Shown here: in pieces, positions 1 through 64,000 of the stretch | Layout of the letters: each line of letters opens with the position of its first letter | How positions within the stretch are numbered: position 1 is the first letter of the stretch | Assembly (NCBI GenBank): GCA_963663765.2 | Contig: CAXXUA010000015.1 | Location: 448,001 to 512,000 of the forward strand | Length of the DNA stretch: 64,000 nucleotides | DNA from: Candidatus Poribacteria bacterium | GTDB lineage: Bacteria; Poribacteria; WGA-4E; WGA-3G | Reading direction: 5' to 3' | Position numbers and translations under genes: made by a program | Notes under the pieces: model-generated | Told to the model about the DNA's origin: nothing | Databases searched by the model: none | The model's input: the letters and a program-made list of their open reading frames with translations, nothing else

Positions 1-3000
1 AAACTGACGAAATTAGCAATTGAAGAGAGTAGCAGATACGGTGGCACTTACATGAAAGATAGACTATATCAGCTGCTTGCAAAAAACTATCACGCAATGA
101 AACAATATGAAAAGGCTGTGGAAGCGTATCGTTCAGTGCCAAGCGGTAGCAGCATGAATGTGCAATCCGAAATTCGTAAAATCGCAAAAGAAGGTAAACT
201 CTTTGAAAAATGGATTCCTGAACAACTGAAAAAGGTTGAGAAGAATCCCGAGGATACTAACCTACGTTTGACACTTGCACAAAATTATCAATCTGCTGAA
301 AAACACAAAGAAGCAGTTGCACAGTATGAAATACTGACAACGCTCAAACCTGACAAAGCGGAATGGCATAAAAATTTGGGCGGTTTGTATGCGAATCTGT
401 CAATAGAAAAACGGAATACAGGTCAAGTCATTGAAGGCACGGCTCTAACTCTGACAGGAGAAAAGAGTTTCGTCGCAATAGCCGATAGCGATGCTTTAAA
501 CAACATCACAGAGCAAATGACGGTCTCTGCTTGGATCAAACCGACCGGATACCCAAATGAACACACACCTATTATCTATAAGAGTGATGAGAAAGTTCAG
601 AACCCTAATATACGAAGTTTCGGTTTCAATATAGTAGAGGGTGGTAGAATTAGAATCTCATCAGCTCCAGCAGATAAACATTTTGTGTCCTTCAATTCAC
701 CACCTGGTACCGTCAAACTCAACAAATGGTACCACATTGCAGTCGTCATTGATGTCAAAAAGAATTATTTGAAACTATTCGTTGATGGGATTGAAATTGG
801 CAACACCGATTATAGAAGTGGGAAGAGTATACATAAGAGTAAGCTACCGTTCAGGATTGGATGGGTACATCGGGAAGATATGCCATCAAAAAAGACCTTC
901 GTTGGGCAAATAGATGAGGTGCGTATCTGGAACATACCTCGCACGGTAGAACAGATTCGTGCTGATATGAACAAACAACTCAAAGGGAATGAACCCGGAT
1001 TGGTTGGTTATTGGAAATTTGATGAAGAGACAGAAGGTATTATTACCGATTCTTCACCTAACAATAATGATGGTAAGTTTATTGGCGATGCGAAACTTGA
1101 ACCGTACAAGCGTCCAGTATTTGAGACAACCAAGAATGAGAACTTAGCAAAGGCAACCGCTGCTTATGATAAAGCACTAAAACTCAAACCTACTTTATAC
1201 AACTATTATGACTTGTTAGCAAAGTCCTATCTAAAAGTTGATAAAAAATCCGATGCTGAAAAGGTATATCGTCAGGCATTGGATGCGCCACTTTCACAAA
1301 ACAACCACGATTCAGCAGTTCGAGCAATTGCCGGACTTTACGGTGAGGATAATCAAGCAGAACAACTTATTACTATCCTTGAAGAGTTCAGACCGAAAAT
1401 GGAAAGTCGCGCCTTTATGCATCAACTTATGGCTGAGACATACAAAAAGTTAGAGAACTCGGAAAAATCAGGTCTCGCTTATGATCGATGGATTCAAATT
1501 CGGGAGAAGGAATTGAACCGTTCAACGAGTTATTATAGCCTCCATAATTTCGCTAAGGAACTCCTTGATAAAGGTCTCTATCCGGAAGTCGCATTAAAAT
1601 TCGCAAAACGCGCACTACAAAGTTATACCTACGTTAGTTCTACATATCCTTCAACAGTTGGACGGGCATGTATTGCTAACGAATTATATGACGAAGCTGT
1701 AAAGTTTTACGAATACGCGTTTAGCACTGTATCTTCCATATCTGCAACGGACTTTGTTTGGAAAAGTGTTTTTGATGAAGTAAAGAAGCTTAAAGACAAA
1801 GAACAATACAAGCAGTTGCTTGATAATTTGATAGACTCAATTCCGAAGAAAAATTTTACTAAATGGGCAAACGGACACCGAATGGTTGCACAATTCTATA
1901 GTGATACAGGTATGCAGGAAACAGCAGAAAGTTATGTCATGAAGGGTGGTTTTATACCTGAAAACCGGTGGATTGTTCTCGCACCATTTATTAACATAGA
2001 TTCACACGGGCATGTAAAAGCGTATATCCCTGAAGACACAACACAGATTGATCCAACCACAGAATACTACGGTAGAGATGGACTCATCAGTTGGCAAAAA
2101 TCGGAATATCGGTCATTAGATGGACATTACAACATTACTGATCCGACAGATGCCAGTGCTGCCTATTTTTGGACAATCGTTGTTTCTCCTGAAGAACGTG
2201 ATGTTACAGTCCGATTTGACAGCGACGATCAGGGCACAGTCTGGTTAAACGGAATACAGGAGTATAAGCACGACAGAACCGGTGCCGAGCAAATTGACCG
2301 ATATTCTTTTCCCATCACATTAAAACAAGGGAAAAATACATTGCTCCTCAAGGTATGCAATTCAACACAGGGATGGGGTTTCTATTTTCGCATAACAGAC
2401 GATGATGGTATGCCGTTCGATGATCTGACATATAAATCCGCAGATGAGTTGCTGAGTGCTTCATCTCCAGAACCAAAATTCCATCTGAATGCTGTAATTG
2501 GTATGATCGAATACTACAGCAAAAATGATATGCAAGAAAAAGCAATGGAAGAAATGCTGAAGACAGGTCTAATTCATGAGAATCAATGGTTAGTTCTGGG
2601 ACCTTTTGACAACGATGGTGGAATAGGATATAACACCGCTTATGTTCCAGAAGATGCGATAGAGATTGATTTGACAGCCGAATATGATGGTGTTGATGGT
2701 AAGATTAGTTGGAAAAAACCTACAGATGATACTTTCAACGGCTATATTGATCTTGGTCGGAATGAAGATTGGCGTGTTGCTTACGCATGGGTGACTGTAA
2801 CTTCTCCTGATAAAAGAGCGGTGCAATTCCGCATCGGCAGCGACGATCAGAGTAAAATTTGGCTCAACGGCAAAGAGGTGTATGCATTTCCAGAATATCG
2901 TTGGGCAAAAGTTGATAACGATACAATTCCGGTTACGCTCAAGGCTGGGAAAAACTCTATACTTGTCAAAATCTGCAATGAAGAACTGAGTTGGGGCTTC

Positions 3001-3075
3001 TACTTTCGTATCACTAATACTGATGGAAAACCTATTCCAGATCTAAAAATTAACGTAACTCAAGATAATCAGTAA
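1..3075 (+). CDS. TPR + LamG-like jellyroll + repeated beta-sandwich (PA14/galactose-binding-like) protein; 5' partial
   Basis: The frame is open from base 1. It has TPR-like helices, LamG motifs (TVSAWIKP, WYHIAVV, GQIDEVRIWN, LVGYWKFDE) and two repeated C-terminal domains with 'SDDQ..WLNG...L..G.N..L.K'. Confidence 0.8.
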   Translation, partial: KLTKLAIEESSRYGGTYMKDRLYQLLAKNYHAMKQYEKAVEAYRSVPSGSSMNVQSEIRKIAKEGKLFEKWIPEQLKKVEKNPEDTNLRLTLAQNYQSAEKHKEAVAQYEILTTLKPDKAEWHKNLGGLYANLSIEKRNTGQVIEGTALTLTGEKSFVAIADSDALNNITEQMTVSAWIKPTGYPNEHTPIIYKSDEKVQNPNIRSFGFNIVEGGRIRISSAPADKHFVSFNSPPGTVKLNKWYHIAVVIDVKKNYLKLFVDGIEIGNTDYRSGKSIHKSKLPFRIGWVHREDMPSKKTFVGQIDEVRIWNIPRTVEQIRADMNKQLKGNEPGLVGYWKFDEETEGIITDSSPNNNDGKFIGDAKLEPYKRPVFETTKNENLAKATAAYDKALKLKPTLYNYYDLLAKSYLKVDKKSDAEKVYRQALDAPLSQNNHDSAVRAIAGLYGEDNQAEQLITILEEFRPKMESRAFMHQLMAETYKKLENSEKSGLAYDRWIQIREKELNRSTSYYSLHNFAKELLDKGLYPEVALKFAKRALQSYTYVSSTYPSTVGRACIANELYDEAVKFYEYAFSTVSSISATDFVWKSVFDEVKKLKDKEQYKQLLDNLIDSIPKKNFTKWANGHRMVAQFYSDTGMQETAESYVMKGGFIPENRWIVLAPFINIDSHGHVKAYIPEDTTQIDPTTEYYGRDGLISWQKSEYRSLDGHYNITDPTDASAAYFWTIVVSPEERDVTVRFDSDDQGTVWLNGIQEYKHDRTGAEQIDRYSFPITLKQGKNTLLLKVCNSTQGWGFYFRITDDDGMPFDDLTYKSADELLSASSPEPKFHLNAVIGMIEYYSKNDMQEKAMEEMLKTGLIHENQWLVLGPFDNDGGIGYNTAYVPEDAIEIDLTAEYDGVDGKISWKKPTDDTFNGYIDLGRNEDWRVAYAWVTVTSPDKRAVQFRIGSDDQSKIWLNGKEVYAFPEYRWAKVDNDTIPVTLKAGKNSILVKICNEELSWGFYFRITNTDGKPIPDLKINVTQDNQ

Positions 3076-3572
3076 GCGGTGTCCTGTTTGAAGGGACTCA
3101 ACGCTGAACACGCGTGTTTGACGAGATTTTTATGTTTATGTACCCTTTTATCCAAAAAACTTTGCCTTCTGACATACTCGCACTACAAGAAGTAAAATAA
3201 TAAGAGAAGCAAACGTCTATCCTAATCCACACCGATAGCGTTATAAAATTGCCTATATCCAACTCAATATTTTCGTCTTTGGTCATGTCTTTTTCAATTA
3301 TCGTCCCATCATCAACCAATAAATGCATAAACACCGCAACCTGTTTATGCCTCAGCATTGTTGATACGGCGCACCCTAAAGACCATTTCACTCCCATCAG
3401 GAAAGTCAATTACAACCGAGTCAATCTGCTGATACTCTTAAAATAGCTACTCTGTAGTAAGTGGAATCGCCTCAAGGCTTTCAAGTTCTTCTTCAGAAAC
3501 AATACGTACCTGTTGTTTCCTCTTTTCTTCACGCAAAATTTATCAAAACGCATAAAAGGTCCAAAACCGAAA

Positions 3573-3891
3573 CGGGTGTGTAAAGTTTTGGTTACTGTGC
3601 GTAGGGGCGGGGGTCTCCCCGCCCGATCAGAGGTCTTACGTAAGAGAGGAAACCTCGTCCCTACGATGTCCACAGCTCCCTAACGTCAAGCAAGCTTTCA
3701 TAGAAACTATAGATACTTCTTTTATAGTAAAATATACAATTAAGTTTACACTTGGTCTGTAGGAGCGATCTCCGAATCGCGACTGAACGCCTTGATAATC
3801 GGGAATCGGAGTTCCCTCCTACACCTGAAAGTGTAAAAATAATTCTAAAATCCACTATAATATCAGGGTTTCTATAAAAACTTTACACACC
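3573..3891. mobile_element. MITE-like element (family B, TIR GGTGTGTAAAGTTTT) with internal palindromes
   Basis: Inverted ends gggtgtgtaaagtttt / aaaactttacacacc. The same TIR bounds 54947-55666. Confidence 0.65.
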
Positions 3892-3918
3892 TAAACTGAA
3901 ACTTTACGAAACAATGAC

Positions 3919-3947
3919 TTGACAAACCTGTTATTTTGTGATATGTT
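3919..3947 (+). promoter_or_regulatory. Putative sigma70 promoter
   Basis: TTGACA-N17-TATGTT about 140 bp upstream of the 4084 ORF. Confidence 0.45.
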
Positions 3948-4083
3948 GTAAACAGTGTTTTAGTATCTGGATAATGCCTAATCTATAGTCATTATTATCT
4001 GATAACTAAACCATATTTTTAATTCTAAGCGTTCAATATACAGGTGTAACAAACCTTTTGAATGCGAAAACTAATGGAGAATA

Positions 4084-4857
4084 TTGATGATTTTGAAAGC
4101 TAATAGATTGACTTGTATCCTCAGCCTATTATTGTTCGTAACGTTGAATGTTAATATGGTTGATGCGGAAGACTTTGTAACAGATGGACTTGTAGCGATG
4201 TATACGTTGAATCAATCCGATCTAAAGGGTGATGTTGTTATGGATGTGTCTGGAAACGACAATCATGCTAAACTAATTGGCAGCATTGAATTTGCTGAAG
4301 GACAGATCGATGATGCTATGAAATTCGTTGGATCAGCAAACAACTATGTTGAGATACCTGCTTTAGGAGGATTTGAATTTGCCTCAGTTGAATGTTACGC
4401 ACTTGAAGCAGCATTTCAGGGAATCCAAGGTATTGTATCTACATGGGAGTGGGCAGCAGGTAAGGTTCATTTCAAGTTTAAATCTAACCAGATTCAAGCA
4501 CAAAAAAATGATGGAGTCAAACTATATTATAGTAATACTGTAGTGAACACTTGGTATCACATCGTATATACGACAGATACGGCAGCAAATGAATATAAAC
4601 TCTATATTGATGGTGAGATGATAGGAGAAGGTACCGCAGGTGCAACACCTGAAAATATGAACGAACGAAGGATCGGCAGCGAACATGATGGTAGATGGCT
4701 GAACGGAATGATGGATAACGTCCGTATTTATGACCGTGTGCTAAGTGCTGATGAGGTGATGCAGAACTTTGAAGCAAAAATAGACACTTTTCCTGTTGAA
4801 CCTACTGACAAACTTTCTACTATTTGGGGGATACTCAAGCATAAGAGAAGTTATTAG
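4084..4857 (+). CDS. Secreted LamG-domain protein with C-terminal VEP..KL.T.WG.LK motif
   Basis: Signal peptide; LamG motifs (WYHIVYT, LYIDG, GMMDNVRIYDRVLS); C-terminus FPVEPTDKLSTIWGILK. Confidence 0.85.
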   Translation: MMILKANRLTCILSLLLFVTLNVNMVDAEDFVTDGLVAMYTLNQSDLKGDVVMDVSGNDNHAKLIGSIEFAEGQIDDAMKFVGSANNYVEIPALGGFEFASVECYALEAAFQGIQGIVSTWEWAAGKVHFKFKSNQIQAQKNDGVKLYYSNTVVNTWYHIVYTTDTAANEYKLYIDGEMIGEGTAGATPENMNERRIGSEHDGRWLNGMMDNVRIYDRVLSADEVMQNFEAKIDTFPVEPTDKLSTIWGILKHKRSY

Positions 4858-4862
4858 TTCAG

Positions 4863-5777
4863 ATGAAAAAGATAAATAAGGCGATTATTCCTATCGCTGG
4901 ATACGGAACACGCCTCTTCCCAGCTACGAAAGCCGTGCCAAAAGCACTGTTTCCAATAATTGACAAAGACGGAATCGCTAAACCGATTATTCAGTTGATA
5001 ATTGAGGAAGCACTAACTGCTGGTGTGGAAGAGGTGTGTCTCGTTGCGCAACCCCATCAGGTTGAACCGATTACCGATTATTTTTCTGGAGACGTTCCAG
5101 ATACTATCCGTGAAAAGCCTGAATTAGCTGAACAAGTTATCATTTTGACTGAAATAGGTGAACGGTTGCAATTTGCTATTCAAACAAAACCGCAGGGATT
5201 CGGCCATGCAATCTATTGTGCTAAAGACTTTGCTGGCAGTGAACCTGTCATGATTCTACTTGGCGACCATCTCTATATCTCTGAAACAGAATCTTCTTGT
5301 GCTAAACAGTTAGTAGATGTCTATGCACAGGTTGGAAAGTCCGTGACTAGTCTTGACATCTGTGATGAAAGTGAACTATCGCTGAATGGTATTGTGCATG
5401 GAGATGCAACTGTGGATAATCCAAGTCTTTTCAAGTTAGCACGTATCTCTGAAAAGCCGTCGGTAGACTTTGCACGAGAACACATGCGAGTTGAAGGAAT
5501 ATGGGACGCAGGGAAAACACATAAATACCTATGTCATTTCGGTATTGACCTTCTCACGCCGCTTCTGTTTGACATATTGGATTACAACTACCGTAACAAT
5601 ATTCTGACACACGGTGAGATTCAGTTGCGGGATGCAATGGCTGAAATGGTTCGACAAGAAGGTATGTACGGTTTCCGTGTTGCTGGTAATCGCTATGACA
5701 CAGGCAATCCACGAGAATTACTCACAACTGCTCATGCTTTTGGTCTTGAAGGTCCTTTCAGCGATACCTTAATCTAA
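4863..5777 (+). CDS. galU: UTP-glucose-1-phosphate uridylyltransferase-like sugar-phosphate nucleotidyltransferase
   Basis: KAIIPIAGYGTRLFPATKAVPKAL, QTKPQGFGHAI, LLGD, EKP, GEIQL.DA and RYDTG motifs. Confidence 0.75.
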   Translation: MKKINKAIIPIAGYGTRLFPATKAVPKALFPIIDKDGIAKPIIQLIIEEALTAGVEEVCLVAQPHQVEPITDYFSGDVPDTIREKPELAEQVIILTEIGERLQFAIQTKPQGFGHAIYCAKDFAGSEPVMILLGDHLYISETESSCAKQLVDVYAQVGKSVTSLDICDESELSLNGIVHGDATVDNPSLFKLARISEKPSVDFAREHMRVEGIWDAGKTHKYLCHFGIDLLTPLLFDILDYNYRNNILTHGEIQLRDAMAEMVRQEGMYGFRVAGNRYDTGNPRELLTTAHAFGLEGPFSDTLI

Positions 5778-6479
5778 CGTTCCTCCAATCTCCAATTCAA
5801 TTATCTCTACATCCTGATTAGCAGTTAATTGACGGTATTCTTCAATCGTTCCGGTTAAAAGCGGGAAAGTGCCGTAATGCATTGGTAAAACTGCGGGGAC
5901 ATTAAGTAGTTTTGTCGCATAAGCAGCTTCACGCGGTCCCATTGTAAAATGGTCTCCTATAGGTAGGATTGCTAAATCAGGTTGATAGATTTCCCCGATG
6001 ATTTTCATATCACCAAATACACAGGTGTCCCCAGCATAGTATATTTTATAACCATTTGCGAATTCAATCACAAACCCAGAAGATTCTCCTAAATAAACTA
6101 TCGTTCCATCTTCTTCAACGCAGCTACTACTATGGTTGGCTGTAACCATAGTAGCTTTTACGCCATCTACAGAAACAGTACCACCTTTGTTCATCCCGAT
6201 AGTATTTTCTACACCTTTGCTTTCAAGATATTTTGCTACTTCAATCATAGCTACGACTGTTGGTGTGTGCTTTTTTGCGATTGGTGCAGCATCTTCCATG
6301 TGATCCCAATGTCCGTGTGTTATGAACATAACATCAAGTCTCTCAAAAGTCTTGAGTTCATCAGGACAGACAGGATTGCTATCAACCCAAGGATCTATTA
6401 TGTAGGTTTTACATTCATTTTCAATTTTATATGTTGCATGACCTAACCATGTTAATCTTATTCCGTTGTTTAGTTTCAT
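5769..6479 (-). CDS. Metal-dependent hydrolase, metallo-beta-lactamase fold (UPF0173-like)
   Basis: WLGHA, IDPW, THGHWDH, AGDT, LPIGDHFTMGP and PMHYGTFP motifs. Confidence 0.9.
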   Translation of the reverse strand: MKLNNGIRLTWLGHATYKIENECKTYIIDPWVDSNPVCPDELKTFERLDVMFITHGHWDHMEDAAPIAKKHTPTVVAMIEVAKYLESKGVENTIGMNKGGTVSVDGVKATMVTANHSSSCVEEDGTIVYLGESSGFVIEFANGYKIYYAGDTCVFGDMKIIGEIYQPDLAILPIGDHFTMGPREAAYATKLLNVPAVLPMHYGTFPLLTGTIEEYRQLTANQDVEIIELEIGGTLD

Positions 6480-6578
6480 TAGTTTCCTCTTTTTGCGTTT
6501 CGTTATGCCCGGAAGGTCTCTCCTATCTGTGCGAAGTGTTTGATTATTTCTTTATTCACTAAAGCATGGTGATCTGTA

Positions 6579-7385
6579 TTAACCAACTTCCTGACCGTCC
6601 AATTTTCCAACTTGCAGGTCAATTTCCTCGCGTGACTCAATTTTTTCTACCTTGCCATCTGACATGTGAAAAATCCTGTCGGAAACATCCAGCATTTTGT
6701 GGTCGTGTGTTGCAGTGATGATAGTCACCCCGTTTTCGTCATTCAGATTACGGAGGAGATCGATGATTTCAAGTCCAGTTTTTGTATCCAAATTTCCCGT
6801 AGGTTCATCGGCAAGGACAATTGCGGGGTCATTTGCAAGGGAGCGTGCAATTGCGACACGTTGCTGTTGACCACCCGAAAGTTCAAGCGGTTTGTGTTGA
6901 ATGCGGTCACCTAAACCTACCAGAGATAGCAGATCAACCCCTTTATCTCTGCTTTCATCGGCACTCATGCCAGCAAAAATCATGGGTAACGAGACATTTT
7001 CAAGTGCAGTCATGACAGGGATAAGGTTGAAGGATTGGAAAATATAACCGATCTTCCGGCAACGCAGCCATGCTAACTCATACGCGTCCAATTGTGCTAT
7101 ATCTACTTCATCAATATAGACTCTTCCCTCGGTAGGTTTGTCTAAACCGCCGATCATATTAAAGAGCGTAGATTTTCCTGAACCTGATGGTCCCATGATA
7201 GAGATGTATTCTCCGCGTTGAATGTGGAAGTTGACTCCCCGCAATGCGTCCACAGTTGTTGTTCCCATTTCGTAGCGTTTGATTAGGTTTCTCACGCGGA
7301 CGGTGTTTTCTTTGGGTATCATACGTTCAAGTCGTTTTGGTGTTTCGGTGAGATTTGGTTGCATTCCACCCATTTCTGCTTGCAT
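6579..7385 (-). CDS. ABC transporter ATP-binding protein (LolD/MacB/FtsE type)
   Basis: Walker A GPSGSGKST, signature LSGGQQQR, LADEPTGNLD, H-loop ATHD. Confidence 0.95.
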   Translation of the reverse strand: MQAEMGGMQPNLTETPKRLERMIPKENTVRVRNLIKRYEMGTTTVDALRGVNFHIQRGEYISIMGPSGSGKSTLFNMIGGLDKPTEGRVYIDEVDIAQLDAYELAWLRCRKIGYIFQSFNLIPVMTALENVSLPMIFAGMSADESRDKGVDLLSLVGLGDRIQHKPLELSGGQQQRVAIARSLANDPAIVLADEPTGNLDTKTGLEIIDLLRNLNDENGVTIITATHDHKMLDVSDRIFHMSDGKVEKIESREEIDLQVGKLDGQEVG

Positions 7386-7417
7386 AACTTGTGTCTCCTC
7401 TACGGTAATACTTCCAC

Positions 7418-7882
7418 CTAACCTTTAGACAAAAACCCAAATCGTCTCTGTTGTGCCGGTTTCTTTGATTGTGCTTCGTTTGGTTTCGTTTCTGTTGGAA
7501 TAGCGAATTGGATGAAGTTCCGTTTACCGAGTTGCTGGATAAAGGTAAAGAGTGATGTTTCTGCTTCTTTACGTGTTAGTTGATGTTTTTTTTGTAGTGC
7601 CTTAATAATCTGTGAAATCGTGTGGTTTCCATCACACATCTCCCATACAAAAGAACCGATTCTATCCAGTACGACAACCCGTTTATCTGGAAGCATAAAG
7701 ATTTTACTCATCAATCTCACCCAAAGTGTTTCTTTCTGAGGAATAACAAGTGATGCTTCCCCTTTGTCATCTAATTCCCAAGTAATCAGCTTATTGCGCA
7801 GCGGGAATGCTTTGAGGACCTTTCCCCTATCTACATCGGGTCGTTTTTTTAGTTTTAGGTTGTAAAGAACTTTGTTGAGCAT
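7418..7882 (-). CDS. PqqD-family (RRE-like) protein
   Basis: LDRIGSFVWEMCDG..TISQII..L.......EAETSLFTFIQQL..R matches the PqqD winged-helix pattern. Confidence 0.75.
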   Translation of the reverse strand: MLNKVLYNLKLKKRPDVDRGKVLKAFPLRNKLITWELDDKGEASLVIPQKETLWVRLMSKIFMLPDKRVVVLDRIGSFVWEMCDGNHTISQIIKALQKKHQLTRKEAETSLFTFIQQLGKRNFIQFAIPTETKPNEAQSKKPAQQRRFGFLSKG

Positions 7883-7914
7883 TTCTTATATACTTATCAA
7901 AGTAAAGTCTGATG

Positions 7915-8208
7915 TTATAAAAAATCAAACTCTTCAATCGTTTCTGCAGTAGCTGCTTTTTCAATGAGTAAATCAAGATCAGTGATTCTATGAATAGAAG
8001 CGACTTTCTGAGAAAAGTCATCTGGTATATTTTCAAATCGTATATTCAATAGTTTTAGGACGACTTCCTGTTTTGCCTGGGTTTCGCCTTGTTCTAAGCC
8101 TTGTTCTAAGCCTTGTTCTATGCCACGTTCTAAGCCTTGTTCTAAGCCTTGTTCTAAGCCTTGTTCTATGCCACGTTCTTCAAGTATGTTTGCCATAGAT
8201 TTTGCCAT
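7915..8208 (-). CDS. Stand-alone second copy of the Rpn C-terminal small protein (RpnS-like)
   Basis: MAKSMANILEERG(xEQG)n..LLNIRF; near-identical to 8234-8563; GGAAG upstream of the ATG at 8208. Confidence 0.65.
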   Translation of the reverse strand: MAKSMANILEERGIEQGLEQGLEQGLERGIEQGLEQGLEQGETQAKQEVVLKLLNIRFENIPDDFSQKVASIHRITDLDLLIEKAATAETIEEFDFL

Positions 8209-8233
8209 GATTCTACTTCCAATAATATAGGGG

Positions 8234-8563
8234 TTAATCAATATTGTTTTGTAAATCAATTTCTTCAATCGTTTCTGCAGTAGCTGCTTTTTCAATGAGT
8301 AAATCAAGATCAGTGATTCTATGAATAGAAGCGACTTTCTGAGAAAAGTCATCTGGTATATTTTCAAATCGTATATTCAATAGTTTTAGGACGACTTCCT
8401 GTTTTGCCTGGGTTTCGCCTTGTTCTAAGCCTTGTTCTAAGCCTTGTTCTAAGCCTTGTTCTAAGCCTTGTTCTAAGCCTTGTTCTAAGCCTTGTTCTAA
8501 GCCTTGTTCTAAGCCTTGTTCTATGCCACGTTCTTCAAGTATGTCTGCCATAGATTTTGCCAT
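8234..8563 (-). CDS. Rpn C-terminal small protein (RpnS-like), the original 3' end of the rpn gene
   Basis: GGAGG RBS precedes the ATG at 8563; 12-bp GLEQ repeats; in frame with the upstream rpn part once the IS is removed. Confidence 0.7.
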   Translation of the reverse strand: MAKSMADILEERGIEQGLEQGLEQGLEQGLEQGLEQGLEQGLEQGLEQGETQAKQEVVLKLLNIRFENIPDDFSQKVASIHRITDLDLLIEKAATAETIEEIDLQNNID

Positions 8564-8582
8564 GGTTTTTACCTCCAATTTA

Positions 8583-10115
8583 CTATAGTTTGGACAGTTT
8601 TAAGATTTTTAGTGACAAAAAGTAGAAAAGAGATTATCCTTCAAAACAAATACATTCTTTGAAAGGATATAACAATGAAACCTCTTTCCCACTTAGAGAC
8701 AATGTTATCAGAATATCAGTCGGTTTTCAAGTATAATAGTAACTTCAACCATTTTCAAACATTCGTCCAAGGTTTGATCTCTACCCCTTATCGTGGAACG
8801 ATGACACAGATATATCAATCAACAAAACCAACATCCACCTATTGGACTTTACCGAAGTTTCTATCCCGTAGCCAATGGTGTATTGATGAACTTGCATCCG
8901 TTCTGACCCAACAAGTTCAAAAAGTTTACAGCAAGGGTGTTTATGTTTATGATGAAACCAAGTCTACTAACGAGGGTCGTCATCAATATGGCACACATTT
9001 TTTCAGAAACACTCGGTATAACAAACGCAACAAAAATCAATCCAAGTTCCATTACGGCCACCAGTTTGGTGCGATCGGATGGCTCTGTGAAACACCAGAT
9101 GGCACGCGCCTGTTTCCATTGGCAGCCAGGGTGATGTGTCCGAGAAAAGAACAAGATAATAGCCTACAAGTGCTTGCGTCTATCTGTGCCAATGTGCCGC
9201 CAGGGTTGATCATATTTGATAGAGGTTTTAATAGGCGTAAAGTGTTTGCAGAGATCCTTTCACAAGGACATCATTTACTCTGTCGTGCAAAGTCTAATGC
9301 TGTGTTCTATTATATCCCCAAAGAAAAGAAACGAAAGGGACCCGGCAGAACGCGTATTTATGGGGATCGTGTGCATAAACCCTATCTAAAATATAGAGAT
9401 TTCGTCGTGGATAATGAAACATATTCTGTCACTGACAAAGTTGTGCGAACAAAGATGTGTCCACAACCCGTAAGGCTTGTTGTGATACGCAAAAAGCCAA
9501 ATCCATCTAAACCGTATAAGTATTTTTGTATGTTTACCTCTGATTTACAACTCTCCGTTGCCGAAGTAATCACACACTATAGAAATAGATGGCAGATTGA
9601 AACGGCGTTCCGGGATGTCAAACAGGAGTTTGGATTTGATACATATCAGGTCCGAAATCGTGTGAGTTTGAACCGACACGTGCAAATCAGTTTTGTGGCA
9701 GCAAGTCTCACACAACTCTGTTGGACAGATACACCGACTGATACAACATCAAACATATCATCGGATACTGAAGAAAATGATGTTCCTGATTTAGACGCTG
9801 TGCTACAAACGCTCGGTATCCATTGGTATAAACCGAAATATCTAACACGTGGATTAATGGTCGCTTATTTACGCTTCTGTTTCCAGCAAAAATATTTTTC
9901 TGCGAGTAACGATCAAAAACAAAACTCAAAGAAAAGTCTAAAAATAGTGGAAGATACGACATGAACTTAGCAGATTTTTGTATTTTTGCGATTTTTTTCA
10001 AAAATATAGTCTAAAATGCTGTGATTTCAAACAGAAAATGAGTAAAAAAAGTGTTTACACAACAATTTTTTTCGCTGTTGAAAGTCCTGACAGGTTTAAA
10101 CTGTCCAAACTATAG
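8583..10115 (+). mobile_element. Complete insertion sequence (IS4/IS701-like DDE), 1533 bp
   Basis: Perfect 18-bp TIRs CTATAGTTTGGACAGTTT / AAACTGTCCAAACTATAG; 9-bp TSD TCCAATTTA at 8574-8582 and 10116-10124. Confidence 0.92.
8675..9964 (+). CDS. DDE transposase (IS4/IS701-like)
   Basis: YVYDET, IIFDRGF and YRNRWQIETAFRDVKQ (YREK-type) motifs. Confidence 0.9.
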   Translation: MKPLSHLETMLSEYQSVFKYNSNFNHFQTFVQGLISTPYRGTMTQIYQSTKPTSTYWTLPKFLSRSQWCIDELASVLTQQVQKVYSKGVYVYDETKSTNEGRHQYGTHFFRNTRYNKRNKNQSKFHYGHQFGAIGWLCETPDGTRLFPLAARVMCPRKEQDNSLQVLASICANVPPGLIIFDRGFNRRKVFAEILSQGHHLLCRAKSNAVFYYIPKEKKRKGPGRTRIYGDRVHKPYLKYRDFVVDNETYSVTDKVVRTKMCPQPVRLVVIRKKPNPSKPYKYFCMFTSDLQLSVAEVITHYRNRWQIETAFRDVKQEFGFDTYQVRNRVSLNRHVQISFVAASLTQLCWTDTPTDTTSNISSDTEENDVPDLDAVLQTLGIHWYKPKYLTRGLMVAYLRFCFQQKYFSASNDQKQNSKKSLKIVEDTT

Positions 10116-10918
10116 TCCAATTTAGGTACTTCTTGATCGATAAGTTTAATCAATTCCTCATGTTCATCTGCGGAACGTCTATGTAGTATCAACAGCAGAA
10201 AATAATTTATTGCTAACTGAAGTTGAACACCTTGTTCTTTATCAAGGTTGATAATGTTGGATATTGCATCAATTATTACTCTACTAATAGTTTCTTTATC
10301 AGATTGTTCTTTTTGAAGAACAGTGAGTAACCATCCAAAAGGATGACCCGATTTCGTTAACTCAGTTAAATCGGTTTCTTTTACATTAAGAAATAGGATA
10401 TCAAATTTTGGGATAAAGCCAGATAGTTCTTCTGGAATATCCATTAAAGGTTCAAGTGTAAGTGGATATTTCCAGTTTGAATCACCAGTGTAAAACACAA
10501 TTGGAAGTATTGGACGAAAACGCAATACATTTTTAAGAATATTACTTGATTCCGATTCCCTCCTTTGAAAATCCCATATTTGTGTCATATAGTATAATAC
10601 CCTAAAACCCATTGAGATATCAACTGTTGATTGATGTTCAATGAGGATATAGATGAGAATCTCGTCAGTTCCCAATTCTCGTTTAAAAGGGACACTTAAA
10701 ACAATATCTGCTTCCTGTTCTCTTAAGGTATCGGGGATAAAACTCCGGTTAATCTGTGTAAGTTGGTTAAAATCAATGTGATCTACCAACTCACGGGCGA
10801 TGATTTCCAACAATCCTCTAACGTTTTCCTTATCTTGAAGCAACCATCTGGCACTCCTGTCAGGGAAGTGTCCAATCTTGATGTCAAAAAACTTGAGTGT
10901 TTGTGTATTTAATGTCAT
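10116..10918 (-). pseudogene. Rpn family (recombination-promoting nuclease / PD-(D/E)XK) gene, 5' part, interrupted by IS
   Basis: SFIPDTLREQEADIV..IYILIEHQS..MGFRVLYY..PILPIVFYTG..W motifs; the reading frame runs into the IS end after DQEVPKL. Confidence 0.85.
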
Positions 10919-10974
10919 AAACTCTATGATACAATTGAATTTCTAATTATAATTGATACTTCTCCAATATAATC

Positions 10975-11934
10975 CTAATGGCAACGAATACTCTCAGCAA
11001 CTTGCTGCGCGAGTCTATCAGATTCTTCGTTACGTCCGATGGTTTGCACGACATAGATGCGGTTTGAATGAAGACAATGCCATATAATAAAAGTAAGTCG
11101 GACCCGTTTGCGTACTTTATCAAAAGCAAGTACGGGTGAAAATGGTATACTATCGTACATCCGTGTCTGCTGTCCAAGAAAGTATATTCGTCTATCTTCG
11201 TTTTCTTCATTCTGTTTGACATCAAATCCGTATCCACGAATTGCTTTAGCATATCGAGAGCGAAACCAAGTTTCAAGTTGATTTGGTTCTGAATTATAGT
11301 CATTTAATAGTACTTCAGCAGGACCAAAACGTTCGACACTTATTTTTTTAGTTTTACCTCTTGTGAATGCGAACAACAGGTAACCACTGAGCAGTTTCTG
11401 CTTTTCCAACTTGTAGTTGTTCGGAACAGCAAGTCTAAGACCGTATGCACTCCAGAAAGTTTGGTTCTTCTCACCTTGTTCGGATATAGATTGAAAGATG
11501 CGATGGACAGTGGGACGCCAATTCTCTTTGATTCGTCCCATAACTTGTACGATGGTGATCCGTTTTGTAGTAGGATTATGGAAGATAATACCGTTTGCAC
11601 GTATACCGCCTTTCCAACTAAAACCCAAGACGGTGTTTCCCTCTAAGAAATCTTCATCTTTGACATGTTCTACGTTTCTACGAAATGAGACGTTGCCTCC
11701 ACGTTTATAATTCTTACGGACTAATTTGAAATATTCGTCAAGGGTTTTATGAAGGTCAGGTTTCTTTTTTTTTGCTTTTGCCCATTTGAGTTCTAATCTT
11801 GGCATATCAGCATCATCTAACCGTAGATAACCGTTCTTTTCATCTCCACTGATGCCACTGATTTCCCACGTCTTAGGAATTTCTAATTGAATACCTGCCC
11901 AACCAAATTGAGTCCAATCCATATTTCTTTCCAC
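10975..11934 (-). CDS. Hypothetical protein co-oriented with the OPT/FtsX cluster
   Basis: 319-aa ORF with GGAG RBS, 16 bp downstream of the transporter gene; appears to have two similar halves (FGWAGIQLEIP / WSAYGLRLAVP). Confidence 0.7.
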   Translation of the reverse strand: MERNMDWTQFGWAGIQLEIPKTWEISGISGDEKNGYLRLDDADMPRLELKWAKAKKKKPDLHKTLDEYFKLVRKNYKRGGNVSFRRNVEHVKDEDFLEGNTVLGFSWKGGIRANGIIFHNPTTKRITIVQVMGRIKENWRPTVHRIFQSISEQGEKNQTFWSAYGLRLAVPNNYKLEKQKLLSGYLLFAFTRGKTKKISVERFGPAEVLLNDYNSEPNQLETWFRSRYAKAIRGYGFDVKQNEENEDRRIYFLGQQTRMYDSIPFSPVLAFDKVRKRVRLTFIIWHCLHSNRIYVVQTIGRNEESDRLAQQVAESIRCH

Positions 11935-11950
11935 CCATGAATCACTCCAT

Positions 11951-13939
11951 CTAAAACGGTTTTACGATGACAGCTTTTGAGACCAGGGCAATTGCGACGG
12001 TACCCATCCCTATCAAACCTACACCGCAAGCAAAACCCGCCGCCAATACAGGATTGAACATAAACCATCTTTTCAGTCCGAACCGCTTAATCATGTAGAA
12101 TCTACCGATGATAGCACCGAGTAATCTTGCGACCATACTACCAGGATCATCTCCAATTCCCCCGATGATACCGTAAAACCACATTGATGGGAACTTAAAT
12201 ACCCATAGTAATCCGTAAATCGCAAGGCTTGATGTAAATCCAGCCGCGACATAATCACCGCGTATGGCTTGTAACATTTCACTATTCCCATCTCGTAATG
12301 ATGTCTTCATCAGACATTCATTTGTAGCATTAATCGGCCACATCATCTGGACAAATGGATATTGTGCACTTGGAATTGGCGCGATTTTCCAGATAAAGTG
12401 CTGTACTACAATGCCACTCACAATCAATATAGGCATAATGAGCAGCGTAGCAGCAAGGTTTGATGTAAATGTTGTTCCTGTAAGTTCAAGTACGCGCCAA
12501 CCTTGTGTACCTTGTCCGTAATCTTCGTCTGGCATCGGTGCAAACCAGATATCAATTTCTTCATACCGACTCAGTATAAACGTAATTTCATGTAAGTATG
12601 GTATTTCGAATAGGTCTCGTCCGAGTACACCAAATGTCCTTGCTGTAATGTATGAGTTTATCGGGGTATATAAGAATGCAAAACCCAAAAGGAAACTGAG
12701 TGGGAAGTTTGGTACCATCCAATGAATGAGCCATACAAATGCACCCATACCGATAAGCCAGAGTAGGCCCATAAGCCAAAGCGGAAAATCACCTCTGTTA
12801 GGAGGTGTAGCGAGTGAACCACGTTCACCGGCTTTCTTCTGTGTGTTACGAAGTTTGAAAATCATTGGTATAGAAGCTGCCATACCGACGAGACCAAGAC
12901 TAAACGTCTTACCCATACCATAACTACGCCAGAAATCAAGTCCGTTAAACAAACCAGTCGCGCGCACATCAAGTCCTGGATGCCATTGATGTAAAATCTC
13001 ATATTTATAGAGTATATGTGGGTTCAAAACAAATTGCGAAAGCATCGCGGTCACAAACTCAGACATCACGACGGGGAAGGGTAGGACGAATCCGAATAAC
13101 ATCTGTCCGAAATCTGTTCTAAGCGCGAAGACACCCGTAGGTGCAAAACCTTCAATGCTTTGTGTAAAGTCTATCCACGGAATTTTCAGTATCTGTATGG
13201 GTTGACTCATCATCACACCGCTGAGTGCTGGTACGCCGATATATATGAATCCCCATATTAAACCTGCCATTGAACCGATTGAGAAGACCTGCCATCGCCA
13301 TGTTTCTTGTTTACCGGTTGTTTCAGCCAATGCAGTTGCGCCCTGTGCTGTTATCGGTGCCATAGGATATGGCAACCGTTCAAGGTCAGCAGTAAGTCTA
13401 AACAGTATATATTGTCCACTGACAAAACGTAATGTGCCAAGGAATTTTGTTACGAGATAAATTCCAATAGGTAGAAACCAATCAGGATGCAGAAGACTTC
13501 TCTCAGCAATAGCTACAGATTCACCTGAGGGTACAACCCATGCGGGTATTTTATCAGCAATTTCATAGGATATAGCTTGTTGCGTGTTGACAAAATATGC
13601 ATACCAGATAAAACTACGGTATTGCATTCCACTACCGACTGCTGCCCCAGTGAGACTGAGCAACATATAGAGTTCCTGCCGACGTGCGGTTGTGAAGGAT
13701 CGTCTGGCTAATTCAGTGAAAAGGATCACAGCAACCCAAGGTGCAGCAGCAGCCCCAGATTGCCCAGAAACATAGCTTAGATATATGGAACCGGGCATCA
13801 TCAATAATCCAACAAAGAGTGCGCCGAAAAACACTTTGACGGTAAGTCCTGATTCAAAGGTTCTTACGCCACCTTCTATGTCATAGCGTTGTGCCCAAGT
13901 TTGCCATTCATCTGCTTGTGAGATTCTCTCTCGCGCCAA
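11951..13939 (-). CDS. Polytopic membrane transporter, OPT/YSL-like putative peptide transporter
   Basis: About 15 hydrophobic segments; 'ERLPYPMAP' resembles the OPT 'L.FP' motif; AAGGAG RBS with TTG start. Confidence 0.6.
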   Translation of the reverse strand: MARERISQADEWQTWAQRYDIEGGVRTFESGLTVKVFFGALFVGLLMMPGSIYLSYVSGQSGAAAAPWVAVILFTELARRSFTTARRQELYMLLSLTGAAVGSGMQYRSFIWYAYFVNTQQAISYEIADKIPAWVVPSGESVAIAERSLLHPDWFLPIGIYLVTKFLGTLRFVSGQYILFRLTADLERLPYPMAPITAQGATALAETTGKQETWRWQVFSIGSMAGLIWGFIYIGVPALSGVMMSQPIQILKIPWIDFTQSIEGFAPTGVFALRTDFGQMLFGFVLPFPVVMSEFVTAMLSQFVLNPHILYKYEILHQWHPGLDVRATGLFNGLDFWRSYGMGKTFSLGLVGMAASIPMIFKLRNTQKKAGERGSLATPPNRGDFPLWLMGLLWLIGMGAFVWLIHWMVPNFPLSFLLGFAFLYTPINSYITARTFGVLGRDLFEIPYLHEITFILSRYEEIDIWFAPMPDEDYGQGTQGWRVLELTGTTFTSNLAATLLIMPILIVSGIVVQHFIWKIAPIPSAQYPFVQMMWPINATNECLMKTSLRDGNSEMLQAIRGDYVAAGFTSSLAIYGLLWVFKFPSMWFYGIIGGIGDDPGSMVARLLGAIIGRFYMIKRFGLKRWFMFNPVLAAGFACGVGLIGMGTVAIALVSKAVIVKPF

Positions 13940-14005
13940 TTTAAAATTACTCCTTTGTATTGGCTATCGGTTCTCAGCATTTTGTAAGCACGCTGGAAAC
14001 CTTTA

Positions 14006-14257
14006 CAGGACTTACGCACCCAACGGTAGGCGGGGAATGCCTAAAGAAGCATGCGCCTATGGCATGCTCCATGATTCATACCCGGGGAATGCCAAAAGGC
14101 ATTCATACCCGGGGAATGCCTAAATGGCATTCATACCGTTGATTTCTTGATTTCTTGATTTGGTGCTTTGTAAGCGCGCCGGAAACCTAAAATATGCTGA
14201 TAATTACATCATTTTCAACATAATTCTTGATTAAATCAAGAAAACTGTGTAAGTCCT
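14006..14257. mobile_element. MITE-like element (family C, TIR CAGGACTTACGCA)
   Basis: caggacttacgca ... tgtgtaagtcct. Related copies at about 21838-22025 and 34609-34730; isolated ends near 37760, 44060 and 51350. Confidence 0.65.
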
Positions 14258-14262
14258 ATTGA

Positions 14263-14454
14263 TCAATTATCGTCTTTTGGTGTTTTCTTGTCTTTTCCTT
14301 CGCTGAGTTCTTCCCAAAAATGTGCAGAGAAGATTCCTATTGTTAAGATGAGTGCTGCGAACATCTGCCATTGCCAACGTCCCCCTAAGAACAGGATACT
14401 GATAAACCATAAGATTGTACCGATGACAATTATTACGCTTGCTAACCTTTCCAT
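14263..14454 (-). CDS. Small two-TM membrane protein
   Basis: 63 aa, two hydrophobic helices, AAGGA RBS, directly downstream of the giant gene. Confidence 0.6.
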   Translation of the reverse strand: MERLASVIIVIGTILWFISILFLGGRWQWQMFAALILTIGIFSAHFWEELSEGKDKKTPKDDN

Positions 14455-14491
14455 AATTATTTGTTCCTTAATTAGAGAATTTTGGAGAATA

Positions 14492-17400
14492 CTAATCCGC
14501 GGTAGTCAAGACAGGTTCTAATCGTGCGGTTTCTTCAACAGTATCACTGCTTTCATTTCTACCGCGTTCATGGAATTCTGATCGGATATCAACACTGAAT
14601 GTCCGCCATATCAGTAATTGTTTACGCAACAAATTCAGGAAACGCCGATTGACACGTTTCCATGATGCGATCTCACCACTTTCACGGTTTACCTCTAAAG
14701 TGATTTTGAATAGATCTTCCTCTTCTCCACCGACAGGTGAAGTGACAAATTGAATAGATTGACTCACACCTAAATCGTAAGGAGCTAACCATACCATCAT
14801 ACCAATCTGATATGAATCGTCACCAGTAGAACTAAATGCTACATTGTCGGTATAGAAATCGCTTGCAGACTCATCTGCGTGTGCATCAAAGTAGTCACGC
14901 ATAAAGACGTTCAAACCGAGTGCTTCTTCAGCTAAAACGGTAAACGGTAGATTGAAATGCCACACATCCCCCTCAGGTTCAGGTAATTTCCATTTACGTT
15001 CAATATCTGGTACAGCCATACGTGATGCTTTTATTGCAGGATATAACGTGCTGAGGAGCACTACAATCATTACAATCACTGTAGCGATAACAGTAGACAT
15101 AGATGAGTAATTAAGTGTTAAACCTGCAAGTAGTCCGAAATGCACCAATGTTGTCGCGATGACCTGTCCCATCAGATACCCAAGAACTGCCCCTACTATT
15201 GCATACACACACGCTTCGGCAAGGAAGAGGAAGGCGATATGTGTAGGTGCAAGACCGACAGAACTGTAGATTCCTATCTCGCGCACTCGTTCATACACTG
15301 CACCTAACATGGTATTCAAGACAATCAAGGCAGCAATGAGAATTGGCACAAACAGGTTACCCATTCCACTAAAACTTGTCATACCGATACTGCTGTAAAG
15401 ATAGGTGTCTTTGTCGCGTCCCACGAAGAAATCAAGTGCAATACGGTTCATCAAAGGTGCCATGATGAGATCAAGTTTATCAATTGCACCGATAAGTTCT
15501 GGATCATCCTCTCGTGGTTCCATATTAACTGCCACACTTCGTAGCGTTCCGCCTTGGTTCATCACGACTTCATAGGGTAAAATTGCAATGCTATCCGGTG
15601 TGAGGTGTAGGTATTTCTGAAGTTCTCCTTCAAGTGTTTCATCACCTGTACCACCTCGACTACGTTGTTGTTGCATCAATTGGTAGTCAACAGGAGTCAA
15701 TTCTTCTCCGTCATTATCAGTTAAATCTTTGAACCCTATCCCTAAAACACCAACAACAGTGAAGTCTGCTCCATAAACAGAGATTGTAGCTTTGCCCATA
15801 TCATTTTCTGTTAGTTTCAGGAGATCTGCCATCCCTTTCGGTAGAACAATGGCGTAGGGCCATTCAGTTGGCCAATTCTCCGCATCTTCACGGTTAAACC
15901 ATTTGCCGTATTGTAAATAGCGATCAATACCTGTAACAGAAGGTTCAGTCTCACTCATGCCTACCAGCATGTTCGCTGCAAACTTTAGTGCTTCACCGTT
16001 TAATGGATGTGTTGGTGGTGACGAGTCTTGTGTGTTTGCTGTTCGCGTCAGTTGTACGAAGGATTGGTCGCCAGTCCCAGATGACTGATACCAAGCACGC
16101 GGGGCAACAATATTCTGAACTGTAAGTACTGGTTCCTCATCAACGTTTTCAATATATCCACCTTGCTGCAGTTGTGCAATTGCATTCGGTATATCAACTA
16201 ATGGTTGTCCCTGTTTTCCTCTGAGTAAGTTTTTCTGTTCCAGAAGTTGTTCTAAATCAAGCACAGAAATTTGTGTTTTCTGCATGTCGTTAAGAATGGA
16301 ATTCAGGACAGGTTCTTCAAGTGGTCGCCAATACTGGTCTCGGATGAGTAAGCCTGTGTAACTTGGTGTAACTTGTGGCAAACTTGTTCTGTTGGGACGC
16401 ATAAATGTCCGCACAGACGTAAACGAAATGACTGTGAACGTGAGGATAACCAAAGTTGCACACGTAAGGATAGTTCGACCTTTTCGTTTACGCATATTAG
16501 AAATACCGAGACTAAATGCTGCTGCACTTGCACTGAGTCTACCGACATCAGCTTTGTAGACCTTGTTCCCACGTTGACGAATTTTCTCAAGTTGCTCCTC
16601 AAATTTTCTAACAATGATACTAATTACAATTACCGTCAAAGCAAGAACAACGAAAGCAATCAGTATTATAATCGGCGTGGTCGTAATTTGGAATGCTGGG
16701 TGTACCTGGCTTAAGAAATAAAACACAAGTAAGAATATTCCGAACGTCGCTAAAATCTGTCTATTAATGTTTGTGAAACCAAATATGAGACGTTCCATAA
16801 AGTATGCAAATGGCATCAAAAGAGCGAGATAGAACATAATACCATTAACGACATCATTTCCAGTTTTTTTAACGTCAGGATATGCACGGGATTCATAACC
16901 CCATGCTGCACGCGCTAACTTGAGTGCTTGCTGATAGTCATTCTGATATAGCGCAGTTTCTGCTCTTGTAAGATATTCGTCAGCAAACTTGTGTAGTTTA
17001 TCAAGACGGTCGCTTGAGATGCCGAAACGTTTGTATAGTCTGGATCGGTTTTCATCAAGCCACCACATATCGCGCACCACAACATAAGGTGTGAGACGTA
17101 TGCTTCCATTTTCCCGTACAACAAATCCTTCACCCGTATAAAGCGTTGGGTTTTTCATCCCACTCTTTGTTGCTTTAATCAGCAGCAAACGTTTACCTAT
17201 CTGTCCGTACGCCATTCCGATTTTTATTCTACTTTGAGGTTCGCTGTAGACAAGTGCAATTGGTTCAGCGGCAGAAACACCTTCCTGTTGCCACGGTTTA
17301 GAGACACCGTATTTTTCTGGAGGACTATCGGACAGTGCGTCATATACCTCTAATTCACGTAAGGTGCGCAGGTAACGTTGGTCAACTAAGTCATAGATTG

Positions 17401-20400
17401 TCGTGGATACACAAGGGAAGGTTACAACGCGACATCCACGACGGCGTGTGTTAATAGGTACTTTATTCGGTAGGAGTTTTGCTCCGTAATTCCCCAAGTC
17501 TGGTGCATAGACAATGTCACCGGAATCTGGATCGAGAATATAAGCTTCTACTTCCTGTGCTCCACCGAGTCTACGGGTAGCTCTACCCTCCATTGCCAAC
17601 CCAGCAACCTCAAAATTACCTTTATTGTCTCCCATTGCGAATAGGTCACCTCGCACACCCATCATTGTCTTATGTTTTCGTCGGAGCGTTATGATTGGAT
17701 AAGGTACGGGTTTATTTGGTAGTGCAGATTCACGAGCATCAAACTCGACTACATCTCCGAAAAGATTACAATAGAAGTTTCCGACTCTTGCAGCTGTTGG
17801 CATCCGCGGGTCGCGTAATGCTTGTATTAGAATTGATGCCAAAGTCATTGCCTGTTGATGTAAGTTACCATCTTCACGTAGGTCAACGCGGTCAATCGTA
17901 TCCAGTGGGGTGTCTGTGAGTACTCTTGCATCTTCTATAGTAGCAAATGCTATACCCGTTTTACCAACGAGTGTCGCTACCTCACTGTCAAAAGCAATTT
18001 TTCCTGGGATATAGGTCTTCCATGTTTTGCCGCCACTTGCGGATATAGCGTTGACAAAGTTTGAGCCACCCCCAAGTCCGACGATTGAAATCAGTGTATT
18101 GATGTCATCAATTTCATCTTCAGTAAATGTGTCTGGGTCTTCGTGTCGGAGTCTGAGCATGGCATCTAACTTACCACGCATGCGTATACTGTTTTTTCTG
18201 TTTTTCTTCGCGTTACGTACATCGTTTCGGATGAACCGTTCCACCTCTTTTCGGATGTAATCCATATCTTTGAGCATATCTTCAGAGGGTTCGCCACGAC
18301 TTCTCCACTGTTCAAACTGCATCCGCATCAGACGACTCACACCACCTAAACCTGTGAGTTTACCATAGTGTGCACTCAGTAGTGTTTCAAGTGTTTTGCC
18401 TTCAAGGTTGGCTTTATCGGAAATCTGGCTTGAAACCGACCATTGACGCGCCATCACTGCCTGGCGAATTTGGTCGTCAGTCGCGCGCCACAGTTTTCTT
18501 ACTCTGACTCCGAAATCCGCATCTGTTGCATAAGCTGCCAGTTTATTACCAATACTTGCAAATTCACGTCTGAGTACAAACTCAGGTTGTTGGTCATAGA
18601 ACCAACCTTTGTTGAAAACACCGAACTGATTAGATTGAGAGGATAGATCTATGCTACAAAAAAGTGAGGTATAATACCGATTGAATAGGTCCTGAAGGGC
18701 GATTGCTGCTTCAATCTGTGCTAATTTGCGATTGTATTCATCCTCGCTAATACGTGCCATCTTTTGAACCCGACTCTGTATGTTACGGAACCTTGCATTC
18801 CGTAAAGTCAACATGTTGTCACGCAGAAGCACCTTTATCTGTACATCTAAATCTGTTATTAGTGAGGGTAGATTTTCAATGAGATTATCCAAAGCAACTA
18901 AATCTGCATCAGCATTAATTCTTACTGTCTGTAGGATTTGTGTTTCCATGAGATATGCAGAGATTAACTTTCGTTTTTCAATTGCTTGTTTAACCTCGTC
19001 ATTTGTTAAATGACTCTGTAGGATTAATAACTCCTCATCCAGATATTCACGCGTAAGTGATCCGTGGGAGTCAAGAAGGTTTTGGATACGTCTGCTTTCC
19101 AAACGTGCGTTCCGTAGAGCGATCTCAAATATCCCCTGCTTATCACGTGTCAAGTCTTTTATCAAACCGTCTTCACTATCTACCATACCCTCCCCAGCTG
19201 CTGCTTCAGTTAGCCGTTGCCGTATTTGGTCATTGATACTAACAATACGTTCTTGTGATGCAACAGTAAGATACTGTTTTCCAATTTCAGATGGCAAGTC
19301 ATGCACACGATCACTGCTTAACTTTGTTATTGCATCTTTAATCTGCACATCAAGAGATGAACTATCATTTAAGTTCTGTTGAACTTTCTGAAGAAGTGCT
19401 TTCTCACGAGATATAGCTGCCTCTTTAGTCTCTTTAGTATTCGCTATTATCTCTCGCGCATTTCTGGCTTCCCTAAGTGTAGGTAGGTCTAAATGACGGT
19501 CAAGTATCTTATCGGGTGTCCACATAAGAGCAAACTTTCGTTGGTCACTCATTTCCCAGTTGGCAAGGTTATTATTTAACTTTTCAATGTCTGCGAGCAG
19601 TTCAGGAGGGAGATCACTTGGAGTTGGTACTACATAATTTGACCCGTCTTTTTCGGGTAATAGGTAGGATGATTTCGGATGTGTGCCGAATTTATCACCG
19701 ATCCTATCCGCATCAAGTTCTCTAATCAGTCTGTCCACTGCCCATGTGTCTAAACGTGCTATCGGTAGAGCGATGTTATTTATAAGATCTATCTGTGCTT
19801 CTCTGCTTGTTTCTAATGCAGATGCACGTATCTGACCAAGACGTTTGACAATTTGTCTGAGGAAGTGTGTTGTTTGCAATGCTTCTTTTTCAAAACGTAC
19901 AAGGTTTGCATTTAATCTTGATTTTTCTTCCTCTGTAAATCCCTGTTTTTCACGTTTTCTTTTTCTTTCTGCATCTTTTTTCTGTCTTTCTGAATAATCA
20001 CGTTGAGCTCTATGCAGCCAATCAATCTGTGAACGTGTAGAAGCAAGTCCTTCAAGCGTTGTAGAAAGTGATTCTATATCCTCTTTTATGCCGTGCACAC
20101 CAAAATAAAACTCTGTGTCCAAATCAACCAAAATGCTCCGATCAATAGATAGCAAGAGTTTACGTCCTAATTCTTCAAATTCTATTATATCGGTGGATAA
20201 TCCGCGCCGTAATCCTTGTAAGGTAGGTGTACCAGGTGAGTCAGTTGCAGAACCTACGATGTCTTGTCCAATTCCTTCCATGAAAGCACGCATCCCAGCT
20301 AACCCTTGGAAATGCGCGTCTACAGCAACAAATAGCACTGAACGTCCTGGGCGGTATTGTTGATCTGCAAACAGTCGTGCAAGTTCCATCAGCACAGCAA

Positions 20401-21760
20401 TACCACAAGTTGGATCCGCTCCGGGAGCGAGTGCGGGAACAACTGACATGGAATCATAATATGCGGTAAGGACTACCAACTCATCACGTAATACGGGGTC
20501 TCCACCTTCTAAGAATCCGCGGATGTTTTGACCCTCGCGCCGTTCCCATTTCATTTTGCCACGCAATCGGACATTGACAGCCTCTCCAGTGGATAGGAGT
20601 GTTTTCAGTTGTTCAGCATCTTCTTTGGAGACCCAAAAACGTGGTATATTAGCCGGAACGGTGAGAAACTTGTTCTCTGCTTCACCACGAATTGTCGATT
20701 CAGGTTCAATGAATACAACTGCTGCGGCGCCTAACATAGCAGCGTTAATCCATCTCGTACCAGAATTAAACTCCGCAAGAACGACAGCACCCTTTGGAAT
20801 GAAGATGTGAGATTCACTTGCTGCAACAAATTCGCCAGTTTCGTCAATTTGTCCGTCATTGTTGTTGTCAATCCCATCTGTTTCATCACCCGGTCTCTCG
20901 TCAGTCCATCCATCCGCATTGTTGTCAATCCCATCTGTTGCCCACCCATGTATCTCTGATAGCAAAGGGATCTCACCATATTCGTCAACGATGCCATCTT
21001 CATCGTTGTCTATCCCATCGGAAGCCTTTTGTAGATGACCATTAAGAACATCGTCTGTAATGCTTGCTTGTGTCACGCGAAACCGTCTTGCCAGTGATAC
21101 AAGTGTATCTCCCTCTTGCAGTCTATACCAATATCCACCAACGTTACTTCCATTGAAATCAGCAAGTTGTGCATCATCCGCATAAAGCAAAGGACCGGTA
21201 AGACCACCCGTTGGAATGAAGACTGTATTCCCTTCAACAACTGGTGAGGGTAAGTTTTGGTTATGCGGATTCTCTATAATATCAGTTAGGGGAATAGCAT
21301 AGTTTTCGGCTATTATTTTGAGGGTTTCACCTACTTCAACAGTATGCTTTATTCTATCGGTAAGCAGTGAAGTCCGAACAAGGTTGGGCCATAAGGCTTT
21401 AAGAGGAAATGCTTGTATTACTGTACCATCAGAACCAAGGATTTCAATAGCACTATTACCATAGTCTATTGGAACTGTGACAGAGAATTCTCGACTTTCA
21501 ACATTCTTCAAACCCATTTCAACGAAACGGTCGAAAATGTATTTACTGCCATTGGCTGCCTGTGGATATCCAGTAACACGGCTTTCTAAACTGGATAGAC
21601 GTGCAAGGTCTTTACGGATGTTACGAATAGATACATCATCGCGAATCTGGATTGCAGATTCCGACAATCCTAACTTTTTTTCTCCATCTGCAGCATTACT
21701 ATAAGGAATGCTACAACAAAAGACTAATAATAGCGTTATAGAATAATACCAATACCTCAT
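14492..21760 (-). CDS. Giant membrane protein: LysM + Asp-rich repeats + degenerate M28 peptidase-like domain + FtsX/MacB-like permease
   Basis: Probable start MRYWYY at 21760 with GAGG RBS and signal peptide. LysM-like HTVEVGETL and YRLQEGDTLVSLA; three DGIDN..DG..DE repeats; M28-like VLTAYYDS..GAD; FtsX motif VYERVREIGIYSSVG. Confidence 0.75.
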   Translation of the reverse strand: MRYWYYSITLLLVFCCSIPYSNAADGEKKLGLSESAIQIRDDVSIRNIRKDLARLSSLESRVTGYPQAANGSKYIFDRFVEMGLKNVESREFSVTVPIDYGNSAIEILGSDGTVIQAFPLKALWPNLVRTSLLTDRIKHTVEVGETLKIIAENYAIPLTDIIENPHNQNLPSPVVEGNTVFIPTGGLTGPLLYADDAQLADFNGSNVGGYWYRLQEGDTLVSLARRFRVTQASITDDVLNGHLQKASDGIDNDEDGIVDEYGEIPLLSEIHGWATDGIDNNADGWTDERPGDETDGIDNNNDGQIDETGEFVAASESHIFIPKGAVVLAEFNSGTRWINAAMLGAAAVVFIEPESTIRGEAENKFLTVPANIPRFWVSKEDAEQLKTLLSTGEAVNVRLRGKMKWERREGQNIRGFLEGGDPVLRDELVVLTAYYDSMSVVPALAPGADPTCGIAVLMELARLFADQQYRPGRSVLFVAVDAHFQGLAGMRAFMEGIGQDIVGSATDSPGTPTLQGLRRGLSTDIIEFEELGRKLLLSIDRSILVDLDTEFYFGVHGIKEDIESLSTTLEGLASTRSQIDWLHRAQRDYSERQKKDAERKRKREKQGFTEEEKSRLNANLVRFEKEALQTTHFLRQIVKRLGQIRASALETSREAQIDLINNIALPIARLDTWAVDRLIRELDADRIGDKFGTHPKSSYLLPEKDGSNYVVPTPSDLPPELLADIEKLNNNLANWEMSDQRKFALMWTPDKILDRHLDLPTLREARNAREIIANTKETKEAAISREKALLQKVQQNLNDSSSLDVQIKDAITKLSSDRVHDLPSEIGKQYLTVASQERIVSINDQIRQRLTEAAAGEGMVDSEDGLIKDLTRDKQGIFEIALRNARLESRRIQNLLDSHGSLTREYLDEELLILQSHLTNDEVKQAIEKRKLISAYLMETQILQTVRINADADLVALDNLIENLPSLITDLDVQIKVLLRDNMLTLRNARFRNIQSRVQKMARISEDEYNRKLAQIEAAIALQDLFNRYYTSLFCSIDLSSQSNQFGVFNKGWFYDQQPEFVLRREFASIGNKLAAYATDADFGVRVRKLWRATDDQIRQAVMARQWSVSSQISDKANLEGKTLETLLSAHYGKLTGLGGVSRLMRMQFEQWRSRGEPSEDMLKDMDYIRKEVERFIRNDVRNAKKNRKNSIRMRGKLDAMLRLRHEDPDTFTEDEIDDINTLISIVGLGGGSNFVNAISASGGKTWKTYIPGKIAFDSEVATLVGKTGIAFATIEDARVLTDTPLDTIDRVDLREDGNLHQQAMTLASILIQALRDPRMPTAARVGNFYCNLFGDVVEFDARESALPNKPVPYPIITLRRKHKTMMGVRGDLFAMGDNKGNFEVAGLAMEGRATRRLGGAQEVEAYILDPDSGDIVYAPDLGNYGAKLLPNKVPINTRRRGCRVVTFPCVSTTIYDLVDQRYLRTLRELEVYDALSDSPPEKYGVSKPWQQEGVSAAEPIALVYSEPQSRIKIGMAYGQIGKRLLLIKATKSGMKNPTLYTGEGFVVRENGSIRLTPYVVVRDMWWLDENRSRLYKRFGISSDRLDKLHKFADEYLTRAETALYQNDYQQALKLARAAWGYESRAYPDVKKTGNDVVNGIMFYLALLMPFAYFMERLIFGFTNINRQILATFGIFLLVFYFLSQVHPAFQITTTPIIILIAFVVLALTVIVISIIVRKFEEQLEKIRQRGNKVYKADVGRLSASAAAFSLGISNMRKRKGRTILTCATLVILTFTVISFTSVRTFMRPNRTSLPQVTPSYTGLLIRDQYWRPLEEPVLNSILNDMQKTQISVLDLEQLLEQKNLLRGKQGQPLVDIPNAIAQLQQGGYIENVDEEPVLTVQNIVAPRAWYQSSGTGDQSFVQLTRTANTQDSSPPTHPLNGEALKFAANMLVGMSETEPSVTGIDRYLQYGKWFNREDAENWPTEWPYAIVLPKGMADLLKLTENDMGKATISVYGADFTVVGVLGIGFKDLTDNDGEELTPVDYQLMQQQRSRGGTGDETLEGELQKYLHLTPDSIAILPYEVVMNQGGTLRSVAVNMEPREDDPELIGAIDKLDLIMAPLMNRIALDFFVGRDKDTYLYSSIGMTSFSGMGNLFVPILIAALIVLNTMLGAVYERVREIGIYSSVGLAPTHIAFLFLAEACVYAIVGAVLGYLMGQVIATTLVHFGLLAGLTLNYSSMSTVIATVIVMIVVLLSTLYPAIKASRMAVPDIERKWKLPEPEGDVWHFNLPFTVLAEEALGLNVFMRDYFDAHADESASDFYTDNVAFSSTGDDSYQIGMMVWLAPYDLGVSQSIQFVTSPVGGEEEDLFKITLEVNRESGEIASWKRVNRRFLNLLRKQLLIWRTFSVDIRSEFHERGRNESSDTVEETARLEPVLTTAD

Positions 21761-22157
21761 ATAATTCCTCAAATTCTTGTTTTGACTTTTCTTAGTGTAA
21801 CAAATATTTGAAATTATTTCAATAGAAAATAAAGTGCAGCACTTACGCAAAAACGGTAGGCGGGGAATGCATAAAGAAGCATGCGCGTATGGCATGCTCC
21901 ATGATTCATACCGTTGATTTCTTGATTAGGTGCTTGTAAGCGCGCTGGAAACCCATAAAAATGCTGATAATGACATCATTTTCATCTTAATTCTTGCATT
22001 TGATCAAAAAAATGCGTAAGTCCTGAAGAGGAAGGTTGAATTGTATTTTATGTCAACTCGGTTGAATCATGAATATATAACGGGAGATCAATACCAGAAG
22101 AGAAGTAATGCTAACAACGCATGTCTATCGTTTGAGAATAATGTAAACCGAAGTAAA

Positions 22158-23399
22158 TTATGTATGTCGAATGGCATCAATTGGACTTAATTTCGCAGCT
22201 TTGCTTGCGGGGTAATAACCAAAAAATAATCCGACAGCAGTTCCAGCTGCAACGGAAGTGAGAACTGATCTTATAGTAACAACAGATGGCCAACTCATCA
22301 TTCCCATCAAGAACTTATCTACTGCCCAAGCAAAACCTTGTCCAACAAAGGCTCCCAGAATTATACCAAGTATACTTCCAAAGAGACACAATAGTATTGA
22401 CTCAGTCAGGAATTGAAAGCGGATATGGTATGTTTTTGCACCCACTGCCTTTCTTAAACCAATTTCGGGGATTCTTTCTGTAACAGATACGAGCATAATA
22501 TTAAGGATACCGATACCGCCAACAATTAGTGCTACAGAAGCGATAACTACTAACACCATTTCAATAATAAAAATTGTCTTCTTAGCACTTTCAATCCCTT
22601 TCTGAGCTTGCCATGTACGAAAAAATGTGTCATCTCCATCGTGATTACGTCGGATGATTGTTTGAACTTCTTTGACTGCTTGGTCAACCTGGAACGGACT
22701 TTTTGCACGGACCATAATATGCCCAACGTTTTCATGTCCCCAAAACCTTGTCTGTGCAGTTGTGATTGGAATGAAAATCATATTGTCATCGCTTTTGCCC
22801 TGTTCTAAGCCAGGTCCTCTGCTTTCCATAATTCCAATCACAGTGAAACGTTTGTTATTTATTCCAACCTCTTTTCCAATCGGATCCAAACCCTTAAACT
22901 GTTCTTTCCAAACTTGCGAACCGATAACGCAGACCTTATTCCAGAAATCCATATCTGTGTCAGCAAGAAATCTTCCATACTGACTGTGCCACTGCCGAAC
23001 TGCTTGATATTCTACGGTAGTCGCTCGCATGTAGGTCGGTTGATGTCTTCCGTGAACATCAAAACGGATATAATAACTACCTTCAACTGTAGCAACTTCC
23101 ACAGATGGACATTGATTCTGGACATCGCGTAAGTCAGTCATATTCAGATGGTGCGGACTTGTATTGCGTTGCCAACGATTGTTTTTTCGTATATATCCAG
23201 GACGGTAAACCCCGAACATGCTGGGACCACCTATCTTCTCAAATTCCAACAGTATGAGTTTTTCTGCTCCTGCCCCCAACGACATCATCGCAATCACACC
23301 AGCAATTCCAATGGTAATACCTAACAAGGTTAGGATCGTTCGGAGTTTACTCGCACGAAGTGCTGAAAGAGCAGTTAGCAGGTTCTCTATAATTCGCAT
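22158..23399 (-). CDS. MacB-type ABC transporter permease
   Basis: RTILTLLGITIGIA, GGIGILNIMLVSVTERIPEIGLRKAVGA and YPASKAAKLSPIDAIR motifs. Confidence 0.92.
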   Translation of the reverse strand: MRIIENLLTALSALRASKLRTILTLLGITIGIAGVIAMMSLGAGAEKLILLEFEKIGGPSMFGVYRPGYIRKNNRWQRNTSPHHLNMTDLRDVQNQCPSVEVATVEGSYYIRFDVHGRHQPTYMRATTVEYQAVRQWHSQYGRFLADTDMDFWNKVCVIGSQVWKEQFKGLDPIGKEVGINNKRFTVIGIMESRGPGLEQGKSDDNMIFIPITTAQTRFWGHENVGHIMVRAKSPFQVDQAVKEVQTIIRRNHDGDDTFFRTWQAQKGIESAKKTIFIIEMVLVVIASVALIVGGIGILNIMLVSVTERIPEIGLRKAVGAKTYHIRFQFLTESILLCLFGSILGIILGAFVGQGFAWAVDKFLMGMMSWPSVVTIRSVLTSVAAGTAVGLFFGYYPASKAAKLSPIDAIRHT

Positions 23400-23573
23400 T
23401 TTTCTTGATAATATATACGTTACAGAACTTCAGAATGTAAAATGGTTTTCTTGATGGAATGCAATGTATTGCATCTGACTATAAATAGTGCTAAAATTGA
23501 AAACGGTATTTCATATTGATACTTTTTCACAGTATACAACAAAATCAACAATATATGCAAATTTCTTATGGTT

Positions 23574-23973
23574 ACGAGTTGTGCTAAATAACTATATGTT
23601 AACCATTGTTTCACATAAGCATGACGTTTTGCAGGTGTCTTTCATATTTTGAAACGATCTTCAGTCCCGACAAATGCCATACGGGGAATGCCTTAATGGC
23701 ATTCATACCCGGGGAATGCCAAAAGGCATTCATACCGTTGATTTCTTGATTTGGCGCATTTGGCGTTGATTTGGTAGGGACGATATGTTTATAGAAAAAC
23801 GTCATAGTACATCCTCTTTAGTCCCGACAAATGCCATACGGGGAATGCCTTAATGGCATTCATACCGTTGATTTGGCGCATTTGGCGTTGATTTGGTAGG
23901 GACGATATGTGCGCATTATAAACCTAATATATGTAAAAACTTTGAAAACAATGGGTTAACTGGCACAAGTCGT
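23574..23973. mobile_element. 400-bp MITE-like element (family G), copy 1
   Basis: Imperfect TIR ACGAGTTGTGC / GCACAAGTCGT, flanked by direct repeat TATGGTT; near-identical copy at 35960-36359. Confidence 0.75.
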
Positions 23974-23974
23974 T

Positions 23975-25810
23975 ATGGTTAGAATTATCATGGATACAAA
24001 TTTATCAATAAATTCAAGTATCTCACTACTCAAGTATCCAAGTTCACATAATGTGACAATACACAAGTCAGAATTAGCAAAACTAATTACACGCAACAAA
24101 ACGGCTTGGATACTTATGAATGCTGACATGATTCAGACACGTTTCCAGTTGAATGTTCTATACATGCATTTTCAAACAACTGAAATGCCAGCATCAATTC
24201 AAATGAAATTGCGAAATATCCTTGCTCATACCAATTCAGATAAAGGTAACACTAATTATTGTGAGTTTTTTCTTATTGCACAGACGCATACGGAAGATAC
24301 ATTTTACAACATTACTGATTATGTTCAAAGATGTAGCCAATGGGATTTGTCGATAGCAGAACGTTTACGCGGAAGAACACTTCTCTTTATCTATCAGACA
24401 GAGGAAGATGCCTATGATTTGTTATGTACATCTGGGGTTAACTCCTTTATTAACCATGTATTTAACAGATATATAGAGACTTATGGTTTGGAAATGATTG
24501 AGGGTTTTGCTATTGAATTACCATACTTTTTGTCAATCTTTAACACTGATAGTTCCTCTATTCCTTGGAGTCATTCTCTGTTGAAACGTCTGGAGAATGA
24601 AAAAGAGAGAACTGAAAAAGTTCAGGGTAATTCTACACCCTATCTGTTTTACGAAACATATAACTCACCTGTCATAAGAAGTATATTTTGGCAGAGTTTA
24701 ACAACACAATTCGCAGAATGTTTTTTCGTAGGAGTTAAAGAATTTTGTCAAAAACATAAGCTTCGTTTTGCTATAACAATCCAGGAAAGCTCAAGGTCGT
24801 TACAATATGACTTAGGGTCACTCTTAGAACAGTCAGATTGTCCAATTCTTATTGCCTCTGAGGATGATACACCGCGACGTTTTGCAGTTGTTAAATCAAC
24901 TTGTAGTAATTCCAACAATACTGGAATAGTTCGTAAAAATAAATACATCAATTCACTGTGTGTCAAAGATGCCTCTCTTGGTTTCAATCAGTGGATTATA
25001 AATGATGAATTAGATTTGCATTCAGAGATAGAACGACATCACATTTTAGGGCAAGCATTGCAGGGTGGTACACCTGTGCGAAAAATTCTAATGTTATCTC
25101 CAATACAGAGTCTATGGATGAAGCCGGAAGAAAAGGAGTGGAGTAGCATTACAAAAGCATGGGGTTGGTTGACCCAAAATGTTTGGAACATGGGTTATGA
25201 CTTTGATATTGTTTCAGAAAAACAATTGTCCAATGCAATCGTGAATAAGAATGGACGAAGGATTTGTCTCTATGAGAAAGAGTATGAACTTGTCCTACTT
25301 CCAAGCTGTCTGTCACTACATGAAACTACTGTTCAACTCTTAACGAATTTTGCAAAATCAAAGGGTCGTATTCTTGCTAATGATCCAGTTCCCTATCTGT
25401 TAAATGGTAAGGTAGGACTTGAACCATATCAGTTAGAACGACTCATCTTCAGACGACAAACGACTGTATTAGACGGACCACTGAATGAAAGGGAGTTAGA
25501 CTTAATCAAGTATTTGCGTAAATGGGTTAAACCAGTTATCTCAGTTTATACTGACAACGAGAATACACCCGCGACAAATATTAGAATTCACCATAGACAG
25601 CATGAGAATGGACAATTGTTCTTTGTTTACTATATTGGGGATAAAGCAATTGAGACTTTGGTTGAGATTGAAGGACATGCTGAGAATGTTGAAGAACAAC
25701 ATTTACAGACTGGTAAAAACGTTAAGTTAAAGATTTGGCACGCGAACGACAAAACTTATCTTAATTGTCAATTTAAACCTCAACAAGGTAGACTCCTATT
25801 CGTTTCATGA
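23975..25810 (+). CDS. Hypothetical protein, possibly a degenerate glycoside-hydrolase-associated (GATase-like) protein
   Basis: 611-aa ORF; C-terminal 'GYDFDIVSE...YELVLLP....L..F...G.IL' resembles GH-associated GATase-like domains. Confidence 0.45.
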   Translation: MVRIIMDTNLSINSSISLLKYPSSHNVTIHKSELAKLITRNKTAWILMNADMIQTRFQLNVLYMHFQTTEMPASIQMKLRNILAHTNSDKGNTNYCEFFLIAQTHTEDTFYNITDYVQRCSQWDLSIAERLRGRTLLFIYQTEEDAYDLLCTSGVNSFINHVFNRYIETYGLEMIEGFAIELPYFLSIFNTDSSSIPWSHSLLKRLENEKERTEKVQGNSTPYLFYETYNSPVIRSIFWQSLTTQFAECFFVGVKEFCQKHKLRFAITIQESSRSLQYDLGSLLEQSDCPILIASEDDTPRRFAVVKSTCSNSNNTGIVRKNKYINSLCVKDASLGFNQWIINDELDLHSEIERHHILGQALQGGTPVRKILMLSPIQSLWMKPEEKEWSSITKAWGWLTQNVWNMGYDFDIVSEKQLSNAIVNKNGRRICLYEKEYELVLLPSCLSLHETTVQLLTNFAKSKGRILANDPVPYLLNGKVGLEPYQLERLIFRRQTTVLDGPLNERELDLIKYLRKWVKPVISVYTDNENTPATNIRIHHRQHENGQLFFVYYIGDKAIETLVEIEGHAENVEEQHLQTGKNVKLKIWHANDKTYLNCQFKPQQGRLLFVS

Positions 25811-25992
25811 AGGCTTGTATCGACGTTGTAACATTAATAATGCTTGACATAATCATAATAATAGGTTATTTTATATCGGATGGATTGTCAAGACAACATC
25901 AACAATCATTCAGCATTTATGCGCTGACATGAATTTAGAAATTACAATATAAATTAAAAAATCAATACGTTTTTGGGACTTATAAAGACAAA

Positions 25993-27879
25993 ATGAATAA
26001 GCAGAAACAAAAAAATAAAAAAGAATTTTCTGGGACTATCGTTATTATTGAGATGGGATATACTGATGAGAATATTGGAGGTCGAGGTACGGGGTTCTTC
26101 ATAGATGACAACAAAATCATTACCAACATTCATGTGCTTGCGGGTGCTAAAGATGTAAATGCAAGAAATGTGAGTACTGGTATGGTTTATACAATTGAAG
26201 GAGTTATCTCGTTTGATGATATAAACGATCTCGTTGTCCTTCAGACATCAGAATGCGATAAGCCGTTTCCTATTGAGGATAGTAATAATGTGAAGATTGG
26301 TGATAAGATAACTGCTATAGGCTGTCCTGATGGGAATGAAAGAATTGCTGAAGGAATTATACACGGAATCAGACATCACAATAAAAGTTTTCGCGTACAA
26401 ATGCCTAATGCTAGCAAGGGTTTTAGTGGAGGTCCAGTCATCAACAGCAATGGTAGAATCATTGCTATATTAGACCAGTTAAATTATGTAGAAGGCAGTC
26501 TTGATTACGATTTTGGTAACGCAATATCATCAAACACTATCAAGGAACTTACAAAAAAGTCATCCGTTCATTTGGAACCGATATCTAAATGGCTAAGACG
26601 ACCAAGTGTGCATGCATACTTTCTGTACTATAATGGAATTGAGTTGTCTCAAGAAGGAAATCAGAAAGGTGCGATCGCTACTTATAATAAAACAATCAAA
26701 TTAAACCCTAATTTAGCAAATGCACTTCACAATCGCGGGTTAGCTAAGAATAATCTTAGAAAGCATAAGAATGCAATTGCAGACTATGATGCAGCTTTAA
26801 AACTCGAACCGGATTCTGCTTTATCATACAGCAACCGTGGAGCTTCTAATATTGCTTTAAAAAACTTTGAACAAGCTTTGGAAGATTGTAATGCTGCATT
26901 AAAAATCAACCCGGATTTGTTAATTGCTCACTGCAACCGTGCTTTAGCGAAAGTATCGTTAAATGATTATCAAGGAGCGTTAGATGATGCTAATGTAGTT
27001 CTTCAAAAACACACGGATGCTTTTGAATCTTTTCGTCTTTACTTGGCGTGTTCTGCTGCTAATATTGCTCTGGGTGACTTTGCTGAAGCATTAAAAGACA
27101 TTAATACAGTCATTAAACGTAACCCCAATTTCGCTGAATCTTATGTTATGCGTGCTTTAATCAAGAAAGAACTTAATGACTATCTTGGTGCAATCAAAGA
27201 TGCTGATAAGATGATAAAAATGAAACCGATGTCAGAGATGGGATATACTTGTCGTGCAACTGTATATTTAGAATTAGGTAAGTCTAAATTAGAGAATGAA
27301 GAGAAAAAGGCTTCTCAAGATTTCTATGACAAAGCCCTTGTTGATGCAAATAAAGCAGTTAAGCTCAACCGAAAATCACATAGTTCTTATGCCAGTAGAG
27401 GAAAGGTGAGAATGTATTTTGGGGTATCAGAGGCTGCTCAAGGTGAAATTGAGGAAGCAAAAAAACTATTTAACTCAGCTATATCGGATTATACGAAATC
27501 TATTCAACTAAATTCCCGTTCTGCAGCAAGTTTGAATGCACTTGGATGGGTAAATTATAATATTGGTAAATTGGAAAGTACACATGGTAAGGAAGATGCA
27601 GCCCAAAAACATTTTCAAAAGGCAGTAATTGAAAGCGAGGAAGCAATCCGTTTTGATAAGGATTCTTTTGCAGTTTATGCTTATTATCATACGCATGGCG
27701 TTGCAAAAGCAGCACTAAGAGATTTTGAAAAAGCAATTGAAGATTTCAGTGAAGCTATTAACAGAAATCCAAAGCATATTTTGTCTTATCAAGATCGGGC
27801 AAAAGCAAAGGAAGCACTTGGATTGGCAGATGATGCAGCAGATGACTATCAAACGGTAGAAAAATTAGAAGCGAGTTAG
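25993..27879 (+). CDS. Trypsin-like serine protease with C-terminal TPR repeats
   Basis: GTGFFI, TNIHVL (His), DLVVL (Asp), GFSGGP (Ser); multiple TPRs. Confidence 0.88.
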   Translation: MNKQKQKNKKEFSGTIVIIEMGYTDENIGGRGTGFFIDDNKIITNIHVLAGAKDVNARNVSTGMVYTIEGVISFDDINDLVVLQTSECDKPFPIEDSNNVKIGDKITAIGCPDGNERIAEGIIHGIRHHNKSFRVQMPNASKGFSGGPVINSNGRIIAILDQLNYVEGSLDYDFGNAISSNTIKELTKKSSVHLEPISKWLRRPSVHAYFLYYNGIELSQEGNQKGAIATYNKTIKLNPNLANALHNRGLAKNNLRKHKNAIADYDAALKLEPDSALSYSNRGASNIALKNFEQALEDCNAALKINPDLLIAHCNRALAKVSLNDYQGALDDANVVLQKHTDAFESFRLYLACSAANIALGDFAEALKDINTVIKRNPNFAESYVMRALIKKELNDYLGAIKDADKMIKMKPMSEMGYTCRATVYLELGKSKLENEEKKASQDFYDKALVDANKAVKLNRKSHSSYASRGKVRMYFGVSEAAQGEIEEAKKLFNSAISDYTKSIQLNSRSAASLNALGWVNYNIGKLESTHGKEDAAQKHFQKAVIESEEAIRFDKDSFAVYAYYHTHGVAKAALRDFEKAIEDFSEAINRNPKHILSYQDRAKAKEALGLADDAADDYQTVEKLEAS

Positions 27880-27927
27880 AGTATTGGGTTTATTCTACTG
27901 CCTTAGCCAAAGTCTCTGAAAGGAAAA

Positions 27928-29490
27928 ATGATGACAGGTGGAACACTCTTTGTCGAATGTTTGAAGACACAAGGGGTTAAAGTGATTTTCGGATTACCAG
28001 GGAATCATCTTGATACCGTTTATGAAGCGTTATATCACAATCAAGACAGCATTCGGCACTATGTGACTCGACATGAAGGTGGAGCCGCGTTTATGGCTGA
28101 TGGGTATGCACGTGCTACAGGAGATGTCGGTGTCTGCATGACTGTACCGGGTCCTGGTGCTAATAATGCAGCGATTGGGATCTGTGAAGCATATACTGCA
28201 TGTTCACCTGTACTGTTAATTACGGGACAAAACCCATCATACTTGGCACAGAAAGATCCGAGAAAAAGTTTCCACGGGTTAGACCAAGAAGCTGCCTTTG
28301 CTCCGTTCACAAAACATATTGAAATAGTAAGACAAGTTGATCAAATACCTGCAGCAGTGAATAGATCCTTCAACGCATTACGTTCAGGTCGTCCAGGTCC
28401 TGTTTTGATTGAACTTGCAACAGACGCTTTACAAGCTGAAACCGATCTACCTATACCTCCACGAAACAATGGCGTTCATACAATGGCAAGTCAGGAAGAC
28501 ATTGACTCACTTGTAACGTTGATTAGAGAATCAAAACAACCACTGATAGTTTCGGGTAGTGGGATAAATCATGAACGCGCAACCAATGAACTGATGGAAT
28601 TCGCACAGTTACTTGATGCACCTATGGCAATGACAGGTATGGGAAAAGGGTCAGTACCTGAAGATAACCCTTACGCAATTGGACTATTCCGTGACGGTGT
28701 CGCACAAGCTGCTCTGAAAGCATCTGACCTGATAATTGCTATTGGCACACGATTTACATATCGAGATACAGGGAACTGGTCACTAAGAATACCACAGCCA
28801 CTCATACATATTGAAGCAGACAGTAATGAAATACATAAGGAATTTCAAGCGACTGTAGGCATCGGCGCGAATCCAAAATTGGTGCTTCAGCAGTTAAATG
28901 CTACACTCAGTGAAGAGAAACTCACATGTGGTTGGGGTGAGAACTTGAAGCAGCTACATAGTCAATTTACATCAATTGAATCCCCACCTATACTCAAGCA
29001 GTTACGAGATGTATTGCCTCGTGATGCAATACTGGCTGTAGATGTAAATATCACTGGTTATGGTGCGTTGTCCCATTTTCCCACTTATGCATCAGGGAGT
29101 TATATCTTTTCAGGTATATCAGTCGCAATGGGAATTGGCTTAACAGCTGCTATCGGCGCACAAGTTGCTTTTCCAAACCGAAAAGTTGTCGCTCTAAGCG
29201 GTGATGGTGGTTTCTTGATGACAAGTCCTGATCTGGCAACTGCAGTGATGTATGACCTACCGGTTGTGACCATCGTGATGAATGATAACCAATACACCTC
29301 AATTGAGAGAGGACAATTACGAAGATTCGGTAAACGAATTGGAGTAGAATTGGAAAACCCAGATTTTGTTAAATTTGCTGAATCGTTCGGTGCAGTTGGT
29401 TTACGAGTTGAAGATTTGTCAGACTTTAGACACATGCTTGAAAAAGCACTTGCAATGGATAAGCCAGTCGTTGTGGAAGTGAAGAAATAG
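27928..29490 (+). CDS. Thiamine pyrophosphate-dependent enzyme (acetolactate synthase-like)
   Basis: IFGLPG, RHEGGAAFMADGYAR, GPG and the TPP motif GDGGFLM...NDNQY. Confidence 0.9.
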   Translation: MMTGGTLFVECLKTQGVKVIFGLPGNHLDTVYEALYHNQDSIRHYVTRHEGGAAFMADGYARATGDVGVCMTVPGPGANNAAIGICEAYTACSPVLLITGQNPSYLAQKDPRKSFHGLDQEAAFAPFTKHIEIVRQVDQIPAAVNRSFNALRSGRPGPVLIELATDALQAETDLPIPPRNNGVHTMASQEDIDSLVTLIRESKQPLIVSGSGINHERATNELMEFAQLLDAPMAMTGMGKGSVPEDNPYAIGLFRDGVAQAALKASDLIIAIGTRFTYRDTGNWSLRIPQPLIHIEADSNEIHKEFQATVGIGANPKLVLQQLNATLSEEKLTCGWGENLKQLHSQFTSIESPPILKQLRDVLPRDAILAVDVNITGYGALSHFPTYASGSYIFSGISVAMGIGLTAAIGAQVAFPNRKVVALSGDGGFLMTSPDLATAVMYDLPVVTIVMNDNQYTSIERGQLRRFGKRIGVELENPDFVKFAESFGAVGLRVEDLSDFRHMLEKALAMDKPVVVEVKK

Positions 29491-29517
29491 AATCTATCTG
29501 GAGACAAGACGACAATG

Positions 29518-29677
29518 TAATACCATTTTCATGTGATAATGTCTCATTAGCAGCGGAAATCTGGTAGGAGCGACCTCCCGGTCGCGACCGTGAGGTCGCT
29601 CCTACCGAAGAGAGTAACCCCCTGCCAGTAAACAGTAGAATTCCTTAATGTGACAAGATTTATTTGAATTGGTATTA
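29518..29677. mobile_element. 160-bp MITE-like element (family H, TIR TAATACCA), copy 1
   Basis: Near-identical inverted copy at 54351-54510; internal GTAGGAGCGACC...GGTCGCTCCTAC palindrome. Confidence 0.75.
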
Positions 29678-29774
29678 TTTTCACCACATTTCTTGATAAA
29701 ACCATGAAAATTGGGTGTGTTCTGTCATTATTACAGTTTTCTCAATCGTCTGATTGGGGAGTTAGGAGAAAAAT

Positions 29775-30974
29775 ATGCGAATGAAGATAGGAGTTTTAAC
29801 AGGGGGTGGCGACACAAGCGCTCTTAACGCTACCCTAAAAGGTATAGCATTGAAAGCCGAAGAACTCGGTTTTGAACTGATCGGTTTTATGGAAGGATGG
29901 AGGGGTGTACTAAAAGGTGGACGTTATTTTACACTCACGCCTGATCTGATTGACGAAAATCATGGAGGGACGATCTTAAAGAGCTCACGTACCAACCTTA
30001 TCGCAATGGATAAGTTAGATGAAGCTATTGACAATCTCAATAAATTAAATATCAGTGGACTGATTCCTATCGGTGGAGACGATACCTTAACAGTAGGCAC
30101 GGCACTATCCGAACAATTTACAACAGTTTTCGTCACAAAAACAATTGATAACGATGTCGGAATAAATCCACCTGAAGGCGATTCAGTTGATTATTCCAAG
30201 ATGGTGAACTACTTCTGTCCTGGTTTTCCTTCCGCAGCGAGTCGTGTAATCAATGCAGTCAGTGATTTAAGGACAACAACATACTCCCACGATCGCGTCA
30301 TCGTCGTAGAAGCTATGGGCAGAGATGCAGGTTGGCTAACATTGTCTGCTGCCTACGGTTTAGCTGACCTCATTGTGGTACCCGAAGTCCCTTATCAACC
30401 AGATAGATTAGCAGAAGCAATCCGTGAAAAACATGCTACACAAAAGAATGTCATAGTCGTTGTTTCGGAAGGAATCCGAAATGATGAAGGTGAATTGATG
30501 ATTACGTCACAAGCGGAACTGGACGCGTTCGGTCATACAAAACCTGGAGGCTGTTCAGAAATCATCGTTGAAGCGATGAAAAAACGATTACCTGAAATCT
30601 CCAGTTCAGCGTTCCGCGCATTGATACTTGGCTATATGCAGAGATGTGGTAGTCCTACAATATTAGACCGAGACACCGCAATTAAAGCAGGTTCATTAGC
30701 AGTACGATCCCTTGCGGACGGTATGGACAACGGGGTTGCAACAATCACCCGAACAGATGTTGGTATTGTACCGATTATGTTGCATTTAGAACAGGTCTTA
30801 AAACGCGATGAAACGGGTCATGTCATACGACGAAGCCTTGACCCACGATTCTATGATGAAGACCGATTTCATCTGTCAGCTGAGGGAGCAGGTTATTTCC
30901 GACCACTCTTTGGCGACCTACCTCGTAGACGGAGAACTTTAGATGAACGTGGACTTGATATTGGTACAATCTAA
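29775..30974 (+). CDS. pfkA: 6-phosphofructokinase (PfkA family, probably PPi-dependent)
   Basis: LTGGGD, GGTIL.SSR, IGGDDT, KTIDND, VEAMGRDAGW and LGYMQRCG motifs. Confidence 0.88.
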   Translation: MRMKIGVLTGGGDTSALNATLKGIALKAEELGFELIGFMEGWRGVLKGGRYFTLTPDLIDENHGGTILKSSRTNLIAMDKLDEAIDNLNKLNISGLIPIGGDDTLTVGTALSEQFTTVFVTKTIDNDVGINPPEGDSVDYSKMVNYFCPGFPSAASRVINAVSDLRTTTYSHDRVIVVEAMGRDAGWLTLSAAYGLADLIVVPEVPYQPDRLAEAIREKHATQKNVIVVVSEGIRNDEGELMITSQAELDAFGHTKPGGCSEIIVEAMKKRLPEISSSAFRALILGYMQRCGSPTILDRDTAIKAGSLAVRSLADGMDNGVATITRTDVGIVPIMLHLEQVLKRDETGHVIRRSLDPRFYDEDRFHLSAEGAGYFRPLFGDLPRRRRTLDERGLDIGTI

Positions 30975-31290
30975 TCACGGTAAGTTTAGGAATAACTATA
31001 TTAAAGCATATAATTTTTTGGACAATTTATAGCACAAACTGTATTAAGATTAATTTTTAATTTCGTAACAGAATCTATCTCACCCAGTAGGCTGGGAATG
31101 CCTAAATGGCATTCATACCGTTGATTTCTTGAATTCTTGAATTCTTGATTTGGTGCTTTGTAATCGCGCTGTTGAGTTTTGACATACCAGCGCGCTTACA
31201 AAGCACGCCTACCTGGGTGGGTAAGATTGAATTACCAATTCAATTTATTCATCCTCAATTAGGTCTCAGTTTATTTTCACCCAAAACAGG

Positions 31291-31715
31291 TCAAACCAAA
31301 AAATCTATATCCAATCTAAAGTTTGGATTTTGTTCACGAAAACTGTAAACCGGTGACATGTCCTGAATGGGGTTCCCTTTGATAGTCAAGGAGGTTAATC
31401 GCGGAAAGTTATCAATAACACTCATGTCACTTGTGTTGTTATTAGCAAGGAATAAACTTCGCAATTTCACCAAATTCGCTAAAGGTCTGATGTCTTCAAA
31501 TTCATTATTACTATAAAGATGCAACATCTTCAACTCTGTCAAATGTTCTATACCAGATAAACGCTCACATAATAGTAAACAGCAGTCAGTATCTCCACAC
31601 CTGTTAGACTGTCTTTTGAAATTGGTTCATCCGTATCCAAGCCAGCTGCCTATCTAATGAGTTTAGCTAATCTCGGATCGGGTATATGGATATATTCTAT
31701 ATTGGAGTTGTTCAT
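31291..31715 (-). pseudogene. Internalin-like leucine-rich repeat protein remnant
   Basis: MNNSNIEYIHIPDPRLAKLIR*AAGL...: an internal TAG and a frameshift precede the LRRs (LKMLHLYSNN, LRSLFLANN, LTSLTIKGNP). Confidence 0.7.
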
Positions 31716-31745
31716 ATCACCACAAAAATCTATAGATTATTGACA

Positions 31746-32810
31746 TTACAATGGCAATGATATTGGTTTCCCAGTTTCCGATGACCTATATGTCGCTTCA
31801 GCCAATTCAATTCCGTCTCTTCCGATACGTCCATGTGTTGTCGGTTCTGCTTCACCAGCGATACACTGTAACCAGTGATCAATGCTTGCTCCTTTCGCTG
31901 CAATTCCCCAATATCGCTGATTCCGTTGTGCATCTGGAATGTTACGATAGGTTTCGTCATCTGGAATTGGTGCAGTAAATTCCTCTGCAGATTTCATATC
32001 ATGTGTTTTCCATCTTAAACTGTTTCTACTAAACGTAGCTGAACCGTTGCTTGTAACAAGCCCGCTGCCACTATGATCAACCTGTGCAGCCCAACTCTTT
32101 ATCATCATGCCGATACCACCGTTTTTGAAATGAACGGTCAGGACAGCATTGTTCTCAACTGCTTGCTCTGCTGGAGGATAGGTGCCACCAAGGGGAACAT
32201 GCGTTGTGTATCCATAGACTTTAGTAGCAGCACCATACAACCACAGCCAAATATCAAGAAAATGGATTGCTTGTTCTACAAGCATACCACCAGATTCAGC
32301 TTTGACGAAAAGCCATGGATGACGTTCAGGTGAGAAATATCCGATTTGATTAGAATATGCCATCTGTAACGTTCCGAGTGTGCCATCTTCCAGTAATGAT
32401 TTTAGTTTCATATAACCCGGATCAAACCGCATCATATAGGCAACCATCAGGAGCACACCAGAATCTTCGGCTGCAGCGACCATCGCGTCTCCTTCAGATA
32501 CGTTGCAGCACATCGGTTTTTCCATCAATATATGTTTACCCGCTGCGGCAGCGGCACGTGTAATCTCAAGGTGTGGACGTGGATGCACGCAAACATCAAC
32601 AGCATCAATATCCTTTCTGTCCAGCAGTTCACGATAATCTGTGTATGCGTCCGCGCCAAAACGTTCTGCTTGTTCATTAGCACCTAATTCATTGATATCA
32701 GCAATTGCAACTATATCTGCGCGTCGGGTCGGTTCATGGTAATATGGAGAGTGGAGGTTACGAAAAATACCACCACATCCGATAATTCCAACTCTGATTC
32801 TATCCATCAT
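31746..32810 (-). CDS. Gfo/Idh/MocA family oxidoreductase
   Basis: VGIIGCGGI, HILMEKP and GGMLVEQAIHFLD motifs. Confidence 0.92.
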   Translation of the reverse strand: MMDRIRVGIIGCGGIFRNLHSPYYHEPTRRADIVAIADINELGANEQAERFGADAYTDYRELLDRKDIDAVDVCVHPRPHLEITRAAAAAGKHILMEKPMCCNVSEGDAMVAAAEDSGVLLMVAYMMRFDPGYMKLKSLLEDGTLGTLQMAYSNQIGYFSPERHPWLFVKAESGGMLVEQAIHFLDIWLWLYGAATKVYGYTTHVPLGGTYPPAEQAVENNAVLTVHFKNGGIGMMIKSWAAQVDHSGSGLVTSNGSATFSRNSLRWKTHDMKSAEEFTAPIPDDETYRNIPDAQRNQRYWGIAAKGASIDHWLQCIAGEAEPTTHGRIGRDGIELAEATYRSSETGKPISLPL

Positions 32811-33543
32811 TTTCTCCTTTCTGAGCACTTACTTTTAAGATTGGAGGTGTTTTATCTTCATCTAACAAAGCAAGTGCTTCTGCAATAACAACATGCTGTC
32901 CTGTTGCATTGTTAGGTTCTCCCAATGGGTGTCCAAAACCATAGGGTACGACCAAAGCACGTGGGGGTTTGACCCTCTTAGCAATGCTTTCAATGAGTGC
33001 TATTGAAACCGTACAAATCCCAATTGCTTCAACCGCACGTTGTATCAATCCTACAGATTGATTACACATCGGTCAAACTGGTGTGAGAAATGCAACATTA
33101 ACGCCATCTGATTTCAGAATCTGTGCAACTTCAGGTGCTGTATTCTCAATAAGTTGTTTCGGTTTAGTAATTGACCCCATAAAACTGAAATGTCTATGAT
33201 TTAGTTCTCCGATTATATTGTCTCTTTCTAATTCCCGAAATCTATCAAGCGGGAATACGAGATTTGCATCTGTTTCCATCCCTGTTTCATCATAGGCATC
33301 GCTTCTATGTCCGATTATCAAATCTTGTGTGTTTGTTGAATTTGGAATCTCCCGAAACGTACAATCATTCTTTCCATAACCTTCTTGTCCAGAGAGATAA
33401 TAACCTGCAGTCGTAATGAGTGCAACTTTACATACATTCAGAGGCATAGACATCGGTGTGTGAGGTGACGATAAAAATCTCTCACCTGGATAAAACTGCA
33501 TAAAGAAGCGATATATTCTATCAAGTGTTCGTAATGATACCAT
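32800..33543 (-). CDS. GrdB/PrdB-like reductase selenoprotein B family protein (UGA read as Sec)
   Basis: ORFs 33073-33543 and 32800-33069 are in frame across a single TGA: ...AFLTPV-U-PMCNQSVGL. VALITTAG, DANLVFPLDR, HFSFMG and PPRALVVPYGFGHPLG motifs. Confidence 0.8.
33032..33075 (-). promoter_or_regulatory. Putative bacterial SECIS hairpin
   Basis: Directly 3' of the UGA: UGU-A-AUCAAUC-UGUAG-GAUUGAU-ACA stem-loop with G in the apical loop. Confidence 0.65.
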
Positions 33544-33576
33544 AGTTTATTCTGCAAAAATTTAGAGATTATCTGT

Positions 33577-34730
33577 CAGGGTTATTCAGTTTTCCTAATA
33601 TTTGAATTTTTAAAAATAACCACGCGGTAGGAGCGACCCAGTGAATGCCAACAGGCATTCATACCGTTGATTTCTTGATTTGAAAATCCTTGTTCAGACA
33701 TAAAACTAAAGGGAATTAGTCGTTTTGGGATTCAATAAGACTGCTATAAGCCTATACAATAAGACTGCTATAAGCCTATACATAGAGTGGATTTATGGCT
33801 TGTTTTAATTACAATATATGATACAATCAATACCTTCGCCAATAATAGACATTCTTCCAGATTGTGCATGTAGTTGTAGCACATTCTGCCAGATTGTGCG
33901 TGTAGTTGTAGCACATTCTGCCAGATTGTGCATATAAATTATTCTGACAGATTGCTGATATAGTCATTTCTATTGTCAAATTAGACGCTATGATAACAGG
34001 GTTATTCAGTTTTCAATATTTTTGATAATATTTTACTATGTCGTTAATTTTATGTGTTGCCATCTTGTCCGTGTCTTTAGTCCCGTAGGGACGATATGTT
34101 TATAGAAAAATGTTATCTACCCCTCTTGAGTTCCGTAGGAACGGCATAGAAGAATAAACATATCGTCCCTACGGAACTAAAGAACTGGGGAGGGCATTCG
34201 TTTTCTATAAACATATCGTCCCTACGGGACTAAAGACCGATGTTCAGGATTCAATAATCTAAAATTGATGTCTAAAATTGATGTATAAGGTGCAGTTAGG
34301 AAACTGCATTTGGGTATTAACTTTCAGTAAATCAAAATAACAGAAAACTTTTAAAATTGAATAACCCTGACCAAAACGGAACTTTCTTTGCTCCAGCGGA
34401 GCAATATGTTTATAGGCACATTGTCAGCCCGTATCCCCGCTCCAGCGGAGCGGTATGTTGGAGCCGCACATAACACTCCGCTGGAGCACATCATTTTCTC
34501 CAGTTTCACAATTGGACTAAACTCGGAGAAAAATAGACGTTCTGTTGAATAATCAACTTCTACAAGATGATAATTGTCCAAACTATAGTAGACGTTATGA
34601 TAATTAAACAGGACTTACGCAAAAAAGGTAGGCGTGCTTTGTAAGCGCGCTGGAAACCCATAAAAACGCTGATAATTGCATCATTTTCAACATAAATTTT
34701 GATTAAATCAAGAAAACTGCGTAAGTCCTG
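33577..34730. repeat. Cluster of MITE/REP-like repeats (families A and C, GTAGGGACGATATGTTTATAG palindromes, short tandem repeats)
   Basis: cagggttattcagtttt ends, a caggacttacgca/tgcgtaagtcctg pair, about 25-bp and 31-bp tandem duplications; no credible ORF. Confidence 0.65.
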
Positions 34731-34999
34731 TTAAAAATACTTCAACGAAAACCTGAAGTAATTTTTATTTATGTAATTCTAACAATATCACAGAGCAATG
34801 GTAAATCAACACTATATACTCATTCAACTGAAGCACTCAAAAATGGCGAAGGTATTGATACAATATTGATAAGTATTAGGGGTTGTCAACCCTCTAAATG
34901 AACTAGAAAAAAGAGTTGTTTTTTCTGATGTTCAACTTATCTGATTATTGTATCAGAATTCATCAGAAAAAACAACTCCTAAATCAATAGGAGTATCTG

Positions 35000-35894
35000 A
35001 TGGATTTGATCAAAGTAATGGAACGATTCCCTAATCAAGGGGCGTGTATTGAACATCTTGAGGGGATACGTTGGGGAAATAAGTCCAGTTGTCCGTAGTG
35101 TGAAGGTAAACACACCTAAAACGCAAAATAAGAACGGCAGAGGAAGCATTAGACGCTGGCACTGTGGAGATTGTGGTGCATCGTTCAAAGTGACCAGTGG
35201 CACAATCTTTCAAGGCACAAAGATACCGCTGCAGAAGTGGTTTTTAGCGATTGTGCTGATGGTAAATGCAAAGAAAAGTTTATCAAGTTGCCAACTTGCA
35301 CACGATTTAGGGATGCAACAACCTGCTGCATGGTGTATATTGATGAAGATACGCGTAGAAATGGCGAAAAATTCATCGTTATTAGAAGGGATCGTTGAAG
35401 CTGATGAAACTTACATCGGGGGAAACGCAAGAAGGATTATGACCGAGACGAAGATGAACCCCGTAAACGCTGTCGTGGCACAATGAAAGACGCTGTTATC
35501 GGTTGCTGGTGGCACGCAATGGATACGTTGTTGCTGAAATGATACCTGACATCTCTGGTGAAACGATTGCGAACTTTATACGCGAAAATGTGGATACGAA
35601 AAATGCGACACTCTATACGGATCAATTTACAGGATATAATATCATCGGGAAAGATATGAAACACGAAACTCTGAACCGAAGTTAACAATGGAAAGCAGGT
35701 GAACTTCATACGAACACGATTGAAGTGTTTTGGTCATTTGTCAAACGCGCTTGGTATGGTAGTCACCATCACTATACTATTCAACTGGATATACGCCTAT
35801 GTATCTGGCAGAGACATGCTATAAGTATAACTTTAGGAGCATTGACATCTTTGAAAAGTTTGTAAATGAAAGTGTAAGTTTCAACAGACAGTAA
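35000..35894 (+). pseudogene. IS1595-family (ISXO2-like) transposase pseudogene
   Basis: Zn-ribbon (RWG...CP*C, HCGDCG), GTIFQGTKIPLQKWFLAI, VEADETYIGG, YTDQF, HTNTIE.FWS; stops and frameshifts. Confidence 0.85.
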
Positions 35895-35959
35895 TTTTGA
35901 AATAAGATTTTATGCTTTAATGTGGCGTATCCTTATGCAATTCCATGAGTTCTATATTA

Positions 35960-36359
35960 ACGAGTTGTGCTAAATAACTATATGTTAATCATTGTTTCAC
36001 ATAAGCATGACGTTTTGCTGGTGTCCTTCATAGTTTGAAACGATCTTCAGTCCCGACAAATGCCATACGGGGAATGCCTTAATGGCATTCATACCCGGGG
36101 AATGCCAAAAGGCATTCATACCGTTGATTTCTTGATTTGGCGCATTTGGCGTTGATTTGGTAGGGACGATATGTTTATAGAAAAACGTCATAGTACATCC
36201 TCTTTAGTCCCGACAAATGCCATACGGGGAATGCCTTAATGGCATTCATACCGTTGATTTGGCGCATTTGGCGTTGATTTGGTAGGGACGATATGTGTGC
36301 ATTATAAACCTAATATATGTAAAAACTTTGAAAACAATGGGTTAACTGACACAAGTCGT
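35960..36359. mobile_element. 400-bp MITE-like element (family G), copy 2
   Basis: Near-identical to 23574-23973. Confidence 0.75.
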
Positions 36360-36469
36360 TAAGATTGTAATTAATATAACAGAGGTTAACTAAACTTTGC
36401 AACTAAATCATTATAATGTCTATTCTATCATACTTGTGCTTATTTTCTCAATATATTCCTTATCTACCC

Positions 36470-36660
36470 CAGGGTTATTCAGTTTTCCTAATATTTGGAT
36501 TTTTCAAAAAAGAAACCCCGCGGTAGGAGCGACCCGGGGAATACCAAAAGGCATTCATACCCGGGGAATGCCATACGCGCATTCATACCGTTGATTTCTT
36601 GATTTGCCGGTCGCGATTTTCTCAGGAAACAGCAAAAATGCATAAAACTGAATAAACCTG
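36470..36660. mobile_element. MITE (family A, TIR CAGGGTTATTCAGTTTT) with 9-bp TSD
   Basis: cagggttattcagtttt ... aaaactgaataaacctg, flanked by TATCTACCC on both sides. Confidence 0.85.
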
Positions 36661-36718
36661 TATCTACCCCGCGTATGAGTGACCTAAGAATCCCCCATGC
36701 TTTAGCGGGGAGAGTATG

Positions 36719-37036
36719 TCAAGACTTATCTAATGGATCAAGAGAAGACAGATCAGAATTGATAGGTTGAAAAATTCGCCAAGTGCTTCCTGGACCTTTG
36801 GAAATATTTTCGGCAAGTCCTTTTTCTTGTAAGTATCTCAATGCTGTTTTAATAGGGTTTGTTTTGGCGGTAGATAAAAGACCCCCCTGTGATTCATGAT
36901 ACTGGAAGACCGCTTTGTCAATTTCGCGTCTACTGATTGTTTTTCCTGCGAATAATTCTAAAATCAGTTTTTTGGCAATTTTAGGTTTAAGGCGTGTATC
37001 TTTATATTTGTAATTATTATTCATTTTTACTTCCAT
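36719..37036 (-). CDS. Small basic hypothetical protein, possibly winged-helix
   Basis: 105-aa ORF preceded by a TGCACC-N17-GTGTC motif on the same strand. Confidence 0.5.
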   Translation of the reverse strand: MEVKMNNNYKYKDTRLKPKIAKKLILELFAGKTISRREIDKAVFQYHESQGGLLSTAKTNPIKTALRYLQEKGLAENISKGPGSTWRIFQPINSDLSSLDPLDKS

Positions 37037-37091
37037 TGTTTTGTAGTGTTATAAGATAATAGACAATATCAGATTCCTTGTACATATTAAA

Positions 37092-37119
37092 GACACGATT
37101 TAGAAAGGAAAAGGGTGCA
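37092..37119 (-). promoter_or_regulatory. ECF-type promoter motif TGCACC-N17-GTGTC
   Basis: Minus strand TGCACC cttttcctttctaaatc GTGTC tttaat, 55 bp upstream of ORF 36719-37036. Confidence 0.7.
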
Positions 37120-37452
37120 TAACGTGGAAATTAATGGGTTGCTTACTAACGCAACAATTACCGCTCTTTTACCTGATTTACTTCGGTGTGCAAGTTATAC
37201 CGCGTATCAACCACCATTGCTCTCCGCATTCCGAGATGATTTGATACAAATCGCTACCATCACTGTTTGAAAAAGACCCTATGTTCAATCCTACACAATT
37301 AAAAACGTTCCTGATATGAATACCGAATGTTCTGTGGATGAACTTGTTTGGTAGTTATCCATTGCCAATTTTGAGAAAATCCTATCTCAACTCCTTGAAA
37401 ATGTGACTCCGCGTGAACAAATGATTATTTGCGATTGCAACTCTCTAACCCT

Positions 37453-37719
37453 TCAATAATCTTCATGTTAGTAAATTTAGTAAATATTTTCTTATTATGC
37501 ACCCTTTTCGATCTAATACTGTGTCTTTAATTATGAAGGTATCAATAATCTTCATGTTAGTAAATTTAGTAAATATTTTCTTATTATGCACCCTTTTCGA
37601 TCTAATACTGTGTCTTTAATTATGAAGGTATCAATAATCTTCATGTTAGTAAATTTAGTAAATATTTTCTTATTATGCACCCTTTTCGATCTAATACTGT
37701 GTCTTTAATTATGAAGGTA
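37453..37719 (+). repeat. 89-bp tandem repeat x3, each unit carrying the TGCACC-N17-GTGTC motif
   Basis: Units start at 37453, 37542 and 37631; motifs at 37498, 37587 and 37676. Confidence 0.9.
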
Positions 37720-37810
37720 TCAAATACCTTTGTTTGGGAAAATCAAAACCAAGCATTATTGCGTAAGTCCTATCGTTTATCAATAACTTGAGAACATTGC
37801 ATCATATTTA

Positions 37811-38386
37811 ATGTTCTTGTTATTGTTGTCCATAAAGGAAGACATGAAAAGTTTACAAAAAGGTAAATGTGAGAAGTTTCCAAGAACACCCGTGGATAGT
37901 TTCCTTGAGTCGTTGCGATTTGCGAAGGCAAAACCGCATATTCCGAAAGGTGCATGTCTTTTAGGTATCGGTACAGGAGATGGTGCTTTCTTACGACACC
38001 TCAATGGACATTTCCACATCGGCGTTGGAATTGATGCAAATCTAACCGAATCCGTTGAATTTGCGGATTATCATCTTGTGAAAGGATACTTTCCACACGA
38101 CTTTGACACAAACAAAACCTTTGATGTCATTACGATGTTGGCGACTGTTGAACATATACCGATGGGGATGCTCCCAAAAGTCGTGGATATGTGTTGGGAT
38201 TACTTCAAACCAGGTGGGCACGTTATTATTACTGTGCCTCATCCTCGTATGGATGGACTTCTGGATTTCCTGAAAAAAACCAGGATAGTCGAAGGTTTCT
38301 CTATGCATGAACATTACGGTTTTGATCCTGAATGTCTGCCAGATGTTTTAACCGTTGGCAACTTGTCCAAACTATCGGAAATATAA
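37811..38386 (+). pseudogene. Class I SAM-dependent methyltransferase, copy 1 (degenerate, truncated)
   Basis: Near-identical to 44112-44726, but motif I is LLGIGTGDG (vs LLDIGAGDG), with a 1-bp deletion near 38349 and a lost C-terminus. Confidence 0.7.
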
Positions 38387-38448
38387 GATGCCTTGATGCA
38401 TCTATATTCTATTCAACTTTAAGTATGAAAGAATAAAGGAGAATTATT

Positions 38449-39090
38449 ATGTTTAAAAAAGAACGTAGAATCCAACTCGCCATCGTTTTCTTAGTAGGAA
38501 TGTTCATTCTCGGTGGTACCCTGCTCAACATCGCCAACGGAGGAGAGAAGGTCCATGATATTGACATTGATGAAGATGGAAATGTTGATGTTGTGGTCAC
38601 CGTTACAACTGATATAAGTATTGAAGATGAAGACGAACATCAAAATGCAAAACCTGAAGATTTAGCTACCTTCTCCGCGCCTACACCCTACTGGTATTTA
38701 GCAGATGATTTAACAAATGGGGGAGGATCAGTTTCCGTGAGTGGAACCCGTATTGATGATGACGGAAATGAAATTGGGAAGGTTTCCGTTTATGGTGGTG
38801 TTTCTGTCTCCGTAGACTTTGACAATCTTAATGTGACATCCTATTATTGGGCTTACGCGTCCAGCAACGTCTCTGGCGACAACAATGATTGGGATGAACA
38901 TCACACTTGGGTTCAGGTTCCCGGTAAGAATAAATCCTTCCATTCGTATTCTACAATGGATACTACCACCTATGTGGAAACCATTCCAGAGTTCTTTGAT
39001 AATCTTGAAGACAAGGTTATGGGGGCATACGCTATGCTAAGTACGAAAGGTGCACGAATCGAGGTCGAATTTAAGGCTGAGGGTCAATAA
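38449..39090 (+). CDS. Secreted acidic hypothetical protein
   Basis: AAGGAG RBS, N-terminal hydrophobic segment, sequons NVT, NVS and NKS. Confidence 0.75.
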   Translation: MFKKERRIQLAIVFLVGMFILGGTLLNIANGGEKVHDIDIDEDGNVDVVVTVTTDISIEDEDEHQNAKPEDLATFSAPTPYWYLADDLTNGGGSVSVSGTRIDDDGNEIGKVSVYGGVSVSVDFDNLNVTSYYWAYASSNVSGDNNDWDEHHTWVQVPGKNKSFHSYSTMDTTTYVETIPEFFDNLEDKVMGAYAMLSTKGARIEVEFKAEGQ

Positions 39091-39563
39091 TGGACTGTCT
39101 ACGTGTTCTCGTAACCCTTTTCATTATTACACTGAGTTTCTACCCGCAGACCGGGTGTAAACAGAAGGGGGACACTACGTCCCCCTCCACATCACAACCA
39201 AGTGAAGATAATAAAAAGAAGCTCGTGGAAATAACAGTTGGTGGCAAAGTCTGGAAAGTTGATCCAAATCTCTCCTATCAAGCGACAGGTGTGTGGACAA
39301 ACCCGAAACCAAGATTACTTAGTGATGAAGAAAGAGAACGGATCCAGGAAATACCCGCATTGATCCAAACATTGAAAATGCAGATTGATGAACTTGACAA
39401 GGAAATGAGATACCTTGAACGTATTGAAGAAACACAGATAAAAATTCGTTATAACTTCGGAAAATCACCCGATCTTTCACCTAAAGGCAATAGAGAAATA
39501 ATTGATTTAGGTGAATTCCCAATGGAAATGGAAAATCCTAAGAAAATACCCACAGAACAATAG
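39090..39563 (+). CDS. Exported hypothetical protein (possible lipoprotein) with coiled coil
   Basis: TAATG coupling to the upstream gene; hydrophobic N-terminus followed by QTGC. Confidence 0.65.
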   Translation: MDCLRVLVTLFIITLSFYPQTGCKQKGDTTSPSTSQPSEDNKKKLVEITVGGKVWKVDPNLSYQATGVWTNPKPRLLSDEERERIQEIPALIQTLKMQIDELDKEMRYLERIEETQIKIRYNFGKSPDLSPKGNREIIDLGEFPMEMENPKKIPTEQ

Positions 39564-39571
39564 GAGCTATC

Positions 39572-40600
39572 ATGAAATCCTTTATTAGATTCCTCTGCTT
39601 ATGCATGCTTTTACTACTTCCATTTGCAACACATGCAAGGAACACCGCAGAGTTCGCTGGGGAAGTTATCTTTAAAAATCGAGGGAAAGAAGAACTTTAC
39701 AACGAGCTTTGGATTACCCATATTGAGGACCCAGGGAACGCACGGCTGCTTTATAAACACAATGAGGGAGAAAGGATCATTAAATATGCCATACAGAAAG
39801 ATGGTCCCAACATCGCCATTTCTGCAGGACGTATACCATATGACATTTTCCTAATTAATAGAAATCAACTGAGCAAAGGAGCACGCAACCTTACAAATAA
39901 AAGATTTAATGATATTTGGAGTGTTGACATCTCATCCAACGGAGATATTCTCTTTAGAAACTCACATCCAGTTCCCTTTCCAGAAGTGATTGTAGGGCTT
40001 TATCTCATGCCAAATGATGAAGTCAAAAAGGTAAAACCACAAGCTACACTATTAAAAGAAGGGTCAATAAACTTTGTCCGTTGGTCGCCCGATAACGAAC
40101 ATTTTATATATTTAGATCGGTTTGCCACGGGTCTTTATCTTTACAATCTCCGCACCGGAGAAGATACACTTATCACCAAAGATAATGTGCAGTCTACTCT
40201 CTTATATCCTGCTTTCTCACCGGATGGCAAAAAGCTTGCTTTTATTTATCAACCTAAGATTGAACCTGGTTTTGAACTTGACGTTATTTCACTTGAGACC
40301 CTGTATCCCCAGTTGCTCCCAAATGACCCTAATGGAGATTTGAGATTTAGTCGCATCAAATGGCCTGCGGAAAAGTATCTTGTCTATAGCAAACACGATA
40401 GTCAGAGACAGTCAACAAAAGCAACGCATTTCGTAATCCGCATTGATGGAGGGCCTCCAGAACAAATATTAGAGGGTATGGAGAAGATGTTTGAAAATGG
40501 ACTACCAGTTTTTAAGTTGGGAAACACAACGTTCGCTGTTGAACCCACAAACCGACTAACAACCGTATGGGGAAAACTCAAAACACGCAACCTAAAGTAG
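39572..40600 (+). CDS. Secreted TolB-like (PD40) beta-propeller with C-terminal VEP..L.T.WG.LK motif
   Basis: Signal peptide; WSPD and PAFSPDGKKLAF motifs; ends FAVEPTNRLTTVWGKLK. Confidence 0.8.
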   Translation: MKSFIRFLCLCMLLLLPFATHARNTAEFAGEVIFKNRGKEELYNELWITHIEDPGNARLLYKHNEGERIIKYAIQKDGPNIAISAGRIPYDIFLINRNQLSKGARNLTNKRFNDIWSVDISSNGDILFRNSHPVPFPEVIVGLYLMPNDEVKKVKPQATLLKEGSINFVRWSPDNEHFIYLDRFATGLYLYNLRTGEDTLITKDNVQSTLLYPAFSPDGKKLAFIYQPKIEPGFELDVISLETLYPQLLPNDPNGDLRFSRIKWPAEKYLVYSKHDSQRQSTKATHFVIRIDGGPPEQILEGMEKMFENGLPVFKLGNTTFAVEPTNRLTTVWGKLKTRNLK

Positions 40601-40658
40601 ACCTAAAACAAGTCAGCAAACGTCAATCATAGGTGCTGCCCGCCCCGGGTCCTAAAAT

Positions 40659-43124
40659 ATGAATGTAAAGTCGCTAATACCACACCTTCAGAATGTTTTC
40701 ACACTTTCTCGGTGTGCAGCACTTCTGCTGTGTAGCAGCATCCTCTTTTTAGCGTTCTGGATACGTATCCAAGGTGTTGATCGAATCCCAGACAAGCAAT
40801 TTACCGATACCGACGGTTATTTCTTTTATGATCAAGCTCAACTCATCACCGAACACGGCACCCTGCCAGACCGGGATATGTCCCGTTGGGTTCCTATCGG
40901 TAAGGATTTGACACAGACACTCCCGTTCTATGGTTACGTGCTTGCATATTCCCACAAAGTGATCGCACGTTTCTTCCCAAAAGTTTCACTGTATCATGTT
41001 TGCATCTATATGCCTGTAGTCTGTTTTATCCTTGGACTCGGGGTGTTGATGTTCTTTTTTTATCATCAGTTTGGGCTACTCTTTTCGGGCATCATCGGTG
41101 TCTTATTAGCAACGCTTCCTGGGGCGATTGACCGAAGCGCAGCCGGTTTTGGTGACCGAGACAGTTGGTGCCTCTTAATTGGCATTCTTGCGATAACCAC
41201 TTATCTCCAAGCACTTCAGGTACAACATCCTCTTCACAGACTCTATTGGACACTTGCAAGTAGCTTCAGCGTCTGTATCGGAGGGTTATCTTGGGTAGGA
41301 TTTAGCATTTTCCTCGTCATTATCATGAGTGTTGAACTCTGGCGGTTTCTCACTTCTGAAAAAGAAGAAGGATTAGGATATTACGCTTTATGGACGTTAA
41401 CTTATGTTCTCCTGCTTATACTCGGTTCTCCTGTCTATCGTGGCGGAGGCGGCGGTTTTACGACACATCTTTTCACCTATGTGATAATACCGCCACTAAC
41501 ACTTTTGGCAATACGCACTTGCCGCTATCTGATACTCACAAAGTCAGCTTTTTCAAAACATCTCTTACAACATTCCCGAAACATAGCCTTCATTCTGATA
41601 ACTATTACACTTACACTTGCACTCTTTACTGTCTTGAGAAAACTTAATACATTTGACACACTACTACCTTTCAGTCAAAACAAACTCATGCAAAGTATTG
41701 GAGAATTACAAAGCCCCAATTACAAGTTTTGGTATATTAAGTTCGGCGGGGTCTTTCTGTGCGGCAGCATCGGATTTCTTCTCACAGGAATACATCCCCG
41801 AAACAGATTCGGGCACCTTCTTTTGGCTATTCCGCTCAGTCTGTTTATCCTCACAACTTTTTACCGAGAACCTGTTAATTTACTTTACATGAGGCTATTT
41901 AAAACTTCGCTTGGTAACACGCTCTTTTTTGCTGCAGTTGGTAGTGTTGGGATCGGTTTTCTGATACATGCATGGCAACGCAAAATACATCTACCAAAAG
42001 ATATTCTTTACGTTGCGTTTTGTGCATGGTTTTTTTGTTGGGTTGCACTTACACGGGACGCTAAACGGTACGACTTTTTTATTGGCGTTGCCGTCGCTTT
42101 CTTTACTGCGGTAGTTATACATGCACTCGCAAAGAGGCTCAGTGAGAAAACAATAAGTTTCCAGTTCACACCCCTATCCTTAAAATCAAATAGGGTACAA
42201 ACTGTTTTTACCACCAGCATTGCGGTTGCGGTGTTATCTTTGTTGTTATTCTGGTCCCCTGCTGGAGCACACACAAGATGGTCACGCCCCGCTGCTGTAC
42301 ACTTCCGAAATCCGCTCCCCGGAGACGGACCAATGGCAAAAACTATCAATTGGATTGCAAATACACTTGAAGAAACTGATGTTGTCGCCGCAAACTGGGA
42401 ATACGGAAATCAACTCAACGTACTCGGTGAAGTCAGAACAATTATCAGTCCCGATCACTACCTTCCTCACTGGATCCATCTCTTTTTTCGACACGTCTAT
42501 GCAGCACAATCTGAAAATGAAGCATTAGAATTTCTTTACACACACGAAGCAACACACTTAATGTTTAATCAAAGGGACGTTCTCAACACGGGCACTTTTT
42601 CAGAACTTGGGAGTGATTTACATAAAGACCGGTTTTTCATACCTCAACATCTACAGTTGTCAAATTCAGAAACTGGAAAAACAAAACATCTCATAAATAC
42701 TGATAATACACCATTTAACAAGATAGATGTGGAGCCTAAGGAATCCCCGTTAACCCTCACAGCACACACAAAAGATGGGCAAAAAGTAACACTTCCCTAT
42801 GTAGCGTTCATAGGTTATCTCAAAGAAAAAACACCGAATACCGTAGATGGTAAAAATGGCGGAGTTATCCTCTATTTAGATCCCAGACGAAATCTCCAAA
42901 AAGCATATTACCTATCTCACATCGGTTGGAATAGTCTCATTGTTAGATTATACATTCGGGGAGAACCTTCCAATGCGTTTGAGCCCATATATACCCAAAG
43001 AGAGGATATAAGAGATCAAAAAATGGTACGATTTGACTTCACCAAAATTTGGAAGATTCGGTATCCACCCAACATCAAAAAGAAACCGAAATATCTTGAA
43101 ACAGAACCGTCTGAAGGGTATTGA
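40659..43124 (+). CDS. STT3/PglB/AglB-like oligosaccharyltransferase (GT-C), paralog 1
   Basis: About 13 TMs; FTDTDGYFFY, RSAAGFGDRD (DxD), RDAKRY; AANWEYGNQL at the WWDYG position. Confidence 0.75.
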   Translation: MNVKSLIPHLQNVFTLSRCAALLLCSSILFLAFWIRIQGVDRIPDKQFTDTDGYFFYDQAQLITEHGTLPDRDMSRWVPIGKDLTQTLPFYGYVLAYSHKVIARFFPKVSLYHVCIYMPVVCFILGLGVLMFFFYHQFGLLFSGIIGVLLATLPGAIDRSAAGFGDRDSWCLLIGILAITTYLQALQVQHPLHRLYWTLASSFSVCIGGLSWVGFSIFLVIIMSVELWRFLTSEKEEGLGYYALWTLTYVLLLILGSPVYRGGGGGFTTHLFTYVIIPPLTLLAIRTCRYLILTKSAFSKHLLQHSRNIAFILITITLTLALFTVLRKLNTFDTLLPFSQNKLMQSIGELQSPNYKFWYIKFGGVFLCGSIGFLLTGIHPRNRFGHLLLAIPLSLFILTTFYREPVNLLYMRLFKTSLGNTLFFAAVGSVGIGFLIHAWQRKIHLPKDILYVAFCAWFFCWVALTRDAKRYDFFIGVAVAFFTAVVIHALAKRLSEKTISFQFTPLSLKSNRVQTVFTTSIAVAVLSLLLFWSPAGAHTRWSRPAAVHFRNPLPGDGPMAKTINWIANTLEETDVVAANWEYGNQLNVLGEVRTIISPDHYLPHWIHLFFRHVYAAQSENEALEFLYTHEATHLMFNQRDVLNTGTFSELGSDLHKDRFFIPQHLQLSNSETGKTKHLINTDNTPFNKIDVEPKESPLTLTAHTKDGQKVTLPYVAFIGYLKEKTPNTVDGKNGGVILYLDPRRNLQKAYYLSHIGWNSLIVRLYIRGEPSNAFEPIYTQREDIRDQKMVRFDFTKIWKIRYPPNIKKKPKYLETEPSEGY

Positions 43125-43167
43125 TAAAATTAGTTATGGTGCTATTTGCGTTAATTGGGTTGTGAAC

Positions 43168-43701
43168 ATGATGAGAAAATCTAAAATCTGGTTTGTCATA
43201 GCGACTCTTATCGTTGTTGTTATAGGTATTGTTTATGTCAGCACTCAGAGGAAACCTGAATTACGTAGTTCAAGAGGTTTTGCATGGGTTAAACATTGGG
43301 ACGAACTTGAACTTGGCACAGTCAAAAAAAATTATCAACGCTACACCGTTGACGAAATGCGGATACTGTGGGATGTAAAACTACATGATAAGTTTGGTAG
43401 TTATTCAGGCAAAGCGCATGCCGAGACTGTCTACCCATGGGATGCATATCTTGCACGCCTGCTGGAATTAGGACATCCTTTTATTGACTTATCGGACTAT
43501 GAGAGTGCTTTAGACACACGGATGAGTCTTTTAATTCGAACACGAACCTACTGGCAAACGATGAATAGAGATGAAAGAGACGCATATATTAACACACTCG
43601 GATTGTCCCCGGATGCATCATGGGAAAAGTATGAGGAGTCACTGATAAAACAGATCGTTGTTTACCGTATCAATTGGTGGCGTTCAATCCTACACAATTA
43701 A
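43168..43701 (+). CDS. N-anchored hypothetical protein; C-terminally altered copy of 47299-47934
   Basis: Near-identical DNA at 43275-43686 and 47484-47895; ends at a duplication junction. Confidence 0.65.
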   Translation: MMRKSKIWFVIATLIVVVIGIVYVSTQRKPELRSSRGFAWVKHWDELELGTVKKNYQRYTVDEMRILWDVKLHDKFGSYSGKAHAETVYPWDAYLARLLELGHPFIDLSDYESALDTRMSLLIRTRTYWQTMNRDERDAYINTLGLSPDASWEKYEESLIKQIVVYRINWWRSILHN

Positions 43702-43851
43702 AAACGTTCCTGATATGAATACCGCATGTTTGGTGGATGAACTCGTTTGGTAGTTATCCATTGCCAATTTTGAGAAAATCCTACCTCAATTCCTTGAAAA
43801 TGTGACTCCGCGTGAACAAATGATTATTTGCGATTGCAACTCTCTAACCCT

Positions 43852-44020
43852 TCAATAATCTTCATGTTAGTAAATATTTTCTTATTATGCACCCTTTTCG
43901 ATCTAATACTGTGTCTTTAATTATGAAGGTATCAATAATCTTCATGTTAGTAAATTTAGTAAATATTTTCTTATTATGCACCCTTTTCGATCTAATACTG
44001 TGTCTTTAATTATGAAGGTA
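43852..44020 (+). repeat. Promoter-bearing tandem repeat x2 (80 + 89 bp)
   Basis: Same unit as 37453-37719; motifs at 43888 and 43977. Confidence 0.88.
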
Positions 44021-44111
44021 TCAAATACCTTTGTTTGGGAAAATCAAAACCAAGCATTATTGCGTAAGTCCTATTGTTTAACAATAACTTGAGAACATTG
44101 CATCATATTTA

Positions 44112-44726
44112 ATGTTCTTGTTATTGTTGTCCATAAAGGAAGACATGAAAAGTTTACAAAACGGTAAATGTGAGAAGTTTCCAAGAACACCCGTGGATAG
44201 TTTCCTTGAGTCATTGCGATTTGCGAAGGCAAAACCGCATATTCCGAAAGGTGCATGTCTTTTAGATATCGGTGCTGGCGATGGCGCTTTCTTACGACAC
44301 CTCAATGGACATATCCACATCGGCGTTGGAATTGATGCAAATCTAACCCAATCCGCTGAGTTTGAGGATTATCATCTTGTGAAAGGTTACTTTCCGGACG
44401 ACTTTGACACAAACAAAACCTTTGATGTCATTACGATGTTGGCGACTGTTGAACATATACCGATGGGGATGCTCCCAAAAGTCGTGGATATGTGTTGGGA
44501 TTACCTCAAACCTAGTGGTCAGGTTGTTATCACAGTACCTCATCCTCGTATGGATGGACTTCTGGATTTCCTAAAAACTTGCAGGATAGTTGAGGGATTC
44601 TCCATGCATCAGCATTACGGATTTGACCCTGAATGTCTTCCAGATATTTTCAACCGTTGGCAACTTGTCCAAAGAGAACGTTGGGGATTTGGATGCAATA
44701 ACCTTTTTCTTTTTGGAAAACGTTGA
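44112..44726 (+). CDS. Class I SAM-dependent methyltransferase, copy 2 (intact)
   Basis: LLDIGAGDG, FDVITMLATVEH and LKPSGQVVITVP motifs. Confidence 0.85.
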   Translation: MFLLLLSIKEDMKSLQNGKCEKFPRTPVDSFLESLRFAKAKPHIPKGACLLDIGAGDGAFLRHLNGHIHIGVGIDANLTQSAEFEDYHLVKGYFPDDFDTNKTFDVITMLATVEHIPMGMLPKVVDMCWDYLKPSGQVVITVPHPRMDGLLDFLKTCRIVEGFSMHQHYGFDPECLPDIFNRWQLVQRERWGFGCNNLFLFGKR

Positions 44727-44881
44727 CTGTTATCCCTGCTCTGCAGGTGAAATTTATAACTATTGCTTATTTTTTAATTCGAAAAATTCAGTGGAAAACA
44801 TAAAATTGAATACATGCAAATCACAAACGCATTGTTTTCCACGGACCGCCACAAAAACAAAGTGGCAAGGAGAATAACAAA

Positions 44882-45796
44882 ATGAAAAGAAGATTCGTTG
44901 AATGCGCTATCCTTTTAGGTATTGTGATGTCTGTCATGCTTTTTGCACAGACACAAGATGGATTAGGACATAGTGCCTGTATGCACCTCCCTGTTTTTTA
45001 TGTTGATTCAGCGGGATGCAATATTGGAGACGGGAGCGGAGATGATCCGAGAGGTTTAGATTTTCAAACTATGGGCGGTTATGAATTTCAAACTATGGGC
45101 GGTTATGAATATAGTCACAGTCACATAAGCACTGGTCATGGATGGTATTACCAAGGCGGATTGTTGAATCTTGCAGATCAGGAAGCAACGAATAATCCGA
45201 GTAGTATTAATCACCCAGGTGACACTACTAAACAAAAGATTTATAAAATGGATGTTATAACTGTATGCTTAACTAATGTCTCTACTGCTAGTGCAAGTAT
45301 AACTCCGTCTCTTAGCTATGCTGATGCCTTGCCCCAAAAGGACGATAATATCCAAGGAACAGGAACAATAGAACTTTCGTTCTCAGGTGTGTGCTATCAT
45401 GAGATCCGTTCGAATGGGAAAAATCGCCGATGGTGTGTTGAAAATACAAGAGGAAGTACCCTATGGGGACCTAAAACAGAGGTGATTTGGGTTAAGATTA
45501 GGATATTAGAACACGCCTCAAAAAGAGAAGGTTCTTTCGGTGGAGGACTTGGAGGAGCCTACGGAAGTATTTCATCTGGGTACTCTCACAGTGATCAGGT
45601 GACCGAAAAAAATATTCATGCCCGGTCCTTTGGAATAAATGCTAAGCTCCGAGGTCAGCATTTTGACAATGTTATAGAGAAACAAGACAAATTTTCTTAC
45701 GCATACGGGAGTCTTGAGTCTGCAAATTCTGGTGATGTCTGCAGCACATATCTAGGTATTGATGATCATCAATGTCCAGGCTCGGGTTCGCAATGA
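44882..45796 (+). CDS. Secreted Cys/Gly/Ser-rich hypothetical protein
   Basis: AAGGAG RBS, signal peptide, 24-bp internal duplication (FQTMGGYE x2 at 45062-45109). Confidence 0.75.
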   Translation: MKRRFVECAILLGIVMSVMLFAQTQDGLGHSACMHLPVFYVDSAGCNIGDGSGDDPRGLDFQTMGGYEFQTMGGYEYSHSHISTGHGWYYQGGLLNLADQEATNNPSSINHPGDTTKQKIYKMDVITVCLTNVSTASASITPSLSYADALPQKDDNIQGTGTIELSFSGVCYHEIRSNGKNRRWCVENTRGSTLWGPKTEVIWVKIRILEHASKREGSFGGGLGGAYGSISSGYSHSDQVTEKNIHARSFGINAKLRGQHFDNVIEKQDKFSYAYGSLESANSGDVCSTYLGIDDHQCPGSGSQ

Positions 45797-45834
45797 AGGT
45801 TGGAACATCTCAAATAATAAACAAAACTCTACCT

Positions 45835-45862
45835 TTGGGACGGGTACTAAATCCCGTCCCAA
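45835..45862 (+). terminator. Stem-loop (terminator or mRNA-stabilising hairpin)
   Basis: TTGGGACGGG-tactaaat-CCCGTCCCAA after the 44882 ORF; no clear U-tract. Confidence 0.45.
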
Positions 45863-45932
45863 CGTATCAATAGGAGCAGTGTAGGACTGACAACCTATAA
45901 GACAGGCACCTTATAATTCTGAGGAACCCAAA

Positions 45933-47312
45933 ATGAATAAACAGATGATTTTGACAACCATAATATCGCTCATTGTGGTTATAGGCGTTGTTCTCTATAT
46001 TAGCAATAAAAATAAAGACTCGCAACTTGGTATAGAAAAACAGCTCAAGTCAAAGCTGCACGAACACATCGCGCCCGATGGGACTTTTATAGAACATCGC
46101 CATACTTACACACAAAACGAACTATCAGAAAATATCGTGACAACGCGCCAGGTACTCGCTGCAAAGTCCCCCATCCAACGGGCGTGGGAACGTCTTGACC
46201 TTGAAGAAATCCGACGAAAATATCAACCCTATACAGTTGCTGAAATGCATGAAATGTGGTCGTCTGGTTATAGAAGCCAATTTGGCCCCAATTATCCATA
46301 TCAACTTGATGAGACTTATCCACAAGATGAATGGCTTGAACGTAATTTGGCACTTGGACAACCATTTTCTAGTTGGTCAGACTATAGAATGGTGTTGCAG
46401 CGACGCATATACATGATAGACCATGAAAATCAATGGCGGGTAGCAAATGAAGACAGAAAAGAATACATGCGTAAAGCACTTGATTTGCCATCTGATATAG
46501 ATACTTGGGAGGAATATGAAGAAGCATACCTTAAGTTCTTTATTGTTGCCTCAAACGCAGAACTACAAGCAGAAGAAGCAGATCCGAGTATTTTAGGTGG
46601 TACCACAAGAACCGATGGAACGTTCACTCCTTTTAAAGAGAATACTGTGTATGCTCACATCAATCCTAAAAGTGGTTATGTAAAGTTCACAGGTGTGTCG
46701 TTAAATGAGAAAGAAGAAAAGGAACTGGCAACGTATGGTGTTGTCCCTGAAGGGATTAAAGTCATCTATACGGATGAGGGTGGAAAGCCTTTACCATCGG
46801 ACACACCATCTCCGCGTTTCTATGAACGTGATATGGCATCGTTGGAAAAATCGCTAAACCTCCTGCAACAGCAGATAGAAGAGCATGAACTGTTGTTAGA
46901 GTTGGACGCGCAGCTCGATCCTCCTAATATAGCAACGCAAACTGATCCCGTGCCACACGAACACCCACAGGATCATGAACATGACCACGGACATGAAACA
47001 CCTCAAACCCCTGATGAAAAACCCGAACAGCAACGCCGGCAGCCCGATGCAAAACGGACACCACCGCCGCGAAAAATACCGCCTGAACTCCGTAAACCCG
47101 ATGCGGTCAATCAGTGGTTTAAAGAACTGCAGTTACTCCATGGTGGTCAATTACCGAAAGATTTGCAGGAACTCCGAAAAATCATTACGGAATTGGAAAA
47201 GATCAGGGAAGAAGGTGAAGCGATCATGAAGCCACCCGAACGCCCAAAACGCCCGACACCACCTTTGCCACCTGAAGGAAGTCCACCACCTCCACCGAAT
47301 GAAGATGATTAA
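45933..47312 (+). CDS. N-anchored hypothetical protein with His-rich and Pro-rich segments
   Basis: N-terminal TM; HEHIAPDG..EHRH and HEHPQDHEHDHGH; core similar to the 47299 ORF. Confidence 0.75.
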   Translation: MNKQMILTTIISLIVVIGVVLYISNKNKDSQLGIEKQLKSKLHEHIAPDGTFIEHRHTYTQNELSENIVTTRQVLAAKSPIQRAWERLDLEEIRRKYQPYTVAEMHEMWSSGYRSQFGPNYPYQLDETYPQDEWLERNLALGQPFSSWSDYRMVLQRRIYMIDHENQWRVANEDRKEYMRKALDLPSDIDTWEEYEEAYLKFFIVASNAELQAEEADPSILGGTTRTDGTFTPFKENTVYAHINPKSGYVKFTGVSLNEKEEKELATYGVVPEGIKVIYTDEGGKPLPSDTPSPRFYERDMASLEKSLNLLQQQIEEHELLLELDAQLDPPNIATQTDPVPHEHPQDHEHDHGHETPQTPDEKPEQQRRQPDAKRTPPPRKIPPELRKPDAVNQWFKELQLLHGGQLPKDLQELRKIITELEKIREEGEAIMKPPERPKRPTPPLPPEGSPPPPPNEDD

Positions 47313-47934
47313 GGTAGTGGGTTTTGCAAGAAACACAGTGAAAACTCCAATAATAAGGTTCGTTATTGTCATCATAAGCGTTGCTACTGTGTGTTTCATC
47401 TATTTCAGGACGCAGAAGGTAGAGGCACCCTCACCAGTAAACGTTACCGAACAAGAACACAACCTAAAATTGCAAGGTGTTAAAGGTTTTGCATGGTTTA
47501 AAAATTGGGACGAACTTGACCTTGCCACAGTCAAAAAATACTATCAACGCTACACCATTGATGAAATGCGGATACTGTGGGATGTAAAACTACATGGTAA
47601 GTTTGGTAGTTATTCAGGCAAAGCGTATGCCGAGACTGTCTACCCATGGGATGCATATCTTGCACGCCTGCTGGAATTAGGACATCCTTTTATTGACTTC
47701 TCGGACTATGAGAGTGCTTTAGACACACGGATGAGTCTTTTAATTCGAACACGAACCTACTGGCAAACGATGAATAGAGATGAAAGAGACGCGTATATAA
47801 ACATACTCGGATTGTCCCCGGATGCAACATGGGAAAAGTATGAGGAGTCACTGATAAAACAGATCGTTGTTTACCGTATCAATTGGTGGCGTTCAGGTGG
47901 TATGGACCCTTTCTCAGAGTTGGAATTCCGATAG
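47299..47934 (+). CDS. N-anchored hypothetical protein (family shared with 43168 and 45933)
   Basis: N-terminal TM; W..LDL....YQ.YT..EM...W and YP.D..L.R.L.LG.PF...SDY motifs. Confidence 0.7.
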   Translation: MKMIKVVGFARNTVKTPIIRFVIVIISVATVCFIYFRTQKVEAPSPVNVTEQEHNLKLQGVKGFAWFKNWDELDLATVKKYYQRYTIDEMRILWDVKLHGKFGSYSGKAYAETVYPWDAYLARLLELGHPFIDFSDYESALDTRMSLLIRTRTYWQTMNRDERDAYINILGLSPDATWEKYEESLIKQIVVYRINWWRSGGMDPFSELEFR

Positions 47935-47979
47935 GTTACCTATTTATTGTTGTCGTCACGATTTCTGATTGTAATAAAA

Positions 47980-48729
47980 ATGAAACATTTATTAACACTT
48001 ATCGGTTTCCTTGTCGTCATCGGGTTCAGTATAACTGTATTTTTTGTCCTCGGACGTTGGCGAGGTTCTGAAGCAATAAATATACCTAATGTCCCCGGAC
48101 AACAAATAGAAGGCACTGCTCAGGATATAAAAACGCAGAAACGCACACCGCGAAAGCAGAACCCTATCCAGAAAAGCAATGATAAGACCTCTAACGACCC
48201 AGAAGACTTCTACCGTGTTATTATTGAAAATAACATATTTCGCCCTCTGAACTGGAAACCGACACAACCAGAACCAACGTATACATTGCTTGGGACCGCT
48301 ATTACACCAGATGGTAATTCCGCTACTGCATACATAACTGAGCGGAAAACCAAACAGTTTTACGCGGTGAAGATAGGTGAGAAGATAGGTGATGCCGTCG
48401 TCAAAAAAATTCAGACGAAGCAGGTTACGTTAGACAAAAACGGTAAGATGTTGAGTCTTTCTATGGTTTCTGTCCCGTTTCTCAGCCGGACCGGCAGTCG
48501 TAGCAGTCCAGCCTATCGCGCACCACAGCCGCAGCCGCAAATGGTATCCAAAAGTAGCAACTCACACCGCACACAACCACGTACGACGAAGGACCAAGAA
48601 CGTCAAGCATGGCGCGATATGCAAAAGGAACGGATAGCAGAAATGAAAAAAATGGCTGAAAAACTCCGTACTACCTCAGAGGAGGAACGCAGACGGATGC
48701 GGGAACATCTTGAACAACAGAAACGTTAA
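47980..48729 (+). CDS. Type II secretion GspC/PilP-like protein
   Basis: N-terminal TM; NNIFRP..YTLLGT....ATAYI......Y.VKIGEKIG...VKKI....VTL..NGK...L matches the GspC HR-domain pattern. Confidence 0.6.
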   Translation: MKHLLTLIGFLVVIGFSITVFFVLGRWRGSEAINIPNVPGQQIEGTAQDIKTQKRTPRKQNPIQKSNDKTSNDPEDFYRVIIENNIFRPLNWKPTQPEPTYTLLGTAITPDGNSATAYITERKTKQFYAVKIGEKIGDAVVKKIQTKQVTLDKNGKMLSLSMVSVPFLSRTGSRSSPAYRAPQPQPQMVSKSSNSHRTQPRTTKDQERQAWRDMQKERIAEMKKMAEKLRTTSEEERRRMREHLEQQKR

Positions 48730-48763
48730 AATCCCAGATAAGACAAAACACAAAACATATCAA

Positions 48764-51274
48764 ATGAACCACTCTTTGCTCTCTCGTATCGGTGCATTAA
48801 TCTTGTTCGTCGCAATTATATTTATAACGTTTTGGATCCGTATACAGGGCGTAGAACGTATTCCAGATGGACAATTCACTGCAAATGATGCCTATCTCTA
48901 CTATTGGAACGCACAAAGAATCGCTGAACTCGGACATCTCCCTGCTATTGACGAACACCGTTGGCTGCCTCAAGGGAGAGACGTAAGTCAAACGCTTGCT
49001 TTTTACTCGTACATCTTGGTTTACGCGCACAAAATTATAGAACCTTTCTTTTACAAAGTGTCCCTCTATGATGTCCAACTTTATGCCCCTGCAGTCTGTT
49101 TTACGCTTGGACTCGGTATCTTAGCACTATTTCTCATCCGCACAGTCGGTTTTCTCTTTGCTTTTATTGTTACCGTGCTACTAGCAACGTTACCGGGTTG
49201 TGTGGATAGAAGTGCCGCTGGCTTTAGTGATAGAGATGCATGGTGTTGGTTATTAGGTACCCTTGCTGTTGTCTCTTATCTCTGGAAAGAAACGATACCT
49301 CTAAATCCCCCTGATAAGGGGGACAAAGGAGGTTCCACTCCTGATAAGGACAAAGACGATGTTATCCCTGTCAATGGAGACAAGGGTGATTCTATTTCTA
49401 TCACGTGGAGAAGATTGATCGGTAATTGGCGTAGGTACATTGCTACTGCCCTGTGCGGGTTTATCGTTTTCTTAGGCGGTCTTTCATGGGAAGGGTTCGG
49501 CGTATTTCTCTTAGTCATTCTCTTGACTGAGCTTTGGAAGTTCTGCACTACCGACACAGAAAAGGGTTTGCTTGAGTATGCAATATGGGTGGCAATGTTC
49601 GTACCATGGCTCTATCTCGCTTCACCTGTATATCAGCGCGGGCAGTTTTTCGCTGCACATCTTACTGCCCTTGTGTTGGTGCCACCGCTTGTTGTTCTCA
49701 GCCTCCGAGGAACGCGATATCTCCTGCTTCACTTCTTTAGACCGATCCGACCCCATGCAAGAAAACTCGCGGGACTTCTTACACTTCTGGCAATTGCTAT
49801 TGGTGGATTTTACGTTTTTTTCCAAGTTGATACATTTGCAAGTACTGCGCTCCCGTTTAGTGAAAACCGACTGATGCAACAGACAACCGAACTATACAAC
49901 CCAAGTTTTAGCTATTGGGTGTCACGATATGGTGGCGTGTTTGTTCTGGGCAGTATCGGATTAGTCGGTACATGCTTCCATTTGTGGAAATGGGAAGGTC
50001 TCCTTTTGGCTACTGCACTTTCCATGTTTTCATCCACTACTTTCCTGCAAATTCCACTAACAGGTTTAATAGGTGTTACTCTATGTGATGCGTTGTTCTT
50101 TGCTTCGTTAGGTCTTGCGGTCATCGGTATCGGTTTTGCGTGCATCCGAAAAGTAACTACCCAAAACGAATATGCCTTTATCGGAACCATCGTATGGTTT
50201 CTGTTATGGGTCGGTTTATCAAGGGACGCGTTACGTTACGACTTCTTTATCGGAGTTCCATTAGCAATCGGTACCGCAGTTATTCTGGTCCGTTCGATCA
50301 CGTCTAGAAAACTTATTCTCATCAGCAATAAGCCCATTCATCCTAAACTCATAACAGTCGCGTTTGCAATTGGCATGTTGGTTCTGCTTCTGTTTTTGCC
50401 ACCCGCCGGTGGCTTTGCAAAGAGTACAATCCCAGCTGCCAGTACACGTCCCTTGGTACCTGGGAGGGGGAGTTTGCCGCAGGCATATACATGGATGAAG
50501 AACAAACTGCCCGAAGATACAACGGTGATCGCAGCAAACTGGGGATACGGCAGTCAACTCAACGTTTTCGGTGGTGTAAAAACCATCGTTGACCAGGACC
50601 ATTTTATCCAACACTGGATATATCTTTACTATCGGCACGTTTATTGCGCGCAATCTGAACAAGAAGCTTTAGAATTCCTCAAAACACACAATGCAACCCA
50701 TCTGATGTTAATCGCCAGTGACCTAATACCGGGGGCAAGGAAGGTTTCCTTTGTCGGTAGTGATGAAGACTTTGATAGACACTTTGATCTGCATGAGTTA
50801 GCGTTGCTGCCTACTACCCTTGGAACACAGTATACTCTTGCACCAAGAAGACATCAAGAGCGTTTCATACCACCGACAACCTTAACTTCTATTGATATAG
50901 TTGGGACAGATGCTGAGAATTTGTCTGTGACTGCCCGTTTCAAAGATGATGAAACAATCCAACTTCCTTATATTGCTTATGTTGGAAGTCAACAGGTTAT
51001 CCCACAGCAAACAGTTGATACTGAAAAAGGTGGGGTTGTGCTATTATTTGATTCACACAAAATCCTTCGCAATAGTTTTTTTATCAACGATATTGGTTGG
51101 AACAGTCTCGCTGTCAAGTTATTTATACGCGGTGAACACTCTGATGCTTTTGAAAACGTGCATACAATCACCCCACAAGGTATAGATGTCCCACCTGAAA
51201 TCAAAATATGGAAAATCAATTATCCACCAGACATCAAAAAGAAGCAGAAATACCTTGAAACAAATTTCCAATAA
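48764..51274 (+). CDS. STT3/PglB/AglB-like oligosaccharyltransferase, paralog 2
   Basis: FTANDAYLYY, RSAAGFSDRD, RDALRYDF; AANWGYGSQL at the WWDYG position; clearly paralogous to 40659-43124. Confidence 0.75.
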   Translation: MNHSLLSRIGALILFVAIIFITFWIRIQGVERIPDGQFTANDAYLYYWNAQRIAELGHLPAIDEHRWLPQGRDVSQTLAFYSYILVYAHKIIEPFFYKVSLYDVQLYAPAVCFTLGLGILALFLIRTVGFLFAFIVTVLLATLPGCVDRSAAGFSDRDAWCWLLGTLAVVSYLWKETIPLNPPDKGDKGGSTPDKDKDDVIPVNGDKGDSISITWRRLIGNWRRYIATALCGFIVFLGGLSWEGFGVFLLVILLTELWKFCTTDTEKGLLEYAIWVAMFVPWLYLASPVYQRGQFFAAHLTALVLVPPLVVLSLRGTRYLLLHFFRPIRPHARKLAGLLTLLAIAIGGFYVFFQVDTFASTALPFSENRLMQQTTELYNPSFSYWVSRYGGVFVLGSIGLVGTCFHLWKWEGLLLATALSMFSSTTFLQIPLTGLIGVTLCDALFFASLGLAVIGIGFACIRKVTTQNEYAFIGTIVWFLLWVGLSRDALRYDFFIGVPLAIGTAVILVRSITSRKLILISNKPIHPKLITVAFAIGMLVLLLFLPPAGGFAKSTIPAASTRPLVPGRGSLPQAYTWMKNKLPEDTTVIAANWGYGSQLNVFGGVKTIVDQDHFIQHWIYLYYRHVYCAQSEQEALEFLKTHNATHLMLIASDLIPGARKVSFVGSDEDFDRHFDLHELALLPTTLGTQYTLAPRRHQERFIPPTTLTSIDIVGTDAENLSVTARFKDDETIQLPYIAYVGSQQVIPQQTVDTEKGGVVLLFDSHKILRNSFFINDIGWNSLAVKLFIRGEHSDAFENVHTITPQGIDVPPEIKIWKINYPPDIKKKQKYLETNFQ

Positions 51275-51421
51275 GATAAACAGGCATGACAGTTAATATT
51301 ATCATTTTTATCTACTCTTATTACCCCTACAAAGCGCACCTACCATTTAGTGCGTAAGTCCTGATTAGAAAAAAAGGAGAATCTGAGTCCATCTGAACGT
51401 TAGGTAAATAGGGGCAGACAT

Positions 51422-54328
51422 TCATCTAACAGAACGTATGGTAGCGGTCCTGGCTTCTGAAGGGTTTTCTTCAAGCGATGTGTGAAATATTCCGCGTTCT
51501 TCGGTACCGATGTAAAGTTTATCTTGGCTGGCAGAAAGAGATATAACCTTATTAGGAATATTACTTAAGATTTGTTCCCAACTACCGCGAGGATCTAAAC
51601 TGTAAACACCCGTACCGCCAATACCATAAAATTTTGATCCGTTCATAGCAAATTTATCTATGACCACAGATGTTCCGTTATGATCCGTTATGATACGCCA
51701 ATGTTCCCCAGTTTGTGAAATCATCGCACCTTTATCAGTTGCAACACAGACCGTCGCCCCTAAAAATGTAATATCCTTAATTTGGGAATAATTTGATGGA
51801 ATATTTGGTGTAATGTCTCGCCAACTTTTTCCACCATCAATGGATTGGTATAACTTACCATCCCGTTTACCTACGTAGACAACTTCCACTGAGACTGCTA
51901 ATTTAAATCCTCTGTCCAAACCTTTATTAATAAATTTGTTCATATCTGTTAATCCCGTGTCTATCACTTCTGTGTTACCGAGTGTCCATTTGAAAAGTCG
52001 CCGCATGTATTCTATGTAGAAAGTTTCACCGCTCACAGCGATTGCTCCTAATTTCTGTTTTCTTTCAGTATTTGATAAATTTATGTTGTTCAAATCCTCA
52101 CTGTTTGTCCACAGTGTTGGGTCATAAATTCTATGAACCATTGAGAACACACCATCGTTAGTTCGTAAACGAAAAATGCGTAGTTCCTTTACTTGAGGTA
52201 TAATTCCGTAAAGAACGTTGTTGGCAATTATCAACTTTGAGTCAGTAAAATGATTATCAAGTTGATCTCCGATACTTGTTAGTTCTGGCGTAAACTCGCC
52301 ATAATCAATGCGAACTTCTTCCCACGAGTTTCCATTATCAGCAGATTTGTAAAATCCTGTTCCGGTATATACATAGAGCTTGTTATCAAAAACAACTATA
52401 TCTCGTACTTTGGTTTTCACCATACCATTTGTAAATGGATGCCATGAGTCACCACCATCAGTTGTGCGGAGAATACCTGAAGTACCCACCTTGTAAAAAG
52501 TATTATCGTTTACTGCTAAGACTGTAGAATAAGTTGATGGAAGTAAGTTTATATTAAGTCCGAGGTTTGTCCAAGTTTGACCGTTATCTTTCGATCTGAA
52601 CGTTGGAATACCTAATACTAAAAGCGTTTTATCAACAGCAGAAATCTTTGTAGGACCCATAAACAACGGTCCTGTGTTAACATCTATATCTTTAGGTGTT
52701 ATTTCGCGCCACGTAGAACCTAAGTCGACTGAATGGTAAATCTTGCGATACTTATTGTTGGGTGAGTTTGATTCCAAATATTCAGGACTAAGAAAATCTG
52801 AACCTGTCACGACATACAGATTGTTGTCAAAAACTGCCATTGAGTGAACAGTATTTTGTGGGTCCACTGACAATCGATCCCACAATCCAGAATTTAAGCG
52901 ATAAAGACCTTGGTTTGTTCCAATAAAAACAGAGTCGCTAATCTTAGCAACTGCAGAAATTTTCTTTCCTATCAACCCATTATTCAGAGGTATCCACTTT
53001 TTACCAGCATCAGTTGATCGAAAAACGCCTTCATTTCTCAAAGCAAGGTACATTAAAAAGTTTTCTTGTGTATTACCTCTTATTACTAATCCAACAGCAT
53101 CTCCGTTTGGTCGAGCACAGAATTTATTCCAAGTCTCGCCATCATCCTTTGAAGCCAATATCTCATTCGTATTGACAGAATAGATAACGCCACGATGTTC
53201 AGTTATGGGTGAGCGATAAGTGTTAATAGGTATATTTGTATTGATATTCATCCATGCAGTATTATCTTTCGTTAACCTATAAATACCTGTTCTTGAAACT
53301 GCGTGGATGTTATTATCTGAAGTCGCGAAGATATTAGATAAAGGAGACCCTTCTGGTCCATTTGCTTGTGTCCACTGAACAGCTGATGAATTAAGCGTGT
53401 TTTCTTGAACATTGGCTGCTAAGTCGGCATCAGAAGCAATTGTACCAGCCCCTTCATTTTTAATGTTGGTAACACTTCTTCCAATATTGTTTCGTACAGC
53501 TGGGTTCGAAACAATATCAATGTGTATAGGTGATTCCACTATTTCAACAGTCGGTTCAGAGAGGGCGTCAAAATTATACAGCATCTGAAAGTGCGCAATA
53601 TATTGGTTCATTGCTCCAAGTAATAACATAACCAACACAGCAGCTGTACCTAAAGCTGCCCACGGTAGCACAGGTTTTGCTACGGGTGGCGTGGGTTTTA
53701 TATCAGCAATTTTCTGCATGATATTCTCTGTTAGATCAGTAGATAATTGCACACCACCAAGATGTTCGGTGATTAAAAGTTCTCCTTCTGCTTTCAAACG
53801 GTTTCGCGCCCGTCGAATCTTGCTCTTAATTGTGTTCACGGATACACCTAAGGTTTTACCTATATCCTGTGCAGTCATTTCGCCGAGATAATAGAGGGAC
53901 ATTACTGTACGTTCACTCTCTGGTAATTTCTTCAACAACGCTTTGACGATTGTGCTGTTGTTCTCGGCAGCTTCTTTTTCCCGTTGTTCCGATTCATAAT
54001 GGTTATAAAAAGTCTTTTCTATTCCTTCCACTGCAGTATCCTCTATAGATTGTATTGGGGTTTTGTTCCTTTGAAGCCAATTGATACAAAGCCGTGTCGT
54101 GATAACATATATCCATCCATCAAATTGTTTTGGATTTTTAAGTGTAGATAGTTTTTTATATACTTGGATAAAGGTATCTTGGGTAATTTCTTCAGCAATG
54201 TGGTAGTCCCCAATCTTTTTCCAAGCGATCGCGTGAACTTTCTTTTGGTACTTTTGCACTAAAAGACTAAACGCTTCTTCTTCACCATTCAAAATTCTTT
54301 GAATTATTTGAACATTACTTTCTTCCAT
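51422..54328 (-). CDS. ECF sigma factor fused to a TM helix and an extracytoplasmic BNR/Asp-box beta-propeller
   Basis: sigma2 (AEEITQDTF..F.GWIY.I..R.CINW) and sigma4 (LPESER..YYL.EMT..DI...LGVSVNTIKSKIRRAR); TM PWAALGTAAVLVMLLLG; repeated SxDxGxxW. Confidence 0.9.
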   Translation of the reverse strand: MEESNVQIIQRILNGEEEAFSLLVQKYQKKVHAIAWKKIGDYHIAEEITQDTFIQVYKKLSTLKNPKQFDGWIYVITTRLCINWLQRNKTPIQSIEDTAVEGIEKTFYNHYESEQREKEAAENNSTIVKALLKKLPESERTVMSLYYLGEMTAQDIGKTLGVSVNTIKSKIRRARNRLKAEGELLITEHLGGVQLSTDLTENIMQKIADIKPTPPVAKPVLPWAALGTAAVLVMLLLGAMNQYIAHFQMLYNFDALSEPTVEIVESPIHIDIVSNPAVRNNIGRSVTNIKNEGAGTIASDADLAANVQENTLNSSAVQWTQANGPEGSPLSNIFATSDNNIHAVSRTGIYRLTKDNTAWMNINTNIPINTYRSPITEHRGVIYSVNTNEILASKDDGETWNKFCARPNGDAVGLVIRGNTQENFLMYLALRNEGVFRSTDAGKKWIPLNNGLIGKKISAVAKISDSVFIGTNQGLYRLNSGLWDRLSVDPQNTVHSMAVFDNNLYVVTGSDFLSPEYLESNSPNNKYRKIYHSVDLGSTWREITPKDIDVNTGPLFMGPTKISAVDKTLLVLGIPTFRSKDNGQTWTNLGLNINLLPSTYSTVLAVNDNTFYKVGTSGILRTTDGGDSWHPFTNGMVKTKVRDIVVFDNKLYVYTGTGFYKSADNGNSWEEVRIDYGEFTPELTSIGDQLDNHFTDSKLIIANNVLYGIIPQVKELRIFRLRTNDGVFSMVHRIYDPTLWTNSEDLNNINLSNTERKQKLGAIAVSGETFYIEYMRRLFKWTLGNTEVIDTGLTDMNKFINKGLDRGFKLAVSVEVVYVGKRDGKLYQSIDGGKSWRDITPNIPSNYSQIKDITFLGATVCVATDKGAMISQTGEHWRIITDHNGTSVVIDKFAMNGSKFYGIGGTGVYSLDPRGSWEQILSNIPNKVISLSASQDKLYIGTEERGIFHTSLEENPSEARTATIRSVR

Positions 54329-54350
54329 TAAATAACTCCATCGGTTAATC

Positions 54351-54510
54351 TAATACCAATTCAAATAAATCTTGTCTCATTAAGGAATTCTACTTTTTAC
54401 TGGCAGGGGGTTACTCTCTTCGGTAGGAGCGACCTCACGGTCGCGACCGTGAGGTCACTCCTACCAGATTTCCGCTGCTAATGAGACATTAGCACATGAA
54501 AATGTTATTA
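54351..54510. mobile_element. 160-bp MITE (family H), copy 2, between the ECF gene and its promoter motif
   Basis: Inverted near-identical copy of 29518-29677. Confidence 0.75.
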
Positions 54511-54556
54511 CACAACAGTTTTATTTAAACAGACTATTATCTACTTTTAATATTAA

Positions 54557-54584
54557 GACACAGTTTTTGGTCAAAAAGGGTGCA
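54557..54584 (-). promoter_or_regulatory. ECF-type promoter motif upstream of the ECF sigma gene (autoregulatory candidate)
   Basis: Minus strand TGCACC ctttttgaccaaaaact GTGTC ttaat. Confidence 0.75.
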
Positions 54585-54691
54585 AAAAAGAAAAAAAGAT
54601 TATAAAAACATAAAAATAATATTTGTTTGTGGTGGCAAAATAATATAATAAAGCAATTGATACTATCAGTCAAGTTCAAAGGTTCAAAGAA

Positions 54692-55666
54692 CAGGGTTAT
54701 TCAGTTTCATAATTTTTGGATTTTTCCAAAAAGAACCCCGCGGTAGGAGCGACCTCCCGGTCGCGATTTTCTCAGAAAACGACTAAAATGCTAAAAACTA
54801 AATAACCCTGGTTCAAAGGCAGGGTTATTCAGTTTCATAATTTTTGGATTTTTCCAAAAAGAACCCCGCGGTAGGAGCGACCTCCCGGTCGCGATTTTCT
54901 CAGAAAACGACTAAAATGCCAAAAACTAAATAACCCTGGTTCAAAGGGGTGTGTAAAGTTTTTGCACAGAGGTACTAACTTTTGTTCTCTTTAGTCCCGT
55001 AGGGACGCAATGTTTATAGAAAGACGTTATCACATCCCCTCTCTTTAGTTCCGTAGGAACGACATAGAAGGATAAACATATCGTCCCTACCAAATCAACG
55101 CCAAATGCGCCAAATCAACGGTATGAATGCCATTAAGGCATTCCCCGTATGGCATTTGTCGGGACTAAAAAGACGTGGGGATATGTATTTCTATAAACAT
55201 ATCGTCCCTACGGGACTGAAGAATATGGTTAATATTAACAATATTTCTTTATATTGACACCTAATGAAGTTTGAGAATCAAAATCGGCAGTTGAATTCGT
55301 AGGGGTTGGGTTCCCCAACCCGTTTGGTTATTAAGTTTGCGTAGATCGGGCGTGGCAACCACGCCCCATAGGCGTCAATTTAAGGATTTTCACCTCTTGT
55401 GGGAGGGGTTTTCAACCCCGATTTTTTAGTGCATTTCCGCTCAAATTGAGGTTGAAATCCCCTCCCACAAGAAAAATGACAACAATATTTTCTTAAATTG
55501 ACGCCTATGGGGTGTGGCAACCACGCCCCTACGAATATACAACTTGAACGTCAAAACTCATTATGGCTCTGTGTCCCGCAATCTCTCATTTAATCAGTTG
55601 GGGCGGGCACAGAGCCCCGCCCTACAATGAAGAATGAGTAGTTTGTGCAAAAACTTTACACACCCC
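54692..55666. repeat. Tandem family-A MITEs followed by a nested family-B element
   Basis: Two about 128-bp family-A units separated by GTTCAAAGG direct repeats; then ggggtgtgtaaagtttttgcaca ... tgtgcaaaaactttacacacccc enclosing taggcgtcaatttaag / cttaaattgacgccta and other palindromes. Confidence 0.75.
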
Positions 55667-55847
55667 TTCAAAGAAATTGCTTTCATTACACCAGAAGAAT
55701 TCAATTCTCCAACAGTCGTAAAACTATTGGTCCAGTAGAACTTACTAACCCCAGAACTGTCAATTTTGGGATTATTATAGGTTTCAACCGTACTTTACCA
55801 ACATTCATTATGCTGAACACTTAACGATTCTGACAAATTTCACTTTT

Positions 55848-55875
55848 TGCACCCTTTCCACCTTTTCACTGTGTC
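55848..55875 (+). promoter_or_regulatory. ECF-type promoter motif upstream of the peptide operon
   Basis: TGCACC ctttccaccttttcact GTGTC atgaat. Confidence 0.72.
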
Positions 55876-56004
55876 ATGAATTATGGAAGCTGATTTACCT
55901 AATGACAAAACGTAAGTTTTGGACATTGTCAATAGGAAACTTCCATAGTATTAGCACAGTCATTAACGGACGAAATGACCGGAAAAGAAAGGAGGTGAAC
56001 CCTA

Positions 56005-56253
56005 ATGTATAAAAGATTACGCAATAAAATTAGCGAATTTATCAACTCTGAAGAAGGAAAAGTAGGAGTCAAAACTTCGTTATCATTTGGTTTGGTAGGC
56101 GGAGGATTACTGCTAATGCAAACAATGTTTCCTCTCGCTGCTAAGGCGGGATATGAGTGTTGGAGTAATGATAATTGTGCAGATGACGAAAAATGTGTTT
56201 TTTTTCAAGATGAGTATACAGGTGAATGGTACTCTGAGTGTGTTGATGTCTAA
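56005..56253 (+). CDS. 82-aa precursor peptide: Flp-pilin-like leader + hydrophobic segment + 4-Cys acidic core
   Basis: Strong RBS AAAGGAGGTG; MYKRLRNKISEFINSEEG|KVGV..., AAKA|GYECWSNDNCADDEKC...C; followed by a hairpin. Confidence 0.8.
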   Translation: MYKRLRNKISEFINSEEGKVGVKTSLSFGLVGGGLLLMQTMFPLAAKAGYECWSNDNCADDEKCVFFQDEYTGEWYSECVDV

Positions 56254-56272
56254 CACGTGATTAAATCATTTC

Positions 56273-56309
56273 AAATGGTTCCGCTGCTTTGAACAGTGGA
56301 ACCAATTTT
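56273..56309 (+). terminator. Probable intrinsic terminator after the peptide gene
   Basis: GGTTCCGCTG-ctttgaa-CAGTGGAACC followed by AATTTT. Confidence 0.6.
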
Positions 56310-56412
56310 ATTGTGTTAAATGAAAGCACGGAATTTGTTTATCAATGTAAAATACACAACGTTCTTAATGATAGGTATGTAATAAATATTCTGGAAACTA
56401 TGGTGAAATTTA

Positions 56413-56638
56413 GAGTTATTTACACATTCCGGATTTGTAGGAGGGAACTCCGATTCCCGATTACGAGTTATTTACACATTCCGGATTTGTAGGAGGGAAC
56501 TCCGATTCCCGATTACGAGTTATTTACACATTCCGGATTTGTAGGAGGGAACTCCGATTCCCGATTACGAGTTATTTACACATTCCGGATTTGTAGGAGG
56601 GAACTCCGATTCCCGATTACGAGTTATTTACTCCTACA
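56413..56638. repeat. 52-bp tandem repeat x4 of a REP-like half-element
   Basis: Identical units (core TGTAGGAGGGAACTCCGATTCCCGA), closed by a single CTCCTACA. Confidence 0.9.
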
Positions 56639-56692
56639 GGTAGGGTGTACAATTATTTCAATAATTCACCATAAAAGGAGAAACGCTTCAAA

Positions 56693-57694
56693 ATGAAACG
56701 AACATTTGTGTATATTATATTAGGGACTATGTTATTCAACGGCCTATTATTTAGTAACGTACAAGCTGCTGAACATTCTGTTCTTTCCTTTCTTTCTAAC
56801 GAGAAAGGGGATTTTGACATATTCATCATAGATACTGACGGTAGAGTCCGTGAACGGATTGTAACGGATGCGATGAGAAAAAGTTCGCTCACATGTTCTC
56901 CTAAAGGTTATCTTTTTGCTTATTCATCAAATGAAAACGCTAATCTTGATATTTATAAAATGGATATTAGGAATAAAATATCAATACAGTTGACACTGCA
57001 TCCTGAGAGGGATCTATGGCCATCTTGGTCCCCTAATGGACAATGGATTGCCTTTGTCTCTGATCGGGAAGGAACTCAAGATATTTATAGAATGGATGCT
57101 GACGGTTCCAACTTAATAAGATTAACTGACCAAGGACACAACGGGATACCCTCTTGGTCTCCTGATAGTCGGTTGATCGCTTTTGATTCTGATAGGGAAG
57201 AAAATCATTCTATCTATAGCATGAATGCTGATGGTGGACAGTTAAAACAACTGACAGAGGATCTACCACTGGGACCAGGTTGTACGTGGTCACCAGATGG
57301 AAAACAGATTGCCTATGCTGCAGGAGATTTTAGCGCAGAAGGTGTTGATATTTTTACAATTGATGTCAATGAAAAAAATATCACCAAATTAACTAACATG
57401 GGGAGAGGAATCCGATCTGGTAATCCCGTATGGTCACCCGATGGTGACTTGATTGCCTATTCAATTGTGGAGGTCGAAGAGTGGCCAAACCCCGCTAACG
57501 GATTCAGACTTATTTTTGGCGACAGCACAATTTATCTCGTGGATAGCACAGGTAATGGTGATGAAAAACCGCTTAAAGAGACAACGGGTCTTTCCAACGA
57601 TCATGTGCCTGTCTGGATACCAAAAGGTTTTTTCTCAGTTTCACCAGATAAAACTAAACAGATAATCACCTGGGGAAAACTCAAACAACCATAA
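56693..57694 (+). CDS. Secreted TolB-like PD40-repeat protein with C-terminal VSP....TWGKLK motif
   Basis: Signal peptide; repeated P.WSPDG..IA(F/Y); ends FSVSPDKTKQIITWGKLKQP. Confidence 0.88.
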   Translation: MKRTFVYIILGTMLFNGLLFSNVQAAEHSVLSFLSNEKGDFDIFIIDTDGRVRERIVTDAMRKSSLTCSPKGYLFAYSSNENANLDIYKMDIRNKISIQLTLHPERDLWPSWSPNGQWIAFVSDREGTQDIYRMDADGSNLIRLTDQGHNGIPSWSPDSRLIAFDSDREENHSIYSMNADGGQLKQLTEDLPLGPGCTWSPDGKQIAYAAGDFSAEGVDIFTIDVNEKNITKLTNMGRGIRSGNPVWSPDGDLIAYSIVEVEEWPNPANGFRLIFGDSTIYLVDSTGNGDEKPLKETTGLSNDHVPVWIPKGFFSVSPDKTKQIITWGKLKQP

Positions 57695-57734
57695 GTATTA
57701 GAAAACCAACCCAACTATAGTTTTAACATAAAAT

Positions 57735-58868
57735 ATGTCTTACTACGAATACTATCTCATTATTCTAACGCTTATTTTTTGTGGATACGCCTGTTACACA
57801 GATATAAAAACACAGAAAATTCGTAATATTTGTTCTTTCGGACTTCTTTATGCTGGAATACTCAGCCAACTTATGGCGTGGTACCTTGGCAAAACAACAC
57901 CGTTTAACATATCCGGGCTGTTTCTTGGAAGTGGAATCGCAGCATTTACTTTTTATTGGTTCGGTATTTTCTCACCAGGGGATTCCAAGCTCTTTTGGGG
58001 TCTCTGTATGATTTTTCCACCGCCACTTTTTGCGCTCTTGAATGGAACAGCAAGTTTTCCACCATTGATACTTGCACTTAATATCATCATTCCTTACACA
58101 ATAGGAGTCCTGGGATATCTACTGTTAAAATTATTTATGGGACACAATAAGTTGGAGTTCCTAAGTAATCTCCTTTTGAAAACCCTTCAAAAAGAGATAC
58201 TTTTACAGCGAATCTTCAACTTATTGCTTTTAATAGGTATAGGTTCTACGATTACTTATATTTCTAAATTGTTTGAATGGGAAATAAATAGACCCTTACA
58301 GATCGGTTTGGTCTTAATGACATTTATGTCAGCACGAAAATTGCTGTCACGTTTGCCCAAAACGCAGATCTATTATGCGGTAATTGGATTCGCTTGTATT
58401 TGGATTTCATTAAAAGCAAGCACATCAATAACAGGAGTTATCTACAGTATTGCTTTTTTCTTATTTTTATATTTTGTCATTTTCGTCATTGCTAAACAAT
58501 TGGTTCTTGGATTAGCAATGACGTTGGAGCGAAATATTGATATAGAAAACCTAAAAATCGGTATGATCCCAGCAGAGCAAATCATTCAGAAAACACTTCA
58601 AGACGGTGTTGCCTGTTATGAAAAACAACAAGCAACATTTTCAAGTGGAATAATGGATAACATTATTATTTCACCCAGTGCTACCGGTCTTAGTAAGGAA
58701 GAGATAGCAGAATTGAAAAAACTGGCAGATCAGGGGGAGTTCATAAAGTATAAAAACAAAATCAAAATCCAACCTGACATTTGCTTTGCACCAGTTATCA
58801 CTGTTGGGGCATTACTAACTATTCTCTGCCAAGGTCCGTTTTATCTCAAATTAGCACAAATATTTTAA
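57735..58868 (+). CDS. Prepilin peptidase (A24 family) with extra TMs and a FlaK/EppA-like C-terminal region
   Basis: Both catalytic Asp motifs YTDIKTQKIRN and PGDSKL; LKIGMIPAE; C-terminal ICFAPVITVG. Confidence 0.82.
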   Translation: MSYYEYYLIILTLIFCGYACYTDIKTQKIRNICSFGLLYAGILSQLMAWYLGKTTPFNISGLFLGSGIAAFTFYWFGIFSPGDSKLFWGLCMIFPPPLFALLNGTASFPPLILALNIIIPYTIGVLGYLLLKLFMGHNKLEFLSNLLLKTLQKEILLQRIFNLLLLIGIGSTITYISKLFEWEINRPLQIGLVLMTFMSARKLLSRLPKTQIYYAVIGFACIWISLKASTSITGVIYSIAFFLFLYFVIFVIAKQLVLGLAMTLERNIDIENLKIGMIPAEQIIQKTLQDGVACYEKQQATFSSGIMDNIIISPSATGLSKEEIAELKKLADQGEFIKYKNKIKIQPDICFAPVITVGALLTILCQGPFYLKLAQIF

Positions 58869-58914
58869 AGTTATAAAAGGGAGGGGATGGTGGATTATAC
58901 AATTAAATCTACAT

Positions 58915-59203
58915 TCTGAGTTGTAGGAGGGAACTCCGATTCCCGACTATCAAAGTTTTTGGTCGCGATCTGAGTTGTAGGAGGGAACTCCGATTCCCGA
59001 CTATCAAAGTTTTTGGTCGTGATCTGAGTTGTAGGAGGGAACTCCGATTCCCGACTATCAAAGTTTTTGGTCACGATCTGAGTTGTAGGAGGGAACTCCG
59101 ATTCCCGACTATCAAAGTTTTTGGTCGCGATCTGAGTTGTAGGAGGGAACTCCGATTCCCGACTATCAAAGGTTTTGGTCACGATTCAGAGATCGCTCCT
59201 ACA
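58915..59203. repeat. 54-bp tandem repeat x5 of the same REP-like half-element
   Basis: Units at 58915, 58969, 59023, 59077 and 59131; same core as the 56413 array; closed by CTCCTACA. Confidence 0.9.
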
Positions 59204-59238
59204 ATTAAGATGTCCAATTATTTCCATATTTCACCATA

Positions 59239-61107
59239 ATGTATATTATGAAACGTACAATCTTTGTTCTAATCGTATTAACTATAGTTGTTACTTTACC
59301 GCCTTTTTACACACAATGGGTAGAATCTCAAAGGTTAAAACAGATACAAACAATTAAGCATCAAGCACGACCAATTTTGGGGCAACCGTTGCAACAGGTT
59401 TTATCTGAACTCAAAAGAAACGAACCGCCTTCAACGGTTATTCTATATACTGGTAACACAAAAAGCCATCTTGAACCGTGCGGGTGTTACCAAGAACAAG
59501 CTGGTGGATTATCAAGGCGGGCTGAAGTTATAAAACAAATTCGACAATGTGGATATCCAACAATTGTCGTTGATGCCGGAAACATATTCGACGGACAAGA
59601 GAAAATAGACGTACAACGCGCCAAAACGAATATGAAAGCATTAGCAGAAATGGACTACGCAACAGTCGCACTGAGTCACACCGATCTCACTTACGATGAC
59701 GATTATCTTATACAACAAAAGAATGTGGCTACGTTCCCATTCTTAGCACCCAATGAAACACAAACGGACTTCACAGAACCTTATGTTACCAAACAAGTTG
59801 GTCAACATACCATCGCATTTGTCGCAGGGAAGGCATCGAAACAAGCCGTATCTGAAGCGGACATTATTGTGGCGTTAGGCAATCCCCGAAAACTTGACAA
59901 TATTGACGTGATAATTCTACCAAACGAAGTAGAAGCATTGGGATCTGGTACCCAGACATTATATGTTGGTTCTAAAGTTGAAGGTAAGACATTAGGTGTA
60001 TTGGCACTGTGGTTAGATACAAATGGTGAAATTACAAATCATTACACAGCGCACATAGCATTGACTGGTGAAGTCGGTGAATCGGAATTAATCCGCAAAA
60101 TGTTAACCGAGTTTTACAAAAGCACAGCCGAAGAAAATAAAAAGTCTGGTCTACCACTCTTTGCCGAACAAGCATTAGAAAAACAGAACAGCGAGTATAT
60201 CTCAGCAAATACTTGCAAAGGTTGCCACGAACAAGAATATCTACAATGGTCAGCAACACGCCACGCTTTCGCTTATCAAACGCTTCTAAAAAAGGAACGT
60301 TACTTTGATCCGAATTGTGTCGCTTGCCATACAACAGGATTCGGTTATGCTACAGGTTACCAGATAGGGGATCAAGACTCAACGCTCAAAGGCGTGCAAT
60401 GTGAAACTTGCCACGGTCCAGGCAAACAACATGCAGGCAATCCCAAGAAAAGCAATATCCGCAGTGGTAAAGATATGTCACTTTGTCTACAGTGCCATGA
60501 TGCAGAACATTCACCAGGCTTTGCAGATGTGGTCACATTGCATACAAAAGATGTCGACCATAGCCGAGCACCGATGAACTTAGAAGAACTTTTAAAATCC
60601 CGAATAGAGCGAATGGGAAAACCAACACTTGAACTCTTTGTAATGAGTTACTGCCCTTTCGGTATCCAAGCAGAAGAAAAACTCATCCCGATTGTCAAGA
60701 AATTCGGTGACAAAATCGACTTCAAACTGCGGTTTATTGCACAAGAAAAGGATGAACTTTCTTCACAAGACATAACACCTTTTGTCAGTTTGCATGGTTA
60801 TCCAGAAGTAGCAGAAAATATGCGGCAGCTACTCATCGCACGAGAATATCCAGAGCAACTTTTAGTTTATCTCCTATGTCGTGGTAAAAAGTTGAACAAA
60901 AGTTGGGAAGATTGTGCAAAGAAACTCGGTATTGATGTGGAAAAAATAAATCGTTTGTTTAATACACCTGAGGCAGAGCAGCTGTTCAGGGAAAACATCA
61001 AACGTGCTGCTGAATTAGGTATAAAAGCATCACCAACGATTTTTGTAGATGGACAAAAATTCCCAACGAGTCAACTACTACGTGCAAGCGGAACACCTTG
61101 CCAGTAA
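59239..61107 (+). CDS. Fusion: UshA-like metallophosphoesterase-fold N-domain + tetraheme c554-like cytochrome + DsbA/thioredoxin-like domain
   Basis: LEPCGC...GGLSRR and VDAGN; four CxxCH (CKGCH, CVACH, CETCH, CLQCH); LFVMSYCPFG ... GIKASPTIFVDG. Confidence 0.82.
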   Translation: MYIMKRTIFVLIVLTIVVTLPPFYTQWVESQRLKQIQTIKHQARPILGQPLQQVLSELKRNEPPSTVILYTGNTKSHLEPCGCYQEQAGGLSRRAEVIKQIRQCGYPTIVVDAGNIFDGQEKIDVQRAKTNMKALAEMDYATVALSHTDLTYDDDYLIQQKNVATFPFLAPNETQTDFTEPYVTKQVGQHTIAFVAGKASKQAVSEADIIVALGNPRKLDNIDVIILPNEVEALGSGTQTLYVGSKVEGKTLGVLALWLDTNGEITNHYTAHIALTGEVGESELIRKMLTEFYKSTAEENKKSGLPLFAEQALEKQNSEYISANTCKGCHEQEYLQWSATRHAFAYQTLLKKERYFDPNCVACHTTGFGYATGYQIGDQDSTLKGVQCETCHGPGKQHAGNPKKSNIRSGKDMSLCLQCHDAEHSPGFADVVTLHTKDVDHSRAPMNLEELLKSRIERMGKPTLELFVMSYCPFGIQAEEKLIPIVKKFGDKIDFKLRFIAQEKDELSSQDITPFVSLHGYPEVAENMRQLLIAREYPEQLLVYLLCRGKKLNKSWEDCAKKLGIDVEKINRLFNTPEAEQLFRENIKRAAELGIKASPTIFVDGQKFPTSQLLRASGTPCQ

Positions 61108-61179
61108 TTTATGCTTAATTTGTTATTTTCCTGCGTTTTTCACCAATTTTTAGATAAAATTCAAATATTTTATGCCTTA

Positions 61180-61207
61180 TGCACCCTTTTCGGTCTAAAA
61201 CTGTGTC
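61180..61207 (+). promoter_or_regulatory. ECF-type promoter motif
   Basis: TGCACC cttttcggtctaaaact GTGTC tttaat upstream of 61313. Confidence 0.75.
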
Positions 61208-61312
61208 TTTAATTATAGAGGCTATTTCATACTGATGCGTTGATTCAGAGTTTGCATCATTGGACAACATAAAGTTTTATCTTAACAATATTTCACAAAG
61301 GAGATATAATTA

Positions 61313-61675
61313 ATGATAAAAAGACCTTTGAAAATAATACGCGCCTATCAAGGTGAATTCTTACTCACAGTCATTGTTATGGTCACAATTTTCAGCTTTA
61401 TGACGCTCTTCGGACATGGGTTATCTGATGCGACTCTTTCAAACGAAGCCCCATCTGGTCTGATACCCATAATCAAGCCTGAGTGCATAACAAGACAGGA
61501 CTGTGAAAAACCATACATTATCTGTCCAACCCCAAGAATATCGTGTCCCCAAAAGACGGAAAAAATTGGTAACCATATTATTCCTGACCGGGGGATCATC
61601 AACCCCGCATTAACCGAACCTTGCCAACAAGACACATTAAGTTCGCAAGGAGACACACAAATAAGGAGTTATTGA
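61313..61675 (+). CDS. Small exported Cys/Pro-rich hypothetical protein
   Basis: AAGGAG RBS, N-terminal TM, five Cys. Confidence 0.65.
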   Translation: MIKRPLKIIRAYQGEFLLTVIVMVTIFSFMTLFGHGLSDATLSNEAPSGLIPIIKPECITRQDCEKPYIICPTPRISCPQKTEKIGNHIIPDRGIINPALTEPCQQDTLSSQGDTQIRSY

Positions 61676-61676
61676 C

Positions 61677-62417
61677 ATGACAAAACAATTACACTGGGCA
61701 ATAGGCGGACTCGCGCTTCTTATAGTCGGTTTCGTGGCATTACAATTATATCTGTATGTTGACATAAAACGGTTCAAAGAGGAAATTGCCGGTCCAGAAC
61801 CCAAAACGGAAACAGAAACCGAACAACTCCCCGAACAGGTGCAAGTGCCTGAAGAGGATAACAGACCACCATCGCCAGATTACGGAGGTAAGTATGAGTG
61901 GCACGGGGATCATTGGCACAGAGTTGATCAACCACCCGTACAACCTGAACCAGATCCAAAAAGACATACCGGTCCTTTGACATACCACAAGGAACTTTTA
62001 GATAAGCATCCTGTTGAGGCACTGCGGCAACAGGCACGGGAATTAGGGCATTGGAGTGCTGAACATATTCCACCGTTTCCGCCAGATGACAATGAGGCAG
62101 CAGAATTCGCACGAGAACTGTATCTCTACAGATACCATAAGTGGACAGGACAGACCGACACCCCTGACTATCTGAAGGCTCTAGAGGCACAGAGTGTAAT
62201 ATTTCATGCACTTAAGGACCGGGAAAATAATTCCCCCTGGGAACTTGCCCGATACCACGATTTGATGAAATTAGTATGGCCCGATACGACGACTGACCCA
62301 TTTCCACACGTCCGTCATCCGACAACCTTCAAAGAGGGGATCAACCCATTAACAGCCCGTCCTTTACTCCCTTTTGAACTTGAGATGTCAAATCTAAAAA
62401 CAGAGGAAAACGACTGA
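61677..62417 (+). CDS. N-anchored hypothetical protein with YEWHGDHWH motif
   Basis: AAGGAG RBS, N-terminal TM, Pro/Glu linker, helical C-domain. Confidence 0.7.
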   Translation: MTKQLHWAIGGLALLIVGFVALQLYLYVDIKRFKEEIAGPEPKTETETEQLPEQVQVPEEDNRPPSPDYGGKYEWHGDHWHRVDQPPVQPEPDPKRHTGPLTYHKELLDKHPVEALRQQARELGHWSAEHIPPFPPDDNEAAEFARELYLYRYHKWTGQTDTPDYLKALEAQSVIFHALKDRENNSPWELARYHDLMKLVWPDTTTDPFPHVRHPTTFKEGINPLTARPLLPFELEMSNLKTEEND

Positions 62418-62434
62418 TACACAAAGGAGATATC

Positions 62435-64000
62435 ATGCAAAGAATATTCACAGTCCTCACACTAACTTGTTTAACACTCACGTTTTTTGTGTCGTACGCC
62501 GCATACGCTGACTTTAACGGTGATGTTGATGTCGCAGAAAAGAACATAACAACCGACAAGGATGATGCTGATACACAATATAATGTTATGCAGAATGCCA
62601 ATATCCTATATCTTCTGGCGAAATCGGAATATGAGGCAAACGAAACAAAAATTAAAAGAGGTAAGAATGTCACCGCAGTCAAATTGCTGGCTGCAACCGT
62701 GTCTGTGTATGTAAGCGGTACTCTGACTGCACCCGTAGCCGTGAGTACCCTTGTAGATATGCTGGACTTGTCAGCGTCGATAGACGATTCAACAACGCTC
62801 CTTGACGCGTATGAAACCGCGATCTCCAGAAAATACAACGAGGTAGAACAGTTTGATATTCTCTCGATTGCGTACAATATCACGTATGACATCTATATTG
62901 AGGTGCTCGCTGAACATACAGGATGGACTGAATCCTATCTCTCCACGTACATTGAAAACGAATATAATCGTAGACAGGGGATACAACATAACGGTAGTAC
63001 TACTCCCAGTGATAAGCATGGGATCGAGGGGAAAAAAGAATGGGGCGAATATGATGATACATTCCCCTCATATCCTTGTGAAGGTCCCTGTACAGTGAGT
63101 TTCATGACACCAACGAGTGAACACGTAATACAATGTGGTTCCTCCGACGATCCTGGCACTAGTAAGGTTGGAGGATGCTGGTTTCGTTACCATTCTTGCG
63201 ATATCTATGAGAAAGCAATACACACACCAGGACGATGTGAGGGAAAGCTGTGGGATGAGGCATGGACTCGGGGACCTAATGGAGAATCTGTCCCATTTTG
63301 GAGGTTAATTGACTGCGGCGAGTGGACGCGAGTGTGTTTACTCCACGTGGGCGGTCATGCCTTCCCTCTTACTCCAGGTGACAACAACTTCAATATGTTT
63401 CACTTCCTTAATATCTATAACGATGATGGCACTATACAAACCTCTACACAGGCGTACAACAACCTAATCATAGAAGAGCAGACGATCCCATCAAATTCAA
63501 ATCAACTCTGTTCAGCCTGTAATGAAACTTATACATCCAGTGAGACAAGCGAGTGCTCAACTTGTTCAAGTGATGGAGACGAGTCAGCATCTACCGATGG
63601 TTCTTCCGATTGCGCCTCATGTACGAGTACGAACGAGTGTTCTGCGTGCTATACAACTGAGACATCCACTCTTGCAAGTGAAGCCAACACGGAGACTGTG
63701 TCCACAAGTACATCAACGCCTACCGCGCCCGGTTTATATCCTGTGGGGGCATCTTTAGCGACTGTGAACGGTCAAGAGATGCCTTCATTAGCACCGGGTG
63801 ACTCACATACTGCCAAGTTGATTACGAAATCAGGTGGATATGCAATAGTGCATTGGTATTTATTGCCACCTGGGGATAGTAGAACTTACGGTGATGAGTT
63901 GTTTCCGACAACTTACGCGCAAGGTTCTACTGTTGAGACAGAGGTAACCTTTAGTTTTACGTTTCCTTCTAGTGCCGTAGGTGTGTATAAACTCACAGCA
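62435..64000 (+). CDS. Secreted Cys-rich, Ser/Thr-rich hypothetical protein; 3' partial (absent from the ORF track)
   Basis: AAGGAG RBS, then MQRIFTVLTLTCLTLTFFVSYAAYA; by manual translation the frame is open to the window end; CEGPC, CSAC, CSTC, CASC and CSAC motifs. Confidence 0.8.
   Translation, partial: MQRIFTVLTLTCLTLTFFVSYAAYADFNGDVDVAEKNITTDKDDADTQYNVMQNANILYLLAKSEYEANETKIKRGKNVTAVKLLAATVSVYVSGTLTAPVAVSTLVDMLDLSASIDDSTTLLDAYETAISRKYNEVEQFDILSIAYNITYDIYIEVLAEHTGWTESYLSTYIENEYNRRQGIQHNGSTTPSDKHGIEGKKEWGEYDDTFPSYPCEGPCTVSFMTPTSEHVIQCGSSDDPGTSKVGGCWFRYHSCDIYEKAIHTPGRCEGKLWDEAWTRGPNGESVPFWRLIDCGEWTRVCLLHVGGHAFPLTPGDNNFNMFHFLNIYNDDGTIQTSTQAYNNLIIEEQTIPSNSNQLCSACNETYTSSETSECSTCSSDGDESASTDGSSDCASCTSTNECSACYTTETSTLASEANTETVSTSTSTPTAPGLYPVGASLATVNGQEMPSLAPGDSHTAKLITKSGGYAIVHWYLLPPGDSRTYGDELFPTTYAQGSTVETEVTFSFTFPSSAVGVYKLTA

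Follow-up and report, generated by a model that had tools for sequence, protein, structure and literature searches.

A putative autoregulated ECF sigma factor regulon with a TGCACC-N17-GTGTC promoter motif in a Candidatus Poribacteria genome

Described ECF systems and the Poribacteria locus

The closest described systems are autoregulated regulons of ECF (group 4) sigma factors, together with the promoter code that Todor et al. 2020 (PMC7776599) gave for ECFs. The consensus given there, TGxAACC at -36 and CGTC at -13, fits the motif of our locus, and the code has Asn84 reading -13/-12 and residue 175 tied to -32, both as here. Lys171, which favors C at -31 in that code, is a further likeness, and the local regulators described in that paper control closely linked genes, as ours appears to do. 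The logic of an autoregulated local ECF regulon and of the Asn84/-13 rule is already published, and our system is most likely a clearly resolved example of this known type of control. Unlike the systems of PMC7776599, the code here separates about 20 paralogs inside one genome, R175 goes with C at -32 where that paper reports T, and the factor is a 968-aa membrane fusion.

In architecture the nearest group is ECF57 of the Planctomycetes (PMC7826278, PMC8999054), which is likewise an expanded paralog family whose C-terminal extension is long and holds a membrane helix and a beta-propeller, and for which membrane release has been proposed. Our factor is from Poribacteria, and this member has one hydrophobic segment (about 220–238) and a BNR double propeller; the ECF57 extension is described with about two helices and a WD40 propeller. 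ECF57 is also reported to have an invariant Cys pair, in sigma2 and sigma4, and to lack a conserved promoter, while our family has no invariant sigma4 Cys (column 81 is Cys in 98% of 126 sigma cores, but column 153, where Cys is next most frequent and no other column is rich in it, is Cys in 37% and Ala in our factor) and a strongly conserved promoter. Three other groups in PMC7826278 share single features. The TGCAC(A/C) -35 of ECF263 matches ours and its CGTC -10 is that of most paralogs here, but our motif has TGTC, and ECF263 has five or seven helices, in two subgroups with a separate anti-sigma, against one helix here. Part of ECF30 has TGCAACA with CGTC, although it is not a fusion and our -10 is TGTC. 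ECF128s2 carries a BNR/sortilin/YCF48 outside domain that is the presumed sensor, like our propeller, but on a separate anti-sigma rather than fused to sigma. IutY of Pseudomonas putida (PMC8999054), in which sigma and membrane regulator form one protein from which Prc and RseP release the sigma, offers a model for the putative proteolytic activation of our protein, although it is an ECF243 iron-uptake system with a siderophore signal.

PMC7826278 names redundancy versus specialization of same-group ECF paralogs in one genome as an unsolved question. For a phylum of sponge symbionts that is uncultured, we describe a candidate regulon that is defined and can be tested, with a likely reader named among about 20 near-identical sigma factors. 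The family, in which every paralog comes with a self-promoter of its own, is a natural test with a stated prediction of which pairs cross-talk. Our searches of openly accessible literature returned no paper on Poribacteria ECF factors.

The motif and its copies

The window is the whole stretch that we analyzed, 64,000 nucleotides of one contig (C15). It contains nine exact matches to TGCACC-N17-GTGTC, at 37092(-), 37498, 37587 and 37676(+), 43888 and 43977(+), 54557(-), 55848(+) and 61180(+), exactly where the initial annotation had placed them. Shuffled sequence gave a mean of 0.02 matches, and none of 100 shuffles reached nine. All nine copies lie between open reading frames and face a same-strand gene, also as claimed.

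The nine copies make up six loci. Motifs 37498, 37587 and 37676 are an exact threefold tandem of an 89-bp unit, and 43888 and 43977 lie inside a segment (43682–44673) that is a 94–96% duplicate, approximately, of 37283–38371. The annotation had recognized this duplication but took the spacers of the remaining loci to differ, which is not so for 61180: it has 15 of the 17 spacer letters of the 37.5k unit and 88.9% identity to it over 54 nt, so we do not count it as independent. There are therefore about four independent promoters, namely 37092, 54557, 55848 and the 37.5k/43.9k/61180 family. Genome-wide we counted 17 exact copies, where about 3.2 would be expected per spacing, and 10 of the 17 are on this contig at 485–513 kb. 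The fixed spacing of 17 holds for the nine window copies but not for the genome, where six TGCACCC copies elsewhere have a 16-nt spacer. A second peak at a spacing of 19 nt (14 copies genome-wide) was rejected: 10 of its copies come from a 336-bp periodic repeat on the same contig.

The matrix with which we scored sites was derived from 15 self-promoters, all of them from other genomes. At 20 bits it found 25 sites in the genome and one in the reversed sequence. The initial annotation had proposed looking genome-wide for an intergenic and strand bias, and this is what the scan gave: 19 of the 20 sites above 22 bits were intergenic (the non-coding fraction of the genome is 0.19) and 19 of 20 faced a same-strand gene. 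In 15 neighborhoods from other genomes, which were selected for holding the ECF gene or the motif, 58 of 59 sites were intergenic and 57 faced a same-strand gene, with none in the reversed control. Within one Poribacteria family, 67 of 81 genomes have the motif; outside that family, 0 of 39 do.

When 48 de-replicated sites are compared, information stands above background only between about -50 and +6. In the register of the 54557 self-promoter, TGCACCC occupies -36 to -30, a T-tract follows, and GTGTC occupies -14 to -10; T-tracts in this position, behind the -35, have been described for ECF promoters (PMC5758882). Judged by its placement, orientation and conserved span, the motif behaves like the bipartite -35/-10 ECF promoter that had been proposed. 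The start site had been put 6–8 nt after GTGTC, but by the numbering of Table S1 in PMC7776599 it is more probably about 10 nt past the last C.

It is very improbable, in our view, that the motif has no role as a promoter and is instead a repressor site or the conserved core of an element that is mobile or recombines. Some copies were indeed duplicated together with flanking sequence and amplified in tandem, two different upstream flanks share one downstream flank, and the intergenic DNA here is rich in repeats. Against this, copies 37092, 54557 and 55848 have no DNA relative anywhere in the genome, the motif is asymmetric and strictly gene-oriented, dozens of diverged sigma genes have it at a constant distance of about 65 nt upstream, and its bases vary together with those sigma residues that are known to recognize them.

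A probably membrane-anchored sigma factor and its paralogs

The gene at 51422–54328(-) encodes a 968-aa ECF sigma factor, with sigma2 at residues 23–89 and sigma4 at 128–179 (Pfam Sigma70_r2 23–89, r4_2 128–178) and a TIGR02937 match above its cut-off; region 3 gave no Pfam hit. One membrane helix is predicted at about 220–238, followed by a BNR/GH74-like double beta-propeller at about 311–955. N83 corresponds to RpoE 84 and R172 to RpoE 175, and we use the RpoE numbers below. One relative, at 47% identity, bears the title Candidatus Poribacteria, and 39 of 40 genomes match the ECF family.

The self-promoter is at 54557–54584(-), with a predicted +1 near 54547. The same motif and flanks lie 50–470 nt upstream of close ECF orthologs, which supports the autoregulation claimed earlier, and a self-promoter was accepted for 98 of the 125 members of the family. 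The distance from promoter to start codon is 256 nt in the window because a dispersed 160-nt intergenic repeat (54353–54510; 189 genomic matches of at least 120 nt) lies between them.

We consider it probable that the motif is a -35/-10 promoter read mainly by this membrane-anchored sigma, with a largely private regulon and captured STT3-like cassettes. The factor would be held at the inner membrane by its one helix with the GH-like double propeller outside, and a signal at the propeller would lead to membrane proteolysis that frees the sigma2–sigma4 part. The genome encodes an M50 site-2 protease, which proves little since site-2 proteases were present in 14 of 14 controls. Going by motif placement, the freed factor would transcribe its own gene and the divergent peptide/propeller/peptidase/UshA-cytochrome-DsbA operon, and also a wHTH-like gene and whatever follows an outward promoter.

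Each genome has about 20 paralogs of this sigma with closely related self-promoters reading TGCA(C/A)C-N17-xCGTC. Neither these paralogs with near-identical self-promoters nor the 16-nt spacing variant was part of the initial annotation. We compared residues with promoter bases in 98 self-promoters that had been picked without using position -13, leaving out cores with no accepted self-promoter (27 of 125 in the main set and 38 of 70 in a held-out sister-genus set, including several close N84 orthologs). Position -13 was T in 23 of 23 promoters of N84 factors and in 1 of 75 with other residues, and alignment column 83 had the highest mutual information with the promoter base. With R175, position -32 was C in 49 of 51, and with other residues in 5 of 47. 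In the held-out set the -13 rule gave 8 of 9 for N84 and 1 of 23 for others, while R175 went only loosely with C at -32 (9 of 11 versus 8 of 21), and Gln175 gave C at -32 in 7 of 7. Independent contrasts on quick and FastTree trees did not reach significance for either link: residue 84 had four pairs (sign test p 0.125), and residue 175 had nine contrasts, three the same way and about six with no difference (p 0.25).

By covariation and published mutagenesis, a factor with N84 and R175 would match its own TGCACC and TGTC promoters. Both residues occur in one of the 41 ECF-like proteins of the genome, the window factor, which makes it the likeliest reader of the motif on sequence grounds, in line with the earlier assignment and on a firmer footing than it had. 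Asp84, Ala84 and Glu84 paralogs would read TGTC poorly, so the regulon would be largely private. Since many sister-genus paralogs carry both residues, this privacy would be specific to the genome.

A promoter common to several paralogs, with the window gene as one reader among many sensors, seems unlikely to us. The size and similarity of the paralog family speak for it, as does the fact that a matrix from non-N84 factors still scores the window sites at 18.6 bits. Possible additional readers are a second N84 paralog on contig C5 (581363–584362; self-promoter TGCAATT-16-GTGTC) and Ser/Thr84 paralogs with R175, which might use TG to a small extent (share about 0.07). The self-site of one Ala84 paralog is also GTGTC, and overlapping ECF regulons are described in B. 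subtilis (PMC5758882). However, the target sites match the window self-promoter at both -32 and -13, and 14 of the 20 best matrix sites are on the window's contig within about 20 kb of the ECF gene, with similar clustering beside the ECF ortholog in four other genomes (G012, G051, G014 and G002). In addition, published variants with Asp, Ala or Glu make hardly any use of TG (shares of 0.021, 0.015 and 0.006, against 0.185 for Asn84; PMC7776599, Dataset S3).

Candidate targets and probably captured cassettes

Sequence conservation singles out as candidate targets the sigma gene itself, the Cys-peptide operon divergent from it, a small wHTH-like gene and, after the UshA-like gene, the outward promoter. 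The peptide operon promoter (55848–55875, +; predicted +1 near 55885) is retained at 10 of 10 direct-ortholog loci. It precedes an 82-aa peptide gene (56005–56253, +) and a strong terminator-like hairpin downstream of it (56276–56304). The peptide has a conserved 48-aa leader (F..SEEG, a hydrophobic stretch, AxA) and a variable acidic core with 4–6 Cys. Flp and type IV pilins have Gly at the cleavage site and Glu at +5. G18 is invariant in 67 sequences, but the +5 residue is Lys, which does not fit this rule, and there is no Pfam hit. A structured 5' leader was rejected, the fold of 55884–56007 being no stronger than that of shuffled sequence (z -0.81). In two RNA runs of one study a related strain is present in the form of contigs (share 0.05–0.06). 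One contig over the peptide gene has its end at 55887, a distance of 2 nt from the predicted +1, and the other starts at 55948; assembly contig ends do not show starts, and we do not take them as support for the promoter.

The core operon continues, all on the + strand, with a TolB-like PD40 propeller (56693–57694), an A24 prepilin-peptidase-like protein (57735–58868) and a UshA-like/cytochrome c554/DsbA fusion (59239–61107), and this order is kept beside the ECF ortholog in G012, G014, G015, G040, G007 and G051. The outward promoter (61180–61207, +), conserved in position, heads variable secreted-protein genes (61313–64000) and has relatives on contigs C3, C5 and C6. Both the peptide operon and the position at 61180 are supported as the regulon targets that they had been taken for. 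The remaining target promoter (37092–37119, -) precedes a gene for a 105-aa protein (36719–37036) that is called wHTH-like from a Pfam match short of the cut-off (E 0.003); an atlas search returned unnamed clusters only. In relatives this unit directly follows the ECF gene, and G051 and G012 add a small second ECF downstream.

One could go further and propose a one-protein peptide loop. The sigma would drive export and processing of the Cys peptide, its own propeller would sense the peptide or its propeller partner, the two-residue address would insulate it from about 20 sisters, and the outward promoter would be a recombination hub through which strain-specific surface-glycosylation cassettes join the response. 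We think this quite unlikely as a whole. Eleven of 40 genomes match the peptide and many ECF orthologs have no peptide match, which disfavors an obligatory loop. No family promoter turned up in the 1.5 kb preceding the five distant peptide paralogs of this genus, or in the short stretches inspected upstream of the sister-genus copies.

The STT3-like cassettes appear to have a different history. The three tandem units (37453–37723, +) head methyltransferase, secreted-protein, TolB-like and STT3-like genes (37811–43701). The duplicated promoter-plus-methyltransferase segment at 43682–44673(+) precedes a second cassette of secreted proteins, a GspC-like and an STT3-like gene (44882–51274), and its start truncates gene 43033–43701; the 43.9k promoter is a recent arrival by this gene-cutting duplication. 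That cassette also has a worn sigma70-type promoter (44779–44806, +), TCGAAA-16-TAAAAT, where the aligned place in L173 reads TTGACA-17-TAGAAT. This site rests on the L173 alignment alone, because a consensus scan of 36500–56400 gave 51 sites against 49 expected. In other genomes the same cassettes carry their own sigma70-type promoters, of which worn copies remain in the window. When STT3-like genes of other genomes were chosen by protein similarity, 0 of 20 had the family promoter within 10 kb upstream, including an 88%-identical ortholog of 40659–43124.

From these absences and the worn promoters, the cassettes look like passengers, not evolved members of one programme as the initial annotation had it. 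Copies of the outward promoter would have been duplicated, tandemly amplified and recombined, bringing variable surface-protein and glycosylation cassettes under the sigma, and both window STT3-like cassettes would be such captures. That they are instead selected, lasting members of an envelope programme with the peptide operon is doubtful. In eight of the neighborhood segments with an STT3-like gene, that gene does lie in a same-strand run behind a TGTC promoter, and a surface-glycosylation theme recurs in the other cassettes there (GT2, PMT-like and WD40 genes); however, those neighborhoods were picked by ECF or motif and may reflect common ancestry.

The STT3 name itself denotes a likeness: TIGR04154 matches 40659–43124 and 48710–51274 at E 2e-11 and 8e-14, with 43–51 bits against an NCBIfam cut-off of 450, neither has a Pfam STT3 hit, and the match to PDB 2lgz is weak. 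WWDYG is the acceptor-binding motif of STT3. In the 2lgz alignment it is altered to NWEYG and NWGYG in the window proteins, in which the candidate acidic motifs DGY/DAY and DRD are present.

Placement and descent of the promoter motif

All nine copies of TGCACC-N17-GTGTC in the initial annotation were found exactly as listed, far above chance, but they occupy only six loci and represent about four independent promoters, because no DNA relative of the copies at 37092 (-), 54557 (-) and 55848 (+) was found elsewhere in the genome. The set at 37498/37587/37676 (+) is an exact 89-bp unit repeated three times, the set at 43888/43977 (+) is part of a duplicated copy of 37283-38371, and by DNA comparison the copy at 61180 (+) shares common descent with both. 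The exact pattern has 17 matches across the 6.35-Mb genome. The fixed 17-nt spacing holds for the nine window copies, but the genome also carries six TGCACCC copies with 16-nt spacing.

Most paralogs of the window's ECF sigma gene (51422-54328, -) have TGCA(C/A)C-N17-xxGTC about 65 nt 5' of their own start. The self-promoter of the window's gene is 256 nt from the start, partly because a 160-nt repeat is inserted between them. A promoter matrix built from 15 self-promoters, all from other genomes, found 25 sites at 20 bits versus 1 in reversed sequence. In this genome-wide scan, which the initial annotation had proposed, the strong sites were mostly intergenic and gene-facing: among the 20 above 22 bits, 19 are intergenic and 19 have a same-strand gene downstream, and 14 lie at 485-521 kb of the window's contig. 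In 387 kb from other genomes, selected as segments containing the motif or the ECF gene, 58 of 59 sites lie between genes and 57 point towards one. The conserved stretch in 48 de-replicated sites runs from about -50 to +6 and includes a T-tract upstream and, at +3 to +5, purines; the search pattern set the core letters and left the flanks free. Within the family, 67 of 81 genomes carry the strict pattern, which is confined to two genera, against 0 of 39 genomes outside it, with reversed-pattern controls near zero. The register agrees with PMC7776599 Table S1, which would put +1 about 10 nt past the last C, where 6-8 nt after GTGTC had been expected. Placement, strand and conservation fit an ECF-type promoter, and from these we infer transcription from the motif.

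Promoters stacked in tandem, two to four at a time, also occur in three other genomes (L141 of G051, L147 of G040, and G035; compare 37453-37723) and may serve to tune dosage or may reflect a general tendency to repeats. The stretches 33600-36700, 54330-55700, 56413-56631 and 58915-59185 are dense in dispersed palindromic repeats, which have up to about 400 matches in the genome, and in tandem arrays of 52-128 bp. Putative transposase-like gene remnants lie at 35049-35880, a label from reading the sequence, with no Pfam hit.

The sigma factor and its probable specificity

The window's 968-aa protein has sigma2 and sigma4 domains and one hydrophobic helix near 220-238. The best solved-structure matches to a model of the outside part (mean pLDDT 78.5) are GH74 double propellers (TM ~0.62, identity 16%); Bacteroides glycan-sensor domains rank lower. 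Of 41 ECF-like matches in the genome 21 are close, and 17 of these carry the helix, with BNR or WD40-like repeats after it in most cases. Within the genus, the family was matched in 39 of 40 genomes, most with about 20 matches each, a number bounded by the 21 candidates scored, and three sister-genus genomes have 38-46. ECF57 is alike in build, but the window's factor misses two of its defining features, Planctomycete origin and an invariant Cys pair in sigma2/sigma4; ECF263 has similar promoter letters but different helices (both groups described in PMC7826278).

The protein would sit in the membrane with its propeller outside, and proteolysis would free the sigma part, by analogy with IutY (PMC8999054). 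The genome encodes an M50 protease. Judging from the fold, the likeliest signal is a glycan or envelope fragment, with about an even chance of being right; the co-regulated peptide is an improbable one. RNA runs with a related strain carry the label sponge metagenome.

Residues of the factor (RpoE numbering) covary with promoter bases. Among 98 self-promoters accepted from 125 with position -13 masked, T at -13 goes with Asn84 in 23 of 23 factors and with other residues in 1 of 75. In the same set, where -32 was not masked, C at -32 goes with Arg175 in 49 of 51 and with others in 5 of 47. A held-out set with both positions masked (32 accepted from 70 cores, nearly all sister genus) kept the first rule (8/9 versus 1/23), while the second was weaker (9/11 versus 8/21). 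Starred-branch contrasts, used because related factors are not independent, numbered four for residue 84 and nine for residue 175, with almost none opposite and neither significant. Mutagenesis of another ECF gives the Asn84 rule outside support: in PMC7776599 the TG share is 0.185 for Asn, 0.075 for Ser, 0.066 for Thr, 0.021 for Asp, 0.015 for Ala and 0.006 for Glu, and the Asn variant still uses CG at 0.40.

Among the 41 ECF-like matches only the window's protein combines Asn84 with Arg175, and its regulon would be insulated from the paralogs, although a second N84 paralog may cross-read its promoters. The paralogs' own promoters account for most strong CGTC sites in the genome, so the window's factor is apparently the family member whose regulon spans several genes.

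Proposed core regulon and cassette capture

The promoter set is real and operates in the manner of a local autoregulated ECF regulon, a known kind of regulation. Membership of the peptide operon (56005-61107) is supported: all 10 direct-ortholog loci keep its promoter, and next to the ECF ortholog six other genomes show the same gene order (peptide, TolB-like propeller, A24 peptidase, UshA-like/cytochrome c/DsbA). Most of these loci have a promoter 3' of the UshA-like gene, or of the peptidase if the UshA-like gene is lacking. A 105-aa gene and its promoter directly follow the ECF gene in G012, G040 and two G051 loci; in the window 14 kb of plus-strand cassettes separate the two, and the small ECF that follows the 105-aa gene in G051 and G012 is absent.

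STT3-like, GT2, PMT-like, WD40 and ThsB-TIR genes sit behind outward promoters, and this content varies between genomes. The STT3-like cassettes, which had been counted in the co-regulated programme, show a passenger pattern instead: none of 20 such genes picked by protein similarity in other genomes has the motif within 10 kb, versus 3 and 2 sites for the window controls. Relatives of the 44882-51274 cassette occur at 5 of these 20 loci; one (L173) has TTGACA-17-TAGAAT, of which the window keeps a worn copy at the matching place. The downstream flank of 61180 is found joined to two different upstream flanks. The STT3 result, the L173 promoter and the swapped flanks are best explained if promoter copies captured cassettes by duplication and recombination.

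Associated peptides, enzymes and leaders

The peptide family has a conserved leader and a variable Cys core, with up to 18 matches per sister-genus genome (L152-L165), often in tandem peptide and TolB-like propeller pairs that adjoin the A24 peptidase, UshA-like fusion and ECF gene. It is apparently a secreted-peptide system undescribed in the literature searched. In these and distant copies (L122-L127), about 150 nt 5' of the gene, there is no ECF promoter but a conserved leader holding several short inverted repeats, possibly an RNA element. The UshA-like part of 59239-61107, fused to c554-like cytochrome and DsbA-like domains, has PCGC where the NCBIfam family name gives PCGU.

STT3-like proteins, matched in 31 of 40 genus genomes with up to 12 matches each, have NWEYG/NWGYG in place of WWDYG in the window (40659-43124, 48710-51274) and may be glycosyltransferases that follow a different acceptor rule. 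At seven loci of other genomes (L173, L175, L177, L179, L180, L182, L185) a non-coding block containing a GC hairpin and T-run is conserved 150-350 nt 5' of the first cassette gene; it was not seen at the corresponding window position. ThsB-type TIR genes lie directly behind the same promoter in the window's genome (C15:512390-513029, C6:168790-169429) and in L132:2285-2830, the family being confirmed on the G051 copy. Secreted proteins at 39572-40600, 56693-57694 and 4084-4857 carry a T/S-WG-x-L/I-K-like tail at their ends, which may be a sorting signal specific to the lineage; its strict pattern occurs in 62 of 4498 ORFs.

Follow-up and report, generated by a model that had tools for sequence, protein, structure and literature searches.

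Our analysis of a Poribacteria locus that encodes an 82-aa peptide precursor leads us, on balance, to read it as part of a system of small exported disulfide-rich proteins that would each have a cognate periplasmic binder. We found this system only in Poribacteria, and the locus would be its minimal version, with a single cassette. In the literature searched, the combination of a Cys protein with a pilin-like leader, a propeller, an archaeal-type prepilin peptidase and a heme-linked disulfide enzyme is undescribed. The window, meaning the whole stretch of 64,000 nucleotides that was analyzed, contains the following features of interest.

51422..54328, minus strand: ECF sigma factor joined via a membrane segment to a BNR/Sortilin-type propeller (Sigma70_r2/r4 at residues 22-178, BNR/Sortilin at 528-877)
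54557..54583, minus strand: promoter-like motif GCACCC-N16-CTGTGTC, 228 nt 5' of the sigma gene start
55849..55875, plus strand: promoter-like motif GCACCCTTTCCACCTTTTCACTGTGTC, 5' of the peptide gene
55990-55997, plus strand: Shine-Dalgarno sequence AGGAGGTG, 7 nt 5' of the ATG
56005-56253, plus strand: peptide ORF, 82 aa (from the ORF translation)
56005..56058, plus strand: peptide residues 1-18, basic/amphipathic N-region leading to F12-x3-E16-x-G18, with the putative A24 site after G18
56059..56148, plus strand: peptide residues 19-48, with K19 (+1), K23 (+5), a hydrophobic segment and an A-K-A site
56149..56253, plus strand: peptide residues 49-82 and stop, acidic four-Cys core domain
56276-56304, plus strand: intrinsic-terminator-like hairpin followed by a T-run, 3' of the peptide gene
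56693..57694, plus strand: secreted PD40 (TolB-like) beta-propeller (PF07676, E 1.3e-30)
57735..58868, plus strand: FlaK/EppA-type A24 (GxGD) aspartyl protease with an Arc_PepC domain (profiles and model)
57801-57803 and 57981-57983, plus strand: catalytic Asp codons D23 and D83 of the A24 gene
59239..61107, plus strand: 622-aa membrane-anchored fusion of UshA-like (LEPCGC), tetraheme cytochrome c554-like and DsbA-like thioredoxin-fold domains (profiles and motifs)

The peptide gene and its neighborhood are conserved

The 82-aa ORF is a real, conserved gene. The ribosome-binding site, terminator and 34-aa Cys core that an earlier note on this DNA had ascribed to it are all present, AGGAGGTG is unchanged in 9/9 orthologous upstream regions, and all 52 full copies of the peptide start with ATG. 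The family occurs in 69 of 176 genomes of the phylum, and a single genome can hold as many as 18 copies. The 70 close homologues share 60-84% identity; at this overall identity the core is fairly conserved in the window's genus, unlike typical polymorphic toxins.

Gene order is also conserved: in 8/8 same-genus loci the peptide gene is followed by the PD40, A24 and UshA/tetraheme/DsbA genes, with the sigma gene divergent. The co-occurrence with A24 and c554-DsbA genes that the earlier note proposed to test was found both by adjacency and by genome, although shared ancestry inflates the genome counts (peptide and A24 both in 62, peptide only in 7, A24 only in 9, neither in 98; A24 and redox fusion both in 67, either alone in 4 and 4, neither in 101). 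The redox fusion is present in 71/176 genomes, 67 of which share the A24 gene. In the window's own genus each gene occurs in only 10 of 39 genomes, a patchy shared distribution, which speaks for the genes having been gained or lost together. Of the nine genomes scored as A24 only, three carry divergent leaders that the HMM missed.

A conserved leader precedes a hypervariable core

Across the family, a conserved leader of about 48 aa, with a hydrophobic segment and an A-x-A site after G18, precedes a hypervariable core of 24-50 aa. Leaders share a mean pairwise identity of 0.62 and cores one of 0.28 (1326 pairs), the pattern that the earlier note had proposed to look for in relatives. F12, E16, G18, C52, C58 and C79 are invariant among 45 diverse copies, which include clades at about 25% identity, and C64 is kept in at least 90% of the same set. 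Cores hold four Cys in 35/52 copies, six in 15/52 and five in 2/52. In the window, the core (GYEC...VDV) spans 34 aa in a C-X5-C-X5-C-X14-C arrangement, with 10 acidic residues vs 1 basic. Structure prediction makes residues 3-15 helical and 16-24 unstructured, and the core blocks reach pLDDT 84-88.

These features could also describe ordinary Sec-exported small proteins with a long N-region, matured by signal peptidase I alone, in a neighborhood that is a shared envelope regulon. The A24-like protein would then act on another substrate or clear leftover signal peptide, as signal-peptide peptidase does. The c-region is canonical, with P/G at -8 to -4 in 47/52 copies and A at -3 in 52/52; should signal peptidase I take off the entire leader, an A24 cut would seem redundant. 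Known A24 substrates have their hydrophobic segment directly behind the Gly. The peptide's begins about 7 residues past G18, with K at +1 and +5, which counts against its being an A24 substrate; K/R occupies +1 in 49/52 copies. Peptide arrays also persist where the A24 gene is lost (it was undetected at E <= 1e-10 in peptide-bearing genomes G139, G160 and G173, of which G160 retains no more than a 27-residue remnant), A24 paralogues exist without a nearby peptide gene (L054, L055 and L059), and the same promoter motif precedes unrelated operons. We nevertheless consider Sec-only maturation unlikely: F12, E16 and G18 are invariant even between clades with leaders at otherwise about 25% identity, and a plain Sec N-region needs none of them. 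The co-occurrence of peptide and A24 genes, their adjacency in every same-genus locus, and the placement of divergent peptidase paralogues beside correspondingly divergent leaders argue in the same direction.

The peptidase is of the FlaK/EppA type

Sequence and predicted fold indicate that the window peptidase is a true GxGD protease. Its own profile scores are divided, with PF06819 at 33.2 bits but PF01478 at 22 bits, under the 26.5 cut-off; distant relatives match PF01478 in 34/34 cases and PF06819 in 21/34. The earlier note's A24 peptidase with both catalytic Asp is confirmed. Among 36 diverse relatives D23, G82, D83 and K85 do not vary, and the model (pLDDT 88.3) aligns with FlaK 3s0x_B at Z 13.1 (rmsd 3.8 A, 174/186 residues), ahead of a next row at Z 7.5. 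Foldseek gave no PDB match at E <= 0.001. A separate canonical A24 protein is encoded on another contig (C5) of the genome.

The A24 plus Arc_PepC architecture and the 3s0x match are shared with archaeal FlaK/EppA, whose substrates are archaellins or pilins, and Methanobacterium relatives adjoin their small substrate genes, 5-6 of them, whose products bear class III signal peptides. Unlike those enzymes, the Poribacteria peptidase has a bacterial host, about 22-25% identity to its archaeal relatives, and loci without linked filament machinery, and the mini-proteins on which it presumably acts are exported, rich in Cys, hypervariable and paired with propellers.

This resemblance bears on whether the peptide is an atypical minimal type IV or Flp-like pilin, in which A24 would remove residues 1-18 and the hydrophobic segment would stay as the N-terminal helix, carrying a small disulfide head on a filament or tethering the PD40 protein to the membrane. 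Flp/Tad prepilins have a long leader with hydrophobic-x-x-acidic-acidic-x-Gly at its end and then a hydrophobic segment, and TadV/CpaA is their dedicated A24 peptidase without a methyltransferase domain. The peptide likewise has a long leader of this kind, a hydrophobic segment behind it and a dedicated A24 without that domain, and its F-x3-E-x-G stretch resembles an Flp leader. The peptidase type and the Methanobacterium neighbors fit a pilin as well, and assembly could in principle come from the genome's sole T2SSE ATPase, T2SSF platform and secretin matches, which form a type IV filament/T2SS cluster at 957-975 kb of a different contig (C4). We disfavor the pilin as quite improbable. The window has no Tad ATPase, secretin or platform genes, as the earlier note had said, and in 32 loci (521,649 bases) we found no T2SSE ATPase, canonical PilD homologue, tad platform or secretin. 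Flp_Fap (PF04964) matched neither the peptide nor anything genome-wide at E <= 0.1, whereas the Caulobacter control matched. With no pilus ATPase in those loci and no Flp_Fap match, the outcome that the earlier note said would refute it, homologues being ordinary Flp pilins within tad loci, did not come about. The Lys that the earlier note saw in place of the pilin Glu at +5 is present in 51/52 copies, and Tyr is absent at +6. Behind the hydrophobic segment stand a Cys-rich head and, in 46/52 copies under a permissive rule for picking the site, an exact A-x-A before the first Cys. Finally, a pilin would not be expected as up to 18 hypervariable copies per genome, mostly paired with a propeller.

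The propeller is the predicted binder of the core

The earlier note correctly placed a co-oriented PD40 gene downstream of the peptide gene but treated it as a bystander. A PD40 gene lies 3' of 45/52 peptide copies, and the modeled complex supports the PD40 protein as the peptide's cassette partner and predicted binder. The core-propeller model scored ipSAE 0.80 vs 0.01 for the best of 3 controls, passing a mark that is met by 58/80 solved complexes and 2/110 mismatched pairs, a calibration that is only rough because our own alignments were used. At least 85% of contacts recur between runs, with partner pLDDT of at least 81; likeness to TolB-ligand complexes that are already solved may account for part of the pass. 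Variability is higher at predicted contact residues than elsewhere, both among orthologues (entropy 0.95 vs 0.48, p 3e-4) and paralogues (2.83 vs 1.66, p 3e-8), in a comparison without a surface-matched control and on propeller-face loops, which vary in any family. Core and propeller covary weakly (r 0.27), and within loci there is no covariation (r 0.10, p 0.5).

TolB, bound by Pal or by colicin TolB-box ligands, offers a parallel: here too a periplasmic PD40 propeller is predicted to carry a small ligand on its face, touched by most blades, and TIGR02800 TolB is the nearest NCBIfam model to the window propeller. The match covers the propeller half only (profile positions 203-383 of 418, 156.8 bits vs a cut-off of 343), without the TolA-binding N-domain, and the Poribacteria propellers differ in being multi-copy with a hypervariable face. 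In sister genera the peptide-propeller unit is amplified and diversified. Since the core and the predicted contact face are the most variable parts of the amplified units, the pair is most likely a specificity-coded ligand/binder couple.

A redox fusion and the question of further modification

The 622-aa protein has the four CxxCH motifs and the thioredoxin domain (DSBA, with YCPFG) that the earlier note had described, together with a C-terminal Cys and an N-terminal UshA-like domain of about 270 aa, bearing LEPCGC, that the note overlooked. LEPCGC and the thioredoxin-motif Cys are kept in 20/20 homologues. The UshA-like domain, its C-G-C/U motif and the junction to a c554-type multiheme domain recall the UshA-like PCGU (seleno)proteins of NF041198 (212.9 bits, below the cut-off of 275), a model outside which the additional DsbA-like domain falls. 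DSBA and Thioredoxin_4 domains are shared with DsbA of the DsbA/DsbB system. In contrast to DsbA, the motif is C-x-x-G/A, its second Cys absent in 20/20 homologues, and the enzyme is fused to hemes instead of being partnered with a quinone-linked DsbB.

Conserved leaders with hypervariable cores are known from prochlorosins and, by analogy, animal conopeptides. The Poribacteria family shares with RiPP and bacteriocin precursors this pattern, a conserved Cys framework, many copies per genome and a terminator behind the precursor gene. Loci of other genera also encode one or two GT4 glycosyltransferases of about 565 aa, accompanied by a SAM methyltransferase and phosphoglucomutase. One GT4 N-terminus resembles the N-terminal part of a radical-SAM peptide maturase (NF040492, E 6.7e-6) and weakly PqqD (E 0.025), providing an RRE-like domain on a tailoring enzyme. 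In a true RiPP pathway, the N-region would be an RRE recognition sequence, the core would be glycosylated or methylated in the cytoplasm with A24 as leader peptidase, and the pathway would have degenerated in the window's genus through loss of its tailoring enzymes. This seems to us quite unlikely. The PqqD and SCIFF matches are far under their cut-offs, GT4 enzymes encoded next to sugar-nucleotide genes could be working on envelope glycans instead, and the window's genome has no close GT4 homologue (best match 28.5% over 221 aa, on contig C4). Unlike RiPP precursors, the peptide has a membrane/Sec-type segment in its leader, a GxGD intramembrane protease as candidate leader peptidase and a paired propeller gene; tailoring at the window's locus is limited to the redox protein. 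The earlier note's interpretation, repurposed pilin-processing machinery maturing a RiPP-like peptide, is thus partly supported: conserved leader, variable core, co-occurrence and absence of tad genes agree with it, but the RiPP-like label is not established for the window's genome, where the locus has no peptide-modifying enzyme beyond the redox fusion.

Probable regulation by the sigma/BNR neighbor and a proposed pathway

The sigma-BNR gene adjoins the peptide gene in 8/8 same-genus loci and also in L044, L048, L064 and L065, and its product is likely the regulator of the divergent peptide operon. The promoter motif that the earlier note assigned to the peptide gene is present but not its own: this ECF-type motif has 8 copies in the window vs 0.15 expected from shuffles, and both the peptide gene and the sigma gene have a copy ahead of them. 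Across 9 orthologous loci the upstream DNA is variable, but the GCACCCTTTCCACCTTTTCACTGTGTC block within it is conserved. ECF sigma factors generally autoregulate, and the motif at 54557..54583 may serve this function for the sigma-BNR gene.

In the pathway that we favor, the sigma/BNR fusion would drive the operon from the common motif. The precursor's basic N-region and hydrophobic segment would insert it in the inner membrane with the N-terminus inside, and the A24 protease may cut behind Gly18 at the cytoplasmic face. Signal peptidase I would probably then cut at A-x-A, freeing the 34-aa core. The redox fusion may oxidize the four core Cys, with electrons possibly passing to its hemes, and the complex model would have the folded core dock onto the face of its own propeller. 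As for biological role, which we infer along with cleavage at G18, our best guess is a secreted toxin-like or signaling effector whose periplasmic partner confers immunity or acts as its receptor.

We also compared the family with HxsA, the HXS antiphage effector, described as periplasmic with non-canonical N-terminal processing (PMC13128918). PADLOC gave no match for the 5 proteins tested, and the Poribacteria loci have no His-x-Ser repeats or HxsB, HxsC or HxsD radical-SAM genes. Four leaders are weakly similar at the N-terminus to NF038309 HxsA3 (E 0.0037 to 0.14), at 12-17 bits, far under the cut-off of 65. The hosts of the cassette are sponge-symbiont Poribacteria.

A conserved peptide cassette in Poribacteria

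The window covers positions 448001-512000 of contig C15 in a genome of 6.35 Mb (15 contigs, G+C about 40%). It encodes a small cysteine-rich peptide at the head of a run of co-oriented genes:

51422..54328, minus strand: sigma-BNR gene, an ECF sigma factor fused to a BNR/Sortilin-type propeller, divergent from the peptide gene
7 nt 5' of the peptide ATG, plus strand: Shine-Dalgarno sequence AGGAGGTG, the same in 9 of 9 orthologous upstream regions
56005-56253, plus strand: peptide gene, an ORF of 82 aa
56276-56304, after the peptide gene: terminator-like hairpin and T-run
56693-57694, plus strand: PD40 beta-propeller (PF07676, E 1.3e-30)
57735-58868, plus strand: A24-like peptidase (PF06819, 33.2 bits; PF01478, 22 bits against a cut-off of 26.5)
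59239-61107, plus strand: redox fusion of 622 aa (cytochrome c554, E 1.7e-15; DSBA, E 6.7e-9; four CxxCH motifs)

The 82-aa ORF with a strong ribosome-binding site, a terminator and an acidic four-cysteine core, as described in an earlier note on this DNA, is present as described, the ORF itself at 56005-56253. The core, which begins after A-K-A, is 34 aa long (C-X5-C-X5-C-X14-C) and contains 10 acidic residues and one basic residue. That note also had the co-oriented PD40, A24 and tetraheme/thioredoxin genes right, but it missed an N-terminal UshA-like domain on the last of these (NF041198, 212.9 bits, cut-off 275). The association of peptide, propeller, peptidase and redox protein is real, and it is larger than was seen at that stage. 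In all eight same-genus loci, we found a divergent sigma-BNR gene followed by the peptide, PD40, A24 and redox fusion genes in the same order, with identities of 66-73%, 69-76%, 72-79% and 76-80%, respectively, for the last four. This is a conserved and unannotated cassette, found here only in Poribacteria, which comprises a hypervariable, exported Cys-rich mini-protein, a cognate propeller, an A24 protease, a heme-linked thiol oxidoreductase and an ECF-type promoter.

Using a peptide profile built from 39 relatives, we obtained matches in 69 of the 176 genomes that represent the phylum; a single genome can hold as many as 18, often clustered. The A24-like and redox fusion profiles each matched 71 of the 176. 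The co-occurrence of the peptide with the A24 and c554-DsbA genes, proposed earlier as a check, is evident in the overlaps: peptide and A24 occur together in 62 genomes, peptide alone in 7, A24 alone in 9 and neither in 98, while A24 and redox fusion occur together in 67, singly in 4 and 4, and not at all in 101. Three of the nine genomes with A24 only (G012, G022 and G024) have divergent leaders, and G083 is without an A24 gene only since its contig stops there. Within the window's own genus, each gene is present in just 10 of 39 genomes, which argues that the peptide-A24 pairing is more than a clade trait, bearing in mind that relatives are not independent samples.

Some loci carry only part of the cassette. 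Genomes G139, G160 and G173 have peptide copies and no detectable A24 gene, and G160 retains a 27-residue remnant of it. In G173 and G160 (loci L064 and L065, respectively, the remnant lying in L065), arrays of peptide and propeller genes have outlasted the A24 deletion, and the redox fusion of L064 is cut down to a fragment. Such arrays may be decaying loci or may reflect peptidase-independent use. Elsewhere in the window's genome, a redox-fusion pseudogene fragment (C6:172766-173056; residues 513-609, two stop codons) lies 114 nt from one of three copies of the promoter motif on that contig (169428, 172652 and 174662; the motif is described below), and short 3'-end fragments of the same gene adjoin peptide copies in L039, L042, L048 and L064. 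Fragments beside motif and peptide copies hint at how the cassettes were duplicated.

Peptide leaders are conserved and cores are variable

Of the 71 proteins that a database search with the peptide returned, 70 are clearly related to it (about 60-84% identity). Pfam domains were absent throughout, and the only source name was 'hypothetical protein, Candidatus Poribacteria'. The same name was borne by all of the best 120 of 286 proteins from a profile search, and the nearest Atlas clusters were from Poribacteria only. The window peptide itself matched no Pfam family at E <= 0.01, and its sole NCBIfam match, to the HxsA3 N-terminus, was below threshold.

In 20 fetched loci, HMM searches identified 54 peptide copies, of which 52 were full length. 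Mean pairwise identity over their 1326 pairs was 0.62 in the leader vs 0.28 in the core, the combination of a conserved leader and a variable core that marks RiPP precursors and that the earlier note had named as something to look for among relatives. Cores span 24-50 aa and contain four Cys in 35 copies, six in 15 and five in two. An alignment of 45 copies, including nine divergent ones spotted by eye beside divergent peptidase paralogues, has F12, E16, G18, C52, C58 and C79 as invariant positions. The residue after G18 (+1) is K or R in 49/52 copies, and in 46/52 the first Cys comes after an exact A-x-A under a permissive site-picking rule. In a class III signal peptide, the hydrophobic segment follows directly on an invariant Gly at -1; here, G18 is invariant, and seven mostly polar or basic residues lie between it and the hydrophobic core. 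The precursor is a presumed A24 substrate with a putative cleavage site directly after G18, and signal peptidase would probably make a second cut. In an AlphaFold model of the peptide, residues 3-15 form a helix, 16-24 are unstructured, and the core, which includes a beta-hairpin, is modeled with confidence (pLDDT 84-88). In a search for a cystine knot or another known mini-protein fold, the best trimmed match of the core, to the tomato peptide 2hlg (Z 2.1, rmsd 1.8 A, 31 residues, 29% identity), was too weak for an assignment.

The locus lacks pilus genes

A less likely reading is that the cassette produces an atypical minimal pilin, for which a prepilin-like leader beside an A24 peptidase speaks. 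Flp pilins carry the motif G/xxxxEY, in which Glu occupies position +5 and Tyr +6 relative to the cleavage Gly. In contrast, +5 is Lys in 51/52 peptide copies and +6 is Thr in the window peptide. No Flp_Fap (PF04964) match was found in the whole window genome at E <= 0.1, while a Caulobacter control did match, and no T2SSE ATPase or canonical peptidase homologue was found in 32 peptide/A24 loci totaling 521,649 bases; the peptides are not ordinary Flp pilins in tad loci. Pilus genes are absent from the locus, as the earlier note had held, and the genome's only strong matches to T2SSE ATPase, T2SSF platform and secretin are on contig C4.

We also considered, and rejected, the idea that the upstream genes are a hidden pilus or T2SS apparatus. 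The lone T2SSC match (ORF 47947-48729) is sub-threshold, and we read these ORFs as membrane glycosyltransferase-like and unknown. Downstream of the cassette, a 120-aa ORF (61313-61675) with its own copy of the promoter motif starts like a pilin (…YQG, followed by EFLLTVIVMV…), and its outer part is rich in Cys. Next come a 246-aa ORF (61677-62417), which has a paralogue on contig C3 that likewise carries the motif, and a long, open-ended ORF (62435-64000). The latter encodes a secreted protein with a high content of Cys, Ser and Thr and stretches such as CSAC…CSTC…CASC.

The peptidase is of an archaeal prepilin type

A scan of 1.84 billion representative proteins identified 251 relatives of the A24-like protein at E <= 0.001. 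The presence of both catalytic Asp, claimed earlier for the window protein alone, extends across the family: an alignment of 36 sequences, some with identities as low as 19%, has no substitution at D23, G82, D83 or K85, which make up the catalytic Asp pair and the GD-x-K motif (S-P-G-D-S-K-L in the window protein). Among distant relatives, PF01478 was detected in 34/34 (E <= 0.01) and Arc_PepC in 21/34. Sequence comparison with the PDB gave no matches at E <= 10, and Foldseek with the model (pLDDT 88.3) gave nothing in the PDB at E <= 0.001, with FlaK at rank 31 (probability 0.84). Structural alignment placed the FlaK crystal structure 3s0x_B at Z 13.1 (rmsd 3.8 A, 174/186 residues), with the next row at 7.5. 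By motif and fold, the A24-like protein is a GxGD aspartyl protease of the A24 family; a canonical A24 is encoded separately, on contig C5.

One distant relative is from an Altiarchaeota MAG, and Methanobacterium cousins adjoin 5-6 small genes with class III signal peptides, which places the architecture with archaeal prepilin peptidases. Runs of small genes of this kind are typical of archaeal pilin operons. In L067 (Methanobacterium sp., 9276-13372), the peptidase relative is followed by one such run, with signal peptides of the …G|Q-x-S type. Look-alikes of the architecture in Bacillota, Methanobacteriota and Elusimicrobiota are leads only. Within Poribacteria, loci L054, L055 and L059 encode divergent A24/Arc_PepC paralogues (about 30% identity) next to genes for a phosphoglucomutase, a nucleotidyltransferase and a methyltransferase; only L055 adds a GT4 glycosyltransferase gene. 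These paralogues may have another substrate, because no recognizable peptide gene is nearby.

Most peptide genes are followed by a propeller gene

A same-strand PD40 gene lies downstream of 45/52 peptide copies at a median gap of 220 bp, and two of the seven copies without one sit at a locus edge. In a sister genus, peptide-PD40 pairs form tandem arrays around one pair of A24 and redox fusion genes. The PD40 protein covers only the propeller half of TolB (profile positions 203-383 of 418 in TIGR02800) and scores 156.8 bits against a cut-off of 343.15 for the full-length equivalog, which includes an N-terminal domain; the propeller is not TolB.

Modeling supports binding of the core to the propeller. 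A complex of core residues 49-82 with mature propeller residues 26-333 scored 0.80, and the best of three controls scored 0.01; the 0.80 mark was reached by 58/80 solved complexes and 2/110 mismatched pairs. Runs shared at least 85% of contacts, with partner pLDDT of at least 81. Two caveats apply to the score: the alignments were our own, and TolB-ligand complexes have already been solved, so likeness may contribute. As the modeled core touches residues from most blades, it is predicted to sit on the propeller face. Predicted contact residues vary more than the rest of the protein, in a comparison not matched for surface exposure (entropy 0.95 vs 0.48 among orthologues, 2.83 vs 1.66 among paralogues). 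Core and propeller identities correlate weakly overall (Mantel r 0.27, reached by 0/2000 permutations) and not within loci (r 0.10, p 0.5), which we read as pairs inherited as units and not as proof of co-evolution.

The redox fusion departs from DsbA

LEPCGC is present in 20/20 redox-fusion homologues, where the heme motifs are also conserved, and a C-terminal GTPC in 17/20. DsbA has a C-x-x-C active site, whereas the thioredoxin-fold motif of the fusion, C-(P/H/S/R)-(F/Y)-(G/A), is without the second Cys in 20/20. The fusion of CGC, tetraheme and DsbA-like segments suggests a route to periplasmic disulfides in which it would oxidize the cores, with electrons leaving through the hemes.

Relation to RiPPs and possible function

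Beside the leader/core pattern, a reading of the peptide as a RiPP draws on loci of other genera, where GT4 glycosyltransferases (about 565 aa) are encoded along with a methyltransferase and a phosphoglucomutase. One GT4 has an N-terminus that matches the N-terminus found in radical-SAM peptide maturases (E 6.7e-6), with a weak match to PqqD as well (E 0.025); the ~565-aa neighbors as such are GT4 glycosyltransferases by Pfam and not radical-SAM maturases. The GT4 genes of relatives are lacking in the window's genome, and no tailoring enzyme, which a RiPP locus should encode and which would ideally bear a recognition element, was found in its locus or genome. The RiPP reading is therefore plausible for the family and is not established for this locus.

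A link to HxsA was rejected, with only weak N-terminal matches to NF038309 (E 0.0037-0.14), and the available text of the HXS paper describes a different system (PMC13128918). The NHLP proteusin 'srp' RiPPs are, from the available part of the source, a different family (bioRxiv 10.1101/2023.06.09.544420). PADLOC assigned no families to five proteins, and no paper in the literature searched describes this system, supplementary gene-cluster tables, which could include the locus, aside.

The boldest reading, which we put forward tentatively and think rather improbable as a whole, is a new class of bacterial ribosomal peptide system, unusual in four respects. Its leader peptidase would be a dedicated prepilin (GxGD) protease of archaeal type, acting on a bipartite leader made up of a cytoplasmic recognition motif and a Sec-type segment. 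The cores would be tailored by RRE-fused glycosyltransferases in most lineages, and their disulfides would come from the heme-wired DsbA-like fusion, bypassing DsbB. Each hypervariable core would be matched by a periplasmic propeller of its own, which would be its immunity protein or its receptor. If so, the cassettes could give sponge symbionts a specificity-coded repertoire of peptides and binders for use on competitors or on the host. The known work of A24 (prepilin) peptidases is the maturation of filament subunits and of a few surface proteins in archaea; conserved, multi-copy, non-pilin substrates with hypervariable disulfide-rich cargo would widen this role. Gene-for-gene propeller partners would likewise offer a tractable peptide-protein recognition code, with up to 18 pairs per genome. 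These bacteria live in sponges and are uncultivated, little is known of the effectors that they secrete, and all parts of the cassette are small enough for testing in E. coli.

A shared promoter-like motif and intergenic repeats

Upstream of the peptide gene lies a block with the sequence GCACCC-N16-CTGTGTC. The motif (T)GCACCC-N16-CTGTGTC(TTTAAT) occurs in eight copies in the window vs 0.15 expected, each on the strand of the next downstream ORF:

37499-37703: before ORF 37811
43889-44004: before ORF 44112
54557-54583: before the sigma-BNR gene
55849-55875: before the peptide gene
61181-61207: before ORF 61313

Genome-wide, a loose pattern gave 44 matches, and a reversed-sequence control gave 12. 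The extended type makes up about 20 of the matches, with 12 in C15 485-520 kb and further copies on C3, C5 and C6. Because one copy precedes the ECF sigma gene itself, the distribution suggests an autoregulated ECF regulon.

Three intergenic tandem repeats share a palindromic core, GTAGGAG..CCCGA:

54681-54947: 128 nt x2.1
56413-56631: 52 nt x4.2
58915-59185: 54 nt x5.0

Depth over the second array, the only one covered, was 400-750 vs about 4.5 on flanking genes (DNA contigs, source-like run), which indicates that its unit is highly repeated. Three sponge RNA libraries yielded single ~200-nt contigs, of which two fall in PD40 (57385-57584) and the third in A24 (57943-58151); at 96-98% alike, they derive from close relatives and are not proof of transcription. 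None of the three covered the peptide gene, an absence that is uninformative.

Further upstream, 40659-43124 and 48710-51274 encode two paralogues, multi-pass membrane proteins about 820-854 aa long that have no Pfam match at 1e-3. Their NWEYG/NWGYG stretch recalls the oligosaccharyltransferase motif WWDYG, and both lie in operons whose first elements are the promoter motif and a small gene for a methyltransferase.
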